Position numbers and translations under genes: made by a program
Shown here: positions 1 through 30,660 of the stretch, piece after piece
Position numbering within the stretch: the first letter of the stretch is position 1
Layout: each line of letters starts with the position of its first letter
From: a virus
Lineage: Duplodnaviria; Heunggongvirae; Uroviricota; Caudoviricetes
Direction: 5' to 3' (one strand)
Length of the DNA: 30,660 bases
IMG/VR virus record: IMGVR_UViG_2585427784_000002
The notes under the pieces: model-generated
What the model was told of the DNA's origin: nothing
Database searches by the model: none
Seen by the model: the letters and a program-made list of their open reading frames with translations, nothing else

Positions 1-357
1 CTTGCTGATTACGTGCAGCTTTCCCTTCAGGCGGGATTCATACAGCGGCCAGCCATCCGTCATCCATATCACCACGTCAAAGGGTGACAGCAGGCTCATA
101 AGACGCCCCAGCGTCGCCATAGTGCGTTCACCGAATACGTGCGCAACAACCGTCTTCCGGAGCCTGTCATACGCGTAAAACAGCCAGCGCTGGCGCGATT
201 TAGCCCCGACATAGCCCCACTGTTCGTCCATTTCCGCGCAGACGATGACGTCACTGCCCGGCTGTATGCGCGAGGTTACCGACTGCGGCCTGAGTTTTTT
301 AAGTGACGTAAAATCGTGTTGAGGCCAACGCCCATAATGCGGGCTGTTGCCCGGCAT
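1..357 (-). CDS. insB: IS1 InsB transposase, partial (3' end cut by window edge)
   Basis: Minus-strand ATG at 355-357 begins [21 protein letters not shown]...; window position 1 falls inside the conserved ...KGKLHVISK segment; overlaps insA as in IS1. Confidence 0.85.
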
Positions 358-551
358 CCAACGCCATTCATGGCCATATCAATGATTTTCTGGTGCGTAC
401 CGGGTTGAGAAGCGGTGTAAGTGAACTGCAGTTGCCATGTTTTACGGCAGTGAGAGCAGAGATAGCGCTGATGTCCGGCAGTGCTTTTGCCGTTACGCAC
501 CACCCCGTCAGTAGCTGAACAGGAGGGACAGCTGATAGAAACAGAAGCCAC
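276..551 (-). CDS. insA: IS1 InsA (transposition regulator, 91 aa)
   Basis: ORF translation [43 protein letters not shown]... is the recognisable IS1 InsA zinc-finger/HTH protein; position inside IS1 fits. Confidence 0.93.
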
Positions 552-615
552 TGGAGCACCTCAAAAACACCATCATACACTAAATCAGTAAGTTGGCAGC
601 ATCACCGTCAATACC

Positions 616-1863
616 TTGTTTAAGGGCGATGATACCTCTCCTCCAAGCGGACGCATCCTGGTTAACCCTGTGGAGATGAAACCTAACCCGGCTGCTTCAG
701 CTGAAGTATGGGAAGCATTTGAAGCGCTACCTTCGCAAACCCGACCACAGAAAGGAGCCAGACCCGCCAGACGTCTGACCGCGCTGGCACAGGAACTGGT
801 TGATGACGGTATTCTTGATGGGGCAGTCAGGAAAGCCCATGCTGCTTTGCACGCTGTTCTGGACAAGTTCCAGATAGAAAATGCCGAGAAAATCAAAAAC
901 AAACGCAATGCAGTGCTCGTCGTAGATGGTAAGGCTGTGGTTGCCAGCCTCAAGAACAAAGCAATGACCTTCAACGAATTCTGGGAGGAGGCGGACGTAA
1001 CGGTGATTGATGACGCCTACCGGCGTGCAGCCCGAATTTTCAGCCCGGATGTTTCACGTACCTATGTCGAATATCTGGCCGATAAGGTTGCGGATCGAGA
1101 AGAGGATGCAGAGGAATATCTGGAAGCAATCATGGAGGCTCGTGTTACCGTTGCTGGCATGGGGCTGGTGATGGAGGTGCAGGATTACTTCGATGGCGAG
1201 GCCGATAGACTGGCGAAGGCGTGGCTGGCCGAGTACACACCGCAAATCAAGTCGTTGAAAGATGAGCGTAAAGAGGCCTATCGTCAAATCGTCGAAATGA
1301 GTACCGAACCGCAGGATGTGGATCTGGTCAGGCCGGCGAACAAGTTTGAAATGACCAGGGTGCGTGAAGGTGAAAAGGAAGCTGACCTTCCAGTCTGGAA
1401 ACACCATTTGTTGTGTGACAAAAGTGGGAACTATCCGGCTCTGTTGAACCATTGGGAAACCAAGGTTTTTGAGATCGAAACCAAACGTGAAGGATTTGCT
1501 TTCTGGTATCGTAATCCACAGTACACAGGGCAGTCGTCACTGGGAATCGCTTATGTTGAAGCTGAACAGTACAAGATTGTTCGTCCCGATTTCCTGTTCT
1601 TTGCCGAACAGGATGGCAAAATGGTTGTGGACCTGGTAGATCCACATGGCCTACATCTGGCTGATGCTTTGCCCAAACTGAAAGGACTTGCTCTATATGC
1701 CGAACATCATTCTGATGCTTACGGGCGAATCGAATCTGTCGCCGAAGTAAAGGGTAAATTACGAGTGTTAGATTTGAAACGGCAGGATGTGCAGGATGCT
1801 GTTGCTACCGCTGAAAATGCAGAAACGTTATTTAGTAGCGGACTTGCTGATGACTATCAGTAA
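616..1863 (+). pseudogene. yagJ: Large ORF interrupted at its 5' end by IS1; likely remnant of a longer gene (yagJ-like by position). Function unknown.
   Basis: Reading frame is open from the IS1 boundary (606) with no stop; first in-frame start is TTG at 616. An internal Met at codon 173 would give a 243-aa product, the length I recall for K-12 yagJ next to IS1. Symbol rests on memory of K-12 gene order. Confidence 0.55.
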
Positions 1864-1953
1864 TCTATAGAAAATTGCGTAACGAAACTGCATTTCAGTA
1901 ATTGGTTGATGCAATACAAATATGGCCTTCTCACTGGGAAGGTCATTGCCGAC

Positions 1954-2580
1954 TTACAGATCGATTTGGCTGCAGCCGAAGTTACGATCCCCTTCACCAA
2001 AAACTTTGCTCTCAACTTTGGTGAGGTAATCCAGTCGGGTTAACAGCGACTGGTAGTTCTGCTGGAAGTCAGTACTATTGTTATCCAGCACATAATTACA
2101 GTTTTCAGGAAAATGGACCAGACCAGGGTGATCGTCTCTCTCCAGTCTCAGGGCGCTGTACCAGGCTCCAGTGATCATCCCTCTCAGGTTATCGTCCTGA
2201 TCGTAATCCCCGAGGTGGTAGTAAGCGTCTTTGTTGAACAACAGGCAAATGTGGTAGTGGCATTTACCTGACTCAGAATACTCTTTCGCCCATATAATAA
2301 ATAAAGGGCAACGGTAGATGCGTTTACCTTCACGCTCCTTACGGGTACGGTCAGCCTCCAGCTTAGCTCTGAGGGATTCACGCATCCGGGATATCACCCC
2401 AGGTTCCAGATTAGGGAAGCAACAAATATTGTCACCGTTATCAACTATTTTGGGATAGTGGAGATCGACACGTACAGCAATTAACCTAGGATACCGGTTA
2501 GTCAAATAACATAATAATTTATTAATCTTACTCTGATATTCGAGGATATGTACTCCATGAGTACCTTGATATGTTTTCAT
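1954..2580 (-). CDS. yagK: YagK/YfjJ-family protein (inovirus Gp2-like domain), 208 aa
   Basis: Translation MKTYQGTHGVHILEYQSKINKLLCYLTNRYPRLIAVRVDLHYP... matches the YagK/YfjJ family pattern seen in CP4-type islands; length and position fit K-12 yagK. Confidence 0.8.
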   Translation of the reverse strand: MKTYQGTHGVHILEYQSKINKLLCYLTNRYPRLIAVRVDLHYPKIVDNGDNICCFPNLEPGVISRMRESLRAKLEADRTRKEREGKRIYRCPLFIIWAKEYSESGKCHYHICLLFNKDAYYHLGDYDQDDNLRGMITGAWYSALRLERDDHPGLVHFPENCNYVLDNNSTDFQQNYQSLLTRLDYLTKVESKVFGEGDRNFGCSQIDL

Positions 2581-2851
2581 AATATATACCTGTATTTGGT
2601 CCTACGGTCTATAGCAGACCGTACAGGGATGCCATACAGGCAGGGCTATTCCTGGTCACTGTTGTCGGTATATACTGGTATCAGATTTTAGTACGGACAT
2701 ACTGATCTGATTACTACTCTTACTGGTGAATACAGGTAGTAAGAGTACACAATGCCATTATATAATACCTATCCAACATCTAAATTTGAGACGAAGGTAG
2801 CCCCAGCCTGTGATGGCTGTTAAAAAGTTACTCTGCAATTAGCTTCTGGAA

Positions 2852-3550
2852 TTAACCGATGATTCCGTTATTCCAGTGCCGCTTCACAGTCGATAAACTG
2901 ATACTCAATTTCTTTGCAATCTCAGCCTGAGTAAATCCACCTTTCTTAAGTATTGTGATATCACGTCGGTATTTGCTTCCCTCCTTTCGTCCTAATTTCT
3001 TCTTAACATGTCGATATCGGCTTTTAGTTGATTTCAGATTGTGAATGTCAATCGTATCCTGACGAGCAATCAAAAAAGACAAGCAACTTTCAGCAGAAGG
3101 CTCTATCCTTGAAGCTGGATGGTAGCTGTAGATAAATATTTCTTTTTGAAGGCAAAAAAATAAAATATTCTGTAAATCCTCCACAGTTCTGCCAAGACAG
3201 CTTAGATCTGGAATTACAAGCGTGTCCTGCCGGTTCATTTCATGATGAATCAATTGTCTGAGTAAACGTTGCTCTGAAACAACCTCTTTAATATCTACCC
3301 GCTCGATCACAACATGTTCAGATAGAATATTAAATTTTTGGCATATCTCAGCAAGTGAGTGATGATCTGTAATGCTTTCTTGCTGTTCGCTACTGCATAT
3401 GGTGTAAAAAAATGAACGCATCTGATGCACTCCGGTGTCATAAATTATTTTTTGATACCTGAATAATGTCATTTTGCATAAAAAACAACCAAAAATAGAG
3501 AGTGATTGCCAGCGATACTTTAACTGGTAAAGTAGTATTTTACCTCTCAT
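2852..3550 (-). CDS. yagL: Serine-recombinase (resolvase/invertase)-like DNA-binding protein with C-terminal HTH, probably catalytically degenerate; 232 aa
   Basis: Resolvase-like motifs (YTICSSEQQ in place of YARVSTxQQ; DLSCLGR; C-terminal HTH GFTQAEIAKKLSISLSTVKRH). The conserved Arg before the catalytic Ser is replaced. Length matches K-12 yagL. Confidence 0.7.
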   Translation of the reverse strand: MRGKILLYQLKYRWQSLSIFGCFLCKMTLFRYQKIIYDTGVHQMRSFFYTICSSEQQESITDHHSLAEICQKFNILSEHVVIERVDIKEVVSEQRLLRQLIHHEMNRQDTLVIPDLSCLGRTVEDLQNILFFCLQKEIFIYSYHPASRIEPSAESCLSFLIARQDTIDIHNLKSTKSRYRHVKKKLGRKEGSKYRRDITILKKGGFTQAEIAKKLSISLSTVKRHWNNGIIG

Positions 3551-3576
3551 AATTGTTTGTCCTTCTTTGTTACCTC

Positions 3577-4431
3577 TTAGGTTCTGCTCTCTTGTGAGTA
3601 TGGGTTTATAATGATGTCATCCGGTACATTAACACGGTTGGAAACATCTGTTTTGCGGAGCACTGGCAGCATAACCACCATTTCATTGACATGGTAAATA
3701 TCAATCCAACAAACAACCGGATAAGGCATAACAATCCCCTTTCTTCTAAGAACTTCATTTATCCCGAATATAATCAATTGGGATGTTGACAAGAGTAGAG
3801 CCTGCCCGGCATCAAAGTAATAACCCTCAAAGGTTGTTCTATGAATAAGAATAATGTTTGAATATCCTGAGACACTTTGATGCTTTACATCAAGATGTCT
3901 TTGATTGTAAATGTAAATGGCTTTTTCCATATCGTAATTTTCCCTTAGCGAGGATAGCCTTTCACGTATAACTGTTTTTTCATCTTTCCCCATGAATTCA
4001 TCATTAGCGTTCAGTTGAAAGTAATCTGCAATGGGGATTTTTAATGGACTCATGATGTTCGTTTTCCAGATTAACGAACAGTACTCTTCCAGAGTTACTT
4101 CTGTTTTACCTCGGCTTCGATTGATGCTTTCTTTTATAGAGAACTTTAACAGGTCATTTTTTATTTCATTTATTGACCAGTTATGACGATTGCATTTTTC
4201 TAATATAGGGATAGCCAAATCCACAACTTCCGCTATTACGGAAGAGTGAGATTTATTTGTTAGTCTGGCATAATGATCAATTACTCCTAATGAAGATTGA
4301 TTTTTGAACGTGACTGAGTGTTTTTTTATGGGAGTAGTCTGTACTACCTGTGACTCATTGTTTTTGCCTTGACAAGGTTTTTTTCCTGGTAGAACGCTGC
4401 TCATCTCAAAATTAGTAACACTATTAGACAT
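3577..4431 (-). CDS. yagM: Hypothetical protein, 284 aa (yagM-like by position and length)
   Basis: Long uninterrupted ORF in AT-rich DNA following the yagL-like gene; no recognisable catalytic motif. Symbol from recalled K-12 CP4-6 order and length. Confidence 0.6.
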   Translation of the reverse strand: MSNSVTNFEMSSVLPGKKPCQGKNNESQVVQTTPIKKHSVTFKNQSSLGVIDHYARLTNKSHSSVIAEVVDLAIPILEKCNRHNWSINEIKNDLLKFSIKESINRSRGKTEVTLEEYCSLIWKTNIMSPLKIPIADYFQLNANDEFMGKDEKTVIRERLSSLRENYDMEKAIYIYNQRHLDVKHQSVSGYSNIILIHRTTFEGYYFDAGQALLLSTSQLIIFGINEVLRRKGIVMPYPVVCWIDIYHVNEMVVMLPVLRKTDVSNRVNVPDDIIINPYSQESRT

Positions 4432-4549
4432 TTTTAAGGAAACCTCTTTGTTATCTCAATATAAAACTACTATCTGAAATTTCTCAGTGTTGCCCCATTT
4501 TTCTCGGGGCAACATCGCTATAAATCAATAAAATTAAATCTGTAATTTA

Positions 4550-4774
4550 TTACAGACTTTCTCGTACAGAAAATGTATCTATAAAATCGAGGACATCTTT
4601 ACGTAACCAGTAATGGCGGCCATTGATTTGTTTTGGGCGAGGTAGCCCCTCAGGCAATTTGTCCTGACAAAGCCATTTACGAATGGTTTGAGATTTGTAG
4701 CTAATGATTTTAGCTAACTCAGCTGTTGAAATGAGCTGTGATTGAGATGTATCCGGGAGTTTGAATGCGCTCAT
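4550..4774 (-). CDS. Small HTH DNA-binding protein, AlpA/excisionase-like (74 aa)
   Basis: Translation ...LISTAELAKIISYKSQTIRKWL...PRPKQINGRHYWLRKDVLDFI resembles AlpA/Xis-type HTH proteins; ATGA start/stop overlap with the upstream yagN-like gene at 4771-4774. Confidence 0.5.
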   Translation of the reverse strand: MSAFKLPDTSQSQLISTAELAKIISYKSQTIRKWLCQDKLPEGLPRPKQINGRHYWLRKDVLDFIDTFSVRESL

Positions 4775-5211
4775 TTTGCCACCTCAGTGATTGAGATATT
4801 GGCAAAGAAAGCTTTAAGCATTATTGAATTAGTAGGGGTAGTAATGAAGGCAGAAGGAAACGTTTCGGGCTCGGGGTCGGGGTCACTACCATCACCTGAA
4901 TCTGATGATAAGGCACTTTTAGCTGATTTAGCCGTACTGTGATGCGATCTGGATGCCTGATTTTTACATGACATCAGACGCGCGAGAAAGTTAGTAGCAT
5001 TTTGCATTCTTTGTTTAAGATGTAAAATTTTCAGTTTGGCGCATGCGACAGACTTGCGAAGAGCTGAGTATGTTCCTTTGAGATACTCGACAACCTCTTC
5101 CATGGACGCAGGATCGTTAAAGGATTGAGTTGTTTTACTTGAATTAATACACCAGCGAGCTCTGATAGCTGCCAGAGTGGGTTCTATGGATACAGTTGCT
5201 GTGGTTGCCAT
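4771..5211 (-). CDS. yagN: Hypothetical protein, 146 aa (yagN-like by position and length)
   Basis: ORF adjacent to integrase fragment, coupled to downstream small HTH gene; central Ser/Gly/Asp/Pro-rich linker (SGDGSDPDPEPE). Symbol from recalled K-12 order. Confidence 0.6.
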   Translation of the reverse strand: MATTATVSIEPTLAAIRARWCINSSKTTQSFNDPASMEEVVEYLKGTYSALRKSVACAKLKILHLKQRMQNATNFLARLMSCKNQASRSHHSTAKSAKSALSSDSGDGSDPDPEPETFPSAFITTPTNSIMLKAFFANISITEVAK

Positions 5212-5327
5212 TGGCTTATCTCCTGTGTAGTTGCTGTATCATTGACTAAACTGTGTATTACGATACATGAAAATCTATCTTGATCAATAGTTGATGATAT
5301 TTTGTAATATGTTGATTTTTAATGGAA

Positions 5328-5948
5328 TCAACGCATATCAACGTTGTTTTTTATGGTAATACCTGCTTCATTTAAGATCCATGTCTCAATTTTCTCGTGC
5401 CATTTTCGTAACAGATCTAACGGACGACGGCGATAGTGTTTTTCGGCAAGAGCGCTGGGTTTGTGTCCCATAATTTGAGCAACAATACCAGTGGGAACTT
5501 CAACCCACTCGGCCAAAGTACCAAAACTACGACGTAAACCGTGAAGGCTGATATGTGGTAACTCAGCCAGCACTAACGCTCTGTTGTGCGCTGAACGCGG
5601 CTCAATAATTTTGCCACTTTTACTGTTACTTCTGAAAACCCAACCCTCCTTGTTTACGTCAGAATTTGGGGATTGCGCTAGTACATTTAACAATTCAGAA
5701 ACATAAGGAGTGAGAGGGATGATACGTTCACCTTCGATCTTGTCTTTAATTCGCATGCTTGACCATTTGAAATCTACGTCTGACCAGCGAAGCGACGCAA
5801 TTTCTTCACGCCGAGCACCAGTGAGCAAAAGTACTTGGAGATAGGCCGATGCAATAGGATTATTGAGGCTACGCACGGCACTAAACCAGCTTTTTAGTTG
5901 TTCCTTTTGCAGGCAATCATCAGCTTTACTCGCTGACACGGGAACCAT
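5328..5948 (-). pseudogene. Tyrosine integrase, C-terminal catalytic domain only (N-terminal arm/core-binding region missing); probably remnant of the island integrase (intF-like)
   Basis: Translation contains box I Arg (LLLTGARREEIASLRW), HxLRR (HGLRRSFGT) and C-terminal Tyr region (GHKPSALAEKHYRRR); only 206 aa, and an in-frame stop sits immediately upstream of the Met. Confidence 0.75.
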
Positions 5949-6069
5949 TTTTCTTACGTTGTAATCTTGTGCCAGATCGCCAGGAATGATCCCTTGATAT
6001 TTTTTCTGATAATTACTCCATTTGATGAAAGCACGTAGTAGGCGATAAGCGTGAGCAGTGACGGTAGGT

Positions 6070-6393
6070 CTATTTTGCCTTTCTGTACTCAGCCACGCTG
6101 CTATGTAATCTGGGGTTAGCTCCGATACCAGCTCGTTGCTGCCAGACGATCCAACCGAGAGTCATATCCCATGCCATGTATTCGTTATCGCCGTTTTTTG
6201 CTCTCCGACGATCTACTAAGTCACCAAAACGCTTTTCCATGAATAATTCATAAGCTTCGCGTTCATCTGGTTCTACTTCCAGAGATAGGAGTGCGATTTC
6301 ATAAGCACGGCGCTCAATATCGTCTCGCACGTCAAGGCTGCTGATACGCTCTTTAATTTCTTTAATCAGTTCTTTGTCGGTAAAAGTGGTCAT
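6070..6393 (-). CDS. Hypothetical phage-remnant protein (107 aa)
   Basis: ORF coupled by ATGA overlap (6393) to the upstream DUF551-like gene; no family recognised. Confidence 0.45.
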   Translation of the reverse strand: MTTFTDKELIKEIKERISSLDVRDDIERRAYEIALLSLEVEPDEREAYELFMEKRFGDLVDRRRAKNGDNEYMAWDMTLGWIVWQQRAGIGANPRLHSSVAEYRKAK

Positions 6394-6755
6394 TATGCTC
6401 CAGCCTCCGGTGCTTTTGGCATTACTGCCCAGTGAGTGATATTGACGTTTTCAAGGTCCCCGACCTGAAATGTCCACTGCCATTCTCCGGTTTCTTTTTG
6501 TCCCCAGGTGTACCAGAGAGAACGCCAGCCAATTAGCCAGCCTTCTCCGTTAGCATCGAATAACAAAACACTTTCATTTGCTGGTGGCAGTTCAGTTGAC
6601 ACTGGTATTACTTTGTTTTCCTGTGCTGCACATTTAGCTTCAAGCGCATCGAATTTACGCACCAGGTATTCAGCATCCGTTTCATTCACTTTCAGATCTC
6701 GCGGTACACATTTCCCGCGAAGAAACCCTTCCATTTCGAAAACATTCATGCGCAT
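6393..6755 (-). CDS. Hypothetical lambdoid-phage protein, DUF551-like (120 aa)
   Basis: Trp-rich C-terminus (GEGWLIGWRSLWYTWGQKETGEWQW) typical of small lambdoid early-region proteins; overlapping start/stop with neighbours. Confidence 0.5.
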   Translation of the reverse strand: MRMNVFEMEGFLRGKCVPRDLKVNETDAEYLVRKFDALEAKCAAQENKVIPVSTELPPANESVLLFDANGEGWLIGWRSLWYTWGQKETGEWQWTFQVGDLENVNITHWAVMPKAPEAGA

Positions 6756-7309
6756 TTGCGTAACTCCGATAATTCGTTAAAGCGTTCCATAAACATCCCG
6801 TAGGCATGGCCTGGAGCCAGTGGAATCACGTTGAACATCTCTGTTGCCGGGATACCTTCCAGCACAGGCCAGAAAGAGCCATCATCAAGCCCGAGATCGC
6901 GGCGTTCGGTTGCCAGCATGATGAGATCGGCATATTTCACGGGGGTACTCATAACCGGGGGTAACCCGTATTTCTCACGGATTACGGCGTCTATTTTTTC
7001 TTCCATCCGTTTATAGTCAGGAAGAAGGCGTTTCAGTGGCGCCGGGATGTCCTGGCAATACGCTTCTGTTGCATCATGCATTAACGCTTCAAAAGCAAAT
7101 TCCTGCGGTACCAGTTGGCTGCAAAGCACCGCATGTTGGGCGACGCTGTAGAAATGTGAAAGATGTCCTGCAAAGCGACAGATATTTGAAAGAGAAACCG
7201 CGATATCGTTAATAACGATGTCGTCTTTATTTATCCTGTCATAATAAAAATGCTTCCCGGAAAAAGTTTTAATAAATGACATTTTGTTCTCCACGTATAT
7301 GCGCTGCAC
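6746..7309 (-). CDS. HD-domain phosphohydrolase (5'-deoxynucleotidase-like), about 178-187 aa; start may be the internal Met at 7282
   Basis: HD motif context (CRFAGHLSHFYSVAQHAV...LMHDATEAYCQDIP) consistent with HD superfamily metal-dependent phosphohydrolases common in lambdoid prophages. Confidence 0.65.
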   Translation of the reverse strand: MQRIYVENKMSFIKTFSGKHFYYDRINKDDIVINDIAVSLSNICRFAGHLSHFYSVAQHAVLCSQLVPQEFAFEALMHDATEAYCQDIPAPLKRLLPDYKRMEEKIDAVIREKYGLPPVMSTPVKYADLIMLATERRDLGLDDGSFWPVLEGIPATEMFNVIPLAPGHAYGMFMERFNELSELRKCA

Positions 7310-7375
7310 CGCGCTGAATTCTGGTAAAAGGAAGCCCTCACCATCCGGCGATTATTGAGTCAATTACGTTTCCAT

Positions 7376-7397
7376 AAATGCCCCCGCAGGGGCATTT
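7376..7397. terminator. GC-rich palindromic hairpin (AAATGCCCC-cgca-GGGGCATTT), candidate terminator for the minus-strand gene ending at 7410
   Basis: Perfect 9-bp inverted repeat with 4-nt loop, located in the gap between two convergently arranged gene ends. Confidence 0.45.
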
Positions 7398-7409
7398 GCA
7401 GTAATGAAA

Positions 7410-8072
7410 TCAGGCGGTGAAAGTACCAATAAAGGTTTCTACTTTGCTGTCCTTGAATTTCGCAACAAGCAGATCACGAAATTCGTTAGCCATTTCTTCC
7501 TGCACTGCTTCCAGCTGAATAATGCGCAGAACCAGTACAGGACGATCGCCAGTGATAATGCTGAGGCGTAATTTAAACGGACGTTCTTTCAGGCCTTCAA
7601 ACGGAACGCATTTAAATTCAAATGCCACAGGCATAATATCTTTGGTCTTCGCTTCGACAGACTCCATCAGGGAGCGTTTGCCGCTGAAGTCATTGTCTTC
7701 AAAATCAGCGGTCTGGTTTGCTTCAATCGTGATTTTACGGACTGCCGCAGCCGCTTTTGTTGCCTGAATGGCATCACCATTAGCATCAAAGCCCACAAGG
7801 TAGTCGGCCCAGTCTTCGATCCATTCTGCCAGTGACTTCTGGGAGTTACGCTCGCCGTTAACAGACAACAGAGCAGAGAACGGTGCTGTCTTTTTCAGTT
7901 TGAGAGTGGCAGTGTTATCTGCGTGACCTGGCTCATCAATAGTACCCAGGTTATCTGATTTTCCCCTGTTCCCACGTCCCGTTTTGCCGCTTCTCCCAAA
8001 CCAACGTTTATGAAGATGCAGAAATAACGAGCAAATGGCATCATTCCTGCTTTTGTCAGGGGGAGCTACCAT
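7410..8072 (-). CDS. Phage-associated hypothetical protein (possibly YfdQ/DUF2303-like), likely 5'-truncated or fused at the junction with the invertase stub
   Basis: Long ORF; C-terminal two-thirds look protein-like, N-terminal about 40 aa are low-complexity ([13 protein letters not shown]) and overlap the plus-strand pin stub, suggesting a deletion junction. Family assignment tentative. Confidence 0.45.
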
Positions 8073-8197
8073 GCTTATTGGCTATGTACGCGTATCAACA
8101 AATGACCAGAACACCGATCTACAACGTAATGCGTTGAGCTGTGCAGGATGCGAGCTGATTTTTGAAGACAAGATAAGCGGTACAAAGTCCGAAACCT
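8069..8197 (+). pseudogene. DNA invertase (Pin/Hin/Gin family) N-terminal stub, 42 codons then stop
   Basis: Translation [42 protein letters not shown] matches the conserved N-terminus of serine DNA invertases, including the catalytic-Ser context YVRVSTNDQ; a full-length invertase is about 190 aa. Confidence 0.8.
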
Positions 8198-8294
8198 AGG
8201 GCTGACACTGCTGTTCTTGTTGCAAATTAAAGGATTTAATAGTGAGTAGCGGCCTTACTAATGTAAAGCCGCTATAATCATTTTATTAATTGCA

Positions 8295-10244
8295 TTAATC
8301 GTGTTTTGGCCATACTTTCAATGCAATTTCCCCCAACTTTTTACCCCGCTCCAGGATTTCATCCTCATCCCATTTATCCTTAACTATAAGTGGAATGTTC
8401 AGTCGTAGATTGGTGTGGACGATGAGAGCATCACGTTTTTTCAGAAATACAGCATTCTGAACAGAACGGTTTACGCTAAGGTTAAGCAAAGTTAGATTTC
8501 CCAACGTAGCTATCGCTTGTTGCCGTTTCCTTACCAGTAGCTGTTCAGGGGTAAGATCGGTTCCAGACAGAACAATTTGGTTCAATACCGTAGCATCTGA
8601 ATTTGTCACCATATGACCATTTTCGAGAGGCCAACAGGAATACCAACTTTGAGGCATAAGATGATCGATATCGAGGTTAGAAAGATTTGGAACATCAGGC
8701 TTCTCTGTCTTCACTTGGCGACAAAGTTCTCTTTCAAGTTCCGTTAACATTGAGCGCATTTTCGGTGCGTCGAGCCTGCCAGGATAAAGTGGAGCATTGA
8801 TGCAAGCGTTGAGAAATTCTGAGTCCCCAGGCCAACGTGAGGCTTCGCCATTTAAGCTATTGAGGATATTACGTAACTCAACACTGGAAATTTCCGTTTT
8901 AGACAAGTGCCGCAATACATTCATAAATACATTGTTGTAATTCTTTGGCGTCAGGCCACATACGGCTCTTCGTACTACGTAGGAGACAAGATCATTATAC
9001 ATGGCTGCTTTCTCATCATCGGCGATGTTAGCTATCGAAATGAACAAAGCAAGCGGATAAAGTGTCGTCACATCATAGGCTGCGATGCGATGTCCAAAGT
9101 GTGAGATGGGGGTTGTGCCAAAACCACCAACCAATTCTTTATATTGTGATGCATATTGTTTGAGGCGCTTTACTTGCAGATCTGCTCGTTGTGAAGGCAA
9201 GTCCTTACTTACATAATCACGATACTCATTGTAAAGACGAGACAGATCGATTTCACGTTGCCTTTCTGATTGCAATGTCGCATGCACTAGCCACTCCATG
9301 CGTGGTTTATTAATACGACCACGACGTTGTCTTTCTGACCAGTACGTATCTTCAAAGATCTTCCACTCATTCTCATATAATTCAACAGCATTAATATTTT
9401 CATGTTCAGCGCACATAAAAATATAATTGCGAATAAGATCTGTGGCATGAAGTTCCGCACCTCTGCCATTTAATGTTTCAAAAATTATTTGAGCGTCATC
9501 TTCAGCCTCGAGAAATATGCTTACTAGTTTCAGATCCGTCAAGACAGCCTCAATTAATGCTACAGCATTTTCTCGTGGTGAGTGATTTTCTATTTTAATC
9601 CACTTTATAAAGGCTTCAGTAAAAAAACATAATGCTTCTAGTGATGGCGGGTGATTAAAATGCTTACGCAACGTACCATGCTGCGTGAAACTATCAGAGA
9701 ATACATTCCGGATATCGTCAATATTTTCAACATTAAAACTTTGAATAAAATGAGTTTGATCCCGAAAAGTTGGCCACAGTTTGAAGCGCTCTACTTCTTT
9801 ATTTCGCATTGTGTCTTCGTTTGAGTTTTTCAGGCAAGACGAAATGAGAGGCTCTAAGTTGGAAAGATCTGTCGCACGTAATGCTAATCGGATGGATGCC
9901 AGAACATATTGAAGAGTGGTCAATCGTTGCTGACCATCAATAATATGTATGGAATCTACACCTAATAATCCTTTTTTTGGTTGAGGTTCCAGTACCACTG
10001 CACCAAGGAAATGGGGAGTTGGTTTTGTACCCGAGAGCCGGGATTGTGCTTTCTCTAGGATATCCTCCAGTAGAGCTGACCATTGGTTTCGCTGAGTCCA
10101 TACATAGGCACGTTGATAGAATGGAACGCAGTATTGTCGGCGGTCTTGAAAAAGTTGTTGGACAGTTAGCGTCTCGGATTTCATGGTATACCTGTAAGCG
10201 ACATTGTACAAAAGTGAGGAGTTAATCTGATTTAGAACAATCAT
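8295..10244 (-). CDS. GmrSD-family type IV (modification-dependent) restriction endonuclease, fused DUF262 (ParB-like NTPase) + DUF1524 (His-Me/HNH-like nuclease); probable true start at 10184 (MKSETLTVQQLF...)
   Basis: N-terminal DUF262 signature ...IHIIDGQQRLTTLQY...; C-terminal DUF1524-type motif ...LDIDHLMPQSW...; single 629-649 aa polypeptide as in GmrSD/BrxU-like enzymes. Confidence 0.8.
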   Translation of the reverse strand: MIVLNQINSSLLYNVAYRYTMKSETLTVQQLFQDRRQYCVPFYQRAYVWTQRNQWSALLEDILEKAQSRLSGTKPTPHFLGAVVLEPQPKKGLLGVDSIHIIDGQQRLTTLQYVLASIRLALRATDLSNLEPLISSCLKNSNEDTMRNKEVERFKLWPTFRDQTHFIQSFNVENIDDIRNVFSDSFTQHGTLRKHFNHPPSLEALCFFTEAFIKWIKIENHSPRENAVALIEAVLTDLKLVSIFLEAEDDAQIIFETLNGRGAELHATDLIRNYIFMCAEHENINAVELYENEWKIFEDTYWSERQRRGRINKPRMEWLVHATLQSERQREIDLSRLYNEYRDYVSKDLPSQRADLQVKRLKQYASQYKELVGGFGTTPISHFGHRIAAYDVTTLYPLALFISIANIADDEKAAMYNDLVSYVVRRAVCGLTPKNYNNVFMNVLRHLSKTEISSVELRNILNSLNGEASRWPGDSEFLNACINAPLYPGRLDAPKMRSMLTELERELCRQVKTEKPDVPNLSNLDIDHLMPQSWYSCWPLENGHMVTNSDATVLNQIVLSGTDLTPEQLLVRKRQQAIATLGNLTLLNLSVNRSVQNAVFLKKRDALIVHTNLRLNIPLIVKDKWDEDEILERGKKLGEIALKVWPKHD

Positions 10245-10989
10245 TTTATGTTGCTATGATACAACGTATTTGTTACCGGTTAAGTAAAAAACGCGTCTGA
10301 ACGCTGACGTTTTAGGGCTTTACTAGTTATTCTTTCTTATCTCTTCATCATCCCATCGGCATCCTGTCGAGGTTGTTGACTTGTTGTTATTTATTTTGTT
10401 TAGGCGCTGTTTAATTATTATTGATGGGACTGGTGGTGAGAGGTGATTGAAACCGCAGACAGGTCGTATGCAAGACGTGCTGCGGTTGGCTGGTAAATGT
10501 TAGATAGTGCGAGTATTGAATGATTTCTAGCCGTTATTGATTTTACGTATTTTTGTATGAGAGGATTTGCATCTCCTGCCACCGACCCTCCATGACTTTA
10601 CGCCACTGTCTCTAGGGCTGCTATGTGCCAGGAGCAGCCATTGCTAAGTCCATCCTGTATTGTGCAGGTCAGCTCGTTTTTAAAGAGTCCGGCCACCATC
10701 TTACTGGTACAGACACCATATACTTTGTGACGGTCAGGCTACATATGCACAACTCAACTTATTCATCTATTTTTTGCTTTAGCATGTCAGTGTTGCTTTC
10801 TCGTCGGCGGGTGAGCGGTGACCTGACCTGTCGATAAAGGAACGTAGCACGTTTTATGCAACACCCGCATGCGGCAGAAAATTATTGCCGAACGTTTACC
10901 CCTGTCAACAAGCTTTACTTTCTGAGGCGCGCCAGCCCGCGAGGAAAACAATCTGAACATCAAACAATTAATGACACAAGAAATACGAT

Positions 10990-11016
10990 TAAAGATTTTT
11001 TTGTGCATGCCGATAG
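10990..11016 (+). promoter_or_regulatory. Near-consensus sigma-28 (FliA) promoter: TAAAGATT-N11-GCCGATAG
   Basis: Matches the FliA consensus TAAAGTTT-N11-GCCGATAA at 7 of 8 positions in each element with correct 11-nt spacer, about 25 bp upstream of the flxA-like start; AAGGAG Shine-Dalgarno at about 11028-11033. Confidence 0.6.
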
Positions 11017-11039
11017 TGCTTTTTTAAAAGGAGAAATCT

Positions 11040-11372
11040 ATGTCTGTCACAATTCAGGGAAATACCTCAACCGTTATTTCAAACAACTCCGCCCCGGAAG
11101 GAACATCAGAAATAGCCAAAATCACAAGACAAATTCAGGTGCTGACTGAAAAGCTTGGGAAAATCTCATCGGAAGAGGGGATGACGACACAGCAGAAAAA
11201 AGAAATGGCTGCATTGGTACAGAAGCAAATTGAAAGCCTCAGGGCTCAACTGGAGCAGTTGTTAAGGCAGCAGGCAGAGAAAAAGAATGAAGACGCGACA
11301 GTTCAGCCTGATAAAAAAGAAGAGAAAAAAGACGATACAAATACCGCTGGCACCATTGATATTTACGTCTAA
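11040..11372 (+). CDS. flxA: FlxA-like family protein (110 aa, coiled-coil, Q/E/K-rich)
   Basis: 110-aa product with strong RBS, sigma-28 promoter upstream and intrinsic terminator downstream; composition and length match the FliA-regulated FlxA family found in lambdoid prophages. Confidence 0.6.
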   Translation: MSVTIQGNTSTVISNNSAPEGTSEIAKITRQIQVLTEKLGKISSEEGMTTQQKKEMAALVQKQIESLRAQLEQLLRQQAEKKNEDATVQPDKKEEKKDDTNTAGTIDIYV

Positions 11373-11386
11373 GTGACAGCCGTATT

Positions 11387-11409
11387 GTGGCCCTCATCGG
11401 GCCACTTTT
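11387..11409 (+). terminator. Rho-independent terminator (GTGGCCC-tcatc-GGGCCAC followed by TTTT)
   Basis: Perfect 7-bp GC-rich stem, 5-nt loop, T-run, 15 bp after the flxA-like stop. Confidence 0.8.
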
Positions 11410-11645
11410 CGCCATCAGTCTTTTCTTTAAAGACATATTATCTTTGTATCATTTCTGATAGTTAACATTACAAGATATAAGTAATGGACGCACTCCCAAT
11501 TAGTCTATTTAAATCGCCACGAGTTTAACTGACAACCCATGATCAATTATGAATTGCAACTATTTCTGTAGTCACTTTTGTGGGGACAGTCCACAAAACT
11601 GCCAACTTCCGCTTCTTGCTCATAGCGGACCTTACAACCACCTGA

Positions 11646-11891
11646 TTGGTCCGCTCCGTGTCAGGAGCGGATAATGCCTGCGTGGAAAGCTTCTTTCATT
11701 CGCTGAAAGTGGAATGTATCCATGGAGAACACTTTATCAGCCGGGAAATAATGCGGGCAACGGTGTTTAATTATATCGAATGTGATTACAATCGGTGGCG
11801 GCGGCACAGTTGGTGTGGCGGCCTCAGTCCGGAACAATTTGAAAACCAGAACCTCGCTTAGGCCTGTGTCCATATTACGTGGGTAGGATCA
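11646..11891 (+). mobile_element. IS3 remnant: last about 70 codons of the OrfB transposase plus right terminal inverted repeat (ends ...TGTGTCCATATTACGTGGGTAGGATCA at 11891)
   Basis: Translation ...[63 protein letters not shown] is the IS3 transposase C-terminus; the sequence after the stop matches the IS3 right end. No upstream IS3 sequence, so a truncated copy. Confidence 0.8.
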
Positions 11892-12159
11892 CACAGGCAA
11901 CATAGCCATCGTGATCAATCAACATACCATTAGTAAACCAGCCTAAATGATTCCCATTGAATCCATAAACATCAAACTCATTGTTCTGGTTATGTTTAAG
12001 GTAGGCGCTTGGTTCACCCTCCCAACTATATAAAGTCAACTCGTCATCAAGTGAAATATAAACGACGGCGTTGCCTTGATTATCATATAGATCTAGGTCA
12101 TTACTCGCAGTAACACAAGCTGAGAAAAGAAACATAACTAGCACGAGTGATTTTTTCAT
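11875..12159 (-). CDS. Small secreted protein, probable lipoprotein (signal peptide with FSAC lipobox-like motif), 94 aa; its stop lies inside the IS3 terminal repeat, so possibly C-terminally truncated
   Basis: N-terminus MKKSLVLVMFLFSAC is a classic signal peptide/lipobox; ORF ends within the IS3 right end. Confidence 0.5.
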   Translation of the reverse strand: MKKSLVLVMFLFSACVTASNDLDLYDNQGNAVVYISLDDELTLYSWEGEPSAYLKHNQNNEFDVYGFNGNHLGWFTNGMLIDHDGYVACVILPT

Positions 12160-12495
12160 AACTTCTCAAGTTTCTTAGAAAGGAAAAGTTCGAACATTCT
12201 ATCAAAATTATGAGGACACTAACTTCCGATTTTCGCTCATAACAGACATTCACTACAGTTATGGTAGAAGGTATGCATGCTGGGTGGGGAAAGTATGAAG
12301 GAAAAGAAGACTGCTGCGCCGTTTGTCGTCACGTTTATCTTCATTGGCTATGCAAGTCGTAATACAAGGTGGGACAAAACTGAGACACATAAGGCCTCGC
12401 AATGGCTTGCAAGGCTTTACATGTTTTGATGTGGTGGGACGTGTGAGCGCAGTGTTGATGGGGTAATGCTTTGAATTAGAAGCGGATTCTTATAA

Positions 12496-12540
12496 TTCGT
12501 AATGCGAAGGTCGTAGGTTCGACTCCTATTATCGGCACCA
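12496..12540 (+). tRNA. 3' portion (anticodon loop to CCA end, about 45 nt) of a tRNA-Thr(CGU) (thrW/ptwF-like); not a complete tRNA; functions as attL
   Basis: TTCGTAATGCGAAGGTCGTAGGTTCGACTCCTATTATCGGCACCA matches the 3' half of E. coli tRNA-Thr including T-arm GGTTCGACTCC and CCA end; upstream sequence does not encode the D-arm or acceptor 5' strand. Confidence 0.8.
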
Positions 12541-12542
12541 TT
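12524..12542 (+). repeat. attL core, TCCTATTATCGGCACCATT, direct repeat of attR at 30108-30125
   Basis: Same 19-bp sequence (one G missing at attR) occurs at 30108-30125, bracketing the integrase-to-iteron element. Confidence 0.75.
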
Positions 12543-12653
12543 CAAACATCTCCCCAAGTCTACTAAAGTCTTTCAAAACCCCTTATAATCCACGTATTAA
12601 AGCCCCGTTCGTCTTTTGACGTCTACTAAAGTCCCTCAAAATCTACGGTCAGA

Positions 12654-12704
12654 TGGGGGTACTTATGGGGGTATTTGCTGTTCGGTTTAGTGGAGGTACC
12701 CCCA
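12654..12704 (+). promoter_or_regulatory. Cluster of GGGGGTA(C/T) motifs (two direct, one inverted) just upstream of int; candidate integrase arm-type binding sites
   Basis: GGGGGTACTTATGGGGGTAT at 12654-12673 and GGTACCCCC at about 12693-12701; a near-identical GGGGGTACTTTTGGGGGTAT occurs at 30026-30045 near attR. Confidence 0.5.
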
Positions 12705-12705
12705 A

Positions 12706-13920
12706 GTGAAACTCAATGCCCGTCAAATAGACACAGCCAAGCCAAAAGAGAAGGCTTACAAGCTGGCCGATGGTGGCGGTTTGTATCTCTTGGTAAAACC
12801 TAATGGAGGTAAATACTGGCGACTTAAATATCGTGTAGCTGGTAAAGAGAAGCTATTGGCACTAGGTGTGTATCCTGAGGTTACTCTAGCCGATGCTCGG
12901 GCAAAACGTGAAGATGCGAAAAGAGGTATCGCTGGTGGTATCGATCCGATGGAAGCGAAACGAGAGGAAAAGATTGCCCGGGAAACGCAGTTAAACAACA
13001 CCTTCAAAGATATTGCCCTTGAGTGGCACAGCAGCAAATTAAAAAAATGGTCTGCTGGTTATGCTTCAGACATCCTCGAAGCCTTCAACAAAGATGTGTT
13101 CCCTTACATTGGCAAAAAACCAATCGCCGAAATCAAACCACTTGAACTTCTGAATGTGCTGCGGCGCATCGAGGGGCGCGGTGCGACAGAAAAAGCCAAA
13201 AAAGTGAGGCAGCGGTGCGGGGAAGTTTTCCGCTATGCAATAGTCACTGGTCGCGCAGAGTATAACCCTGCACCAGACCTTACTAGCGCGATGCAAGGCC
13301 ATGAATCTAATCATTACCCTTTCCTTACGACCAAAGAATTACCTGATTTTTTCAAGGCATTGTCCAGTTACTCAGGAAGCGCATTGGTTGTTATGGCGGC
13401 TCGTCTACTGATTATCACCGGCTTGCGAACTGGCGAACTACGTGGCGCATTATGGGATGAAATTGATTTCAACAAGGCTATATGGGAGATACCCGCTTCA
13501 CGTATGAAAATGCGGCGGCCTCATATTGTGCCATTGTCTGAGCAGGCTCTTTCGCTTATTGGGAAGATTAGAGAAATAACAGGCAATTACCCTCTTATGT
13601 TTCCCGGGCGCAATGATCCAAGGAAAACAATGAGTGAGGCCAGCATAAACCAAGTGTTTAAGCGCATTGGCTACGCTGGACGTGTAACTGGTCATGGGTT
13701 CCGACACACTATGAGCACGATTTTGCATGAGCAGGGCTATAACACCGCGTGGATAGAAACGCAGCTCGCTCACGTTGATAAGAACTCAATTCGTGGCACA
13801 TACAACCATGCGCAATATCTGGATGGACGGCGGGAGATGCTTCAATGGTATGCCGACTATATGGATTCTCTCGAGCATGGCGGAAATGTGGTGCATATGG
13901 TGTTTGAAAAACACGCATGA
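12706..13920 (+). CDS. P4-type tyrosine integrase (404 aa), tRNA-adjacent
   Basis: N-terminal DUF4102-like region (MKLNARQIDTAKPKEKAYKLADGGGLYLLVKPNGGKYWRLKYR), box I Arg (IITGLRTGELRGALWDEID), HGFRHT box II, C-terminal Tyr region; immediately downstream of the tRNA 3' fragment. Confidence 0.92.
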   Translation: MKLNARQIDTAKPKEKAYKLADGGGLYLLVKPNGGKYWRLKYRVAGKEKLLALGVYPEVTLADARAKREDAKRGIAGGIDPMEAKREEKIARETQLNNTFKDIALEWHSSKLKKWSAGYASDILEAFNKDVFPYIGKKPIAEIKPLELLNVLRRIEGRGATEKAKKVRQRCGEVFRYAIVTGRAEYNPAPDLTSAMQGHESNHYPFLTTKELPDFFKALSSYSGSALVVMAARLLIITGLRTGELRGALWDEIDFNKAIWEIPASRMKMRRPHIVPLSEQALSLIGKIREITGNYPLMFPGRNDPRKTMSEASINQVFKRIGYAGRVTGHGFRHTMSTILHEQGYNTAWIETQLAHVDKNSIRGTYNHAQYLDGRREMLQWYADYMDSLEHGGNVVHMVFEKHA

Positions 13921-14347
13921 AACAACTGGACAAGTATACAGAGGTTTACTAAAGTATAGGGGAGTAGATTGATAAAAACTCACAGAGGATTGCTATTTAA
14001 CAGTTAGCCCTGGAGAAGGGCAATCGCTCTTTTATAAACGAAGGTGTATTGAGCCTTCTACGCTGCTGAAAAGCGGAATGTTCTTTAACAGGCTTTGGCG
14101 CTGACAAAGCGCAATTGTTCTTTAACACTACTGGATGTCACGCCTAATAGCGTGATCCTGCCGAAATGCAGGGTAGCTCTACCCTTGTGGAGCAAACAAA
14201 CCAAAACAATCTGACTATCTTTTATAAAAGACCGCAATATGTTTTTCATATTGTGGTCTTTGGCGTATTCGACATTTGACGCAAATAAAACTCTCGCCAT
14301 TCGTTGCAGGAGGGGGTTATTGCGTCATTAGTACAGGATATTAATAA

Positions 14348-14551
14348 ATGGCTAATTACAATTCATTAATTCGTCTCTCTGAAGTTCAAAGGCGAACTGG
14401 TTATAGCAAAGCATGGATTTATCGTCTTATTAGTCAGGGGAGGTTCCCTAAACAGGTAAAAATTGGAAGTCGGGCAATTGCTTTTGTTGAGTCTGAAATA
14501 GATGAATGGATTGAGAAGTGTATATTAGAATCTAGAGACGAGGTGGCCTGA
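14348..14551 (+). CDS. AlpA-family phage transcriptional regulator / excisionase-like (67 aa)
   Basis: MANYNSLIRLSEVQRRTGYSKAWIYRLISQGRFPKQVKIGSRAIAFVESEIDEWI is the AlpA/P4 Vis-type HTH pattern; ATGA overlap with the next gene. Confidence 0.85.
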   Translation: MANYNSLIRLSEVQRRTGYSKAWIYRLISQGRFPKQVKIGSRAIAFVESEIDEWIEKCILESRDEVA

Positions 14552-14982
14552 TGGAAAAGAAAAACCGCCCATTACAGGCGGCTAATTCAGATATTCGCGT
14601 ATCTGACATTACGCCCCTTACAAAATCCCTTCAAGCACCAAAGCGCACACCGAAAAAGCATCGTGCCCGAGTCTATATGCTGCGTACTGGTATAGAGGGA
14701 TGGACAGAAAATGACATTCTTCGCTACTGCCGTCTGTCTTCTGGTCGTAACTATGCAACAGAGTTAGAACGCCAGCTTGGAATCACTCTGGAGCGTATCG
14801 ACGAAAAGAATCCTGATGGTATCGGAACACACCTTCGCTACCGTTTCTCCTGCCGTGGTGATGTTCTGAAAGTGATCACTCATGTTAACTATCTTGCGAG
14901 CATAAATGATCACAACGGACTTTCTCAGCAGGAAATTACCGACATTCTGAAACTCTACCCGGACGCGTTTAACGCCGCCTAA
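14551..14982 (+). CDS. Hypothetical protein (143 aa)
   Basis: ORF translationally coupled to alpA-like gene; no family recognised. Confidence 0.55.
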   Translation: MEKKNRPLQAANSDIRVSDITPLTKSLQAPKRTPKKHRARVYMLRTGIEGWTENDILRYCRLSSGRNYATELERQLGITLERIDEKNPDGIGTHLRYRFSCRGDVLKVITHVNYLASINDHNGLSQQEITDILKLYPDAFNAA

Positions 14983-14994
14983 CGGAGACTGAAA

Positions 14995-15828
14995 ATGAAC
15001 ATCGAAAAAAGCAGATTAATTTCTGAGGCCGCCCCTCATCTGAACGCCTCTCTGGGCACAATTAACGGTAATGAATTTGCCGCAATTGTCCCGGTTATTC
15101 CTGGTCACATCGGTGGGCGTGAAACCAATATTGTTAGCGCAAAAGCGTTACACAAAGCGTTGGGCGTGGGAAAAGACTTCTCTACATGGATCACTGATCG
15201 CATCTCTGAATATGACTTCACCATTGGGCACGATTACTCAGTCCATAAAACAATTTCCCCAAATTTGGGGAAAAGCCCGAATGGCGCGGCTTACAGCAAG
15301 ATTAAGCAGTCTGGCAGACCCGGCAAAGACTATCTGTTAAGTGTCGGAATGGCGAAAGAACTGGCAATGATCGAACGCAATGATCAGGGTCGCGCTATCC
15401 GTCGTTATTTCATCCAGTGCGAGGAAGAATTACAGCGTAGCGTGCCTGAAATCGCCGCCCGCTATCGTCGCCAGCTAAAAGCCCGTATCAGTGCCGCAAA
15501 CAACTTTAAGCCAATGTGCGATGCGCTGAATATGGCCCGTGCCGAGCAGGGGAAAACGACGCAGCAACACCACTACACAAATGAGAGCAATATGATTTCT
15601 CGTATCGTTCTTGGAGGGCTAACTGCTAAGCAGTGGGCGCGGATAAATGGCTATTCTGGCGAACCTCGCGACCATATGAACGCAGAACAGCTTGAGCACC
15701 TCTCATATCTCGAAAGCACCAATATCACGTTAATTGATATGGGCATGGAATATGAGCAGCGCAAAGGAGAACTCACCCGCCTGTCGCAACGCTGGCTCGC
15801 CAAGCGTCTGGAGGCGGTCCATGTTTAA
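14995..15828 (+). CDS. Phage antirepressor/regulatory protein, Rha/AntA/Bro-N-like N-terminal domain (277 aa)
   Basis: N-terminal segment ...NIVSAKALHKALGVGKDFSTWITDRISEYDFTIGHDYSV... matches the phage regulatory (Rha/antirepressor) domain pattern. Confidence 0.6.
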   Translation: MNIEKSRLISEAAPHLNASLGTINGNEFAAIVPVIPGHIGGRETNIVSAKALHKALGVGKDFSTWITDRISEYDFTIGHDYSVHKTISPNLGKSPNGAAYSKIKQSGRPGKDYLLSVGMAKELAMIERNDQGRAIRRYFIQCEEELQRSVPEIAARYRRQLKARISAANNFKPMCDALNMARAEQGKTTQQHHYTNESNMISRIVLGGLTAKQWARINGYSGEPRDHMNAEQLEHLSYLESTNITLIDMGMEYEQRKGELTRLSQRWLAKRLEAVHV

Positions 15829-16003
15829 GCCGACAGGAACACCACAACCTCAAAAACGCTACAAAGATGCCCACGGAGCACTCGTTACTGTCGAAAGCGT
15901 GTCTCACAACCGAGTGACGTTTTATCGCGACGGGTATCAATCGCCATGCGTACAACCGCTGGCGCGCTTCATGAAGGAGTTCGCGGAGGTTAACAAATGC
16001 TAA
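15821..16003 (+). CDS. Small phage protein, DUF4222-like (60 aa)
   Basis: GGAGG RBS 6 nt upstream of ATG at 15821; start overlaps the previous stop (translational coupling). Family assignment tentative. Confidence 0.55.
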   Translation: MFKPTGTPQPQKRYKDAHGALVTVESVSHNRVTFYRDGYQSPCVQPLARFMKEFAEVNKC

Positions 16004-17064
16004 CCGTCCAGAAGAAGATATTTTCACTGGCTGGTATGTCGCCAAAATCCAGCAATATGACAGCAAAGTCTGGCATTAATACAGCAGATACAAGCAAAGT
16101 TTATCATTTTCTGGTGGTAGGAGCGGATGCCTTAACTATGTCAGAAATTACGGTCGATGGTGTTAGCGTTGAGAAGGTCGGCGGCTGCGCCAGAGAATTT
16201 CTGGTCGTAGATGGCTTTCTCTGCTCGCGTAGTGACTCCACAAAAACCTTCGTCCACACGCGCGACGTTAACGAAATGAGCGCGATGTATTGTGCATCTG
16301 GTGCTTCCAATAGTGAGTTTTCGGAGTCCATAAAAAAGAGCTTGCCGTTATGCGGCAACACGGTTTATGGTTATAAGGCACCTCATAAAACGGGTGCCGG
16401 GATTGGCGTCCTGGTAAATCGAATGGCGACATATGACGCGCCGAGCGTCTTTTTTTATGTCGTAGGTCTGACTCACCAATTTTTTGGGCGTTGGTGTATA
16501 ATCCAGCGCCTTTGTCAATCAATGGTGGCTCAGGCAGGGGCTTCTTCGGAAGCGCCGGTATCCATTCGAGCCGGTTACGCCAACCCTGTCTGGGCTACCA
16601 CCAGCGAAATTGGCGTTTCCGGTGGTAGCGTTACATGCTATCGAATGGAGGCTGCCACATGCTGGCTACTACCCCTACCCAAAAACCGCAATTTATCTGG
16701 ATTATCGCCGCAGTTCGCCGCGATTGCCCGACAATTACCGCCAAAATTCATCATATTGCTGCCGAGTCTGAACGCGATGCTCGCCGTTCTCTGGTGCGCG
16801 ATCACGTCTGCTTTTTTGCTGGTCGTATCCGCATGGAGGTGGCACATGATTAAAACCTACGATGTGCATATGGATCCCCTCGAACGCACAAGCCAGATCA
16901 TCACACTGACAGAAGTGATTAACGACATTCTGGTGAGCAACTCTCCCTCACGAGACGAAAGACTGAAGGCGTTACTCGCGATATTGGATCTCGCCGTTCG
17001 TGACGTTCATTTCCTGCTGGAAGGTGGCGAAATGCCAGGAAAAACGGGGGCAACCAATGAATAA
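15997..17064 (+). CDS. Hypothetical protein; the frame is open for 355 codons but the 3' extent is uncertain because two shorter RBS-preceded genes are nested in or appended to it
   Basis: GGAGG RBS 8 nt upstream of ATG at 15997 and overlap with previous stop support the start; no stop until 17064. Confidence 0.4.
16659..16853 (+). CDS. Host cell-division inhibitor Icd-like protein (64 aa)
   Basis: [64 protein letters not shown] resembles the Icd-like small proteins of P4-type elements (conserved FFAGRI region); GGAGG RBS 7 nt upstream; lies in a different frame inside the 355-codon ORF. Confidence 0.55.
   Translation: MLATTPTQKPQFIWIIAAVRRDCPTITAKIHHIAAESERDARRSLVRDHVCFFAGRIRMEVAHD
16846..17064 (+). 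CDS. Hypothetical small protein (72 aa)
   Basis: GGAGGTGG RBS upstream of ATG at 16846; ATGATTAA overlap with the Icd-like stop; same frame as the tail of the 355-codon ORF. Confidence 0.5.
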   Translation: MIKTYDVHMDPLERTSQIITLTEVINDILVSNSPSRDERLKALLAILDLAVRDVHFLLEGGEMPGKTGATNE

Positions 17065-17251
17065 CTCAATTAATGCCCCTCGACTTACGTCCGCACTTCA
17101 ATTAATCGAGCAAGCAGCGGCTGTCCTGGTTGCTGTCAGTCTTTCGGCTGAAGAAATGGACGCTGCTGATGTCGTGGATGCGATTAAAGCGTGCTCATCT
17201 TTGGTTAACGATGCCCGTGCAGAGCTGGTAATTCTTGGGGGTGAAAAATGA
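17057..17251 (+). CDS. Hypothetical small protein (64 aa)
   Basis: Start overlaps preceding stop (ATGAATAA); part of the coupled operon. Confidence 0.5.
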   Translation: MNNSINAPRLTSALQLIEQAAAVLVAVSLSAEEMDAADVVDAIKACSSLVNDARAELVILGGEK

Positions 17252-17511
17252 ATATCAACTTAATTTATCGTCATCCGTGTGAGCTGGAAATTGAATCATT
17301 GCTGAGTCGTGAAGAGCTATATCCAGACACATTCACTCTTGCAGATCGCACGACTGAACGGCTTACCAGAGCGCGCACAGGTCTGGTTCATGTGATGAAT
17401 GAGATTCTTCCATCGGTGGGAGGGGAACAGGCGACAGTAATCAATAGCTGGCTACAAAAAGTTACCTCCCTGATAGATATCAGTTTAATCGATGCGGAGA
17501 GTGCGAAATGA
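17248..17511 (+). CDS. Hypothetical small protein (87 aa)
   Basis: ATGA overlap with both neighbours; part of the coupled operon. Confidence 0.55.
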   Translation: MNINLIYRHPCELEIESLLSREELYPDTFTLADRTTERLTRARTGLVHVMNEILPSVGGEQATVINSWLQKVTSLIDISLIDAESAK

Positions 17512-17729
17512 CCAACATCCAGCTCATTGAAGCGCAATGTCGCATCGAACAGGTTCAGACTGTTTTAGGGTTCTGGCTTGAAGGGGCCAGCCCCAGCAAC
17601 AGAGACAAGTTAATGATTGGCGCGGTTATGTCACTGCTCAATGGCGTACCAGAAGCTATTCAGGAAGCAGACGAATTGTTGGGCAAATATGAGTTACAGA
17701 ATCATTCAGGCGAGGCGAAACATGAATAA
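17508..17729 (+). CDS. Hypothetical small protein (73 aa)
   Basis: ATGA overlap with upstream gene; part of the coupled operon. Confidence 0.55.
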   Translation: MTNIQLIEAQCRIEQVQTVLGFWLEGASPSNRDKLMIGAVMSLLNGVPEAIQEADELLGKYELQNHSGEAKHE

Positions 17730-18324
17730 TTTCTTAACCTTCCATGCAGAAGCAACGCCTGACGGCGTAAACATCATGCACCGCAGCAACGATGGCATGA
17801 CAGAACGCGTTGAGACCGTTTCATATATTGATGCCGTAAATCGTCTGGATGCCGGGGATTATGACGATAAACCAGATGAAGGTATGTCAATACATCTCGC
17901 TATTGCCGATGGCGGCAACCAGGGATATTTCGATTACACATCACAGCATAACGTCATTATGTGGAGATGGCTGATCGCAACAGTATTCATGCTGGAAATG
18001 AGAGAGGAAAACGGCACTGTCAGCATCATTGATGATACTGGCAATCCTTCCGAAGTGGCTGTTTATTCCAACGGCATCGTCGCCATGCCGCTGTATCCAG
18101 TAGCAGAGCGCCTCGCTATGGCAAACAACATTGAGGGCGCGATGATAGAACGTTTTGGCATCGAGTCTGGCACAGAACGCGCCATCATTTTCTACAGAGC
18201 CATGATGGATGTGGAACAAGGAGCACTGACTCCATTTGGTCGTGAAACGCTTGCTGAACTTCACAACAGCTTTATAGCTGAACTGAATGAAAACGGCATG
18301 CCAGCGGAACCAGTGACGCACTGA
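17722..18324 (+). CDS. Hypothetical protein (200 aa; start taken at the internal Met of the 235-codon ORF)
   Basis: GAGG RBS upstream of ATG 17722, which overlaps the upstream stop; the alternative start at 17617 would overlap the previous gene by 113 bp. Confidence 0.55.
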   Translation: MNNFLTFHAEATPDGVNIMHRSNDGMTERVETVSYIDAVNRLDAGDYDDKPDEGMSIHLAIADGGNQGYFDYTSQHNVIMWRWLIATVFMLEMREENGTVSIIDDTGNPSEVAVYSNGIVAMPLYPVAERLAMANNIEGAMIERFGIESGTERAIIFYRAMMDVEQGALTPFGRETLAELHNSFIAELNENGMPAEPVTH

Positions 18325-18334
18325 GGATGGATCC

Positions 18335-18676
18335 ATGATTACTAAAAATTTCCGACTGAATGCGCTGGCAAATAAGTATGCGTCGGCACTGTATAACCAC
18401 ATTACCTCCACCAGCGGCGGGGACTATTTCATGGTTGATGCGGACGGCGAGGCCGTCCGTGTGGAAATCGTCAATGGAGTAAAAGGCGTTCGCAGCCTGA
18501 TCGATAGCTACACACTGGCAGCCATGAAAGTGTTCTACCCGCAGTGGGAAACCGTGGGGATAGAGCTTCTTGATCGTTGCGTCACTAAGGACGGATTGAC
18601 TGACGTCGGGCGTGAGATATGGCAAAGCATGGTTAATGACATGGGCGCAACTGTAGCGGGAGGTTCTCATGCGTGA
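18335..18676 (+). CDS. Hypothetical protein (113 aa)
   Basis: ORF in the coupled operon just upstream of the primase; no family recognised. Confidence 0.55.
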   Translation: MITKNFRLNALANKYASALYNHITSTSGGDYFMVDADGEAVRVEIVNGVKGVRSLIDSYTLAAMKVFYPQWETVGIELLDRCVTKDGLTDVGREIWQSMVNDMGATVAGGSHA

Positions 18677-19040
18677 AAATGCAGAAATGGCGCTTAGCTC
18701 CGCAATCGGAGAGCAGGTGGCAAAGATTGCTGGCGCTGTGTGGATTCATAACCTTCATTCTACTGGTGAAGAGAAAATGGCAATTCAGACGCCAGAGGGA
18801 CGCACCATTACTACATCTCTGAAGGTGTCAGATGTTTGTGATCTGATTTGCGCATTCATGTACCCAGCAATGAGGACTGTCCACGGCGATAAGTGGAAAC
18901 TTGCGACAACCGCTGAATTTGATATGTGGCTAAACAATGATGGCATGCTGACTGATTACGGAATAACCAAGTGGCAGATGCTGGTTAGCCATATCGCAAA
19001 CGCTATAGACCACGTGGGGTACGGTGATGCGAAACATTGA
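18669..19040 (+). CDS. Hypothetical protein (123 aa)
   Basis: Overlaps neighbours at both ends; part of the coupled operon. Confidence 0.55.
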   Translation: MRENAEMALSSAIGEQVAKIAGAVWIHNLHSTGEEKMAIQTPEGRTITTSLKVSDVCDLICAFMYPAMRTVHGDKWKLATTAEFDMWLNNDGMLTDYGITKWQMLVSHIANAIDHVGYGDAKH

Positions 19041-21783
19041 TCTTATCCGTCAGGTTATCAGTGCGTCTGAAAACAACTGGCCTCATGTGCTGGGCTGCCT
19101 GAACATAAATGTCCCTGACTCTCCGCGCCGTCATGCTCCCTGCCCTGCATGTGGGGGCAAAGATCGATTCCGGTTCGATGACAACGGGCGCGGTAGCTTC
19201 ATCTGTAATCAGTGCGGCGCTGGTGATGGACTGGATTTAATTAAACGCGTAAATAACTGCGACACAACAGAGGCGGCGCTTCTTGCCGCTGATGTTCTGG
19301 GTATTGATTACCGGACAACGGAAACACCAGAAGCCACCAGCCAGAAACGGGAACAACTGGAAACCGAGCGCCAGCGACGCGAACAGGAGCGCCTGAAAGG
19401 GGCAGAGAAGGACGAACAACAAAGACGGGATACGTTTTCCCGTCAGTTTGATGACATGCGCAGAAAGGCTGTAAACGGCAAATCTGATTATCTGGTTGCG
19501 AAAGGGGTAGGTGATTTTACATTCCCCGTGTTGCCCGATGGATCTCTGTTGCTGGCGCTGGTGGATAAATCCGGCGCAGTAACAGCAGCACAGACTATTA
19601 CCTCACATGGTGAAAAAAGACTCCTGACAGGTTCAGCAAAGCGAGGGGCATATCACGCCATAAACGCACCAGAAACAACACAGAGCATCTTAATCGCAGA
19701 AGGGCTGGCAACGGCATTATCTGTCCATTTAATTCGTCCAGAGGCGCTGACAGTGGCGGCGATTGATGCCGGGAACCTGTTATATGTCGCCCAGGTACTG
19801 CGGGATAAATTTCCTTCAGCACAAATCATCATTGCTGCGGATAACGACCACAGCGAAGGAAGACAAAACACGGGGAGAATAGCAGCAGAAAAAGCAGCTT
19901 TATCTGTTTCTGGATGGGTGGCATTACCCCCGACAGATCACAAAGCAGACTGGAATGATTACCACCAAAAACACGGCATTAAATGCGCCACAGAAGCGTT
20001 CAATAAGTCAATGTACCAACCACAGGGTAATGGCGTGAAACAGGAGCCACAGACCATTGAGGGAAGCGATTTTAAGGTTATGGATACCGACCCACTGAAA
20101 CCAAGAATAGAAAGCCGCGAGGATGGTATTTATTGGGTATCTCCGAGAGCTGACAGCCAGAGTGGAGAAATCATCAATAACGAAAGCTGGTTATGTTCTC
20201 CATTAAGCGTTATCGGTACTGGCAGAGACGATAAAGACCAGTATCTCATTCTTCGCTGGCTGTCGTTTGGTTCTGAAACGCCGACAACCGCTGCCATTCC
20301 ACTGGCTGATATTGGTGAACGTGAAGGATGGCGCACACTTAAAGCTGGTGGGGTAAATGTCACGACCAAAAGCAGCCTCAGAGCAATACTGGCAGACTGG
20401 CTACAACGCAGTGGCTCTCGTGAATTGTGGCGTGTTGCTCATGCCACTGGCTGGCAATGCGGAGCGTACATCATGCCTGATGGGGAAATCATCGGAACAC
20501 CTGAAAATCCTGTGCTGTTCAGCGGGAGAAGCTCAGCCGCAGCCGGATATACCGTCTCAGGGAGCGCGAAAAGCTGGCGTGATAACGTGGCGCGTCTGGC
20601 CTTTGGTAACTATTCAATGATGACCGGGATCGGCGCAGCACTGGCAGCGCCATTGATTGGGCTGGTGGGCGCTGACGGGTTCGGCATTCATTTCTATGAG
20701 CAGTCGAGCGCAGGTAAGACCACCACGGCAAACGTGGCGAGCAGCTTATACGGCAACCCTGATTTACTGCGGCTGACGTGGTACGGAACCGCGCTGGGGC
20801 TGGCAAATGAAGCTGCCGCCCACAATGACGGACTAATGCCGCTTGATGAAGTTGGTCAGGGCGCTGATCCTGTCAGTGTTTCACAGTCTGCCTATGCGTT
20901 ATTTAACGGTGTAGGGAAACTGCAAGGCGCTAAAGATGGTGGAAACCGGGATCTAAAACGCTGGCGTACAGTGGCAATCAGCACCGGAGAAATGGATTTA
21001 GAAACATTTATCGCTACTTCCGGGCGAAAAACCAAAGCCGGGCAACTGGTGCGACTGCTGAATATTCCGTTGAGTAAAGCAGTACGCTTTCACGATTACC
21101 AGAACGGAAAACAGCACGCAGACGCACTGAAAGACGCTTACCAGCATCACCACGGCGCAGCCGGGCGTGAGTGGATTAAATGGCTGGCAGACCACCAGCA
21201 ACAGGCAATTAAAACTGTTCGTGACTGCGAAAGCAGATGGAGAAGTCTGATCCCATCCGATTATGGTGAGCAGGTTCACCGTGTAGCCGCGCGATTTGCC
21301 ATTCTGGAGGCCGCATTGCTGTTAGGCGAGGTTGTAACAGGCTGGGATGCTCAGACATGCCGTGATGCGATACAGCACAGCTATAACGCATGGTTGCGCG
21401 AGTTCGGCACAGGTAACAAAGAACATCAGCAGATTATTGAACAAACGGAGGCATTTCTTAATGCCTATGGGCTTAGCCGTTTTGCACCATTTCCATACAG
21501 CCCGGCAGATTTGCCCATCAAAGATTTAGCCGGATACCGTCAGCGTGGAGAACATGACGAAAGCCCAATGATTTTCTACACATTCCCGGCCACATTTGAA
21601 AAGGAGATCGCATGTGGTTTCAACGCAAAACAGTTTGCTGAAGTGTTGAAAAAAGCCGGGATGCTAACCCCACCAAACAGCGGTCGTGGATACCAAAGAA
21701 AATCACCACGTATTCAGGGACGACAAATAAACGTTTATGTACTCAATTACCAGCCAGGAGATTACAACTCATCTGAAGAATGA
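19024..21783 (+). CDS. Primase-helicase (P4 alpha-like): N-terminal Cys4 zinc-binding primase region, TOPRIM-like segment, C-terminal P-loop NTPase (919 aa)
   Basis: CPACGGKDRFRFDDNGRGSFICNQCG zinc-finger; TOPRIM-like IIAEGLATAL and DxD-type acidic motifs (AADNDH); Walker A YEQSSAGKTTTAN; ori-like iterons immediately downstream. Confidence 0.85.
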   Translation: MMRNIDLIRQVISASENNWPHVLGCLNINVPDSPRRHAPCPACGGKDRFRFDDNGRGSFICNQCGAGDGLDLIKRVNNCDTTEAALLAADVLGIDYRTTETPEATSQKREQLETERQRREQERLKGAEKDEQQRRDTFSRQFDDMRRKAVNGKSDYLVAKGVGDFTFPVLPDGSLLLALVDKSGAVTAAQTITSHGEKRLLTGSAKRGAYHAINAPETTQSILIAEGLATALSVHLIRPEALTVAAIDAGNLLYVAQVLRDKFPSAQIIIAADNDHSEGRQNTGRIAAEKAALSVSGWVALPPTDHKADWNDYHQKHGIKCATEAFNKSMYQPQGNGVKQEPQTIEGSDFKVMDTDPLKPRIESREDGIYWVSPRADSQSGEIINNESWLCSPLSVIGTGRDDKDQYLILRWLSFGSETPTTAAIPLADIGEREGWRTLKAGGVNVTTKSSLRAILADWLQRSGSRELWRVAHATGWQCGAYIMPDGEIIGTPENPVLFSGRSSAAAGYTVSGSAKSWRDNVARLAFGNYSMMTGIGAALAAPLIGLVGADGFGIHFYEQSSAGKTTTANVASSLYGNPDLLRLTWYGTALGLANEAAAHNDGLMPLDEVGQGADPVSVSQSAYALFNGVGKLQGAKDGGNRDLKRWRTVAISTGEMDLETFIATSGRKTKAGQLVRLLNIPLSKAVRFHDYQNGKQHADALKDAYQHHHGAAGREWIKWLADHQQQAIKTVRDCESRWRSLIPSDYGEQVHRVAARFAILEAALLLGEVVTGWDAQTCRDAIQHSYNAWLREFGTGNKEHQQIIEQTEAFLNAYGLSRFAPFPYSPADLPIKDLAGYRQRGEHDESPMIFYTFPATFEKEIACGFNAKQFAEVLKKAGMLTPPNSGRGYQRKSPRIQGRQINVYVLNYQPGDYNSSEE

Positions 21784-21808
21784 GCTTCTTCATGTGCGTA
21801 GAAAAGGC

Positions 21809-21919
21809 GTTGGTTCAGTTGGTTCAGTTGGTTCAATTTGTAAAGAGTATTGTTTTATAAGGATTTTATTCTTTTTATTGAACCAACACTGAACCAACAA
21901 CACGGTATTTTGAACCAAC
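21809..21919. repeat. Iteron cluster / candidate replication origin: 3 tandem GTTGGTTCA, AT-rich spacer, 3 inverted TGAACCAAC
   Basis: Direct copies at 21809-21835, AT-rich 43-bp spacer, inverted copies at 21879-21919; sits directly 3' of the primase gene, as origins do in PICI/P4-type replicons. Confidence 0.75.
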
Positions 21920-22241
21920 ACAATGTGACTGAATTGATGCGCACAACACCTGGCTGGCATCAGAGAGTGTTTTACGAGACTTTCGTAAAATCCTGTGTAC
22001 AAGGGCGTGACGTTTTTGAAAGTGAGCACTACGAAATTTTCGTAGTTCAGAAAACAGCCCCTGAGAAGTTGTTATGCCTGTTCAGCAAATCATCCGCATA
22101 GCTGATCGCGAATCAAATTACCAATGGAGCCAGAAGCAAGGGCAGAACTGAAAAGCGCCTGCCGTGAAGAGTAATGCGACACCATAAATATAGTTTTTAG
22201 AGTCCATAAAAAACCTGTCAAAACCTGACACACAGAACGAT

Positions 22242-22272
22242 GCCACCAGCTACTGAGCGGTGGCATTTTTTT
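22242..22272 (+). terminator. Rho-independent terminator (GCCACC...GGTGGC stem followed by ATTTTTTT)
   Basis: 6-bp GC stem with 11-nt loop followed by a 7-T run at 22266-22272. Confidence 0.65.
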
Positions 22273-22332
22273 GTGCTATCTGTTTCATATTTTGCAATTA
22301 CGATGATGAATATTGCGATTTGTGAAACTATA

Positions 22333-22356
22333 ATAACTGTTGTTTTATACAGTTAT
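22333..22356. promoter_or_regulatory. Palindromic operator-like site ATAACTGT-N8-ACAGTTAT overlapping a TATAAT -10-like hexamer, upstream of a small ORF
   Basis: Perfect 8-bp inverted repeat arms with 8-bp spacer; TATAAT at 22328-22333; AAGGGGG RBS and ATG at 22368 follow. Confidence 0.5.
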
Positions 22357-22367
22357 AAGGGGGCGTT

Positions 22368-22529
22368 ATGGCTATTTCAGTAAAGCCGGTATTGATAAGT
22401 GAGAAGCAAATGGAAGCGATAAAGAAAATTCAGGAAGAGCAGCGTAAAAAATCAGGAATTGGAGTAGCGCCAACTCTGCATGAAATTGCACGAGGGTTAA
22501 TAGATAAGGCGCTGGCAGGCTGTATGTGA
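22368..22529 (+). CDS. Small putative DNA-binding regulator (53 aa; possibly ribbon-helix-helix-like)
   Basis: Strong RBS (AAGGGGG) 7 nt upstream; palindromic operator immediately upstream; short protein MAISVKPVLISEKQMEAIKKIQEEQRKK... Below the ORF-track length cut-off, found by reading. Confidence 0.45.
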   Translation: MAISVKPVLISEKQMEAIKKIQEEQRKKSGIGVAPTLHEIARGLIDKALAGCM

Positions 22530-22545
22530 AAATGGATGGCATCGC

Positions 22546-23007
22546 ATGGAACTAAAATTTATTGATAACCCTGTGCGATTACAGGCCTTTCTTAACGAGC
22601 CTGGCAATACCGAAAATATTGTTGAGCCGGGGCACACGTACTACATCAAGCCTGATGCGGTATATCTCGGTATCTACGAAGGATTGGTGCTGGCTGGCGT
22701 TCATGAAGTGCGTAACTTCTGGCATAGCATTGTTGAATGCCATGCGGTGTACGACCCCGGATTCCGTGGTGAATATGCACTACAAGGGCATCGATTATTC
22801 TGCAAATGGCTTCTCGAAAACTCACCATTCCTTAACAGCATCACCATGGTTCCTGACACAACGAAATACGGACGGGCAATTATCCGTTTGCTTGGCGCTA
22901 CCCGTGTTGGTCACCTTGATGATGCTTATATCAGATGTGGTAAACCCGTCGGCGTAACGCTTTATCAGTTAACTCGGCAACAATATAAGGAATTCAGCGA
23001 ATGTTAA
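22546..23007 (+). CDS. Hypothetical protein (153 aa); by position possibly the podovirus gp14-like gene preceding the ejection-protein genes
   Basis: ORF directly upstream of and overlapping the next gene's start; family not recognised from sequence. Confidence 0.5.
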   Translation: MELKFIDNPVRLQAFLNEPGNTENIVEPGHTYYIKPDAVYLGIYEGLVLAGVHEVRNFWHSIVECHAVYDPGFRGEYALQGHRLFCKWLLENSPFLNSITMVPDTTKYGRAIIRLLGATRVGHLDDAYIRCGKPVGVTLYQLTRQQYKEFSEC

Positions 23008-23678
23008 TTACCCATATAGCTCATAAATATCTCAATCGTGCCGTATACGAAAAAGGCGGTGATGGTGGTGCCTCTAAAGCTCAGGCGAAGGCCCAGCAGC
23101 AGGCAATTGATTTGCAGCGCGAGCAGTGGAATACGGTGATGAATAATCTCAAGCCGTATGCAGAAGTCGGATTGCCTGCTTTACAACAACTACAAGGACT
23201 GATGACTCTGGAAGGGCAGAATAAAGCCGCGAATGATTTCTTTGGTTCTGGTTTATATAAAACACAGGCAGATCAGGCCCGTTATCAGAACCTTGTCTCA
23301 GCAGAAGCTACCGGGGGGCTTGGCACAACAGCTACCAGTAACCAGTTATCTTCCATTGCGCCCATGCTTTATAACAATTGGCTCAGTGGGCAAATGCAAA
23401 ATTATGGAAACCTGCTAAATGTCGGGATGAATGCGGCATCAGGGCAGGCAACAGCAGGGCAAAACTACGCCAATAATACCGGACAACTCTTGCAGGGGCT
23501 TGGCGCTATTCGTGCAGGTCAGGCGCAGCAGCCATCCAGTCTTGCGCGTGGTATTGGTGGGGCGGCATCAGGCGCTTTAGCGGGTGCGCAACTTGGTTCC
23601 GTTGTTCCGGGTATAGGTAATGTCGCCGGGGCTATTGGTGGTGGGCTTATTGGTCTTGTTGGGGGGCTTGGATTCTAA
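23001..23678 (+). CDS. Q/A/G-rich protein with glycine-zipper C-terminus (225 aa); candidate P22 gp7-like ejection (DNA-transfer) protein
   Basis: N-terminal ...YEKGGDGGASKAQAKAQQQAIDLQREQW..., extensive Gln/Ala/Gly low complexity, C-terminal GxxxG-rich hydrophobic tail (GIGGAASGALAGAQLGSVVPGIGNVAGAIGGGLIGLVGGLGF); size and position match gp7 of P22-like phages (from memory). Confidence 0.45.
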   Translation: MLITHIAHKYLNRAVYEKGGDGGASKAQAKAQQQAIDLQREQWNTVMNNLKPYAEVGLPALQQLQGLMTLEGQNKAANDFFGSGLYKTQADQARYQNLVSAEATGGLGTTATSNQLSSIAPMLYNNWLSGQMQNYGNLLNVGMNAASGQATAGQNYANNTGQLLQGLGAIRAGQAQQPSSLARGIGGAASGALAGAQLGSVVPGIGNVAGAIGGGLIGLVGGLGF

Positions 23679-25099
23679 TGGCGACATGGCAACTTGGCGG
23701 GCTGCCTAGCATGGCACCGCAAAATGATAATGCTCCTCGTTCTTCCGTTCCTCAGCCTGTGCAGTATCAGCAGCAGCCAAACGTAGGTTTAATGGCGCTA
23801 CAGGGGCTAAGAGGCGTTGCTGAGATTAATCAGCAGGCACGTCAACAACAGCGTAAAGCAGAGTTTCAGAAAGCATATGCCGGGGCTTTTGAGTCTGGAG
23901 ACAGAAACAAAATGCGCAGTCTTATTTCTGAGTATCCAGAAGAATTTGAAAGCGTTCAGAAAGGGATGGGCTTTATTGATGACGACCAGAGAAATTCTAT
24001 TGGTCATCTTGCGACTAGTGCTCAAATCGCATCTTCGCTCGGAACTGGGGCATTTGGAAAATTCATAGCAGATAACGAAGATGAAATGCGTCGCTTGGGA
24101 ATTTCTCCTGAGTCTGTTGCCGAAATGCATGTTAATGATCCACAGGAATTCCAGCGGCTTGCTGGTAGTATGGCACTGTTTTCTCTCGGTCATGAGAAGT
24201 ACTTCGATATCAAAGATCGAATGGAAGGTCGGGATATTGAGCGTGGCAAGTTGGCAGAGACAATCCGCAGCAATCAGGCTGGAGAGGCGCTTCAGGCGAG
24301 AGGGCAGGATATTAGCCGAGCAAATGCGTTAACGTCAGCATATGCACCAACAGCCGCAATGCAGAATTACAATCAGTACGCGCAAATGTTAAAGGCGGAT
24401 CCAGAGGGGGCAGCGGCATTTGCGGCAGCGGCTGGAATTAATACAAACGCCAAAAAATTAATGAGTGTTAGGGAAAACGATGATGGCACTGTCACAAAAT
24501 ACTACACAGACGGAAGTGAAGAGCAGGGAAAACTCACCCAGCCAATATCTGGAGATGGGTTTCGTCCAATAGCTTTGCCAACAGCCCAAAAGATCATGGA
24601 AAAGTCGCCAGAAGGGGCTAAAAAAGCTGCTGGATTTGCATACAGGGTTAGGGATGCTCTTGATTCAATAGATACACTGAGAGACCAGCTTAGCCCACAG
24701 CGAGTGGCGATCATTAATAATGCTTTGGGTAATGGGACGCTGGCTAACTTAACGCTCAGCCCAACAGAGCAGCAATACGTTGTTAATGCTAATGACGCAA
24801 TAATGGCAATACTCCGTCAGGAAACAGGGGCAGCTATCGCACCTGCTGAAATGTCAAAATATTATCAAATGTATTTCCCTCAGCCTGGCGACTCCACAAA
24901 AACCATTGATACCAAGCGCCGGAAGATGGAAAACCAGTTCAATTCGCTGAAAGCTGCTTCTGGTCGAGCTTATGATGCTTTGCGGGTTATTTCAGCAGTT
25001 GACAGAGGAACTTCTTCTTCGTCGCAGACATTGCCGCAATCTGAGCAGGTATCACAGCCAGCAGCCAGCAGTAACTTTTCTTCACTATGGGGTGATTAA
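23678..25099 (+). CDS. Q/A-rich protein (473 aa); candidate P22 gp20-like ejection (DNA-transfer) protein
   Basis: Start overlaps previous stop (TAATG); low-complexity Gln/Ala-rich composition; size close to P22 gp20 (about 471 aa, from memory). Confidence 0.45.
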   Translation: MATWQLGGLPSMAPQNDNAPRSSVPQPVQYQQQPNVGLMALQGLRGVAEINQQARQQQRKAEFQKAYAGAFESGDRNKMRSLISEYPEEFESVQKGMGFIDDDQRNSIGHLATSAQIASSLGTGAFGKFIADNEDEMRRLGISPESVAEMHVNDPQEFQRLAGSMALFSLGHEKYFDIKDRMEGRDIERGKLAETIRSNQAGEALQARGQDISRANALTSAYAPTAAMQNYNQYAQMLKADPEGAAAFAAAAGINTNAKKLMSVRENDDGTVTKYYTDGSEEQGKLTQPISGDGFRPIALPTAQKIMEKSPEGAKKAAGFAYRVRDALDSIDTLRDQLSPQRVAIINNALGNGTLANLTLSPTEQQYVVNANDAIMAILRQETGAAIAPAEMSKYYQMYFPQPGDSTKTIDTKRRKMENQFNSLKAASGRAYDALRVISAVDRGTSSSSQTLPQSEQVSQPAASSNFSSLWGD

Positions 25100-27204
25100 T
25101 GGCTAAAGCATGGAAAGATGTTATCGCCTCTCCACAGTATCAGGCGTTAGCACCAGAACAAAAAGCGCAGGCTCAGGAGCAATACTTCAATGAAGTCGTG
25201 GCCCCGCAAGCCGGAGAAAGTGTAGAGCAGGCTAAGCAGGCTTTTTATGCTGCCTATCCACTACCATCAACGAATGAAATAGACCGATCCCAATCAGCAA
25301 CTCAAAATATTCAACATACATCATCTGATAATTCTCTTGCGTCAGGGTATGCAAAGTTAGCTACTCAGCAAAGAGAGGGGCTTGAGCGTTCAGCAGAACA
25401 GGGAGCCAGTCTTGGGGCTGCGATGCGCGATGCTATAACAGGCGAAAGCCGAATGACTCCAGAGATGGAGAGACTGCAAAATGTCGCCTCTGCCCCAGAA
25501 TTGAACTCACTAAGCATGGATGCCCTAAAGGCTGGATGGTCTCAACTTTTCGGCTCTGACGCGTCTCAGGAAAAGATTCTTCAGGGAATGGGGGCGACAT
25601 TAAGGCAGGATGAGAAGGGGAATACTATCGTTTCTCTGCCATCAGGTGATTATGCCCTGAACAAGCCGGGTTTATCACCGCAAGACCTGACTTCGTTTCT
25701 TGCTAATGCGTTGGCGTTTACACCAGCGGGCAGGGCTGGAACGGTGCTTGGTGCCATAGGAAAATCAGCAGCTACAGATTTAGCACTACAGGGAGCCACC
25801 AGCCTTGCTGGTGGAGAAGATATTGATCCGTTACAAACGGTAATTTCTGCTGGCATTGGTGGTATTGGTAAGGGGCTGGAAAATACAGCGAGTGCGGTTT
25901 CGAGGGCTGTTCGTGGTGATATGTCGCCTGAAGCAAAGGCTGCTGTCGACTTTGCATCGGAAAGAAATCTGCCGTTAATGACCAGTGACATGCTGAAAGA
26001 TAAAACCTTTATGCAGAGTCAGGCTCAGACATTAGGCGAAAGAGTTCCTTTTTTTGGAACCGGTAAGAATCGGCTGAATCAACAACAAGCACGAGAAAAT
26101 TTAGTCAGAACATTTAGCGATGGTCTGGGTGGCATTTCTGATAAACAGCTTTATGAATCTGCGACTAAAGGGCAACAAAAATTCATTGAGGCAGCAGGAA
26201 AGCGATATAACCGCATAATTGACGCTATGGGGGATACCCCTGTCGATCTCTCAAACACGGTAAAAGCTATCGACAATCAGATTGCCGTGTTAAGCCGCCC
26301 GGGCAAATCTCAGGATAGAGCCGCGGTAAAAGTCTTGCAGCAATTTAAAGACGATATCACCAGCGGACCAAATGACCTGCGTCTGGCGAGGGAAAACAGA
26401 ACCGATCTTCGAAAGCGATTTATGGCGTCATCTGACACTGTTGATAAAGATACGCTCCAGAAAGCCAGCGATATTATCTACAAGGCATATACGGCGGATA
26501 TGAAAAAAGCCGTAGCCAAAAATCTTGGAGCAGACGAAGCCATTAATATGGCAAGGGTTGATCGCTCATGGTCTAAATTCAATGACATGATGGGAAGAAC
26601 GCGCGTTCAAAAGGCAATAGCCAGCGGCAAGGCCACGCCTGAGGATGTAACAAAACTCGTTTTTAGCCAAAGCCCATCAGAACGTTCTCAGCTTTACAGG
26701 CTTCTGGATGACAATGGTAGGCAAAACGCACGAGCAGCCATAGTTCAGAATGCTGTAGATAAGGCGACTGATCCGTCTGGAAATATCAGTGTCGAGAAGT
26801 TTATTAATGCGTTACACCGGAACAGGAAGCAATCAGCAACTTTCTTTAAAGGCGTACATGGAAAGGAACTGGACGGCGTTATTAAATACCTCAACGATAC
26901 AAGACACGCGGCAAAAGCGAACGTTCAAAACTTAAATGGTCAGCAGCTTTATGGATTGTTAGTTGGTGGTGGCATCATAAACGCAGCAGTATTAGCGGGG
27001 ATGCTAAAAACGGCTGCGTTTGTTGTTCCTGCTGCTGGTGCCGTAGGCGGAGCAGCGAAGGCATACGAAAGCCCTGTTATACGAAATGCCTTGTTACGTC
27101 TGGCAAATACGCCAAAAGGTAGCACAGCATATGACAGAGCGATCAGTACGGTCACACAATCGCTCACCAGAGTCGCACAGGCATCACAAAAAGAAGCTCA
27201 ATAA
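25099..27204 (+). CDS. Q/A/G-rich protein (701 aa) with hydrophobic Gly/Ala-rich segment near the C-terminus; candidate P22 gp16-like ejection protein
   Basis: Start overlaps previous stop (TAATG); GGGVTGA-type RBS; composition similar to the two preceding proteins; third member of a 7-20-16-like trio. Confidence 0.45.
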   Translation: MAKAWKDVIASPQYQALAPEQKAQAQEQYFNEVVAPQAGESVEQAKQAFYAAYPLPSTNEIDRSQSATQNIQHTSSDNSLASGYAKLATQQREGLERSAEQGASLGAAMRDAITGESRMTPEMERLQNVASAPELNSLSMDALKAGWSQLFGSDASQEKILQGMGATLRQDEKGNTIVSLPSGDYALNKPGLSPQDLTSFLANALAFTPAGRAGTVLGAIGKSAATDLALQGATSLAGGEDIDPLQTVISAGIGGIGKGLENTASAVSRAVRGDMSPEAKAAVDFASERNLPLMTSDMLKDKTFMQSQAQTLGERVPFFGTGKNRLNQQQARENLVRTFSDGLGGISDKQLYESATKGQQKFIEAAGKRYNRIIDAMGDTPVDLSNTVKAIDNQIAVLSRPGKSQDRAAVKVLQQFKDDITSGPNDLRLARENRTDLRKRFMASSDTVDKDTLQKASDIIYKAYTADMKKAVAKNLGADEAINMARVDRSWSKFNDMMGRTRVQKAIASGKATPEDVTKLVFSQSPSERSQLYRLLDDNGRQNARAAIVQNAVDKATDPSGNISVEKFINALHRNRKQSATFFKGVHGKELDGVIKYLNDTRHAAKANVQNLNGQQLYGLLVGGGIINAAVLAGMLKTAAFVVPAAGAVGGAAKAYESPVIRNALLRLANTPKGSTAYDRAISTVTQSLTRVAQASQKEAQ

Positions 27205-27222
27205 CTGGTTAGCCATGGATGG

Positions 27223-27642
27223 CTAATTTTTGTTCTTTGCTCTCATCCATAGGTAAAGAAGGGAAAGAACAAGACAAAAAACAGAGAATAGATAACCTAC
27301 CTCATATGGTGCGCCAAAAAAATTAGCTATTGATACGGGCAAAAAAGCTGAAGCGATCAAAATTGAAAGGCAAAAAATAAGCCCAGTAATATAGTTTATT
27401 AAATTCTTAAATGAGAAATGTTTTGCTTGATTTACGGTCTTAGCGAATGATCGCTTAACGACGGATAAAAGCAAATAGATGGCGACAGTTGCTAATGCCC
27501 CTTTCCACCAATCTGGATATAGTTTTGCGACAATCAGACCAAGGAAAACCATGATGACAGCCTGAGCATTCACACCAACCCTCCCTTTAGCGTTGTTTAG
27601 AATGGCAATCATCATATATCCAAGACATGGCATTTGGTACAT
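27223..27642 (-). CDS. Small polytopic inner-membrane protein (about 130-139 aa, 3-4 predicted TM helices) in a visibly AT-rich segment; candidate superinfection-exclusion/abortive-infection type protein
   Basis: Hydrophobic stretches (MMIAILNNAKGRVGVNAQAVIMVFLGLIVAKL..., ALATVAIYLLLSVV..., ITGLIFCLSILIASAFLPVSIANFF..., YLFSVFCLVLSLLYLW); convergent with the 701-aa gene, 18 bp between stops; no clear RBS so exact start uncertain. Confidence 0.55.
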   Translation of the reverse strand: MYQMPCLGYMMIAILNNAKGRVGVNAQAVIMVFLGLIVAKLYPDWWKGALATVAIYLLLSVVKRSFAKTVNQAKHFSFKNLINYITGLIFCLSILIASAFLPVSIANFFGAPYEVGYLFSVFCLVLSLLYLWMRAKNKN

Positions 27643-28616
27643 AGCTTGGGTCGGGATTTCAAATCCGCTCCCAGTTGATGGGGCCGTTACAGTACGCGCA
27701 TATCCGCTTTATGTGAAACAGGAAGATTTTTCTGATATCACTGCCACAGCAAAACACCAATTTCGAGACAAGTACGCGCACGAGGGGTATCAGTTGCAAA
27801 AAATTTTGCAACTACGTCCGACCAGTATGCACACGATGGCGGGGGGATACCATAAAACTGTTCTCTACATGAGACAGAGTGGTGGTGATGTGTTGATTAT
27901 CGGCGTATATGCGCACAGGACGCGCTATGACGATGTTTTATGCGGGTACACCAATACATGTATCTGGTGTGATAAATCGCGTTACATGACCTCTCATGTT
28001 GTGCTGGTGGTTATCACGACGTTCTGAATCTGGCCTTTGCCTGGTATTTTGCGACAAGTACGCGCGCGTAGCATCGAAATAATCGGATGGCGTATGCTGC
28101 TGGTAATATGAAGACCGATAGCATTAACCGAAAGGAGAAAGACTTCTCGATAACGGCAAGATCGCGGCAAGGGGGCTGAATTGCGAGGCGAGATTAAGCA
28201 ACTGTCTTGAACGTAAAAATCATGGAGCAACATGCTGGTACGATTCATTCCATTCTTCGTTCTTTCTGAGCATTGCGTTCAGGCTTAGTCAAAATTAGTG
28301 TTGCGAGCGGACCTATTAGTAATTGTTAGTGCGATGCGTCTGTTATGGATTGTTATGCCTGTGGCAGGCCTGATTAATATCCAGTATGACCACCAGCTAT
28401 GAGAGGCCACCTCAGTGGTTCGCAGTTGCAGGTTTGCACTCAGGTTCGCAGGGTTTTGGCTACTTTCACGTGCGAACCTGCAGAATTGCAAAGGACAACT
28501 AAGTCCTCTGGCCAACTCCCGGTTTATGAGCGACACAGTCCGCCTGGCGCATCGTTTTCGTCGAGTGCGCCCATCAGCTTGTCCATGGACTATCCACCAC
28601 TCGATATTAAAGCTAA

Positions 28617-28802
28617 TCATTGGTTGCCAGCCCGCGAATCAAGTTTGTTCTGGATCCAAGCTTCAACCTCCTCAAGCGACCATCTAGCTGATCTACCAAT
28701 TTTAACTGGCTGTGGAAACGTGCCCGTCTTAACCCATGAGTAGATTGCCGTTTTCTTGAAGCCCGTTCTGAGCATGACTTCGCTTAATTTGATAAGGCGC
28801 AT
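28617..28802 (-). CDS. Second AlpA-family regulator (61 aa)
   Basis: MRLIKLSEVMLRTGFKKTAIYSWVKTGTFPQPVKIGRSARWSLEEVEAWI is the AlpA-type HTH pattern; GAGGAG-like RBS upstream on the minus strand. Confidence 0.8.
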   Translation of the reverse strand: MRLIKLSEVMLRTGFKKTAIYSWVKTGTFPQPVKIGRSARWSLEEVEAWIQNKLDSRAGNQ

Positions 28803-29053
28803 AGAGGCTCCTCTGCTTTAGATTAAGCATAGTGACAATCTGGCTTTGTGCGGTATCCAAAAGCGAGGTATCCATGTTGGTATCCACCAAAACGCTGTTT
28901 ACCAAAAAAGTTACCACCGGAACAGGACATTTTGAGCTGTAACTTAACACATAGCATATGGAGTTCACGCATAGACTTCACGCACAACGGCTCCGGCCAG
29001 AGAAGAATCACCCTGGCTGGCAATATAATGCCGATCACCATCAGAGGGGAATC

Positions 29054-29246
29054 CATGACACCACGAGAAATCGAGCTGCTGACCATTGCCAAGCTGGAGC
29101 ATGACGGCTACCAGCTCAGCCCGGCAGAACTGCGGGAATTAAGGCGCCAGCTGGCAGAGGGCCCTGTAATAGCCAGGCGGTACCGCGCAATGATGACCAG
29201 CCCCACATATCGCTGGAGCAAACCAGCGCCGCTCCGTGCGCGGTGA
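29054..29246 (+). CDS. Hypothetical small protein (64 aa; start at the internal Met of the 132-codon ORF)
   Basis: GAGGGG RBS about 6 nt upstream of ATG 29054; upstream part of the longer ORF is compositionally non-protein-like and overlapped by other ORFs. Confidence 0.35.
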
Positions 29247-29320
29247 GCAGCACCTAACCAGCACTAGACAAGCCCTGTGCTGGTGGATGTCCCTCATAAT
29301 TAGCGGTTTTTAAACGGCGT

Positions 29321-29441
29321 GTTGGTTCACGGCCTCTTTTTGTTGGTTCAAAAATGGGGTGTGTTGGTTCACTTTTTGCGAATAATCCTTTTAAAAACAA
29401 TACTCTTTACAAATTGAACCAACTGAACCAACTGAACCAAC
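29321..29441. repeat. Second iteron cluster: 3 spaced GTTGGTTCA, AT-rich spacer, 3 tandem inverted TGAACCAAC
   Basis: Same 9-bp iteron as at 21809-21919; the block from about 29382 to 29432 is the reverse complement of about 21819-21870, including the spacer segment AATTTGTAAAGAGTATT. Confidence 0.75.
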
Positions 29442-29477
29442 ACCTTTTTGCTTATCTATATAGTCTGAGAGGCAGAA

Positions 29478-29765
29478 ATGATAAGAGACAGGAAAGCTGA
29501 AGAGCTGGAGTCAAAAAGGCTATGCCGGAGAGCTGCCACACGATGGGCAGAAGTCATGACGCTGGCAGATGGCAATAAAGAACGTGAACATGCAGCAAAC
29601 AGACGCTCTGAATGTATCCGTAGGGCGGCACGCCCACCAGCAACTACAGACAGATTCGGAGATTTAAGACAGGCAGTTAAGCGGACTCATTCGGCTCTTG
29701 GTATGGATGAGGAAGCGAGAGGGTACTTCAGGCGTTATCGCGATAAAGATTGCCAGAGACAGTAA
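29478..29765 (+). CDS. Small basic protein (95 aa), possibly nucleic-acid binding
   Basis: GAGAGG RBS about 5 nt upstream; Arg-rich sequence (RRAATRW..., RRSECIRRAARPP..., RRYRDKD); located between the second iteron cluster and attR. Confidence 0.5.
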   Translation: MIRDRKAEELESKRLCRRAATRWAEVMTLADGNKEREHAANRRSECIRRAARPPATTDRFGDLRQAVKRTHSALGMDEEARGYFRRYRDKDCQRQ

Positions 29766-30107
29766 TGCTCTCTCTGTTTTGGCAAATTACCCCTCACTTT
29801 GAAGGGATCGGAGCTATAAAAATGGTGTTATCCGGCTTCCTGCATTGCAGGTTTTCAAAAGAATCAATGGGTTAGGTCATCGTGCAAATTTGCACTCTGC
29901 CATCCAACGCAATTTCTCGTTGGCGGAAATATCAGGTATTTACTGAACGAACGGCCTACCCGCCTGTTCAACTACCAGTTGTACATGGCTGCTTTATGTG
30001 CAAATGGTGGTGAGAGAAAATTGTTTGGGGGTACTTTTGGGGGTATCTCCAAAGATGTAATGGGAAAATGTCTTTATATATCAATGTATTTTTATTGTTT
30101 GTTTTGT

Positions 30108-30125
30108 TCCTATTATCGCACCATT
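30108..30125 (+). repeat. attR, TCCTATTATCGCACCATT, imperfect direct repeat of the tRNA-Thr 3' end at attL
   Basis: 18 of 19 positions identical to 12524-12542 (one G deleted); the GGGGGTACTTTTGGGGGTAT motif lies about 65 bp inside. Confidence 0.75.
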
Positions 30126-30249
30126 TAAATCAATAAGTTACCCCATATTTAAATACACCACGTTTCCTCCTGTGCCGTATTTGTGCCATTGTAACCCTGG
30201 CAATTCATCAAAATACTGTTCTGACATCAGGCAATGCAGGTGCAGACAT

Positions 30250-30660
30250 TTAAGCCAATTGCTGCCGCCATTCCTTGACGTGGTCAATCAGGGCGCGGAG
30301 CTTTGGTGCAATATTGCGACGCTGTGGGAAATACAGATAGAAGCCCGGAAATTGTGGAAGAAAGTCATCAAGCAGAGATACAAGCTTACCGCTTTCAATA
30401 TATGGCCTGAAAGTTTCCTGAGTGGCAATTGTTATTCCTCCGCCGGCAAGAGCCAGCCTCAACATCAGTCGCAGATCATTAGTCGTAATCTGCGGTTCAA
30501 TCGCAAGGTCGAAAGTTCTCCCGTTTTCTTCAAATGGCCAGCGATAAGGCGCACCCTCCGGGGACTGACGCCAGCCGATACACTTATGGGTATTTCCCCC
30601 GGAGGCGAGAAAGCGCTCTCCACGCCCGGCCGCAAGGATCAGGACGACGGGGGCAGGCAT
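30250..30660 (-). CDS. yagP: LysR-type transcriptional regulator, C-terminal substrate-binding portion (136 aa ORF beginning at the window edge; may be a fragment or continue beyond the window)
   Basis: C-terminal LysR substrate-binding-like sequence (...ITIATQETFRPYIESGKLVSLLDDFLPQFPGFYLYFPQRRNIAPKLRALIDH...); 136 aa equals the length I recall for K-12 yagP next to ptwF. Symbol from memory. Confidence 0.5.
   Translation of the reverse strand: MPAPVVLILAAGRGERFLASGGNTHKCIGWRQSPEGAPYRWPFEENGRTFDLAIEPQITTNDLRLMLRLALAGGGITIATQETFRPYIESGKLVSLLDDFLPQFPGFYLYFPQRRNIAPKLRALIDHVKEWRQQLA

What the first reader, a model, noticed from the sequence alone, without database searches (positions are those of the whole stretch)
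8069..10244. GmrSD-like type IV restriction enzyme sitting next to a truncated pin invertase stub
Seen in sequence: a single 629-649 aa ORF with DUF262 signature (IIDGQQRLTTL) and C-terminal DUF1524/His-Me motif (DIDHLMPQS), flanked on one side by a 42-codon Pin-type invertase N-terminal remnant and on the other by an about 800-bp AT-rich, ORF-poor spacer. Established knowledge: in the e14 prophage of E. coli K-12, pin lies adjacent to mcrA, another modification-dependent restriction enzyme. Inference: this looks like the same prophage-remnant slot with a different type IV nuclease swapped in, which would make the pin-adjacent position a defence-gene exchange site.
Basis: partly seen in the sequence, partly recalled or inferred. 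Interest (0 to 1): 0.6.

Follow-up and report, generated by a model that had tools for sequence, protein, structure and literature searches.

The report
Known GmrSD nuclease in prophage remnant
The gene is an intact copy of GmrSD, an already characterised E. coli enzyme that cuts the sugar-modified DNA of T4-like phages. It sits in a decayed prophage at the spot next to the tail-fibre invertase gene, where related prophages carry other anti-phage genes, so the find is real but ordinary.

Summary
Window 8295-10184 (-) encodes a 629-aa protein with GmrSD_N and GmrSD_C domains. It is collinear with the characterised enzymes Eco94GmrSD/EcoCT596GmrSD (94.3% identical) and UTI89 GmrSD (96.5%), and the mutagenesis-defined catalytic residues D507, H508 and N522 are intact. 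Window 8071-8199 (+) is a 42-codon stub of the e14-type invertase gene pinE.

The pin stub and gmrSD form one ancestral cassette. Its junction is present in 301 of 5426 complete E. coli genomes, which is nearly every genome that carries this gene, and it occurs in at least four prophage backbones. He et al. 2015 already placed this gene just downstream of the tail-fibre genes of an SfII-like prophage.

In the window the prophage is a 6.4-kb wreck beside CP4-6. It has lost its integrase, its structural genes and its invertase, yet gmrSD is intact.

Of 12 other pin loci, six carry a recognised defence gene next to pin (McrA, Olokun, PD-T4-3 three times, Ppl), three carry nothing, and three carry other or unknown cargo. 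This is one more case of the known class of phage defence hotspots.

Novelty is low. The open points are the phage range and IPI* sensitivity of this allele.

The parts
6124..7953 (-). Early-region remnant of the prophage: yfdT' (6070-6393), a phage protein (6393-6755), yfdR 5'-deoxynucleotidase (6746-7309) and an N-terminally truncated yfdQ (7410-8072 ORF, DUF2303).
   Evidence: 97% identical to L003 17327-19156 and to L001. Pfam domains; RefSeq names. Compared with L003, the prophage integrase, an HTH gene and the 5' 600 nt of the neighbouring intF are deleted at 6124-6127.
7947..7953 (.). Deletion junction joining yfdQ' directly to the last piece of the tail-fibre invertible segment. All the prophage DNA that lies between these two points in intact relatives, including every virion structural gene, is missing.
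   Evidence: The blast pieces abut and overlap by 7 nt here. No complete E. coli genome out of 5426 spans this junction.
7989..8016 (+). Single surviving invertase crossover (pix-type) site, GCTTCTCCCAAACCAA..., just upstream of the pin stub.
   Evidence: 15 of 16 matches to the e14 P-segment crossover repeat CCTTCTCCCAAACCAA quoted in PMC12529663. There is only one copy in the window. It lies inside the block that is 94% identical to e14.
8071..8199 (+). Truncated pin (serine invertase) gene: 42 codons and a stop. It keeps the catalytic-serine region (VRVSTNDQ) but lacks the rest of the catalytic domain and the DNA-binding domain.
   Evidence: Pfam Resolvase E 9e-09 over profile positions 2-47 of 145. 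40/41 identical to PinE 1-41. Homology to pinE genes stops at 8194-8205. RefSeq annotates it as 'recombinase family protein, missing C-terminus' in all relatives.
8200..8294 (.). 95-bp gap between the pin stub and the gmrSD stop codon (35.8% G+C). It contains an inverted repeat, AGCGGCCTTAC / GTAAAGCCGCT, at about 8248-8275 that could act as a terminator hairpin.
   Evidence: Read directly from the sequence; G+C. The consensus terminator scan did not flag it, so the role is inferred.
8295..10184 (-). gmrSD: a 629-aa single-chain type IV modification-dependent restriction endonuclease. The N-terminal part is a DUF262/ParB-like NTPase domain with DGQQR at residue 83. The C-terminal part is a DUF1524 His-Me finger nuclease with D507-H508 and N522.
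   Evidence: Pfam. PADLOC mREase_IV PDLC03655, 1440.7 bits over the full length. 94.3% identical to Eco94/CT596 and 96.5% to UTI89 GmrSD. The exact protein occurs on 523 contigs. The gene is in 306 of 5426 genomes. dN/dS between allele groups is 0.12-0.16.
10185..10525 (-). Upstream region that travels with gmrSD in every prophage backbone examined. It holds a promoter-like site, TTAACC-16-TATCAT, at 10283-10256, which is 72 nt upstream of the ATG at 10184.
   Evidence: Shared homology with L004, L006 and L007 extends to 10525-10647. Promoter scan, which is a consensus match only (9 of 12 positions).
10450..10640 (.). Dispersed, unannotated repeat of about 100-190 nt at the right-hand edge of the gmrSD cassette.
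   Evidence: 1-9 places per genome in 5394 of 5426 E. coli genomes, at 80-90% identity. One K-12 copy lies at the right end of Qin, just past pinQ-ydfK-ynfT. Another copy is at L002 23567-23653.
10621..10836 (+). ydfV pseudogene fragment, missing its N-terminus.
   Evidence: Mapped from the RefSeq annotation of L001 20525-20740 (offset 9904) within a 99.8% identical block.
11040..11372 (+). flxA-like gene (110 aa), further cargo of the prophage end.
   Evidence: Pfam FlxA E 1.2e-14. No PADLOC match.
11646..11861 (+). IS3-family transposase C-terminal fragment.
   Evidence: Pfam rve_2 E 2.9e-22. Homology to L001 and L002 is interrupted over 11674-11891.
11875..12159 (-). 4-fold beta-flower protein gene, shortened to 94 aa (143 aa in relatives). 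It is the last gene before the prophage end at about 12550.
   Evidence: Pfam Bflower E 1.3e-19. RefSeq gives 432 nt in L001 and L002. No PADLOC match.
12706..13920 (+). P4-type tyrosine integrase that opens the next, separate integrated element. It marks the outer boundary of the remnant.
   Evidence: Pfam Arm-DNA-bind_3, Phage_int_M and Phage_integrase. Neighbours in L001 and in the window are antirepressor, Ash and P4-family primase genes.

Best explanation
The ORF is a functional allele of the prototype prophage-borne GmrSD type IV restriction endonuclease.

How the enzyme works (known for the family, inferred here). The N-terminal DUF262 (ParB-like) domain binds an NTP or dNTP, which stimulates the enzyme. 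The C-terminal DUF1524 His-Me finger (D507-H508, N522) cuts DNA that carries 5-hydroxymethylcytosine or glucosyl-hydroxymethylcytosine. The cell is thereby protected from T-even phages, unless the phage injects a matching internal-protein inhibitor such as IPI*.

How the gene got here (shown by comparison). It sits on a cassette of about 2.3-2.5 kb. In one ancestral event the cassette replaced the 3' three quarters of a pin invertase gene at the tail-fibre end of a prophage. Since then it has moved with the adjoining tail-fibre/pin sequences among several prophage backbones. The likely route is homologous recombination through the conserved pix/pin 5' sequence on one side and a dispersed prophage-end repeat on the other; this step is inferred.

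What happened in the window (shown by comparison). The carrier prophage has since lost its integrase, all virion genes and the invertible segment through deletions. What remains is an immobile 6.4-kb remnant that still holds an intact gmrSD.
For: Domains and motifs.

Collinearity with experimentally characterised enzymes: 94.3% and 96.5% identity, with D507, H508 and N522, whose single alanine mutants abolished cleavage, conserved. E271, E273 and E278, which were tested only as double mutants, are conserved too (PMC4437046).

Selection and spread: dN/dS 0.12-0.16 between allele groups, and the identical protein on 523 contigs.

One shared junction: it is present in 301 of 5426 genomes, against 306 that carry the gene.

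Several backbones: an SfII-like myovirus at the thrW/pao site (L002) and at ssrA (UTI89, L004), another myovirus (L006) and a lambdoid siphovirus (L007).

Right boundary: it falls inside or at the edge of the dispersed repeat.

Deletions: defined against L001 and L003 and unique to this window.
Against: No activity data exist for this allele.

It has T280 where Eco94, CT596 and UTI89 have K280, and the E278A/K280A double mutant of Eco94 was severely impaired (PMC4437046 supplement). T280 is, however, shared by at least two allele groups.

The closest characterised relative, the UTI89 enzyme, was inactive when purified, although the UTI89 strain restricts some T-even phages.

The promoter call is only a 9-of-12 consensus match.

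The recombination route for cassette spread is inferred from boundary positions and has not been shown.
Confidence: 0.88

Rival explanations
1. The gene is a decaying relic. It has been carried along passively in a dead prophage and no longer gives any phage resistance, either because it is not expressed or because it is inactivated by substitutions such as K280T.
For: The host element is heavily deleted. T280 replaces a residue whose double mutant with E278 was nearly dead. The purified UTI89 enzyme, 96.5% identical, was inactive in vitro. The UTI89 prophage could not be induced.
Against: The reading frame is intact over 1890 nt inside a remnant where neighbouring genes are broken. The protein is identical to that of an apparently complete prophage (YF-1) and occurs on 523 contigs. 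dN/dS is 0.12-0.16. All single-residue catalytic positions are kept. A second, independent deletion derivative (L001) also retains the gene.
Confidence: 0.1
2. The DUF262-DUF1524 protein works as a component of a larger multi-gene system. It would act like BrxU inside BREX, like SspE in the Ssp phosphorothioate system, or like the two-gene GmrS1/GmrSD2 pair of ECOR17, rather than as a stand-alone enzyme.
For: PADLOC also gives weaker matches to SspE and to the Orf5 and HEC-06 models. Multi-gene GmrSD variants exist in E. coli (PMC12373910).
Against: The best PADLOC match, at 1440 bits, is the stand-alone mREase_IV model. The neighbours are a pin stub, a ydfV fragment, flxA and a beta-flower gene, none with a PADLOC match. 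The neighbours beyond the cassette differ between backbones. Eco94GmrSD alone restricts phage and cleaves DNA (PMC4437046).
Confidence: 0.02
3. The pin adjacency says nothing about a defence slot. It is one accidental illegitimate recombination that hitch-hiked with a successful tail-fibre module, and the variety seen next to pin elsewhere is just ordinary prophage-end (moron) variability without enrichment for defence.
For: One shared junction accounts for essentially all copies. Rac/Qin-type pin loci carry cold-shock genes rather than defence genes. Three sampled loci are empty, and two carry only proteins with no Pfam or PADLOC match. The sample of 12 is small and has no control.
Against: Six of the 12 sampled non-gmrSD pin loci have a recognised defence gene immediately next to pin, of four unrelated kinds. 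These include three different contents in the same SfII-like backbone at the same chromosomal site. gmrSD-bearing ends often stack further defence genes, such as retron Ec67 or PD-T4-3 plus an REase-domain protein.
Confidence: 0.25

Closest known systems
Eco94GmrSD / EcoCT596GmrSD (prototype single-chain GmrSD type IV restriction enzyme; He et al. 2015, PMC4437046)
   Same: Both are 629 aa and collinear without gaps, 94.3% identical. Both have DGQQR, D507-H508-N522 and E271/E273/E278. Both are borne on a prophage immediately downstream of the tail-fibre genes.
   Different: There are 36 substitutions, 26 of them in the first 186 residues, including K280T. The carrier here is a deleted remnant. 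Sensitivity to T4 IPI* and phage range are untested for this allele.
UTI89 GmrSD (UTI89_C2960, WP_000834402)
   Same: This is the closest characterised relative, 96.5% identical in protein and 96.7% in DNA. It has the identical pin-stub junction.
   Different: There are 22 substitutions. UTI89 carries the gene in an apparently complete SfII-like prophage at ssrA, followed by PD-T4-3 and an REase-domain gene. The UT enzyme is reported to be insensitive to IPI* and was inactive when purified.
BrxU (GmrSD-family enzyme inside a BREX island; PMC8565348)
   Same: It has the same two-domain architecture and NTP-stimulated cleavage of modified cytosine DNA.
   Different: It is only distantly related in sequence: the PDB sequence search at E 0.01 returned a single chain, 9jfl_B, deposited as 'DUF262 domain-containing protein', at E 1e-07. 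BrxU is plasmid- and BREX-associated and also accepts 5mC. No BREX genes are present here.
e14 pinE-mcrA arrangement of E. coli K-12
   Same: A type IV restriction gene lies between a Pin-type invertase gene and the prophage right end. The pix site and the pin 5' end are 94% identical in DNA.
   Different: McrA is an unrelated HNH enzyme specific for 5mC and 5hmC. In e14 pinE is intact and mcrA is co-oriented with it, and e14 is integrated in icd. Here pin is cut to 42 codons, the nuclease is on the opposite strand, and the element lies beside CP4-6.
Phage and satellite defence hotspots (Rousset et al. 2022), including the P2 Z/fun hotspot next to the tail-fibre genes, where invertases are often seen (iLund4u preprint, 10.1101/2024.10.15.618418)
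   Same: Conserved flanks (the tail-fibre module and the prophage end) enclose interchangeable anti-phage cargo. Ppl, a P2-hotspot system, also turns up next to pin.
   Different: The carriers are e14-type elements, SfII-like prophages, another myovirus type and lambdoid prophages rather than P2. I found no paper that names this particular interval as a hotspot.

Membership tests
[quoted passage not shown] | N-terminal DUF262 / GmrSD_N (ParB-like NTPase) domain with the DGQQR motif | tested here: met
   PF03235 at E 6.9e-34, covering the full profile 1-199. DGQQR is at residue 83.
[quoted passage not shown] | C-terminal DUF1524 / GmrSD_C His-Me finger nuclease with DHxxP and a downstream Asn | tested here: met
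   PF07510 at E 5.1e-20, profile positions 1-137 of 138. DIDHLMPQS is at 505-513. D507, H508 and N522 are present.
[quoted passage not shown] | Full-length similarity to an experimentally characterised member | tested here: met
   Gap-free 629-aa alignment, 94.3% identical to Eco94/CT596 and 96.5% to UTI89. PADLOC mREase_IV scores 1440.7 bits.
[quoted passage not shown] | NTP-stimulated cleavage of hmC or glc-hmC DNA and no cleavage of unmodified DNA | not testable with these tools
   This needs biochemistry. It has been shown for Eco94GmrSD only (PMC4437046).
[quoted passage not shown] | Restriction of T-even phages in vivo, modulated by injected internal proteins (IPI*) | not testable with these tools
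   This needs plaque assays. The related CT596, Eco94 and UTI89 alleles differ in this respect.
Pin/Gin/Hin/Cin serine DNA invertases | Complete catalytic domain plus C-terminal helix-turn-helix DNA-binding domain (about 184 aa) | tested here: not met
   Only 42 codons remain. Pfam Resolvase covers profile positions 2-47 of 145. The alignment to PinE ends at residue 41. The catalytic-serine motif is present, but the protein cannot be functional.
e14 cryptic prophage | Integration in icd, with the e14 gene set (lit, intE ... ymfQ, stfP, pinE, mcrA) | tested here: not met
   The window's flanks are CP4-6 genes (yagJ to intF) on one side and a P4-type integrase on the other. The early genes are of the yfdT/yfdR/yfdQ type. 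Only 205 nt (pix plus the pin 5' end) match e14.
BREX-embedded BrxU or Ssp-associated SspE | Location inside a BREX (pglX, pglZ, brxC ...) or sspABCD gene cluster | tested here: not met
   No such genes lie within the remnant or the window. The PADLOC SspE matches cover only the N-terminal domain, at E 1e-9 to 1e-16.
Phage-encoded defence hotspot (conserved flanks, interchangeable cargo) | The same flanking genes enclose different, unrelated gene sets in related elements | tested here: met
   The SfII-like backbone at the thrW/pao site carries, next to pin, gmrSD (L002), PD-T4-3 (L011), Ppl (L013) or Olokun (L009). e14-type elements occur with mcrA (L005) or with nothing (L015).
Phage-encoded defence hotspot (conserved flanks, interchangeable cargo) | Statistical enrichment of defence genes relative to other accessory regions | tested here: inconclusive
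   Six of 12 sampled non-gmrSD pin loci have a PADLOC-recognised defence gene adjacent to pin. There was no control interval, and the sample was small and hand-picked.

The most novel reading that the evidence does not exclude
The interval between the Pin-type tail-fibre invertase and the prophage end may be a general defence hotspot that has not yet been catalogued. It would be shared by e14-type elements, SfII-like prophages, another myovirus type and lambdoid E. coli prophages. Its uncharacterised occupants would then include new anti-phage systems. Candidates are the ParA-family gene plus two hypotheticals in L007, the 215-aa protein in L016, the three hypotheticals in L017, and the flxA and beta-flower genes in this window. 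In addition, the window's GmrSD allele group (T280, UTI89-like N-terminus, CT596-like C-terminus) might have its own phage range and inhibitor sensitivity, distinct from both characterised alleles.
Probability: 0.35. Interest if true: 0.45.

Novelty: already known. Interest (0 to 1): 0.2.

Why it matters
For the enzyme, it matters little. GmrSD of E. coli prophages has been studied since 2007. This allele family is in REBASE-derived defence models and in RefSeq, and its position after the tail-fibre genes has been published.

Two modest points remain.

First, the remnant shows a defence gene outliving its prophage. Two independent deletion derivatives keep gmrSD while losing integrase, virion genes and invertase. 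This fits the idea that hosts domesticate prophage defence cargo.

Second, the pin-proximal prophage end is a convenient, easily anchored interval for mining defence genes. Roughly 1600 of the 5426 complete E. coli genomes have a pin 5' end to anchor on. In a dozen loci that interval yielded McrA, Olokun, PD-T4-3 and Ppl, beside GmrSD and retron Ec67 in the gmrSD-bearing loci, plus several unknowns.

Tried and rejected
- tRNA scan of the window for the attachment site: no tRNA found. The element lies between CP4-6 and a P4-like element rather than directly at thrW.
- NCBIfam scan: no family for the nuclease.
- PDB sequence search: only a distant DUF262 protein, 9jfl, at E 1e-07. No structure prediction was run, because 94-96% identity to characterised enzymes already settles membership.
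- Rfam scan of 7300-12800: only a sub-threshold archaeal snoRNA hit inside gmrSD, which I dismissed as chance. It gave no identity for the dispersed repeat.
- Repeat search for terminal direct or inverted repeats around the cassette that would indicate transposition: only short chance-level matches. A transposon-like origin is therefore not supported.
- Search of 50,697 phage records for the cassette: only pin 5' ends matched and gmrSD did not. The one 'phage' record inspected includes host genes.
- Test for continued inversion of the tail-fibre segment in trans despite the pin truncation: 6 of 6 UTI89-type loci have the same orientation. There is no sign of inversion, but the strains are related, so the evidence is weak.
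- The 649-aa start at 10244: rejected in favour of 10184. There is no Shine-Dalgarno sequence before 10244, which lies 5-10 nt from the predicted transcript start, and all annotated and expressed homologues are 629 aa.
- Literature search for a named pin-adjacent hotspot: only general statements were found.
Full report
**1. What is in the sequence**

The minus-strand ORF ending at 8295 is 649 aa from the first ATG (10244) and 629 aa from the ATG at 10184. Pfam finds GmrSD_N (PF03235, E 6.9e-34, whole profile) and GmrSD_C (PF07510, E 5.1e-20). The PADLOC model mREase_IV PDLC03655 aligns positions 1-629 of 629 to residues 21-649 at 1440.7 bits. That score means the model was in effect built from this protein family.

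The 629-aa start is the better one. It is the RefSeq call in all relatives and the length of the expressed Eco94GmrSD. The only promoter-like site (TTAACC-16-TATCAT, 10283-10256) would start transcription a few bases from the upstream ATG, which has no ribosome-binding site.

On the plus strand, 8071-8199 is a 42-codon ORF. It matches the first third of the Pfam Resolvase profile and is 40/41 identical to residues 1-41 of e14 PinE.

**2. It is GmrSD itself, not just GmrSD-like**

He et al. 2015 (PMC4437046) characterised Eco94GmrSD, a 629-aa enzyme. It shows NTP-stimulated cleavage of hmC and glc-hmC DNA and restricts T4 delta-ip1 more than 10^6-fold. The D507A, H508A and N522A mutants are inactive. 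Their supplementary alignment gives the Eco94, CT596 and UTI89 sequences.

The window protein aligns to all three without gaps. It is 94.3% identical to Eco94 and CT596 and 96.5% identical to UTI89. D507, H508, N522, E271, E273 and E278 are conserved, but residue 280 is Thr instead of Lys. The E278A/K280A double mutant of Eco94 was badly impaired. T280 is, however, shared by at least two allele groups.

The exact protein is a RefSeq MULTISPECIES entry seen on 523 contigs. The gene is in 306 of 5426 complete E. coli genomes, in three identity bands: at least 99%, about 96.7% (UTI89 type) and about 93%. dN/dS between groups is 0.12-0.16, so the protein is under purifying selection. Most of the differences from Eco94 lie in the first 186 residues, where the window resembles UTI89.

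CT596 is inhibited by T4 IPI*, and Eco94, which restricts T4 lacking ip1 far more strongly than wild type, behaves the same way; UTI89 is reported to be insensitive. The inhibitor sensitivity of this allele therefore cannot be predicted.

**3. The pin stub and gmrSD are one cassette of single origin**

A 361-nt probe across the junction (8060-8420) is covered at 80% or more in 301 genomes, essentially every genome that has the gene. About 1300 further genomes match only the pin part, and that homology ends at window 8194-8205.

The same stub, annotated 'recombinase family protein, missing C-terminus', precedes gmrSD in four settings:
- an apparently complete SfII-like myovirus prophage at the thrW/pao site (YF-1);
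- an SfII-like prophage at ssrA (UTI89);
- a different myovirus (TUM17668);
- a lambdoid siphovirus with gpJ and lom (strain 32-4).

Shared homology runs from 7953-7990, in the end of the tail-fibre invertible segment, to 10525-10647. The right edge falls within or at the end of a dispersed repeat of 100-190 nt. That repeat is present in 1-9 places in 5394 of 5426 genomes. One K-12 copy sits at the right end of Qin, just beyond pinQ-ydfK-ynfT.

No terminal repeats suggesting transposition were found. My inference is that the cassette spreads between prophages by homologous recombination through these conserved flanks.

The cassette is absent from 50,697 deposited phage genomes. In six of six UTI89-type loci the invertible segment has the same orientation. 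This is consistent with a dead invertase, although those strains are related.

**4. The setting in this window**

- Positions 1-6127 are the right end of CP4-6 (yagJ to intF).
- At 6124-6127 a deletion, judged against LD39-1, removed the 5' 600 nt of intF, the neighbouring prophage's integrase and an HTH gene.
- Positions 6124-7953 keep yfdT', a phage gene, yfdR and a truncated yfdQ.
- At 7947-7953 a second deletion joins yfdQ' to the last 90 nt or so of the tail-fibre segment, leaving one pix crossover site (7989-8016). It matches 15 of 16 positions of the e14 site quoted in PMC12529663.
- The pin stub follows, then gmrSD, a ydfV fragment, flxA, an IS3 fragment and a shortened beta-flower gene. 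Beyond them, after about 12550, begins a P4-type integrase element.

No complete genome has the yfdQ'/tail-fibre junction. A different deletion derivative, S1-INA-02-B, which carries an IS1 insertion, also keeps gmrSD. The remnant cannot excise, invert or make virions, and the nuclease gene is the one long intact ORF left in it.

It consists of the gmrSD upstream region, the dispersed repeat and the ydfV fragment.

**5. The exchange-slot idea**

In e14, pinE is followed by mcrA and then attR. Window 7990-8194 is 94% identical to e14 from the end of stfE through nt 124 of pinE, so the positional analogy is genuine even though the element is not e14.

I sampled 12 pin loci without gmrSD, taken from a spread of pinE matches plus Qin.

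| Strain | Element or site | Content next to pin |
|---|---|---|
| K-12 | e14 | McrA |
| strain 41 | SfII-like, thrW region | Olokun OloA/OloB (E 6e-111, 3e-207) |
| O157:H7 Wll001 | not determined | PD-T4-3 GIY-YIG (E 2e-140) |
| XJ55 | SfII-like, thrW/pao site | PD-T4-3 homologue, frameshifted (RefSeq LEM-3-like GIY-YIG) |
| STEC309 | SfII-like | PD-T4-3 homologue (RefSeq LEM-3-like GIY-YIG) |
| S163-2 | SfII-like, thrW/pao site | Ppl (E 2e-157) |
| APEC-O117H42 | myovirus | nothing |
| HS-01 | e14-type, at icd | nothing |
| 2017.15.01CC | P2-like | nothing; tail sheath gene follows |
| K-12 (NEB10-beta) | Qin | cold-shock-type genes ydfK and ynfT |
| 2011C-4251 | myovirus | one protein, no Pfam or PADLOC match |
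| 042 | lambdoid, at ssrA | three proteins, no match (Pfam run on two of them) |

gmrSD-bearing ends often stack more defence genes: retron Ec67 type I-C in TUM17668, and PD-T4-3 plus a DpnII/MboI-like REase-domain protein in UTI89.

So the same backbone at the same chromosomal site carries gmrSD, PD-T4-3, Ppl or Olokun next to pin. That is the behaviour of a defence hotspot. The sample is small and uncontrolled, so enrichment is not proven.

**6. Relation to what is known**

- Phage-encoded defence hotspots are an established concept (Rousset et al. 2022, cited).
- A preprint notes invertases and defence-like cargo in the P2 Z/fun hotspot beside the tail-fibre genes.
- A 2025 paper remarks that recombinases are often next to defence genes.

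I found no paper naming the pin-to-attR interval of e14-type, SfII-like or lambdoid prophages as a hotspot. It would in any case be a further member of a known kind.

**7. Verdict**

- Observation: confirmed.
- Interpretation: supported, with caveats. The element is not e14. The junction is a single old event rather than a fresh swap. The gene's location downstream of the tail fibres was already published.
- Novelty: already known.
- Interest: low (0.2).
- Most novel reading not excluded: this interval is a productive, uncatalogued hotspot holding new systems, and this allele group has its own inhibitor specificity (probability about 0.35).

Noticed in passing
window 10450-10640 (also L002 23567-23653; L012 2501-2603): An unannotated dispersed repeat of about 100-190 nt, 80-90% identical between copies. 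It occurs in 1-9 places per genome in 5394 of 5426 E. coli genomes, mostly in intergenic DNA. One K-12 copy lies at the right end of the Qin prophage. Rfam gives it no identity. The gmrSD cassette's right boundary coincides with it.
   Followed up: partly
window 7947-7953: The deletion junction fusing truncated yfdQ to the tail-fibre segment is found in none of 5426 complete E. coli genomes. This remnant configuration is therefore private to the source strain or a rare lineage.
   Followed up: yes
window 6124-6127: A second deletion removed the 5' 600 nt of CP4-6 intF together with the neighbouring prophage's integrase and an HTH gene. This fuses two prophage remnants and leaves both without a working integrase.
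   Followed up: partly
window residue 280 of GmrSD (codon at about 9345-9347): Thr replaces the Lys280 of Eco94, CT596 and UTI89. The E278A/K280A double mutant of Eco94 was nearly inactive. T280 is shared by the window, YF-1, 32-4 and the 93% allele of TUM17668.
   Followed up: partly
L004 9001-14095 (UTI89) and L020-L024: The UTI89-type prophage end carries three nuclease-type defence genes in a row: GmrSD, PD-T4-3 (GIY-YIG) and a 262-aa protein with a DpnII/MboI REase domain. A broken dinI-like gene lies between the first two.
   Followed up: partly
L007 9124-11025; L016 5635-6282; L017 5668-7392: Uncharacterised cargo occupies the same pin-proximal slot: a ParA-family ATPase with two hypothetical proteins, a 215-aa protein, and a set of three hypotheticals. 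Apart from the ParA ATPase domains, and a marginal PADLOC match (E 1.9e-06 over 40 residues) for the ParA protein, none has a Pfam or PADLOC match (the 70-aa L017 protein was not run against Pfam). They are candidates for unknown defence functions.
   Followed up: no
window 12706-21783 and 22546-27204: A P4-like block (integrase, Ash-family protein, and a zinc-ribbon/Toprim/DUF927 primase of 919 aa) is followed directly by P22-type DNA-ejection genes (DUF2824, gp7, and a gp20-like injectosome translocase). This is an odd juxtaposition that also occurs in TUM17668 (L006).
   Followed up: no
window 1-606 and 30108-30660: Both ends of the window match the IS1 copy of L001 (99.3% and 96.8% identity). 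The whole 30-kb stretch is therefore bracketed by IS1 sequences.
   Followed up: no
L004, L020-L024 (about 6400-8760 in L004 coordinates): In six of six UTI89-type loci the invertible tail-fibre segment is in the same orientation. This is consistent with loss of inversion after the pin truncation. The strains are related, so the evidence is weak.
   Followed up: partly
L015 5001-5709 (strain HS-01): An e14-type element at icd has pinE running straight into the icd' attachment duplication with no mcrA. This is an 'empty' version of the K-12 pinE-mcrA slot.
   Followed up: no

Follow-up and report, generated by a model that had tools for sequence, protein, structure and literature searches.

Which kind of element lies between a truncated tRNA-Thr and yagP in the window (the whole 30,660-nucleotide stretch of DNA analysed here), and how did it come to be there? 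The segment at 12524-30107, 17,584 bp from core to core, is very probably an EcCIMP1-family PICI, a satellite of P22-like phages that has integrated itself at the 3'-terminal sequence of tRNA-Thr(CGU). EcCIMP1 is the PICI of E. coli MP1 (Pick, Stadel & Raivio, ISME J 2025; PMC11773190; GenBank OR778291). Its mobilisation depends on the P22-like phage Kapi1 and occurs only in the presence of that phage; helper-dependent excision, circularisation and transduction require both int and alpA (PMC11773190). Nucleotide identity between the two elements is 98.3% across 11.36 kb, and the proteins are similarly close (Int 99.5%, AlpA 100%, primase 99.3%, gp14 98.7%, and gp7 99.6%). By sequence, then, the element is of a known kind, a close relative or variant of this PICI published in 2025 that has exchanged its gp20/gp16 module and its right end for others. 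At least 80% of it is found in 146 of 5,426 complete E. coli genomes, and no P22-like helper is present within the window. An initial annotation had proposed a discrete integrative element with a duplicated att core at its borders; comparison with empty sites across E. coli genomes bears this out, and the identity as an EcCIMP1-type PICI, which the annotation did not give, can now be added. Absent from the EcCIMP1 paper are the C4 and isrK RNAs, the ori/crr-like iterons, and the full P22 gene 14-7-20-16 ejection cassette described below.

The attL core, TCCTATTATCGGCACCATT (12524-12542, plus strand), consists of the last T-loop base, the 3' strands of the T-stem and acceptor stem, ACCA, and 2 nt more. 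The attR core, TCCTATTATCGCACCATT (30108-30125, plus strand), is TCCTATTATCGGCACCATT minus one G. Both are read directly from the DNA where the initial annotation had placed them; the core reported for EcCIMP1 is TCCTATTATC (PMC11773190). The partial tRNA-Thr that had been noted on the left comprises the 3' 46 nt of tRNA-Thr(CGU), starting at the base just 5' of the anticodon loop and ending with CCA (12495-12540, plus strand), and so begins one base before the 12496 first given. It was identified by alignment to the intact thrW of strains 1223 and PigCaeca_2; ARAGORN predicted no tRNA anywhere in the window. The fragment supplies the bacterial (B) side of the satellite attL. Approximately 4,000 E. 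coli genomes match the right flank, and in most of them the match begins at 30108. The unoccupied thrW-yagP site of strain 1223 and the ptwF-yagP site of K-12 align to attL on their left and to attR on their right, with the switch inside the core, and these sites rejoin the window exactly at 30108, as do the prophage-attR-yagP junctions of Cn5 and FG92-1. In PigCaeca_2 and MP1, intact thrW adjoins the same element. The boundary is biological, not statistical. Comparison across these genomes shows a clean insertion with att duplication, and K-12 has the order stated in the initial annotation, with ptwF followed directly by yagP in K-12 and yagP just beyond attR here.

The base that separates the two cores provides insight into where strands are exchanged. 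One IMG/VR contig carries the P arm, TTCCTATTATCGGCACCATT, the P' arm, and int in that order, an attP junction with GG; the evidence is this single contig, which could be a tandem dimer instead of a circle, and either form gives the same inference. As attP carries GG, the 1-nt indel would lie to the right of the point of strand exchange, and this part of the attR core, with its single G, would come from the chromosome. Copies of attR are nearly all single-G, that of EcCIMP1 among them, whereas unoccupied sites are mostly GG. An attR with GG does exist but is rare, and one unoccupied site has a full-length thrW that is missing one G. A simple series of integrations does not account for single-G copies of attR predominating where empty sites are mostly GG.

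The same base bears on whether the element can still move. It is unlikely, though the most credible of the alternatives considered, that this family member is now a static island, fixed at a pseudo-tRNA with a deleted attR core base and perhaps without a helper. The missing G lies right of the exchange region, possibly in an Int core-binding site, 4 nt are deleted at that position in the divergent MS 196-1 island, and a Kapi1-like prophage is present in only 2 of 21 strains carrying EcCIMP1 (PMC11773190). However, EcCIMP1 still excises and transfers with the same single-G attR (PMC11773190), all ORFs of the element are full length when set against those of its relatives, and the 46-nt fragment holds the whole core together with 28 nt to its left.

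The fragment itself was left by an earlier occupant. Positions 1-6127 of the window are CP4-6 sequence, ending in a truncated intF at 6127. Sequence comparison assigns the tRNA fragment not to CP4-6, as its ptwF, but to a second thrW prophage, yfd-type and decayed, whose attR it forms. This prophage occurs alone in strains FG92-1 and Cn5, where the same fragment links its end straight to yagP. The initial annotation was right that K-12 has such a partial tRNA, ptwF, beside yagP. The locus is the same in both, and in both a partial tRNA-Thr beside yagP marks the right end of a thrW-integrated element, but the window fragment belongs to another prophage, is preceded by sequence other than intF, and begins its thrW identity 2 nt later than ptwF. 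With the CP4-6 remnant, the yfd-type prophage, and the satellite, the array is therefore triple, so that the tandem arrangement proposed earlier stands and is extended to a satellite behind two decayed prophages. The satellite may have entered at a pre-existing pseudo-tRNA, or the prophage may have entered thrW after the satellite; both orders give the same final structure, and both single-occupancy states (satellite alone and prophage alone at thrW) are found.

The left part of the element encodes integration and regulation, with all features on the plus strand. The 404-aa tyrosine integrase (12706-13920; Pfam Arm-DNA-bind_3, Phage_int_M, and Phage_integrase) is 49% identical to IntS of KplE1. 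It is followed by the 67-aa AlpA (14348-14551; Pfam Phage_AlpA, E = 7e-20), a regulator on which both excision and transfer of EcCIMP1 depend (PMC11773190). The early/regulatory block (14551-17064), whose proteins are 86-100% identical to those of EcCIMP1, opens with a 143-aa hypothetical protein and continues with Pfam matches to an AntA/AntB antirepressor (14995-15828) and DUF4222 (15821-16003), followed by an "Ash family" ORF (15997-17064). Within the Ash ORF lies an isrK-like small RNA (16378-16455; Rfam RF01394, 67.1 bits against a gathering score of 50) in which the target sequence of C4 recurs as TCGAATGG (16419-16426). A C4/CI-type antisense RNA follows (16518-16605; RF01695, 79.5 bits against 45), and its loop TCCATTCGA (16561-16569) is complementary to 16641-16649, overlapping the Shine-Dalgarno sequence of a small icd-like ORF (16659-16853). 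This ORF has no Pfam match; its MP1 homologue is named "host cell division inhibitor Icd-like protein" in RefSeq. Six small conserved ORFs without an assigned function occupy 17057-19040, some of them in phrog_1515 and phrog_37628.

Farther right, after a 53-aa ORF (22368-22529), stands a P22-type ejection-protein cassette in P22 gene order (22546-27204, plus strand), made up of a gene-14-like DUF2824 protein (22546-23007), gp7 (23001-23678), gp20 (23678-25099), and a gp16-like protein (25099-27204), with matches to Pfam DUF2824, P22_gp7, and Inj_translocase and to PHROGs 651, 598, 917, and 770. A variable accessory region of small ORFs with homology to MP1 follows (27223-29300); these ORFs gave no family match in Pfam and no defence match in PADLOC. 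A second AlpA/Xis-like gene (28617-28802, minus strand) is the counterpart of EcCIMP1 alpA_1, the role of which is described in PMC11773190. Near the right end is a 95-aa PerC-family regulator (29478-29765, plus strand; Pfam PerC, E = 1e-28). Four consecutive homologues of P22 genes, together with AntA and C4-icd modules that are also known in temperate phages, could suggest a decayed P22-like prophage that keeps only integration, replication, and ejection genes, not a helper-dependent satellite. We consider this highly improbable. Neither Pfam nor PHROGs identified a coat, portal, terminase, tail, or lysis gene among the ORFs scanned, and at least 146 genomes share this compact unit of 17-20 kb and its ends, a recurrence that random decay would not yield. 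The ejection alleles are at most 68% identical to any sequenced phage in the collection compared, where gp16 is closest to phage N7 (67.6%) and gp20 to APSE phages (52.7%), and the 98%-identical EcCIMP1 was mobilised only with Kapi1 (PMC11773190).

The predicted replication functions of the element center on a primase-helicase (19024-21783, plus strand; Pfam Zn-ribbon-Prim, Toprim_3, and DUF927), 919 aa long by its first start codon; its RefSeq relatives begin 4 nt later. Directly after this gene lies the first of two iteron clusters, a putative ori (21802-21923) with six exact copies of GTTGGTTCA, three direct and three inverted. The second, crr-like cluster (29319-29448) is the mirror image of the first, with 55-nt arms that are 98% complementary. 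All 12 exact copies of GTTGGTTCA in the window are inside the two clusters, and at one mismatch or fewer the window holds 21, a count reached in 0 of 100 shuffles. Paired inverted clusters resembling P4 ori/crr, a TOPRIM primase-helicase preceded by a C4/CI-type RNA, a P4/IntS-group integrase, and an AlpA/Vis-like protein are what a P4-type satellite exploiting a P2-like helper would also display. That reading is still less probable than a decayed prophage, as no ORF has a Sid, Psu, or Delta homologue at E <= 0.01, the virion-related genes are of P22 and not P2 type, and the proven helper of the close relative EcCIMP1 is a P22-like podovirus (PMC11773190).

The ends of the PICI-like element carry repeated motifs that fit its own integrase. 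The 20-mer GGGGGTACTTATGGGGGTAT (12655-12674, plus strand) contains two tandem sites, P'1 GGGGGTAC and P'2 GGGGGTAT, 12 nt apart start to start and 131 nt from the core start. Its counterpart GGGGGTACTTTTGGGGGTAT (30027-30046, plus strand) contains two P-arm sites, also 12 nt apart, 81 nt before the attR core. The window holds two members of this 20-mer family, and 0 of 100 shuffles produced a match; GGGGGTAY occurs six times against 0.75 expected, five of them at the two ends. The initial annotation had located these matching motifs and read them as arm-type but overlooked a third, inverted copy (12696-12703, minus strand), which overlaps the int Shine-Dalgarno GGAGG (12692-12696) 2 nt before the GTG start and, by analogy, is a likely candidate for Int autorepression. 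Of 80 integrase relatives from Enterobacterales, 72 keep a pair of copies spaced exactly 12 nt apart as well as an inverted one ahead of the start codon; the inverted copy is mostly within 3 nt of that codon, and the motifs fall into at least five classes. In the 49-kb thrW island of MS 196-1, GGGGGCAT replaces GGGGGTAY at both ends with the same +131 and -81 offsets. Covariation and matching geometry, both in relatives and in KplE1, support the assignment of the GGGGGTAY motifs as integrase arm-type sites. A second class of direct repeats in the P' arm, GTCTACTAAAGTCYYYCAAAA (12558-12578 and 12621-12641, plus strand), had been noted as the 13-bp GTCTACTAAAGTC at 12558 and 12621. The repeats are present but extend to 21 nt, with 90% identity and 63-nt spacing, and a third ATCTAC lies at 12641-12646. 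In thrW-linked relatives, the hexamer shifts jointly at all three positions (GTCTAC/GTCTAC/ATCTAC versus GTCAAC/GTCAAC/ATCAAC), and these repeats are candidates for binding by AlpA, the directionality factor, or by another Int-linked factor. All of the end features in the initial annotation are far beyond chance, and the reading of the repeats as chance similarities in ordinary chromosome, which has only the shortness of the core in its favour, is refuted by the shuffling controls, by genomes that differ in having or lacking the segment, with breakpoints precisely at the core, and by the experimentally mapped homologue EcCIMP1 (PMC11773190).

These features can be assembled into a mechanism. 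The element's own IntS/P4-type tyrosine integrase would insert it at the 46-nt thrW remnant, the attR of the yfd-type prophage that follows the CP4-6 remnant. The catalytic domains of Int would bind the core, while its N-terminal arm-binding domain would contact a tandem pair of P-arm sites 81 nt to the left of the core and, 131 nt to its right, a tandem pair of P'-arm sites together with one inverted site. At the inverted site, over the int ribosome-binding site, Int would probably repress its own synthesis, as in KplE1. The attP junction would place strand exchange inside TCCTATTATCG, left of the G/GG indel. Excision by Int and AlpA, triggered by a P22-like helper, is extrapolated from EcCIMP1, as are helper dependence and packaging, and EcCIMP1 differs in gp20, gp16, PerC, and the right end. 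Once excised, the element may replicate from its iteron clusters via the primase-helicase, and while it is integrated the C4-type antisense RNA would probably hold the icd-to-primase operon shut. The element also encodes P22-type ejection proteins of its own.

Besides CP4-6 with ptwF, four known systems share parts of this organization. The element has gene 14, gp7, gp20, and gp16 arranged as in P22, and their Pfam and PHROG matches are strong, but it has these ejection genes without capsid, portal, or tail genes, and its alleles have diverged from those of every collected phage. P4 combines a tRNA 3'-end integrase, Vis, the CI RNA, the alpha primase, and ori/crr iterons. The element likewise has a tRNA 3'-end integrase, an AlpA/Vis-type regulator, two separated iteron clusters, and, ahead of the primase operon, a C4/CI-family RNA flanked on both sides by complementary targets; unlike P4, it lacks sid, psu, and delta, has a DUF927 helicase domain and P22-type ejection proteins, and would belong with a P22-like, not a P2-like, helper family.

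The experimentally studied IntS-TorI recombination module of KplE1/CPS-53 at argW (Panis et al., PLoS Genet 2010; PMC2951348) has arm-type sites that overlap the intS promoter and mediate autorepression (PMC2951348). It matches the element in the orientation of tRNA, attL, and int, in an int promoter inside attL, in a first P' arm site 131 nt from the core, and in an inverted site abutting the int start; its two P-arm sites, 12 nt apart, lie 79 nt before the core compared with 81 nt here. The KplE1 tRNA is Arg-CCU, its core CTGCAGGGGACACCAT, and its arm motif GGGTAAAA; the proteins that bind the element's motifs are assigned by analogy. KplE1 encodes its directionality factor, TorI, at the far end and carries a defective P22/epsilon-like prophage as cargo.

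EcCIMP1 is the closest of the four. It is longer (19,963 bp versus 17.6 kb), its gp20 and gp16 alleles are 49% identical to those here or give no match, its PerC is 49% identical, and its right end carries pRiA4b-ORF3-like genes that the element lacks. Its attL adjoins a live thrW, whereas here a 46-nt pseudo-tRNA lies behind prophage remnants. In common, the two elements have the thrW 3'-end site, the core, the arm sites, the single-G attR, the gene order from int to gp7, the second alpA_1/xis-like gene, and a PerC-family gene.

The 3' 46 nt of a tRNA-Thr(CGU) gene can be read directly at 12495-12540, and an ARAGORN scan of the whole window yields no tRNA. The attL core, TCCTATTATCGGCACCATT, occupies 12524-12542, and the 19-bp core recurrence claimed in the initial annotation is found at 30108-30125, where the attR copy is one G short. 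The direct repeat TCCTATTATC that flanks the element at the tRNA-Thr(CGU) 3' end, as in EcCIMP1-like integration, is the core published for EcCIMP1, a satellite of E. coli MP1 (PMC11773190). Matches to the right flank begin at window 30108 in most of the ~4,000 E. coli genomes that match this flank. In K-12, the alignment proposed earlier as a check, ptwF is followed directly by the same yagP flank; in strain 1223 this flank comes directly after an unoccupied thrW; and in Cn5 and FG92-1 the window's prophage end and the same 46-nt tRNA fragment are joined to yagP with nothing between. Intact thrW adjoins the element in PigCaeca_2 and MP1, and in a seven-way alignment the switch from shared to unshared sequence falls inside the core on both sides. 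Of 5,426 complete E. coli genomes, 146 carry 80% or more of the element. Seven genomes have the window's junction of prophage end and element. These alignments show the clean insertion of a discrete element. Base composition leaves no mark at the element boundaries. All features listed in the initial annotation are present and its observation is confirmed; its interpretation is supported, with corrections as to the identity of the element, its upstream neighbor, and an insertion order that had been taken as settled. The chromosomal flank right of attR (30126-30146) is TTTAAATCAATAAGTTAC, which differs at 3 positions from the K-12 type TTAAAATCAAAGAGTTAC and also follows thrW at the attL of a yfd-type prophage in FG92-1, a match that hints at a past exchange between att flanks.

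EcCIMP1 is a 19,963-bp PICI located at tRNA-Thr between proA and yagU that excises and circularizes only when the P22-like phage Kapi1 is present, it is transduced by Kapi1, and it needs int and the int-proximal alpA (PMC11773190). The MP1 locus was retrieved and aligned to the window, where 12495-23838 matches it with 98.3% nucleotide identity over 11,362 bp, and 16 of the 17 proteins from int to gp7 are 97-100% identical to those of EcCIMP1 (Int 99.5%, AlpA 100%, primase 99.3%, gp14 98.7%, gp7 99.6%), the remaining one, Ash, reaching 86%. Farther right the two elements differ: gp20 aligns in its N-terminal 187 residues alone, at 49%, no alignment is obtained for gp16, PerC has 49% identity, and the right end of the element is different. 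By this comparison the window element is an EcCIMP1-like variant whose gp20/gp16 module has been swapped and whose accessory end is another. The integrative element proposed from the sequence thus stands, and its kind, which had not been named, is that of an EcCIMP1-type PICI.

The integrase (12706-13920, plus strand) matches Arm-DNA-bind_3 (E = 1e-28), Phage_int_M, and Phage_integrase, and so combines the N-terminal arm-binding and catalytic domains of the IntS/P4-group module. It is followed in the same direction by AlpA (14348-14551, plus strand) and a 143-aa unknown protein, and then by an AntA antirepressor, DUF4222, an "Ash" ORF, and six small ORFs. Next come a 919-aa primase-helicase (Zn-ribbon/TOPRIM/DUF927), homologues of P22 gene 14 (DUF2824), gp7, gp20, and gp16 in P22 order, then a variable region in which a further AlpA/Xis-like gene lies on the opposite strand, and last a PerC-family regulator. 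At 17,584 bp, with att sites and an int-alpA pair, the element fits the 10-20 kb Gram-negative PICIs, as does a replication module made up of the primase-helicase and iteron clusters with a predicted ori function. No capsid, terminase, tail, or lysis genes occur among the element ORFs scanned, as is usual for a PICI, the four internal-virion (ejection) protein genes being atypical. A packaging-redirection or capsid-remodelling module of the Rpp/Ppi/TerS/Cpm type, another PICI feature, gave no family match downstream of the primase; the EcCIMP1 authors likewise report no such module, and a SatelliteFinder class of "Type C #var01" (PMC11773190). The CI/C4-type RNA upstream of the primase operon is a trait of P4-like satellites. 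Membership in that group was rejected, as sid, psu, and delta, the P4 genes for setting capsid size, capsid decoration, and transactivation of late genes, have no Pfam or PHROG match in any ORF. PADLOC matched no defense system in the accessory region (27.2-29.3 kb), in agreement with the EcCIMP1 paper (PMC11773190), and Pfam gave no match for the icd-like ORF and the small intergenic ORFs.

Upstream of the satellite, window 1-6127 corresponds to K-12 CP4-6, running from IS1C through yagJ to yagN to the 3' 800 bp of intF, and the sequence of a yfd-type defective prophage starts at 6124. The truncated intF (5328-6127) is fused directly to the prophage interior (6124-7953), and the intervening ptwF is gone, as are the integrase and attL of this second prophage. 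In FG92-1 the yfd-type prophage is the sole element at thrW and has an integrase of its own; the window copy has lost the integrase and ~5.8 kb of interior and gained IS3 fragments. The tRNA fragment begins at the base 5' of the anticodon loop, the usual sublocation for an integrase class other than the satellite's. The tandem arrangement proposed in the initial annotation holds, but the tRNA fragment is not the ptwF of CP4-6; it is the attR of the second element, the yfd-type prophage. With the CP4-6 remnant, the yfd-type prophage, and the satellite, the array is therefore triple. Insertion of the prophage first or of the satellite first yields an identical structure, and both single-occupancy states exist, so either order would account for it. 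The decayed prophage also encodes a 649-aa GmrSD-family type IV (modification-dependent) restriction enzyme (8295-10244, minus strand; PADLOC mREase_IV, 1440 bits), and short rearranged IS3-family fragments break up its remnant at 11387-11891, a position occupied in the related strain PEC131 by whole copies of IS3 and ISCro1. Within CP4-6, 424 bp between the IS1 copy and yagJ (608-1031) are missing in K-12 MG1655 and are spanned by a 415-aa ORF (616-1863), which suggests an IS1-adjacent deletion in K-12 at this position.

The ends of the element carry paired motifs, GGGGGTACTTATGGGGGTAT at attL (12655-12674) and GGGGGTACTTTTGGGGGTAT at attR (30027-30046), which are the sole two window matches to the 20-mer with three or fewer mismatches; shuffled sequences gave none. 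GGGGGTAY occurs six times in the window, five of them at the two ends, and an inverted GGGGGTAY at 12696-12703 had been missed previously. In each of the four EcCIMP1-like copies examined, a direct pair of motifs lies 131 nt to the right of the attL core start, a further copy is inverted over the int ribosome-binding site, and another direct pair is found 81 nt to the left of the attR core. In strain MS 196-1 a 49-kb thrW island carries cargo unrelated to that of the element, and the nucleotide identity of its left end (attL plus int) is ~72%; here GGGGGCAT replaces GGGGGTAY at the same +131/-81 offsets at both ends and in an inverted copy. We surveyed 80 loci encoding integrase relatives from different Enterobacterales species, and 72 of them share a pair of motif copies with a spacing of exactly 12 nt and an inverted copy ahead of the int start, in most of the 72 at a distance of 3 nt or less. 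These relatives lie at a near-constant ~165 nt downstream of tRNA-Thr, -Arg, -Gly, -SeC, -Ser, or -Phe (165 nt in the window) and use at least five motif classes: GGGGGTA, GGGGGCA(T/C), GTGTATAG, TTGTATAG, and GGGGGCC. KplE1 (CPS-53), the IntS-TorI module at argW in K-12, has an integrase 49% identical to that of the window and arm sites of the form GGGTAAAA. Its first site on the P' (integrase-side) arm is 131 nt from the core, as in the window element; two P-arm sites 12 nt apart lie 79 nt before the core, compared with 81 nt here; and inverted copies abut the ATG. Layout, covariation in MS 196-1, the 80-locus survey, and KplE1 geometry all bear out the earlier suggestion that the end motifs, GGGGGTAY, are arm-type sites, to which the integrase would bind. 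In KplE1, where arm-type sites and intS promoter overlap, IntS is a repressor of its own gene (PMC2951348), so the inverted site at 12696-12703 is, by analogy, likely to serve Int autorepression. A scan of attL-int-alpA for promoter and terminator consensus found nothing above the shuffled background. Across the Enterobacterales relatives the motif class shifts with clade while the 12-nt spacing never does, and all relatives with at least 71% identity are found at tRNA-Thr(CGU).

A second class of repeats, GTCTACTAAAGTC, is present at 12558 and 12621 as first described, and each copy extends to 21 nt with a spacing of 63 nt. The GTCTAC-containing repeats covary, GTCTAC/GTCTAC/ATCTAC becoming GTCAAC/GTCAAC/ATCAAC in one clade. 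They lie between the core and the arm sites, as the TorI sites do in KplE1, and this TorI-like position makes AlpA a candidate binder. PigCaeca_2 is evidence to the contrary, as its repeats are unchanged although its AlpA shares only 76% identity.

The two cores differ in that attL has GG and attR a single G. A pattern search for P arm, core, and P' arm identified one IMG/VR contig, from a close relative of the element, that reads ...GTGTATTG TTCCTATTATCGGCACCATT CAAACATC... and continues into int. Whether this contig is a circle or a tandem dimer, the GG in its junction means that strand exchange is predicted to fall left of the G/GG indel, and the G-CACCATT of attR would then be chromosome-derived. 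This placement agrees with a general rule for att sites, whose identity extends from the exchange point as far as the 3' end of the tRNA. An exchange point right of the indel, inside CACCATT and with an element-borne single G, was at first favored because the single-G attR occurs in both yagP and vat-island contexts and because GG is absent from every attR junction among the best 60 of 88 genomes. It was rejected in view of the GG attP-type junction, a GG attR in CP53, and a single-G unoccupied full-length thrW, and under it the MS 196-1 island would have no more than 5 nt of shared sequence for exchange. Among 903 genomes there was no single-G attL, a weak test as almost all attL are at live thrW, and a metagenome scan returned no attP junctions. 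With exchange left of the indel, excision from a typical lysogen is predicted to leave thrW minus one acceptor-stem G, that is, a damaged 75-nt gene that integration should restore. SW070919 has such a thrW at an otherwise unoccupied site (74 nt in the ARAGORN call and 75 nt in RefSeq; the intact gene has 76 nt).

The attR is single-G in all junctions listed for the window-type right end (the best 60 of 88 genomes) and in 38 of the 40 junctions listed from 187 genomes with the MP1-type right end, where only CP53 and Z1323CEC0013 have GG. The same holds for 30 of 31 metagenome contigs, the sole GG contig being a different element, and unoccupied or prophage-only sites are mostly GG. MP1 itself has a single-G attR, and its flank is a vat-island arm, which in clone D i2 comes after a GG thrW. 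Possible explanations for this prevalence are common descent combined with homologous transfer, repeated deletion following integration, or selection. In at least 60 genomes a single-G pseudo-tRNA is joined directly to yagP.

Rfam matches at gathering level place two RNAs inside the annotated 355-aa "Ash family" ORF: an isrK-like RNA (16378-16455) and a C4/CI antisense RNA (16518-16605; Rfam C4, 79.5 bits). Complementarity to the C4 loop TCCATTCGA occurs at 16641-16649, where an icd-like ORF (ATG 16659) has its Shine-Dalgarno sequence, and at 16419-16426 within the isrK-like RNA. P1 c4-icd and P4 seqA/B/C share this layout of C4 and its targets. The element thus probably has a P1/P4-type RNA switch, and the long Ash ORF may not be a single protein. 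The element also has twelve exact GTTGGTTCA iterons, arranged as two mirror-image clusters of six, of which the first (21802-21923) immediately follows the primase gene and the second (29319-29448) immediately precedes perC. Their arms are 55 nt long and 98% complementary, and the clusters bracket the ejection-protein and accessory module. By their resemblance to P4 ori/crr, they are probably the replication origin. The EcCIMP1 paper makes no mention of C4/isrK RNAs, iterons, or arm sites (PMC11773190).

A complete P22-type gene 14-gp7-gp20-gp16 cassette (22546-27204) is carried on this satellite. Its alleles are at most 68% identical to any sequenced phage, with gp16 67.6% identical to phage N7 and gp20 52.7% identical to APSE phages, and for the gp16 of EcCIMP1 itself no phage protein in the collection exceeds 52% identity. 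Judged by these identities, the ejection proteins are no recent copies of those of a known phage. Relative to EcCIMP1, gp20 and gp16 are swapped while gp14 and gp7 are 99% identical. A tentative reading, which we consider rather doubtful, is that EcCIMP1-type elements form a distinct hybrid satellite class specialized on P22-like podoviruses. Such a class would join KplE1/P4-type integration, a P4/P1-type C4 switch, an ori/crr-like replicon, and its own complete P22-type ejection set, the proteins of which would be loaded into helper-built capsids. Once there, they could either deliver satellite DNA or cause the superinfection immunity reported, and left unexplained, for EcCIMP1 (PMC11773190). 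If this were true, the gp20/gp16 allele swap would tune the usable helper or host envelope.

For annotation, the region is best described as three stacked thrW elements (CP4-6 remnant, decayed yfd-type prophage, and EcCIMP1-type PICI) and should not be recorded as one "incomplete prophage." The predictions that go beyond the EcCIMP1 paper, namely the arm sites and their conserved geometry, an approximate exchange point, the C4/isrK switch, and a likely ori, are directly testable in the MP1/Kapi1 system. Two further points of experimental interest are the ejection proteins carried by the satellite and an attR that almost universally lacks 1 nt. The mechanism proposed for the window element derives for the most part from EcCIMP1 and KplE1. 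The element adds a new member to a published family, and its comparison with these systems gives testable detail without overturning current understanding.

Follow-up and report, generated by a model that had tools for sequence, protein, structure and literature searches.

Three overlapping open reading frames

The window analysed here is a stretch of 30,660 nucleotides of a tailed virus (IMG/VR record IMGVR_UViG_2585427784_000002, Caudoviricetes), and all features discussed below lie on its + strand. A long open reading frame (ORF), identified from the ORF list, Pfam and PHROG as an eta/'ash family' homolog, spans 15997..17064 (355 codons) from the ATG at 15997 to the TAA at 17062-17064. It is preceded by a Shine-Dalgarno sequence, GGAGG at 15985-15989, 7 nt 5' of the ATG. 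The start codon shares bases with the stop of the upstream neighbor, a DUF4222 gene at 15821..16003 (ATGCTAA), an overlap predicted to couple the long ORF translationally into the alpA-antA operon. A long-ORF start overlapping the stop of the upstream gene recurs in 134 of 143 unique loci.

The long ORF consists of a variable N-terminal part (15997-16365), a segment over RNA genes (16366-16692), a passage through the icd gene in the +1 frame and, lastly, an in-frame fusion to the next gene. Residues 124-232 (nt 16366-16692) match the Pfam profile PF10554 (Phage_ASH; E 7e-30), which also matches the eta ORF of satellite P4. The N-terminal 127 aa gave no match in Pfam, PHROG or NCBIfam, and homologs of this segment are confined to close Escherichia coli relatives. 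Long forms of the 'ash family' are widespread in E. coli and Klebsiella, and related sequence was detected in 1376 of 5426 complete E. coli genomes.

The icd gene at 16659..16853, which is preceded by its own Shine-Dalgarno sequence (GGAGG, 16647-16651) and is not in frame with the long ORF (phase -1/+2 relative to it), encodes a 64-aa Icd-like protein. The protein scores 71.3 bits with NCBIfam NF033153 (phage_ICD_like; cutoff 25, E 5e-20) and is 39% identical to P4 Kil. It aligns with the last 65 aa of the P4 ORF 8812-8168, an ORF that we take to be eta, with kil presumably being those last 65 aa. On this sequence evidence the long ORF is most likely the homolog of P4 eta and the Icd-like ORF that of P4 kil. 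Consistent with this, the phrog_6928 profile is divided between the two frames, with its positions 31-149 on the long frame and 138-194 on the icd frame; a match split consecutively over two frames is evidence of a frameshift when compared with the in-frame family. The icd frame is open and conserved in 19/19 genome loci and clearly coding, as evidenced by a codon-position entropy of 0.31/0.25/0.82, the measure taken for icd constraint because L097, a locus with an indel in icd, distorts pooled dN/dS. Family membership predicts that the protein inhibits cell division or kills the cell. The 5' part of icd is C-rich and G-poor (GC skew -0.33 at 16660-16739) and is possibly a rut site or an analog of timm, which is reportedly located inside P4 kil.

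The third ORF (16846..17064, 72 aa) has its own ATG at 16846, preceded by GGAGG at 16835-16839, and overlaps the icd stop by 8 nt (ATGATTAA). It has its frame and stop in common with the long ORF and thus also forms the C-terminal 72 residues of the latter. Its homologs, 39-100% identical at the amino acid level, include stand-alone copies in loci where eta and icd are in frame; these copies and per-locus dN/dS values of 0.15-0.23 identify it as a real gene. AlphaFold2 predicts a helical region with pLDDT 53-65 at long-ORF residues 300-332. The third ORF showed no match in Pfam, PHROG or NCBIfam and no similarity to P4 epsilon. The next gene 3' of it is reached by a further overlap, ATGAATAA, and the primase of the downstream replication genes lies at 19024-21783.

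These results bear out the preliminary description of this DNA in its three main elements, namely an ORF with a ribosome-binding site that starts at 15997 and stays open for 355 codons, a 64-aa Icd-like ORF with its own GGAGG in another frame, here placed in its family by the NF033153 match, and a third ORF with a ribosome-binding site that begins over the Icd stop and has the same frame and stop as the long ORF. The description had also considered that one of the three calls might be wrong and that the Icd-like frame might lack conservation. Neither is supported: icd is coding and conserved in all 19 genome loci, and the third ORF is a real gene (dN/dS as above).

RNA genes and control signals inside the long ORF

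Two RNA genes that do not appear in the preliminary description score above the Rfam gathering threshold inside the long ORF. The first is an isrK/P4 seqA-type leader RNA at 16378..16455 (RF01394, 67.1 bits, gathering score 50), which contains the target boxes a1 (ATTGGCGT, 16402-16409) and b1 (ATCGAATGG, 16418-16426) and an intrinsic terminator with a stem at 16435-16449 followed by a T run. The second is a C4/P4 CI-type antisense immunity RNA at 16518..16605 (RF01695, 79.5 bits, gathering score 45). It matches the full model (positions 1-87) and carries the recognition segments b' (CCATTCGA, 16562-16569) and a' (ACGCCAA, 16577-16583). C4 is present in 19/19 genome loci and in P4, and isrK in 18/19 and in P4, L021 being the locus without a gathering match; accordingly, the isrK-C4 pair lies 5' of icd in 18/19. 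In two related loci, c4-a1b1 (RF03163) was detected over the 5' part of isrK.

A downstream, seqC-like C4 target occupies 16609..16651. It consists of box a2 (ATTGGCGT, 16609-16616) and box b2 (ATCGAATGG(A), 16640-16649), the latter overlapping the icd GGAGG at 16647-16651. Across 27 b types and 15 a types, cognate complementarity between C4 and its targets is 95-97% for b2, a1 and a2 and 62% for b1, compared with 4-14% for non-cognate pairs, and C4 and its targets covary three ways. The window thus holds a C4 RNA of the family, a leader with the first targets and a terminator, and a covarying second target that covers a ribosome-binding site. By analogy with known C4 systems, C4 is predicted to be processed from the leader transcript, and bound C4 to cause termination. 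The covarying specificities are also a resource for defining satellite immunity groups.

Upstream of isrK, at 16342..16371, we found a putative PLE-like sigma-70 promoter composed of a -35 element (TTGCCG, 16342-16347), an 18-nt spacer and a -10 element (TATGGT, 16366-16371). Its predicted transcription start at ~16378 is the 5' end of isrK. The hexamers are conserved and the spacer is variable among 78 unique loci and P4, a pattern that points to promoter function. A consensus scan missed this promoter because just 8 of 12 positions match. An additional hairpin lies between isrK and C4 at 16487..16510 (stem GGCGTTGG/CCAGCGCC, loop TGTATAAT); among loci with 140-nt isrK-C4 spacing its stem covaries and its loop is conserved. 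The TATAAT at 16497-16502, considered as a second promoter, was rejected as it is this conserved loop.

Openness of the long frame and competing explanations

The PF10554 match falls on the same stretch of DNA as the -10 element of the promoter, isrK, C4 and their targets. The long ORF could be an annotation artefact, an accidental, untranslated open frame over an RNA control region in which icd and the third ORF are the only genes and the Ash family is a conceptual translation of isrK and C4. Several observations fit this explanation. Long-frame codon-position entropies are 0.63/0.61/0.68 over isrK and 0.78/0.72/0.77 over C4, without 3-periodicity, and over icd it is codon position 2 of the long frame that is most variable. 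The amino acid sequence over the RNA genes and icd is thus without coding-type constraint in the long frame. AlphaFold2 returned no confident fold for the 355-aa ORF (mean pLDDT 32.9; residues 1-299 stay below 50 even with an alignment of 64 sequences). With no codon periodicity over isrK/C4 and such pLDDT values, Phage_ASH does not qualify as a protein domain. A promoter and a terminator lie within the ORF, and PGAP annotations of near-identical DNA contradict each other: RefSeq labels 98.8%-identical copies 'ash pseudogene + Icd' although no stop is present. A stop near 16632, which the pseudogene label would imply for these relatives, was rejected since 0 of the 21 differences create a stop, and the label is an annotation inconsistency only.

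Comparison of related loci nevertheless argues against an untranslated frame. The distance from C4 to the icd ATG is 141 nt in the window and 142 nt in P4, and this 1-nt difference in the spacer puts eta in the +1 frame relative to icd. Among 165 related loci, 89 are out of frame like the window and 75 are in frame. Relative to C4, the eta frame is open in 164/165 loci; it stays open through icd in 88/89 out-of-frame loci and ends at the icd stop in 74/75 in-frame loci. In unique sequences the +1 frame of icd is stop-free in 51/52 out-of-frame cases and in 12/68 in-frame cases, the other 56/68 distinct in-frame sequences having stops. Synonymous shuffling predicts open fractions of 0.42 for the out-of-frame and 0.15 for the in-frame class; we observed 0.98 and 0.18. 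For the window alone, a stop-free +1 frame over icd is unremarkable (P ~0.53 by synonymous codon shuffling), and it is the comparative pattern of openness that is far beyond chance. The icd tree contains ~12 out-of-frame runs whose P(open) values multiply to 2e-9, although these runs are partly dependent because of recombination and of single in-frame derivatives splitting clades, so that there were fewer than 12 independent origins.

Spacing and continuity follow the same frame. The isrK-C4 spacing classes of 98, 101, 125, 128, 140 and 185 nt are in phase in 99/104 unique sequences; this spacing changes almost solely by multiples of three, while the C4-icd spacer freely varies by 1 nt. The ATG of the next gene is in the eta frame in 77/80 unique out-of-frame loci and belongs to at least five unrelated gene families, although the link between frame class and next-gene start offset may come in part from shared descent. 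Openness in 88/89 loci against ~0.42 expected, in-phase indels between isrK and C4, and a start with Shine-Dalgarno sequence and conserved upstream-stop overlap all speak against an artefact. Moreover, P4 eta is reportedly translated and required for read-through, as far as the account in PMC10111431 goes. Overall, we consider an artefact quite unlikely. Selection appears to act on the open frame, that is on the act of translation, and not on the peptide over the RNA genes and icd.

Slightly less probable still, in our view, is that the 355-aa product itself works as a multi-domain regulator of the 'Bro network' type, in which the Ash segment, perhaps together with the 72-aa C-terminus, has a protein function and the long frame is dual-coding with icd. 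In favor of this, both the Pfam and the PHROG family carry regulator annotations, the long form has a wide distribution in E. coli and Klebsiella, and in relatives AntA or other N-terminal domains are fused to Ash (P0009, P0012; PMC10111431). The N-terminal 105 codons have a pN/pS of 0.49, compared with 0.55 in the wrong frame; such constraint is weak and may be read for or against a protein role, neither proving nor excluding it. Against a regulator stand the missing coding-type constraint over the RNA genes and icd, the lack of a confident predicted fold, and an N-terminal segment with no family match and homologs only in close E. coli relatives. In addition, the residues encoded at the C4 b' loop vary according to RNA specificity, and in half of the family the ORF goes no further than the icd stop, which makes the C-terminal fusion dispensable.

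A recent 1-nt frameshift that left the window with a decaying pseudogene of an in-frame eta-kil gene is disfavored and very improbable: near-identical in-frame copies (L105 and L131, spacer 142 nt versus 141 nt) and the division of the phrog_6928 match between two frames would agree with it, but the out-of-frame state occurs in 52/120 unique icd sequences down to ~67% Icd identity and in E. coli, Klebsiella, Leclercia, Pluralibacter and Symbiopectobacterium, these loci consistently have an open frame and a matching downstream gene phase, and the icd tree contradicts a single recent out-of-frame clade. Programmed frameshifting that would fuse eta to Kil is also unlikely. The CCCAAAAAC at 16680-16688, noted by eye as a -1 slippery site, was rejected as an improper heptamer that is not conserved (aligned residue K or N).

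The comparison also bears on what the preliminary description had left as alternatives. An ancestral stop near 16650 was not lost, as a stop before icd occurs in only 1/165 loci; the alternative state among relatives is an in-frame eta-kil fusion as in P4, and where eta and icd are in frame the first gene normally ends at the icd stop. The idea of a genuine overlapping gene stands insofar as the long ORF is a Phage_ASH-bearing P4 eta homolog kept open through icd, and fails insofar as its amino acid sequence over the RNA genes and icd is without coding-type constraint. Correspondingly, substitutions are frame-constrained in icd and unconstrained in the long frame over isrK, C4 and icd.

Proposed mechanism and comparison with known systems

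We propose that the region is probably a module by which a P4/PICI-type satellite controls immunity and replication through RNA, with a frame-shifted eta/kil pair that is kept for read-through translation. The RNA genes, the internal promoter and terminator and the link to P4 eta/kil explain the layout of overlapping ORFs, and the window is best read as a frame-shifted variant of the already known nested eta/kil genes. The scheme below assumes, by analogy with P4, that the long ORF is translated, that termination depends on Rho and that C4 is processed. In the immune state, the internal promoter (16342-16371) would start RNA at ~16378, downstream of the long-ORF ATG, so that its transcripts could not translate the long ORF. 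Most of them would end at the isrK terminator. C4/CI RNA would be processed from read-through RNA and pair with a1/b1 in the leader and with a2/b2 over the icd ribosome-binding site. With icd/kil untranslated, the naked C-rich RNA would be terminated and the downstream replication genes would remain off.

In the induced state, RNA would come from the upstream, helper-responsive alpA promoter, and start/stop overlaps would pass ribosomes along the successive genes until they enter the long ORF at 15997. There they would traverse the promoter, the terminator of isrK, C4, its targets and icd, and their passage would block terminator and antisense structures as well as Rho loading, resulting in operon read-through. 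In the window, the +1-frame eta would cross icd and join the next gene, whose ATG is in the same frame, making ribosome flow continuous to 17064 and, by overlap, into the following gene. The frame switch might itself be functional, with induced ribosomes bypassing the toxic Kil/Icd and the next gene's product playing two roles, as the C-terminal domain of a fusion and as a free isoform made by internal initiation; we regard this as unlikely. More broadly, the family would on that reading offer a case in nature of an ORF whose only selected role is to let ribosomes pass over two sRNA genes and an out-of-frame protein gene.

Among the related loci the frame relation to kil is free, but the long frame is kept open, the spacing in phase and the connection to the next gene unbroken. 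The proposal also explains the annotation: an 'ash family protein' of 320-375 aa corresponds to the P4 eta frame over two regulatory RNA genes, and Icd-like corresponds to Kil, with databases inconsistently calling now the one, now the other. PF10554 largely represents RNA-gene sequence and is not P4 epsilon, a point of caution for satellite-detection pipelines in which it serves to mark epsilon.

The closest known system is P4. As summarized in PMC10111431 from Forti et al. (1999, J Bacteriol 181:5225), P4 Eta is translated solely from the upstream late promoter, coupled to the alpA homolog, its translation prevents termination, and expression from the internal promoter yields Kil, a truncated form of Eta. 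The comparative evidence fits this 1999 model, in which eta acts by being translated, and by analogy long-ORF translation would prevent premature termination in the window as well, a prediction that the maintained openness and the in-phase indels support indirectly. CI pairs with seqA and seqC, and isrK is the seqA homolog (PMC4825925). In a related E. coli PICI, the helper induces the alpA promoter (PMC11773190). The window shares with P4 the order, from the 5' end, of a coupled ORF start, an internal constitutive-type promoter, an isrK/seqA leader with terminator, a C4/CI RNA, a target over a ribosome-binding site and a Kil/Icd-like ORF of 64-65 aa. In both, a coupled long ORF that starts 5' of the internal promoter spans seqA, CI and seqC and matches Phage_ASH, and a replication operon containing a primase lies downstream. 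They differ in that P4 eta has kil as its C-terminal part, in the same frame, whereas the window eta is without Kil sequence and fused to the next gene (355 aa versus 197-199 in P4). The isrK-C4 spacing is 140 nt in the window and 185 nt in P4, the N-terminal parts are unrelated, the window gene after kil is unrelated to P4 epsilon, and the window element has AntA, DUF4222 and P22-type ejection genes instead of sid/delta/psu.

The immI region of P1/P7 (c4, icd, ant) shares the C4 RNA family (RF01695), the duplicated targets a1/b1 and a2/b2, the position of b2 over the icd ribosome-binding site and an Icd-like small protein as first translated gene. In P1, however, ant lies 3' of icd and is coupled to it, while in the window the AntA-family gene comes before icd, and small ORFs and a primase come after it. 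We know of no eta-like long ORF described for P1.

Finally, Gifsy-1 isrK-orf45-anrP of Salmonella (Hershko-Shalev et al. 2016, PMC4825925) resembles the window in its IsrK sRNA with a leaky terminator and in a translated ORF, orf45, that overlies a conserved processed RNA, STnc1160. In orf45 the nucleotides are conserved and the amino acids are not, and its translation is needed for downstream gene expression by coupling (PMC4825925). It differs in that orf45, at 45 aa, is short and has its start 3' of the IsrK terminator, IsrK is a trans-acting activator, and the locus is without an icd-like gene (PMC4825925).

Nested reading frames and RNA genes within the long ORF

The preliminary description placed an Icd-like gene out of frame inside a 355-codon ORF, and all three of its reading frames were recovered. 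The long ORF starts at ATG 15997, with GGAGG 7 nt 5' of it and overlapping the stop of the DUF4222 gene directly upstream, and ends at 17062-17064. The nested 64-aa ORF (16659-16853, here icd) has its own GGAGG (16647-16651) and matches NCBIfam phage_ICD_like with 71 bits (cutoff 25). The third, 72-aa ORF (16846-17064) begins with an ATG overlapping the icd stop by 8 nt and reads in the long ORF's frame to the same stop.

From 14541 on, the window is 99.6% identical to the element of E. coli 042 (99.9% with 15700-17400 as query), and sequence related to this query was found in 1376 of 5426 complete E. coli genomes. RefSeq/PGAP annotates the 042 copy as a single 355-aa 'ash family protein' with Icd not called. 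In strains GN02350 and ET565 (98.8% identity) it gives an 'ash pseudogene, missing C-terminus' and an Icd-like protein, leaving the third ORF uncalled. No stop in the long frame was found in these copies, nor any frameshift between copies, so the discrepancy is one of annotation only. A homologue of the small ORF at 17248-17511 is labelled 'nicotinic acetylcholine receptor subunit beta' in some RefSeq genomes, an evident misannotation. The integrase (12706-13920) and AlpA-like gene (about 14350-14553) are unlike those of the 042 element, the match starting only at 14541; the element is therefore a mosaic whose integration module has been exchanged. To the left of the satellite integrase, a few kb away, 8295-10244 (minus strand) encodes a GmrSD-type restriction endonuclease of 649 aa (PF03235 and PF07510), a type that acts on modified DNA.

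On the same strand as the long ORF and inside it, Rfam detects isrK (16378-16455, 67 bits), with an intrinsic terminator at its end (16435-16449) followed by a T run, and the C4 antisense RNA (16518-16605, 79.5 bits). C4 carries the recognition segments b' CCATTCGA and a' ACGCCAA, each with two complementary copies: boxes a1 (16402-16409) and b1 (16418-16426) lie inside isrK, a2 (16609-16616) and b2 (16640-16649) downstream of C4, with b2 overlapping the icd Shine-Dalgarno. Among related loci we distinguished 27 b types and 15 a types; complementarity between C4 and its cognate targets is 95-97% for b2, a1 and a2 and 62% for b1, compared with 4-14% for non-cognate pairs. Just 5' of isrK, the hexamers TTGCCG and TATGGT (18-nt spacer; 16342-16371) bear the signature of a putative promoter, because in 78 unique related sequences and P4 they are kept while the spacer differs. 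Between the isrK terminator and C4, a hairpin at 16487-16510 (GGCGTTGG, loop TGTATAAT, CCAGCGCC) has a covarying stem and a conserved loop among loci whose isrK-C4 spacing is 140 nt. Outside both Rfam models and not present where the spacing is 98 or 101 nt, it may serve in processing or stability.

Openness of the eta frame among related loci

We gathered 180 related loci from genomes, viral contigs and metagenomes and could locate C4 and icd in 165. The frame equivalent, relative to C4, to P4 eta, whose homologue is the long ORF, is open over both RNA genes in 164 of these. In 75 loci the distance from C4 start to icd ATG is 139, 142 or 145 nt and eta shares the icd frame, which is the P4 state; in 89 loci it is 138, 141 or 144 nt and eta lies in the +1 frame, the state of the window. 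The eta ORF stops at the icd stop in 74/75 in-frame loci and is open through the whole of icd in 88/89 out-of-frame loci, most of these ORFs ending 172-211 nt beyond icd at the next gene's stop. When the 120 unique icd sequences are compared, 51/52 out-of-frame but only 12/68 in-frame cases have no stop in the +1 frame. Synonymous codon shuffling predicts open fractions of 0.42 and 0.15, respectively, against the observed 0.98 and 0.18. The icd tree requires at least 13 changes of frame class and contains 12 out-of-frame runs, all open save one metagenomic sequence; the product of null probabilities over these runs (2e-9) overstates their independence, since recombination occurs and single derivatives split clades.

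The isrK-C4 length classes (98, 101, 125, 128, 140 and 185 nt) differ by multiples of three in 99/104 unique sequences, whereas the C4-icd spacer shows free one-base variation. The eta ORF start overlaps the upstream gene's stop, whichever gene that is, in 134 of 143 unique loci. The gene that follows icd starts in the eta frame, with its ATG 7 nt ahead of the icd end, in 77/80 unique out-of-frame loci, and these genes belong to at least five families unrelated to one another; starts of the ATGA type use the other frame and occur almost only in in-frame loci. Among the few loci with a broken eta frame are L104, L121, L129 and L135, mostly metagenome contigs (L121 with ~1x coverage by contig name). 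The breaks seen are a stop inside icd, a 140-nt spacer or an additional T in a T run, and such loci may be sequencing errors or decaying copies.

Coding signal and interpretation of the long ORF

In the icd frame, variation shows a strong codon periodicity (0.31/0.25/0.82 by position), while in the long frame it is flat over isrK (0.63/0.61/0.68) and C4 (0.78/0.72/0.77), and over icd the long frame's codon position 2 varies most. The residues encoded over the C4 loops vary along with RNA specificity. AlphaFold2 (64-sequence alignment) gave pLDDT below 50 for residues 1-299, and only the third-ORF part attained 53-65. Family searches with the N-terminal 127 aa returned no match, and homologues come from close E. 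coli relatives only; pN/pS of this part (0.49) is barely better than in a wrong frame (0.55), compared with 0.18 for the adjoining DUF4222 gene. No sign of selection is seen on the peptide that the long frame encodes over the RNA genes and icd. The third ORF has the properties of a genuine gene, with dN/dS of 0.15-0.23, at saturating synonymous divergence, and stand-alone copies with the same start in in-frame loci.

The absent coding signal is what a pure annotation artefact would give, but we consider this unlikely, as it is at odds with the maintained openness, the in-phase indels and the coupled starts. It is quite improbable that the product is a functional fusion protein: nothing points to such a role, and half of the family lacks the fusion. 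A one-off frameshift mutation in the window copy runs counter to how broad and stable the out-of-frame class is, and is very improbable.

Selection for an unbroken ribosome path best fits the comparative sequence data. Ribosomes would pass from the helper-inducible alpA operon over the immunity RNAs and the icd/kil region to the downstream replication genes; the alpA promoter of a related PICI is helper-induced (PMC11773190). By analogy with P4, the internal promoter would be used, C4 processed from the transcript and icd translation blocked; termination would be Rho-dependent, and translation of the long ORF would act against it. The stretch 16660-16739 is C-rich and G-poor (GC skew -0.33), which is only suggestive of Rho-dependent termination. 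Forti et al. reportedly placed timm within kil.

Comparison with P4 and other systems

The P4 genome has isrK and then C4 matches 5' of a 65-aa ORF, in the same order as the window. This ORF, 39% identical to the window's Icd-like protein, forms the in-frame C-terminal part of a longer ORF of 214 codons that starts with MMM, corresponds to 197-199 aa and also has a Phage_ASH match. We take the P4 long ORF to be eta and its 65-aa end to be kil; the P4 C4 is the known CI RNA. According to the part of PMC10111431 that summarises Forti et al. (1999), Kil, produced on read-through, is a truncated Eta; translation of the full-length form occurs only from an upstream late promoter, is coupled to the alpA homologue and prevents termination. 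PMC4825925 gives isrK as the structural homologue of P4 seqA and names both seqA and seqC as pairing partners of CI. Of PHROG 6928, an in-frame eta family, profile positions 31-149 match the window's long frame and 138-194 its icd frame; relative to this family, the window therefore carries a frameshift. Its arrangement is that of P4 eta/kil, with the two frames uncoupled instead of in frame.

The Pfam Phage_ASH match (PF10554), source of the protein's name, covers aa 124-232 of the long ORF (nt 16366-16692), approximately the -10 region, isrK, C4 and the icd start. The match in the P4 locus (7888-8812) is in the eta frame, and P4 epsilon, a PF25738 'Derepression' protein, has none. A survey of P4-like satellites used PF10554 as an epsilon/'Ash' marker (PMC8628076); as the domain matches the isrK/C4-encoding eta stretch and not epsilon, this marker detects the CI-RNA immunity region.

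C4/CI RNA immunity, nested eta/kil genes and an Icd-like Kil are already known. Our literature search found no description of the out-of-frame configuration (about half of relatives), of the consistent fusion of out-of-frame eta to the next gene, or of comparative evidence for conserved openness, as opposed to sequence. The 'antirepressor - Ash - primase' core of the window resembles that of the E. coli PICI EcCIMP1, which is mobilised by a P22-like phage (PMC11773190). P4 sid, delta and psu are not carried by the window; at 22546-25099 (and 25099-27204) the satellite has DUF2824 and homologues of the phage P22 ejection proteins gp7 (PF25688) and injectosome translocase (PF16928). In Gifsy-1 isrK-orf45-anrP, orf45 is translated, lies downstream of IsrK and holds a processed RNA of about 80 nt, STnc1160, conserved in nucleotide but not amino-acid sequence (PMC4825925). 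Judged by position, STnc1160 is probably the C4 homologue, in which case orf45 would be analogous to a short eta frame.

Follow-up and report, generated by a model that had tools for sequence, protein, structure and literature searches.

The window, by which we mean the whole 30,660-bp stretch of DNA analysed, contained two clusters of one 9-bp iteron, C1 (21809-21919) and C2 (29321-29441), which are explained best, with a probability of about 0.6, as the halves of a single bipartite, mirror-symmetric origin of the PICI type that has been split by cargo. Each cluster had the full anatomy of a SaPI/PICI-style origin, with three iterons opposed to three others around a 43-nt AT-rich spacer. In every pair of clusters, both halves shared the iteron type, and this type followed the C-terminal domain of the replicase Pri-Rep.

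Two mirrored iteron clusters in an EcCIMP1-like island

The island in the window is an EcCIMP1-like Gram-negative PICI of E. coli, a phage satellite. It was 98.4% identical to EcCIMP1 over 12495-23838 and 97.3% identical over 27648-29558. EcCIMP1, the PICI of E. coli MP1, is mobilised by the P22-like phage Kapi1, and its excision and transfer have been demonstrated experimentally (Pick et al. 2025, PMC11773190). Candidate left and right attachment repeats were located on the plus strand at 12654..12674 (TGGGGGTACTTATGGGGGTAT) and 30026..30046 as a direct repeat with 95% identity, and at exactly 30026 the sequence became homologous again to the E. coli rl0044 flank. On the same strand, a P4-type tyrosine integrase (12706..13920; Pfam Arm-DNA-bind_3, Phage_int_M, and Phage_integrase) lay in a region 98% identical to the EcCIMP1 backbone, and the ORF at 14348..14551, annotated in relatives as 'helix-turn-helix transcriptional regulator', is the putative canonical alpA, the PICI master regulator in EcCIMP1. 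Rfam revealed a P4/P1-type immunity RNA module (16378..16605, plus strand) composed of an isrK-like RNA (16378-16455, 67.1 bits) and a C4 antisense RNA (16518-16605, 79.5 bits), both above the gathering threshold. The Pri-Rep gene (19024..21783, plus strand) encoded, according to Pfam, a Zn-ribbon and Toprim primase fused to a DUF927 initiator helicase resembling SaPI Rep/Cch. Its N-terminus was 33% identical to the primase domain of P4 alpha (E 1e-41), and the protein matched the PDB entries 8TCH, 'Pathogenicity island protein' (E 1e-11), and 5DGK, Cch; the Rep of SaPIbov1 has been tied to DUF927 (PMC7581432). The gene ended 26 bp before C1, consistent with the position directly 3' of the primase/rep gene that an earlier note on this DNA had given for the iteron origins of PICI/SaPI-type and P4-type replicons.

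Exact copies of the iteron GTTGGTTCA/TGAACCAAC occurred 12 times in the window, all of them in C1 and C2, which bore out the earlier description of two ori-like clusters. When up to one mismatch was allowed, 21 matches were found, compared with 7.3 +/- 2.6 in shuffled sequences, and none of 100 shuffles reached 21. C1 began with an outer tight triple of GTTGGTTCA on the plus strand (21809..21835; copies at 21809, 21818, and 21827, 9-bp spacing), followed by the 43-nt spacer (21836..21878) and an inner spaced triple of TGAACCAAC on the minus strand (21879..21919; copies at 21879, 21890, and 21911, 11 and 21 bp apart). C2 had the reverse-complement layout: an inner spaced triple of GTTGGTTCA on the plus strand (29321..29371; copies at 29321, 29342, and 29363, with 21-bp phasing), a 43-nt spacer (29372..29414) mirroring that of C1, and an outer tight triple of TGAACCAAC on the minus strand (29415..29441; copies at 29415, 29424, and 29433), so that the tight triples were outermost in the pair. 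The AT content was 84% in the C1 spacer, a candidate DNA-unwinding element, and 77% in the C2 spacer, whereas that of the island was 52%. The first ~21 nt of the C1 spacer (ATTTGTAAAGAGTATTGTTTT) were kept in C2 and across genera.

The longest inverted repeat of the region had arms at 21802-21856 and 29394-29448, which were 55 nt long, 98% complementary, and included the non-iteron stretch ATTTGTAAAGAGTATTGTTTT; the second arm enclosed the C2 tight triple. The inverted block of about 50 bp claimed previously was therefore real, although its coordinates had been 10-15 nt off, and self-alignment found likeness beyond the iterons inside the arms, whereas outside them only the iterons were alike. 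Arms of this kind could in principle make the intervening segment an invertible switch operated by homologous recombination. However, among 5,426 complete E. coli genomes searched at the assembly level, a synthetic inverted-junction query reached at least 80% coverage in none of the 504 genomes that it matched, and the segment was colinear with the window in 148/148 genomes carrying it. A switch is thus very improbable, and the earlier proposal that the segment had been inverted by recombination did not hold in any E. coli genome with the segment.

Conserved elements adjoined both clusters. About 30 bp past C1, the motif CTGGCTGG (21950..21957, plus strand) followed a T-rich run; an exact copy occupied the corresponding relative position in 24/59 loci of various iteron types (background, 0.06 per 330 bp), and in compact relatives it was central, between both origin halves. 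The boundary of the replicon module lay near 21966, just past CTGGCTGG, and partial E. coli matches began at 21963-21969. A terminator-like hairpin with a T-run (22249..22280, plus strand) divided the replication module from the cargo operon. The C2 tight triple was adjoined by a flank conserved in cross-genus alignment, ACCTTTTTGCTTATCTATATAG (29442..29465, plus strand), which is possibly a promoter or operator of the downstream gene. This gene, 36 bp from the tight triple and directly 3' of C2, encoded a PerC-family regulator (29478..29765, plus strand) according to the RefSeq annotation of identical loci; EcCIMP1_025 is a PerC homologue (PMC11773190). The tight triple might mainly be an operator placing the downstream promoter under Pri-Rep, which would be compatible with the other readings. 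The conserved ACCTTTTTGCTTAT(A/C)TATA flank was followed by a gene start whichever gene came next, and the C2-perC module was kept in 592 E. coli genomes. However, no sigma-70 consensus promoter was found in the flank at 29442-29465, and an operator leaves the spaced triple, the AT-rich spacer, and the mirror symmetry with C1 unexplained; as the main role of the triple, this is unlikely.

Compact, split, and single-cluster relatives

A separate second cluster was found again in relatives. In ~140 related loci, it was mirrored every time, and its iteron type agreed with that of the first cluster. Overall, the clusters were adjacent in ~50 loci and 1-10 kb apart in ~20, and 11 had one cluster within 10 kb. 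The GTDB relatives comprised 25 compact, 10 split (1.1-9.0 kb), and 11 single-cluster loci; in IMG/VR, 26 were compact, 4 were split within one locus (7.4-10.4 kb), and 4 were contigs with the triples in separate loci. The 11 relatives lacking a second cluster in the available 10 kb implied that C2 may be dispensable, although in some of them it may be out of range since split distances reached 10.4 kb. Compact and split states were intermixed in the Pri-Rep tree. Judged from these sequences, the ancestral and common state, which the earlier note had missed, is a pair of clusters side by side, forming one compact mirror-symmetric origin, so the window would carry a split origin rather than an origin with an extra site.

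The same double layout was built from other iteron types, namely GTTGTCTCA, GTCGGTTCA, ACGGGTTAY, and further ones, and the grouping of the C-terminal 170 aa of Pri-Rep followed the iteron type. In E. coli FDAARGOS_1077, a chimeric replicase with its own iteron, CCTGTACCA, was accompanied by two mirrored clusters 1 kb apart. Both clusters were intact in EcCIMP1, with 12 exact iterons, and were likewise present in a 12.15-kb circular E. coli record. An alignment of C2 from 13 elements of 9 genera showed that the iterons and TCTTTACAAAT were invariant and the inter-iteron spacers variable, which points to selection on C2. The AT-rich spacer was kept in all split C2s, whereas in many compact relatives the spacer of the second half was GC-rich, which implied that not every second half is self-sufficient as an origin.

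Orphan GTTGGTTCA second clusters were found beside non-cognate replicases in two loci (L079 and L056), and another in a decayed O111:H8 remnant, which indicated that a second cluster can outlast its Rep. These orphans and the 11 single-cluster relatives would suit a functionless relic, in which an origin half was duplicated or left by recombination of related islands and then tolerated. Such a relic is unlikely: the window, EcCIMP1, and distant genera all had six exact C2 iterons despite divergence of the intervening sequence, the mirrored orientation and the AT-rich spacer of split C2s were kept without exception, the layout recurred in the validated EcCICFT073 ori and in elements whose iteron types were unrelated, and a second matching place was present in 18/18 sampled E. 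coli genomes with C1.

Cargo exchange at the cluster edges

The segment between the clusters (21920-29320) was 7,401 bp long. A rightward cargo operon (22368..27204, plus strand; Pfam PF11039, PF25688, and PF16928) contained a small conserved ORF (22368-22529), a DUF2824/P22 gp14-like gene (22546-23007), a P22 gp7-like gene (23001-23678), a gp20-like gene (23678-25099), and a gene for a gp16-like ejection protein (25099-27204); RefSeq names in the operon included 'P22-gp16 family phage DNA ejection protein' and 'injection protein'. The leftward genes (27223..28802, minus strand), defined by ORFs, Pfam, and comparison of E. coli islands, occupied a sub-region that differed between these islands. 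They included an ORF of 139 aa with no family match (27223-27642) and a second AlpA/Xis-like gene (28617-28802), the alpA_1 of EcCIMP1, which is dispensable for the PICI cycle and resembles the helper Xis (PMC11773190).

The expectation that the cargo would vary between conserved clusters agreed with the comparison of related elements. Split relatives carried unrelated cargo between the halves, differing from element to element, and two relatives (L012 and L045) differed by 5.86 kb in place of 118 bp, the difference filling precisely the gap that separates the final iteron of C1 from the tight triple of C2. The left edge of the C2 spaced triple was a mosaic boundary: homology to three relatives (L079, L080, and L081) restarted at 29319/29320, and the alignment started at 29319-29341 in 28/45 sampled E. 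coli matches. Swaps of the replicon module left C2 in place. Because related islands had their breakpoints at the edges of the clusters, there is direct comparative support for regarding the origin as a site of cargo exchange, and the clusters mark the place where such elements exchange cargo. Breakpoints at conserved sites are also expected from plain homologous recombination of mosaic elements without any special property of the origin.

In the split bipartite origin, both clusters would be bound by the C-terminal domain of the DUF927 initiator helicase, as predicted from the sequences. The main initiation site would be C1, adjoined by the T-rich/CTGGCTGG element. We infer that C2 is probably an auxiliary Rep-binding or Rep-loading, origin-like site, comparable to P4 ori/crr, and also a recombination anchor, useful yet not indispensable. 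It may fire independently or, alternatively, pair with C1 through Rep-Rep contacts with the cargo looped out, by analogy with P4 alpha, which is thought to act in this way on ori and crr. Since recognition by Rep would keep the iteron arrays constant, they would act as short homology islands at which related satellites could recombine, and the interval between the halves would thereby become a "cargo bay", filled here with genes for P22-type ejection proteins and with a helper Xis-like gene.

Comparison with known replication origins

EcCIMP1 has the gene set of the window (int, alpA, antirepressor, ash, primase, DUF2824, DNA-transfer proteins, alpA_1, and PerC) but differs in the central ejection region, where MP1 has a lytic-transglycosylase-domain protein and the window a gp16-like one. 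The terms 'ori' and 'iteron' have 0 occurrences in the EcCIMP1 paper (PMC11773190), and the origin is unmentioned there.

A second array of initiator sites outside the initiator-proximal origin is a feature shared with iteron plasmids, in which the initiator could pair or loop the arrays. Auxiliary iteron arrays are known from P1 incA, F incC, and the distant origins of R6K; they are usually direct repeats without an unwinding element of their own and act negatively. C2 might similarly be a locus for negative copy control or Rep titration, handcuffing C1 or absorbing leaky Rep to keep the integrated island from firing in the chromosome. The conserved second array of the same iterons with 21-bp helical phasing would fit this role, and an orphan C2 in a hybrid island could titrate the Rep of a competitor. 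However, C2 differs from the plasmid arrays in its mirror orientation and full origin-like anatomy; the opposed iterons and AT-rich spacer are superfluous for a pure titration site, and satellites over-replicate after induction, which makes this role improbable as well.

The P4 record (NC_001609) showed a comparable pair of sites. The crr, annotated 'cis required region', lay 46 bp 3' of alpha; its type-1 repeats occurred in both orientations and included a tight pair spaced at 9 bp. At a distance of 4.7 kb, ori contained the same repeats, of which the tight ones were oppositely oriented. As in the window, the same iteron was present at two loci, of which one directly followed the primase-helicase gene and the other was kilobases distant, and each unit combined a tight pair or triple with a spacer and oppositely oriented repeats. 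The homologous primase domain and the C4/isrK immunity RNA module were further likenesses. C2 could accordingly be a strictly required cis site like crr, with replication starting at one cluster and Rep needed at the other. The crr-like site proposed earlier was correct in its architecture, but a strict requirement is unlikely because of the 11 single-cluster relatives, which unlike P4 can be without a second site within 10 kb, and the orphans beside non-cognate replicases; module swaps also left C2 behind. Moreover, two 120-bp direct repeats make up the P4 crr whereas C2 is one unit, the two P4 sites enclose the alpha operon and not cargo, and the helicase and origin-binding domains of alpha are unrelated to the DUF927 part of Pri-Rep.

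SaPI origins have 6-12 iterons just 3' of rep and a central AT-rich region, which is flanked on either side by at least two iterons in opposed directions, and Rep self-loads one hexamer per side (Ubeda 2007, summarised in PMC9371898). The window shares the short opposed iterons, the AT-rich center, and the position directly 3' of rep, and its DUF927-type Rep is akin to SaPIbov1 Rep and Cch (PMC7581432); unlike in SaPIs, a Toprim primase domain of the DnaG/P4 alpha type is fused to Rep. The SaPI origin is described as a single unit, and that description has no second mirrored unit, either next to the first or at kilobase distance.

The origins of Gram-negative PICIs consist of iteron sets flanking an AT-rich region immediately 3' of pri/rep (PMC6092414 Fig. 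2a; Fillol-Salom et al. 2018), and the pri-ori segment of EcCICFT073 sustains plasmid maintenance (PMC6092414). EcCICFT073 resembles the window in this arrangement and in the island order of int, alpA, pri, and ori, then perC and late genes. In its intergenic region, as read here, the outer tight iteron pairs were inverted, giving the same mirror plan. The iteron differs (GTTGGTTCA in the window, TGTCTACC in EcCICFT073), as does the replicase family, which is DUF927 in the window. One 290-bp intergenic region accommodates both halves of the EcCICFT073 origin, whereas in the window cargo separates the halves by 7.4 kb and C2 possesses an AT-rich spacer of its own. Origins of this type are known, and the split state adds a new variant to them.

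Two mirrored iteron clusters in a satellite island

A motif search of the whole window revealed 12 exact copies of GTTGGTTCA or its complement, all of which were confined to two clusters; when up to one mismatch was allowed, there were 21 hits in the window vs 7.3 ± 2.6 in shuffles. In the first cluster (C1, 21809-21919), three copies spaced by 9 bp were followed by a 43-nt spacer and by three inverted copies at 21879, 21890, and 21911. In the second (C2, 29321-29441), the first three copies were spaced by 21 bp, and a 43-nt spacer separated them from three inverted copies spaced by 9 bp. C2 was thus laid out as the mirror image of C1. The spacers were 84% (C1) and 77% (C2) AT, compared with 52% for the island. 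The longest inverted repeat of the region had 55-nt arms (21802-21856 and 29394-29448) that were 98% complementary and took in 21 nt of spacer outside the iterons. The earlier note had described both clusters and the shared inverted block correctly, apart from block positions that were 10-15 nt off.

The island covered about 17.4 kb (12654-30046) and was bounded by a 21-nt direct repeat at 12654 and 30026. It started with a P4-type integrase, alpA, an AntA antirepressor, and the C4 and isrK immunity RNAs, followed by a 919-aa Zn-ribbon/Toprim/DUF927 protein (Pri-Rep, 19024..21783, plus strand), C1, and a terminator-like hairpin. A cargo operon of P22-type gp14, gp7, gp20, and gp16-like ejection-protein genes came after the hairpin, and the island ended with leftward genes, including a second AlpA/Xis-like gene, then C2 and a PerC-family gene. 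Such a layout is that of a Gram-negative PICI, an element of 10-20 kb between att repeats whose mostly unidirectional genes include int, alpA, and pri, with an ori downstream. The backbone was 98.4% identical to that of EcCIMP1, the PICI of E. coli MP1, in which both clusters were present with 12 exact iterons, 8.4 kb apart. Excision and transfer of EcCIMP1 by the P22-like helper Kapi1, with induction dependent on this phage, have been demonstrated in a paper that does not mention an origin (PMC11773190). Two relatives deposited as small non-mobilizable plasmids, L087 (NZ_CP148430.1, 12,152 bp, circular) and L088 (CP031370.2, 19,229 bp), contained int, antA, pri, perC, and both origin halves. 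They are circular PICI forms of this satellite family, and therefore some database “plasmids” are excised satellites; circular records of family members were 12-19 kb long. Together with the excision and transfer of EcCIMP1, these records lend indirect support to autonomous replication from Rep plus ori.

The ALTERNATIVES tested were inversion, a second-island remnant, and a promoter consensus. That the module had been inverted by recombination was an earlier suggestion. The synthetic junction expected after a crossover in the 55-nt arms was searched for in 5,426 complete E. coli genomes and appeared in none of the 504 that matched the junction halves, so an invertible segment was rejected; the same segment was colinear in at least 148 complete E. 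coli genomes. C2 was also rejected as the origin of a second, inverted, and decayed island since no primase remnant lay beside it, and relatives with C2 directly adjacent to C1 ruled out the same reading. A further rival, compatible with the others, takes C2 as an operator for perC, the gene that follows it. Because a consensus scan of 21600-22600 and 28500-29600 gave no sigma-70 promoter in or near the clusters, the operator/promoter idea for the conserved C2 flank was unsupported. An exact Chi site at 29279 was denied a special role because Chi is frequent across the island, with 14 octamers (GCTGGTGG, either strand) in 12654-30046, or about 1 per 1.2 kb. On the E. coli chromosome, Chi occurs roughly once per 4.6 kb.

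No structured RNA was found near the clusters: the only Rfam matches were C4 and isrK at 16378-16605, far from both, and the C4 RNA had no complementary match of 9 nt or more to the non-coding stretch after C1 (22150-22300). The isrK-like and C4 antisense RNA genes lay inside an ORF of the “ash family” (15997-17064) and form an RNA immunity module of the P4/P1 type within a PICI; an Icd-like gene followed this module in L087 and another relative, L086. An identical 14-mer, GAGTCCATAAAAAA, was located within a 29-nt repeat at 16323-16336, upstream of the immunity module, and at 22199-22212, upstream of the cargo operon and immediately in front of the terminator-like hairpin, and may be a shared regulatory site. 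A stretch of about 90-100 bp in 28195-28297 was 92-95% identical to sequences beside or under IS110-family transposase genes of E. coli. Judged from 23 of 40 sampled rows, such matches made up the bulk of the 3,092 genomes matching 21700-29600, and the stretch may represent a target or end sequence of IS110, or else a repeat element within the variable cargo sub-region.

Origin anatomy and its three states among relatives

As defined in PMC9371898 and PMC7581432 (for Ubeda et al. 2007), a SaPI origin has 6-12 iterons directly 3' of rep, split equally by a central AT-rich region, and two or more on either side are in opposed orientation; Rep is thought to load itself there as one hexamer per side. 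The same plan is depicted for Gram-negative PICI origins (PMC6092414). C1 and C2 each showed this anatomy, with 3+3 opposed 9-mers around a 43-nt AT-rich spacer. C1 was also directly 3' of rep, 26 bp after the Pri-Rep stop codon; C2 taken by itself was away from rep, 7.5 kb from Pri-Rep. C1 followed the Pri-Rep gene by 26-60 bp in nearly all relatives. Beyond it, 15-30 bp after the first cluster, was a T-rich run with CTGGCTGG (21950-21957 in the window), and CTGGCTGG was exact at the equivalent position in 24 of 59 loci. This element was kept across differing iteron specificities and was lengthened to Chi (CTGGCTGGTGG) in some elements; it might serve in priming or as a site for a host factor. 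CTG is the start point of DnaG-type primases.

Relatives were compared in 77 loci encoding Pri-Rep relatives, one genome per species, and in 61 viral-contig loci with the tight triple, a sample biased to the GTTGGTTCA iteron type by its exact-triple seed. Three states were found. In the compact state, the second cluster was adjacent, with a total length of 260-310 bp (25 species loci and 26 viral loci). In the split state, the clusters were 1.1-10.4 kb apart (10 species loci, the E. coli islands, and 4 viral loci), and 4 further viral contigs had the two triples in separate loci. The single state, without a second cluster within 10 kb, was found in 11 species loci, an upper bound with flanks of 10 kb. 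All cluster pairs were mirrored, with the tight triples on the outside, and the two halves of a pair always shared one iteron type. Compact and split states were intermixed on the Pri-Rep protein tree. The experimentally validated ori of EcCICFT073, whose primase is unrelated and whose iteron is TGTCTACC, followed the same compact mirror plan. In Yersinia pekkanenii, the double origin region occurred three times within 6 kb (8154-8421, 12736-13003, and 13917-14214 of the locus), two copies being apparently identical and 4.6 kb apart, which may reflect a tandem duplication or an assembly artefact.

The earlier proposal of a crr-like site held as far as two separated loci with the same iteron, one of them 3' of the primase, were concerned; as a strict crr-like site, needed in cis, C2 is argued against by the existence of the 11 single-cluster relatives. 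A copy-control array of the incA/incC type is another rival, and a second iteron array was present in the window. A third is that C2 is a functionless relic. A C2 alignment covering 9 genera (13 elements) showed invariant iterons and an invariant spacer end, TCTTTACAAAT, and no conservation of the inter-iteron stretches. All split C2s had an AT-rich spacer, whereas many compact second halves had a GC-rich one.

SaPIbov1 Rep and Cch belong to the DUF927 family (PMC7581432), and Pri-Rep matched 8TCH (“Pathogenicity island protein”, E 1e-11) and Cch (5DGK) in the PDB. Its N-terminal primase domain was 33% identical to that of P4 alpha (E 1e-41). Several iteron specificities, including CCTGTACCA and GTTGTCTCA, occurred among the relatives and grouped with the C-terminal 170 residues of the proteins, and the C-terminal domain, as a putative iteron-binding part, may set the specificity. 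In E. coli FDAARGOS_1077, a swapped replicase C-terminus came with new iterons. In this locus (1315-3666 and 3697-4910), the natural chimeric replicase was 87.8% identical in nucleotides to the window over the first ~1 kb, the N-terminal Zn-ribbon/Toprim part, and had a different C-terminal part with a DUF5906 domain. Its own iteron, CCTGTACCA, formed two mirrored clusters 1 kb apart, and the old GTTGGTTCA C2 was left as an orphan in front of perC (10765-10885). A second orphan cluster was found in Serratia oryzae. A decayed remnant in E. coli O111:H8 1056-1 (11934-14459 of the locus) kept only the homologue of the 139-aa ORF, alpA_1, C2, and perC beside ykgL, with an antA/alpA block inverted 12 kb away behind IS1203 copies, indicating IS-mediated rearrangement of an island of this family.

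Cluster edges and the cargo between them

Two Lonsdalea britannica elements shared 93-97% identity as far as the last C1 iteron and then from the C2 tight triple onward; the interval between those points measured 118 bp in one and 5.86 kb in the other. Homology of the window with three other E. coli islands restarted at 29319/29320, the first C2 iteron, and that with the replicase-swapped island at 21966, just past the CTGGCTGG motif. Of 45 alignments sampled across 592 matching E. coli genomes, 28 started at 29319-29341, and partial matches on the C1 side started at 21963-21969. The genes between the halves differed among the relatives compared, and the expectation that cargo varies while the clusters are conserved was borne out, with homology resuming at the cluster edges.

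The cargo included P22-type ejection proteins in Escherichia, tape-measure proteins in Leclercia, Cedecea, Pantoea, and others, and Dit, baseplate-hub, and spike proteins in Serratia. Fic, a P4 beta/cII-like defence pair, PemK toxin, Tlde1, SSB, and ProQ were also found among the elements, and PADLOC detected no defence systems in the leftward cargo genes of the window. Virion DNA-delivery genes were located at 22546-27204 in the window and between the clusters of relatives L034, L037, L054, L059, L012, L020, and L026. They encoded ejection proteins of P22, tape-measure proteins, of which one had an SLT domain, or Dit together with baseplate hub and gpV spike. Their presence suggests that the satellites supply their own genome-delivery components.

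A proposed bipartite origin package and its relation to P4

The EcCIMP1-like PICI island type, the SaPI/PICI iteron ori, and a second cis site as in P4 were already known, and PICI and SaPI origins have been described as a single iteron unit behind rep. The papers searched gave no report of a mirrored double unit as the origin of this family, of many members having the two units kilobases apart with cargo between them, or of unit edges as mosaic boundaries. Our sequence comparisons indicate that, in a large enterobacterial satellite family, the putative origin is a mirror-symmetric double unit, that its units are kilobases apart in a sizeable minority of the elements, among them EcCIMP1, which has been studied by experiment, and that the variable late-gene and defence region sits between them.

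The observations comprise the anatomy and conservation of the clusters, their co-variation with the replicase C-terminus, the three states among relatives, and the module boundaries, and they point, with a probability of about three in five, to a bipartite origin package. Pri-Rep would bind both C1 and C2. C1, with the adjoining T-rich/CTGGCTGG element, would be the main start site, and C2 would be an auxiliary origin-like or Rep-pairing site, while the invariant iteron arrays would provide homology anchors for swapping cargo and replicon modules. It seems unlikely that the mirrored halves form a dedicated cargo bay, in which Rep bound at the two arrays would target recombination there, either by stalling forks or breaking DNA at the outermost iterons or by pairing the arrays; if true, the replication origin would be an initiator-driven cassette-exchange site where satellites repeatedly take up defence systems and late genes of the helper. 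In a related reading, two origins firing inward or outward would make cargo gene dosage differ from that of the backbone after induction. A pair of same-type iteron clusters offers a landmark for delimiting the satellite cargo region directly from sequence, and it predicts the sites where replicon and cargo modules recombine. The bipartite package also raises the question of what a self-loading Rep helicase does with two origin halves that lie apart, and omission of the second cluster from PICI-based delivery vehicles might impair replication.

In the P4 record, crr consists of two 120-bp direct repeats, 46 bp 3' of alpha, each annotated with type-1 repeats that run in both orientations and include a tight pair; ori is 4.7 kb from crr and is annotated with the same repeats, the tight ones in opposite orientation. 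P4 alpha combines a primase, a D5/P4-family helicase, and C-terminal type-1 iteron binding, whereas the window protein shares the primase domain only, the rest of Pri-Rep being DUF927 with no significant similarity to alpha. C2 in the window is a single mirrored unit, unlike the paired direct repeats of crr, which are annotated as needed in cis. The likeness lies in two separate, here predicted, initiator-binding loci with the same iteron, one of them directly 3' of the primase-helicase gene, and since ori and crr of P4 have the same repeats at separate loci, this two-locus initiator-binding logic is shared with P4.

Follow-up and report, generated by a model that had tools for sequence, protein, structure and literature searches.

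Judged by gene content and position, nucleotides 22368-27642 of the window (the whole 30,660-nt stretch of DNA that was analysed) are the post-primase 'helper-exploitation' operon of an EcCIMP1-family PICI, and the module in it is, by homology, a complete and intact P22-type ejection set. The presence of this set suggests that the satellites may bring their own injection apparatus to the podovirus capsids that they steal. The operon region contains the following features.

22231-22275, plus strand: terminator-like hairpin and T-run ahead of the operon promoter region (consensus-level match)
22329-22334: TATAAT-like hexamer, putative operon promoter region (consensus-level match)
22368-22529, plus strand: 53-aa protein, first gene of the post-primase operon, kept across genera
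22546-23007, plus strand: gp14 homologue (DUF2824), 153 aa (Pfam DUF2824, E=2e-61; PHROG 651)
23001-23678, plus strand: gp7 homologue, ejection protein, 225 aa (Pfam P22_gp7, E=8e-72)
23678-25099, plus strand: gp20 homologue, ejection protein, 473 aa (Pfam Inj_translocase, E=2e-58; PHROG 917, E=1e-111)
25099-27204, plus strand: gp16 homologue, ejection protein, 701 aa (PHROG 770 'DNA transfer protein', E=2e-163; precomputed PF26808 Phage_P22_gp16)
27207-27228: terminator-like hairpin between the convergent genes
27223-27642, minus strand: convergent AT-rich gene for a multi-pass membrane protein, 139-aa ORF, candidate exclusion moron

By profile, all four proteins of the module are members of the P22 gp14, gp7, gp20 and gp16 families, far above the curated cut-offs (206.7 bits against 25 for PF11039, 242.2 against 28 for PF25688, and 198.4 against 29.7 for PF16928). 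Pfam, PHROG and BLASTP to the P22 proteins agree that the likeness to P22 14-7-20-16, which the initial annotation had pointed out, is real homology. The gp14 homologue is 83% identical to gp14 of Kapi1 and 23% to that of P22, the gp7 homologue 57% and 55%, respectively, and the gp16 homologue aligns with P22 gp16 at 29.9% identity over 482 columns (BLASTP, E=6e-52). Satellite gp20 and gp16 are very unlike those of Kapi1, the proven helper of EcCIMP1: the window gp20 shares 35% identity with its Kapi1 counterpart, confined to the N-terminal domain, and BLASTP found no similarity between the window and Kapi1 gp16 proteins; EcCIMP1 gp20 and gp16 are about 24-26% identical to their Kapi1 counterparts. 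P22 gp14 is a non-virion assembly factor for the ejection proteins, and the presence of its homologue here favours virion assembly over a cytoplasmic role.

As in P22, the genes form a co-directional, tightly packed block in the order 14-7-20-16. The 153- and 225-aa genes overlap by 7 nt, and the 225-/473-aa and 473-/701-aa junctions are 1-nt ATGA-type overlaps, so that coordinates and junction sequences match the earlier description of three consecutive start/stop-overlapping genes after a 153-aa ORF. The composition is also as described: glutamine, alanine and glycine together make up 41.8% of the 225-aa protein, which ends in a hydrophobic tail rich in Gly, Ala and Leu, and 29% each of the 473- and 701-aa proteins. 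The GC content of the ejection genes is 0.46-0.50. P22 14-7-20-16-sieA and its equivalents in Sf6, CUS-3 and HK620 have the same order, overlapping or abutting genes and a convergent membrane gene after gene 16, with similar protein sizes (151, 229, 471 and 609 aa in P22). P22-like phages also share the pattern of mosaicism, gp7 being most conserved and the gp20 C-terminus and gp16 hypervariable. They differ in context, as the phage genes lie in a virion-assembly cluster, whereas those of the window follow a satellite primase, an origin and the 53-aa gene, which is absent from phages.

The same gene arrangement was found in every related island examined, and the gene order is therefore not due to chance. 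The module had been called cargo; this label does not fit, as it fills a conserved operon slot after the primase, with the 53-aa gene at its head. A Klebsiella relative has a small-terminase operon in the same slot. Species-named homologues of the 53-aa protein, 70-87% identical, come from Citrobacter, Serratia and Klebsiella satellites, where their genes invariably head the operon. No Pfam, PHROG or PADLOC match was found for the 53-aa protein; its AlphaFold (AF2) model (pLDDT 76) shows a coil followed by two helices, without a significant PDB match. It is possibly a small DNA-binding regulator. The palindrome that had been proposed as its operator is present as an inverted repeat, ATAACTGT/ACAGTTAT (22332-22355), overlapping the TATAAT-like hexamer, while the regulator role found no backing from protein families or structures.

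The operon lies in a satellite island of 17.6 kb (12524-30117) at a thrW remnant, with these further features.

12495-12540, plus strand: thrW 3' 46 nt (tRNA-Thr), exact 46-nt suffix of the thrW of locus L020
12524-12533: attL core TCCTATTATC, satellite left end, inside the thrW remnant
12706-13920, plus strand: tyrosine integrase, 404 aa (Pfam Arm-DNA-bind_3, Phage_int_M, Phage_integrase)
14348-14551, plus strand: AlpA (Pfam Phage_AlpA, E=7e-20)
14995-15828, plus strand: AntA-type antirepressor (Pfam AntA, E=1e-21; PHROG anti-repressor)
15997-17064, plus strand: Ash-family ORF and P4/P1-type immunity region (Pfam Phage_ASH)
16314-16338, plus strand: 25-mer TGAGTTTTCGGAGTCCATAAAAAAG, candidate pac-site mimic, equal to nt 141-165 of a CUS-3-type small-terminase gene
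16378-16455: isrK RNA (Rfam, 67 bits, above the gathering score)
16518-16605: C4 antisense RNA (Rfam, 79.5 bits, above the gathering score)
19024-21783, plus strand: P4-alpha-like primase/helicase with Zn-ribbon, Toprim and DUF927 (Pfam; PHROG 1139, E=2e-178)
21809-21919: iteron cluster 1, GTTGGTTCA three times, AT-rich spacer, TGAACCAAC three times, presumed replication origin
28617-28802, minus strand: second AlpA/excisionase-like gene, alpA_1 of EcCIMP1 (region with 97.3% nucleotide identity to EcCIMP1)
29321-29441: iteron cluster 2, mirror image of cluster 1, crr-like as in P4
29478-29765, plus strand: PerC-family regulator (Pfam PerC, E=1e-28)
30108-30117, plus strand: attR core TCCTATTATC, satellite right end

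ARAGORN found no complete tRNA in the window. The island has an int/AlpA/primase backbone, att repeats at a tRNA and a length within ~10-20 kb, and is without virion or lysis genes, all as in EcCIMP1-like PICIs. No terminase, portal, coat, scaffold, tail or lysis gene was found in it, and terL, portal and coat were absent from all satellite loci examined. The initial annotation was thus right that an int/alpA/primase replicon surrounds the ejection genes, with no terminase, portal or coat gene beside them. Other remnants were also seen in the window, further upstream.

With P4 the island shares an integrase, AlpA, Ash, C4/isrK-type immunity RNAs, an alpha-type primase and two iteron clusters; the clusters presumably correspond to the P4 ori and crr, and the immunity RNAs to the P4 CI RNA. 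The P4-like marker set in the sense of SatelliteFinder consists of psu, delta and sid, which serve capsid-size redirection and helper transactivation. None of the three was detected when the element's main called ORFs were scanned against Pfam and PHROG. The helper differs as well, P4 using P2 and EcCIMP1-type elements a podovirus that packages by headful. The Gram-negative PICIs EcCICFT073 and EcCIEDL933 share the int-alpA-primase backbone, a PerC-like gene and a post-primase helper-exploitation operon. They use packaging-redirection functions, and ejection proteins are not reported for any of them.

The arrangement had been thought undescribed, but EcCIMP1, a PICI of E. coli MP1 (GenBank OR778291; Pick, Stadel and Raivio, ISME J 2025; PMC11773190), already has it. 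In that study, its genes are coloured 'DNA transfer', DUF2824 and DNA-transfer similarity are noted for EcCIMP1_017-019, and a packaging role is suggested; the genes are treated as possible packaging factors and not as an ejection-protein set. EcCIMP1 excises only in the presence of the P22-like phage Kapi1 and is transduced by it, depending on alpA and int, at low frequency only and with Kapi1 titre unchanged (PMC11773190). The role of alpA as master regulator was demonstrated experimentally, and a role of alpA_1 in helper excision was reported (PMC11773190). Full-text literature searches that paired satellites or PICIs with ejection proteins gave only EcCIMP1 and unrelated staphylococcal work.

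Compared with EcCIMP1, the window island has the same att core (as given in PMC11773190), thrW site and operon layout (53aa-gp14-gp7-gp20-gp16). Nucleotide identity is 98.4% over 12524-23838 (attL, int, alpA, antA, ash, primase, 53aa, gp14, gp7 and the first ~160 nt of gp20) and 97.3% over 27648-29558 (alpA_1 to perC), together 75% of the element; alpA itself lies in the former stretch. The intervening block (23839-27647) is different. EcCIMP1 has its own 439-aa gp20, and its gp16 is a 906-aa protein that includes a lytic-transglycosylase domain; the 701-aa gp16 of the window has no detectable similarity to it. Gene 16 is followed in EcCIMP1 by a same-strand gene whose 232-aa product has an apparent lipobox (LSLLAGC, by eye), and in the window by the convergent membrane protein gene. 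The elements also differ in length (17.6 kb versus 19,963 bp). By this comparison the window carries a cassette variant of EcCIMP1; it is the prototype for which helper-dependent excision, replication and transduction were demonstrated, with Kapi1.

Everything from gp20 through the post-16 gene has been exchanged as one unit. The window gp16 is a mosaic of a CUS-3-type N-terminus of ~56 aa and a body like that of gp16 in the complete P22-like prophage of E. coli N62, to which it is 94.3% identical, and otherwise divergent genes contain patches with 91-97% nucleotide identity to various P22-like phages. On sequence grounds, the satellite ejection alleles are mosaics from P22-like prophages. The gp20 C-terminal tail (...NFSSLWGD) and the gp16 N-terminus form a matched, co-varying pair, and even in the mosaic gp16 of the window the N-terminus agrees with its own gp20 tail. 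In P22, replacing gp20 or gp16 singly is lethal, while the pair works with P22 gp7 (PMC10883804, Table 4), and foreign 7+20+16 or 20+16 sets assemble and function (PMC10883804). Two-gene satellites hold exactly gp20 and gp16, a layout that fits a known functional unit because these two P22 genes must be swapped together.

The convergent gene is indeed AT-rich (GC 0.36-0.38). In a crude Kyte-Doolittle scan its product had three clear hydrophobic segments and, judged by eye, probably a fourth, in line with the 3-4 transmembrane segments noted earlier. A shared 5' leader, also found before unrelated genes in sister elements, makes up the first ~25 codons of the 139-aa ORF, and the N62 prophage homologue is annotated as 109 aa; for both reasons, the gene probably starts at Met31 (27552) and encodes 109 aa (27223-27552). 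The protein is 89% identical to the product of this 109-aa prophage gene, which directly follows gene 16, and has no Pfam, PHROG or PADLOC match. Its gene is convergent and lies 18 bp from the gene-16 stop, versus 22 bp for sieA in P22, so that its location is the sieA position, as proposed. The suggested relationship to SieA did not hold: the protein has no BLASTP match to P22 SieA (among SieA types A-C, the direct comparison covered P22 type A only), and the motif FxRYPxEAxxFNK is absent from the 139 aa. SieA was rejected as a homologue; SieA proteins are multi-pass inner-membrane proteins encoded between gene 16 and the tailspike region of P22-like prophages, and the likeness in position and topology is an analogy only. 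The gene appears to be a moron that came with gp16 from P22-like prophages, in their exclusion-gene slot; going by position, the protein probably has its function in the carrier-cell envelope.

Satellites in Escherichia, Citrobacter and Serratia carry either gp14-7-20-16 (the layout in Citrobacter) or gp20-16 alone (Serratia) at the same position, with differing alleles and integrases; this cross-genus survey covered a handful of loci, and a contig scan gave one locus. The identical 701-aa protein is present in 3627 indexed blocks, and all ten contexts listed are satellites. At least 80% of the stretch from the gp20 C-terminal part through gp16 to the membrane gene was found in 326 of 5426 complete E. 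coli genomes, and the primase-53aa-gp14-gp7 junction in 236 of 5426, so that about 4-6% of complete E. coli genomes have such islands. Apart from IS-interrupted or truncated copies, every full-length satellite copy examined has all its reading frames intact. The ejection module is under purifying selection, with satellite-to-satellite dN/dS values of 0.11 for gp14, 0.20-0.29 for gp20 and 0.16-0.34 for gp16 (primase, 0.11-0.15). Its dS is much higher than that of the primase, which indicates recombination, and the selection signal could partly reflect recent import from phages.

On balance, we lean towards the view that the island, whose integrase, AlpA, immunity RNAs, primase and iterons are P4-like, lives as a parasite of P22-like podoviruses (Lederbergvirus), and that its operon provides gp14 and an ejection set built into helper capsids. 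Of the three options offered by the initial annotation, a satellite supplying its own ejection proteins fits best. During helper lytic growth, AlpA would turn the island on, leading to excision and replication, as demonstrated for the prototype EcCIMP1. The operon would then be expressed and the satellite ejection proteins would co-assemble into helper procapsids, so that particles from that cell, including those filled with satellite DNA, would deliver via a satellite-specified conduit and not via that of the helper. One speculative pay-off would be independence from the gp20/gp16 allele of any single helper. Another, also speculative, would be escape from exclusion by resident P22-like prophages, which targets gp20 and gp16 in their C-terminal parts. 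It is in these regions that mutations conferring escape from SieA lie, and the HK620 set escapes partly, but P22 SieA and HS1 SieA excluded four out of five very different ejection-protein sets, and allele change alone is therefore a weak escape route. The benefit would also not be private to the satellite, because ejection proteins enter procapsids before DNA and both kinds of particles get the same mixture.

The ejection proteins might instead be made in the carrier cell as an exclusion or decoy device that blocks incoming P22-like conduits or poisons helper progeny. An envelope protein in the exclusion slot does follow the module, but this variable post-16 gene (lipoprotein-like in EcCIMP1, a membrane protein in the window) would account for an immunity effect more simply. 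The ejection proteins lack export signals, although their site of action, once they leave a virion, is the periplasm and membranes; gp14, as an assembly factor, is kept in the four-gene layout, the matched gp20-tail/gp16-N-terminus pairs resemble a working conduit, and EcCIMP1 leaves Kapi1 titres unchanged. We consider this explanation improbable. A little less probable still is that the DNA matters as homology to helper late operons, allowing cointegrate headful packaging or allele shuffling, with the proteins incidental. The 91-97% identity patches to different P22-like phages, the strong mosaicism with dS far above the backbone, and the rare transduction of EcCIMP1 by Kapi1, which shares only the gp14-gp7 stretch with it, would all agree with such a role. 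Homology alone, however, needs neither whole genes nor gp14, and would not account for intact frames (bar the IS-interrupted or truncated copies), dN/dS well below 1 or the retention of functionally coherent gp20/gp16 pairs; the 25-mer is, moreover, a separate candidate packaging signal.

An inert fragment of a captured P22-like prophage, left as a functionless recombination scar, is very unlikely. The alleles clearly come from P22-like prophages, thrW often harbours cryptic elements and other remnants lie upstream in the window, but satellites of three genera have the module in the same slot, with varied alleles and integrases, and it is under purifying selection and was never found with another structural gene; the prototype EcCIMP1 is fully mobile.

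Known satellite tactics are capsid-size remodelling, terminase redirection and taking tails only. To our knowledge, there is no demonstrated case of a satellite that provides the proteins entering the next cell together with the DNA. New here are the full ejection set under purifying selection, its two layouts across three genera, the mosaic alleles, and swapping of the gp20-to-post-16 unit. If the ejection proteins do become part of helper capsids, satellites can reprogram the entry of DNA as such, which would bear on host range, on the arms race with prophage exclusion targeting gp20/gp16, and on island spread. These findings may also account for the inefficient transduction by Kapi1.

A more far-reaching version is tentative, and in our view rather doubtful as a whole. 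A widespread satellite family of Escherichia, Citrobacter and Serratia would exploit podovirus helpers at the DNA-ejection step and not through capsid size or terminase. A matched gp20/gp16 pair, with or without gp14 and gp7, would re-arm helper capsids for entry into cells whose P22-like prophages exclude the helper conduit, the 25-bp copy of the helper's terS-internal pac region would allow packaging without a terminase of its own, and the high-frequency helpers would be phages with CUS-3-type TerS and not Kapi1. The 25-mer occurs exactly in the terS of the N62 prophage, with unrelated flanks, and its phage matches lie in the terS of CUS-3, N7, phiv205-1 and others. Its 67 matches in IMG/VR comprise 52 terS genes and 15 satellites. 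In three satellites with unrelated left flanks of two further types (L056/L061; L062), the 25-mer is still exact.

The initial annotation had likened the Q/A/G-rich proteins encoded at 22368-27642 to the P22 late-operon products, and this likeness is true homology according to Pfam, PHROG and direct BLASTP against P22. Open reading frames were found at exactly the positions that had been claimed:

22368-22529, + strand: 53-aa ORF
22546-23007, + strand: 153-aa ORF (gp14)
23001-23678, + strand: 225-aa ORF (gp7)
23678-25099, + strand: 473-aa ORF (gp20)
25099-27204, + strand: 701-aa ORF (gp16)
27223-27642, - strand: 139-aa ORF (membrane protein)

Start and stop codons overlap or abut among the four middle genes. 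The 153-aa protein belongs to the DUF2824 (gp14) family (Pfam, E=2e-61), the 225-aa protein matches Pfam P22_gp7 (E=8e-72), and the 473-aa protein matches the gp20 "Inj_translocase" domain (E=2e-58) as well as PHROG 917 across its full length. The 701-aa protein is matched end to end by PHROG 770 "DNA transfer protein" (E=2e-163) and also bears the precomputed Pfam family Phage_P22_gp16. In direct BLASTP, identity to the P22 counterpart was 55% for gp7, 38% for the N-terminal half of gp20, and 29.9% over 482 aligned columns for gp16. A PDB sequence search for solved structures of gp7, gp20 or gp16 relatives gave no matches. The reported Q/A/G richness was borne out by composition (42% Q+A+G in the 225-aa protein, 29% in each of the 473-aa and 701-aa proteins), as was the glycine-rich hydrophobic tail at the C-terminus of the 225-aa protein. 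The order is identical to the 14-7-20-16 order of P22, where a convergent membrane-protein gene, sieA, lies 22 bp past gene 16; the corresponding distance in the window is 18 bp.

The module is part of a 17.6-kb island bounded by TCCTATTATC at 12524-12533 and 30108-30117, with the left copy falling within the last 46 nt of the tRNA-Thr gene thrW. The island encodes an integrase, AlpA, an AntA antirepressor, an Ash-family ORF, a P4-alpha-like primase, a second AlpA-like protein and PerC, and contains no terminase, portal, scaffold, coat, tail or lysis genes. Such an att-bounded int/AlpA/primase island without virion genes, together with its match to the published E. coli PICI EcCIMP1, shows that the earlier satellite reading was right. 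A complete P22-like prophage nearby was ruled out, as terL, portal and coat genes are absent from the window and from every satellite locus. Rfam detects isrK (67 bits) and C4 antisense RNA (79.5 bits) at 16378-16605, within an "Ash" ORF of 355 aa. They form an RNA immunity region of the P4/P1 type, and part of this long reading frame may be spurious; in sister elements, a truncated ash and an Icd-like gene are annotated at the isrK/C4 position. Two mirror-image iteron clusters, each with 3+3 copies of the 9-mer GTTGGTTCA/TGAACCAAC, are found 7.5 kb apart, after the primase stop (21809-21919) and before perC (29321-29441), an arrangement that we take to be reminiscent of P4 ori and crr. Perfect TACGA-N5-TCGTA palindromes, 57 bp apart (21973-21987 and 22030-22044), lie between the origin iterons and a terminator-like hairpin upstream of the 53-aa gene.

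EcCIMP1, the prototype of this island family, is a 19,963-bp PICI at thrW of E. coli MP1, and its att core is that of the window (Pick, Stadel and Raivio, ISME J 2025, PMC11773190). EcCIMP1 excises and circularizes only in the presence of the P22-like phage Kapi1, depends on alpA and int, and undergoes low-frequency transduction by this phage (PMC11773190). Some of its genes are colored "DNA transfer" in Figure 1 of that paper, and EcCIMP1_017-019 are likened there to DNA-transfer and DUF2824 proteins, with involvement in packaging suggested as possible (PMC11773190). The gene order in the MP1 genome is primase, 53 aa, DUF2824, gp7-like, gp20-like and gp16-like, so that the arrangement, thought at the outset to be undescribed, is present in EcCIMP1. 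The paper recognizes neither a complete ejection-protein set nor an ejection role, and in the literature searched, EcCIMP1 was the sole report found of a satellite with ejection proteins. EcCIMP1 and the window are 98.4% identical from attL to ∼160 nt into gp20 (12524-23838) and 97.3% identical over 27648-29558, whereas 23839-27647, which spans the greater part of gp20, the whole of gp16 and the post-16 gene (the gene directly after gp16), is unmatched. Given the high identity on both sides of this block, the element is a new cassette variant within a published satellite family. What makes it of interest is the idea, so far unrecognized, that satellites of this kind encode DNA-ejection machinery of their own.

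Among 5426 complete E. coli genomes, 236 contain the primase-53aa-gp14-gp7 junction and 326 the combination of the gp20 C-terminus, gp16 and the membrane gene. The exact 701-aa protein occurs in 3627 blocks of the assembly collection, and all ten distinct contexts listed are satellites, at no fewer than three chromosomal sites. Related islands have one of two layouts, either 53aa-gp14-gp7-gp20-gp16 or 57aa-gp20-gp16 without gp14 and gp7. When an alignment of the gp20 N-terminus was searched against genome contigs across species, the sole confirmed locus was L091 (Escherichia sp.), and the cross-genus survey was based instead on homologs of the 53-aa protein. These led to Citrobacter-linked satellites with the four-gene layout and Serratia-linked satellites with the two-gene layout, in both cases with an SLT domain in gp16. 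The survey of homologous islands that had been proposed thus finds ejection genes recurring in Escherichia, Citrobacter and Serratia satellites; gp20 and gp16 are present in every satellite locus that reaches past the primase.

In a related satellite of Klebsiella michiganensis (L094, 10001-15729), the 53-aa homolog leads a different operon, which encodes 334-, 238-, 175- and 233-aa unknowns, a Terminase_2 small subunit and DUF2280, suggesting that the operon slot is swapped according to helper type. Since its homologs lead operons in Citrobacter, Serratia and Klebsiella satellites, the 53-aa gene is the conserved first gene of the operon by which the satellites exploit their helpers; the ejection genes represent one version of the operon's content. 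The AF2 topology of the 53-aa protein is compatible with a ribbon-helix-helix; a Foldseek search of the model against the PDB gave no significant match. PADLOC, Pfam and PHROG matched neither this protein, nor the membrane protein, nor the small backbone ORFs to a known defense family.

Complete foreign sets of 7+20+16 (from Sf6, L, CUS-3 and HK620) can be built into P22 virions and are functional; exchange of gp20 or gp16 alone is lethal, but the gp20+gp16 pair functions with P22 gp7 (Leavitt et al., mBio 2024, PMC10883804). The two-gene satellites carry exactly this minimal exchangeable unit, which is also the part swapped as a cassette between EcCIMP1 and the window element. On balance, we lean towards a model in which the operon would be expressed and satellite gp7, gp20 and gp16 built into helper procapsids, so that transducing particles would inject through a conduit specified by the satellite. 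The satellite might thereby no longer depend on the allele of any single helper, and might escape exclusion directed at gp20/gp16 in recipients that are lysogens. Three points speak against this model: any benefit would be common to helper particles too, as incorporation precedes DNA packaging; SieA, the P22-type superinfection-exclusion membrane protein, excluded most foreign ejection-protein sets (PMC10883804); and Kapi1 titers were unaltered by EcCIMP1 (PMC11773190). EcCIMP1 did increase the superinfection immunity of Kapi1 lysogens (PMC11773190), a phenotype for which the post-16 gene may account; that the ejection module itself acts as a decoy or in exclusion seems unlikely to us.

We give slightly less credence still to the module serving as homology arms for recombination with helpers. 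At the sequence level, the satellite ejection alleles are mosaics of P22-like phage alleles, and identity to the proven helper Kapi1 declines along the operon (gp14, 83%; gp7, 57%; gp20, 35% in the N-terminal domain only; gp16, none detectable). The window gp16 is 94.3% identical over residues 69-701 to that of a complete P22-like prophage of E. coli N62 (at argW), and in other satellites, gp20 matches its CUS-3 counterpart at 98% identity, or the alleles are Kapi1-like. An inert fragment is very improbable: satellite-to-satellite dN/dS was 0.11 for gp14, 0.20-0.29 for gp20 and 0.16-0.34 for gp16, similar to the primase (0.11-0.15). The gp20 C-terminal tail co-varies with the gp16 N-terminus ("...SSLWGD" with "MAKAWKDVIASPQYQAL...", "...SGIQFTVE" with "MKVTANGKTF..."). 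The window gp16 is a chimera, with an N-terminus that fits its own gp20 tail and an N62-type body, as expected of a pair kept in working order. In a comparison with Sf6, HK620 and CUS-3, 25099-25300 had 97% nucleotide identity to Sf6 over 200 bp. A conserved junction module, made up of the last gp20 residues and gp16 residues 1 to ∼56, is fused to otherwise unrelated gp16 bodies; it is an interaction interface or else a hot spot for recombination.

The convergent gene is AT-rich, as had been noted (GC 0.36-0.38 versus 0.46-0.50 in its neighbors), and its product has several hydrophobic segments; a hairpin lies between the convergent stops (27207-27228). The N62 prophage has a convergent 109-aa gene with 89% identity to it; the position held by sieA in P22 is occupied by this membrane protein in both. 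Pfam, PHROG and PADLOC gave no match. The protein is not a SieA homolog, as both SieA similarity and the SieA motif are absent; of the original interpretation, homology and the satellite reading stand, while the claim of novelty and the SieA analogy do not. The post-16 slot holds an unrelated protein that appears to be secreted, with an apparent N-terminal signal sequence, in one sister satellite, and an unrelated 232-aa lipoprotein-like protein in EcCIMP1, and a common 5' leader precedes all these genes. Moron or exclusion hot spots typically show such variability. Between the membrane gene and alpA_1, ∼1 kb (27643-28616) has no convincing ORF; sister satellites have variable cargo there (Abi_2, a Peptidase_M78 pair, RnlAB, or a 318-aa + 145-aa pair), and in the window copy, this is apparently an empty defense hot spot.

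A 25-mer at 16314-16338 equals nt 141-165 of the small terminase gene of CUS-3-type phages (CUS-3, N7, phiv205-1 and the N62 prophage), with unrelated flanks, and is common to all satellites of this family. In IMG/VR, it occurs in two contexts only, 52 terS genes and 15 satellites; three of the latter, of two further types (L056/L061 and L062), retain it exactly despite an unrelated left flank. Within terS, the 25-mer falls in the coding region of the DNA-binding domain, which is where the pac sites of P22-like phages lie according to work on P22 and Sf6; in the satellites, it is a candidate mimic of a pac site. For CUS-3-type TerS, the literature searched yielded no mapped pac site. Kapi1 has an Sf6-type TerS, which would explain its poor transduction, and a TerL essentially identical to that of CUS-3-type phages; it shares only the gp14-gp7 stretch with the island, and no further pac-like or terS-like segment. 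The 25-mer predicts that CUS-3-type phages, whose terS is present in 395/5426 E. coli genomes, rather than Kapi1 are the efficient helpers. Alternatively, the 25-mer could be a regulatory binding site, as it lies directly upstream of a promoter-like sequence (picked by eye) ahead of isrK.

Upstream of the satellite, 8295-10244 (- strand) encodes a GmrSD-type type IV methyl-directed restriction enzyme (PADLOC mREase_IV, 1441 bits), among remnants of other integrative elements (a partial integrase at 5328-5948 and a YagK/YfjJ-domain ORF at 1954-2580). As the satellite attL lies in a merely partial thrW copy, these remnants look like tandem island accretion.
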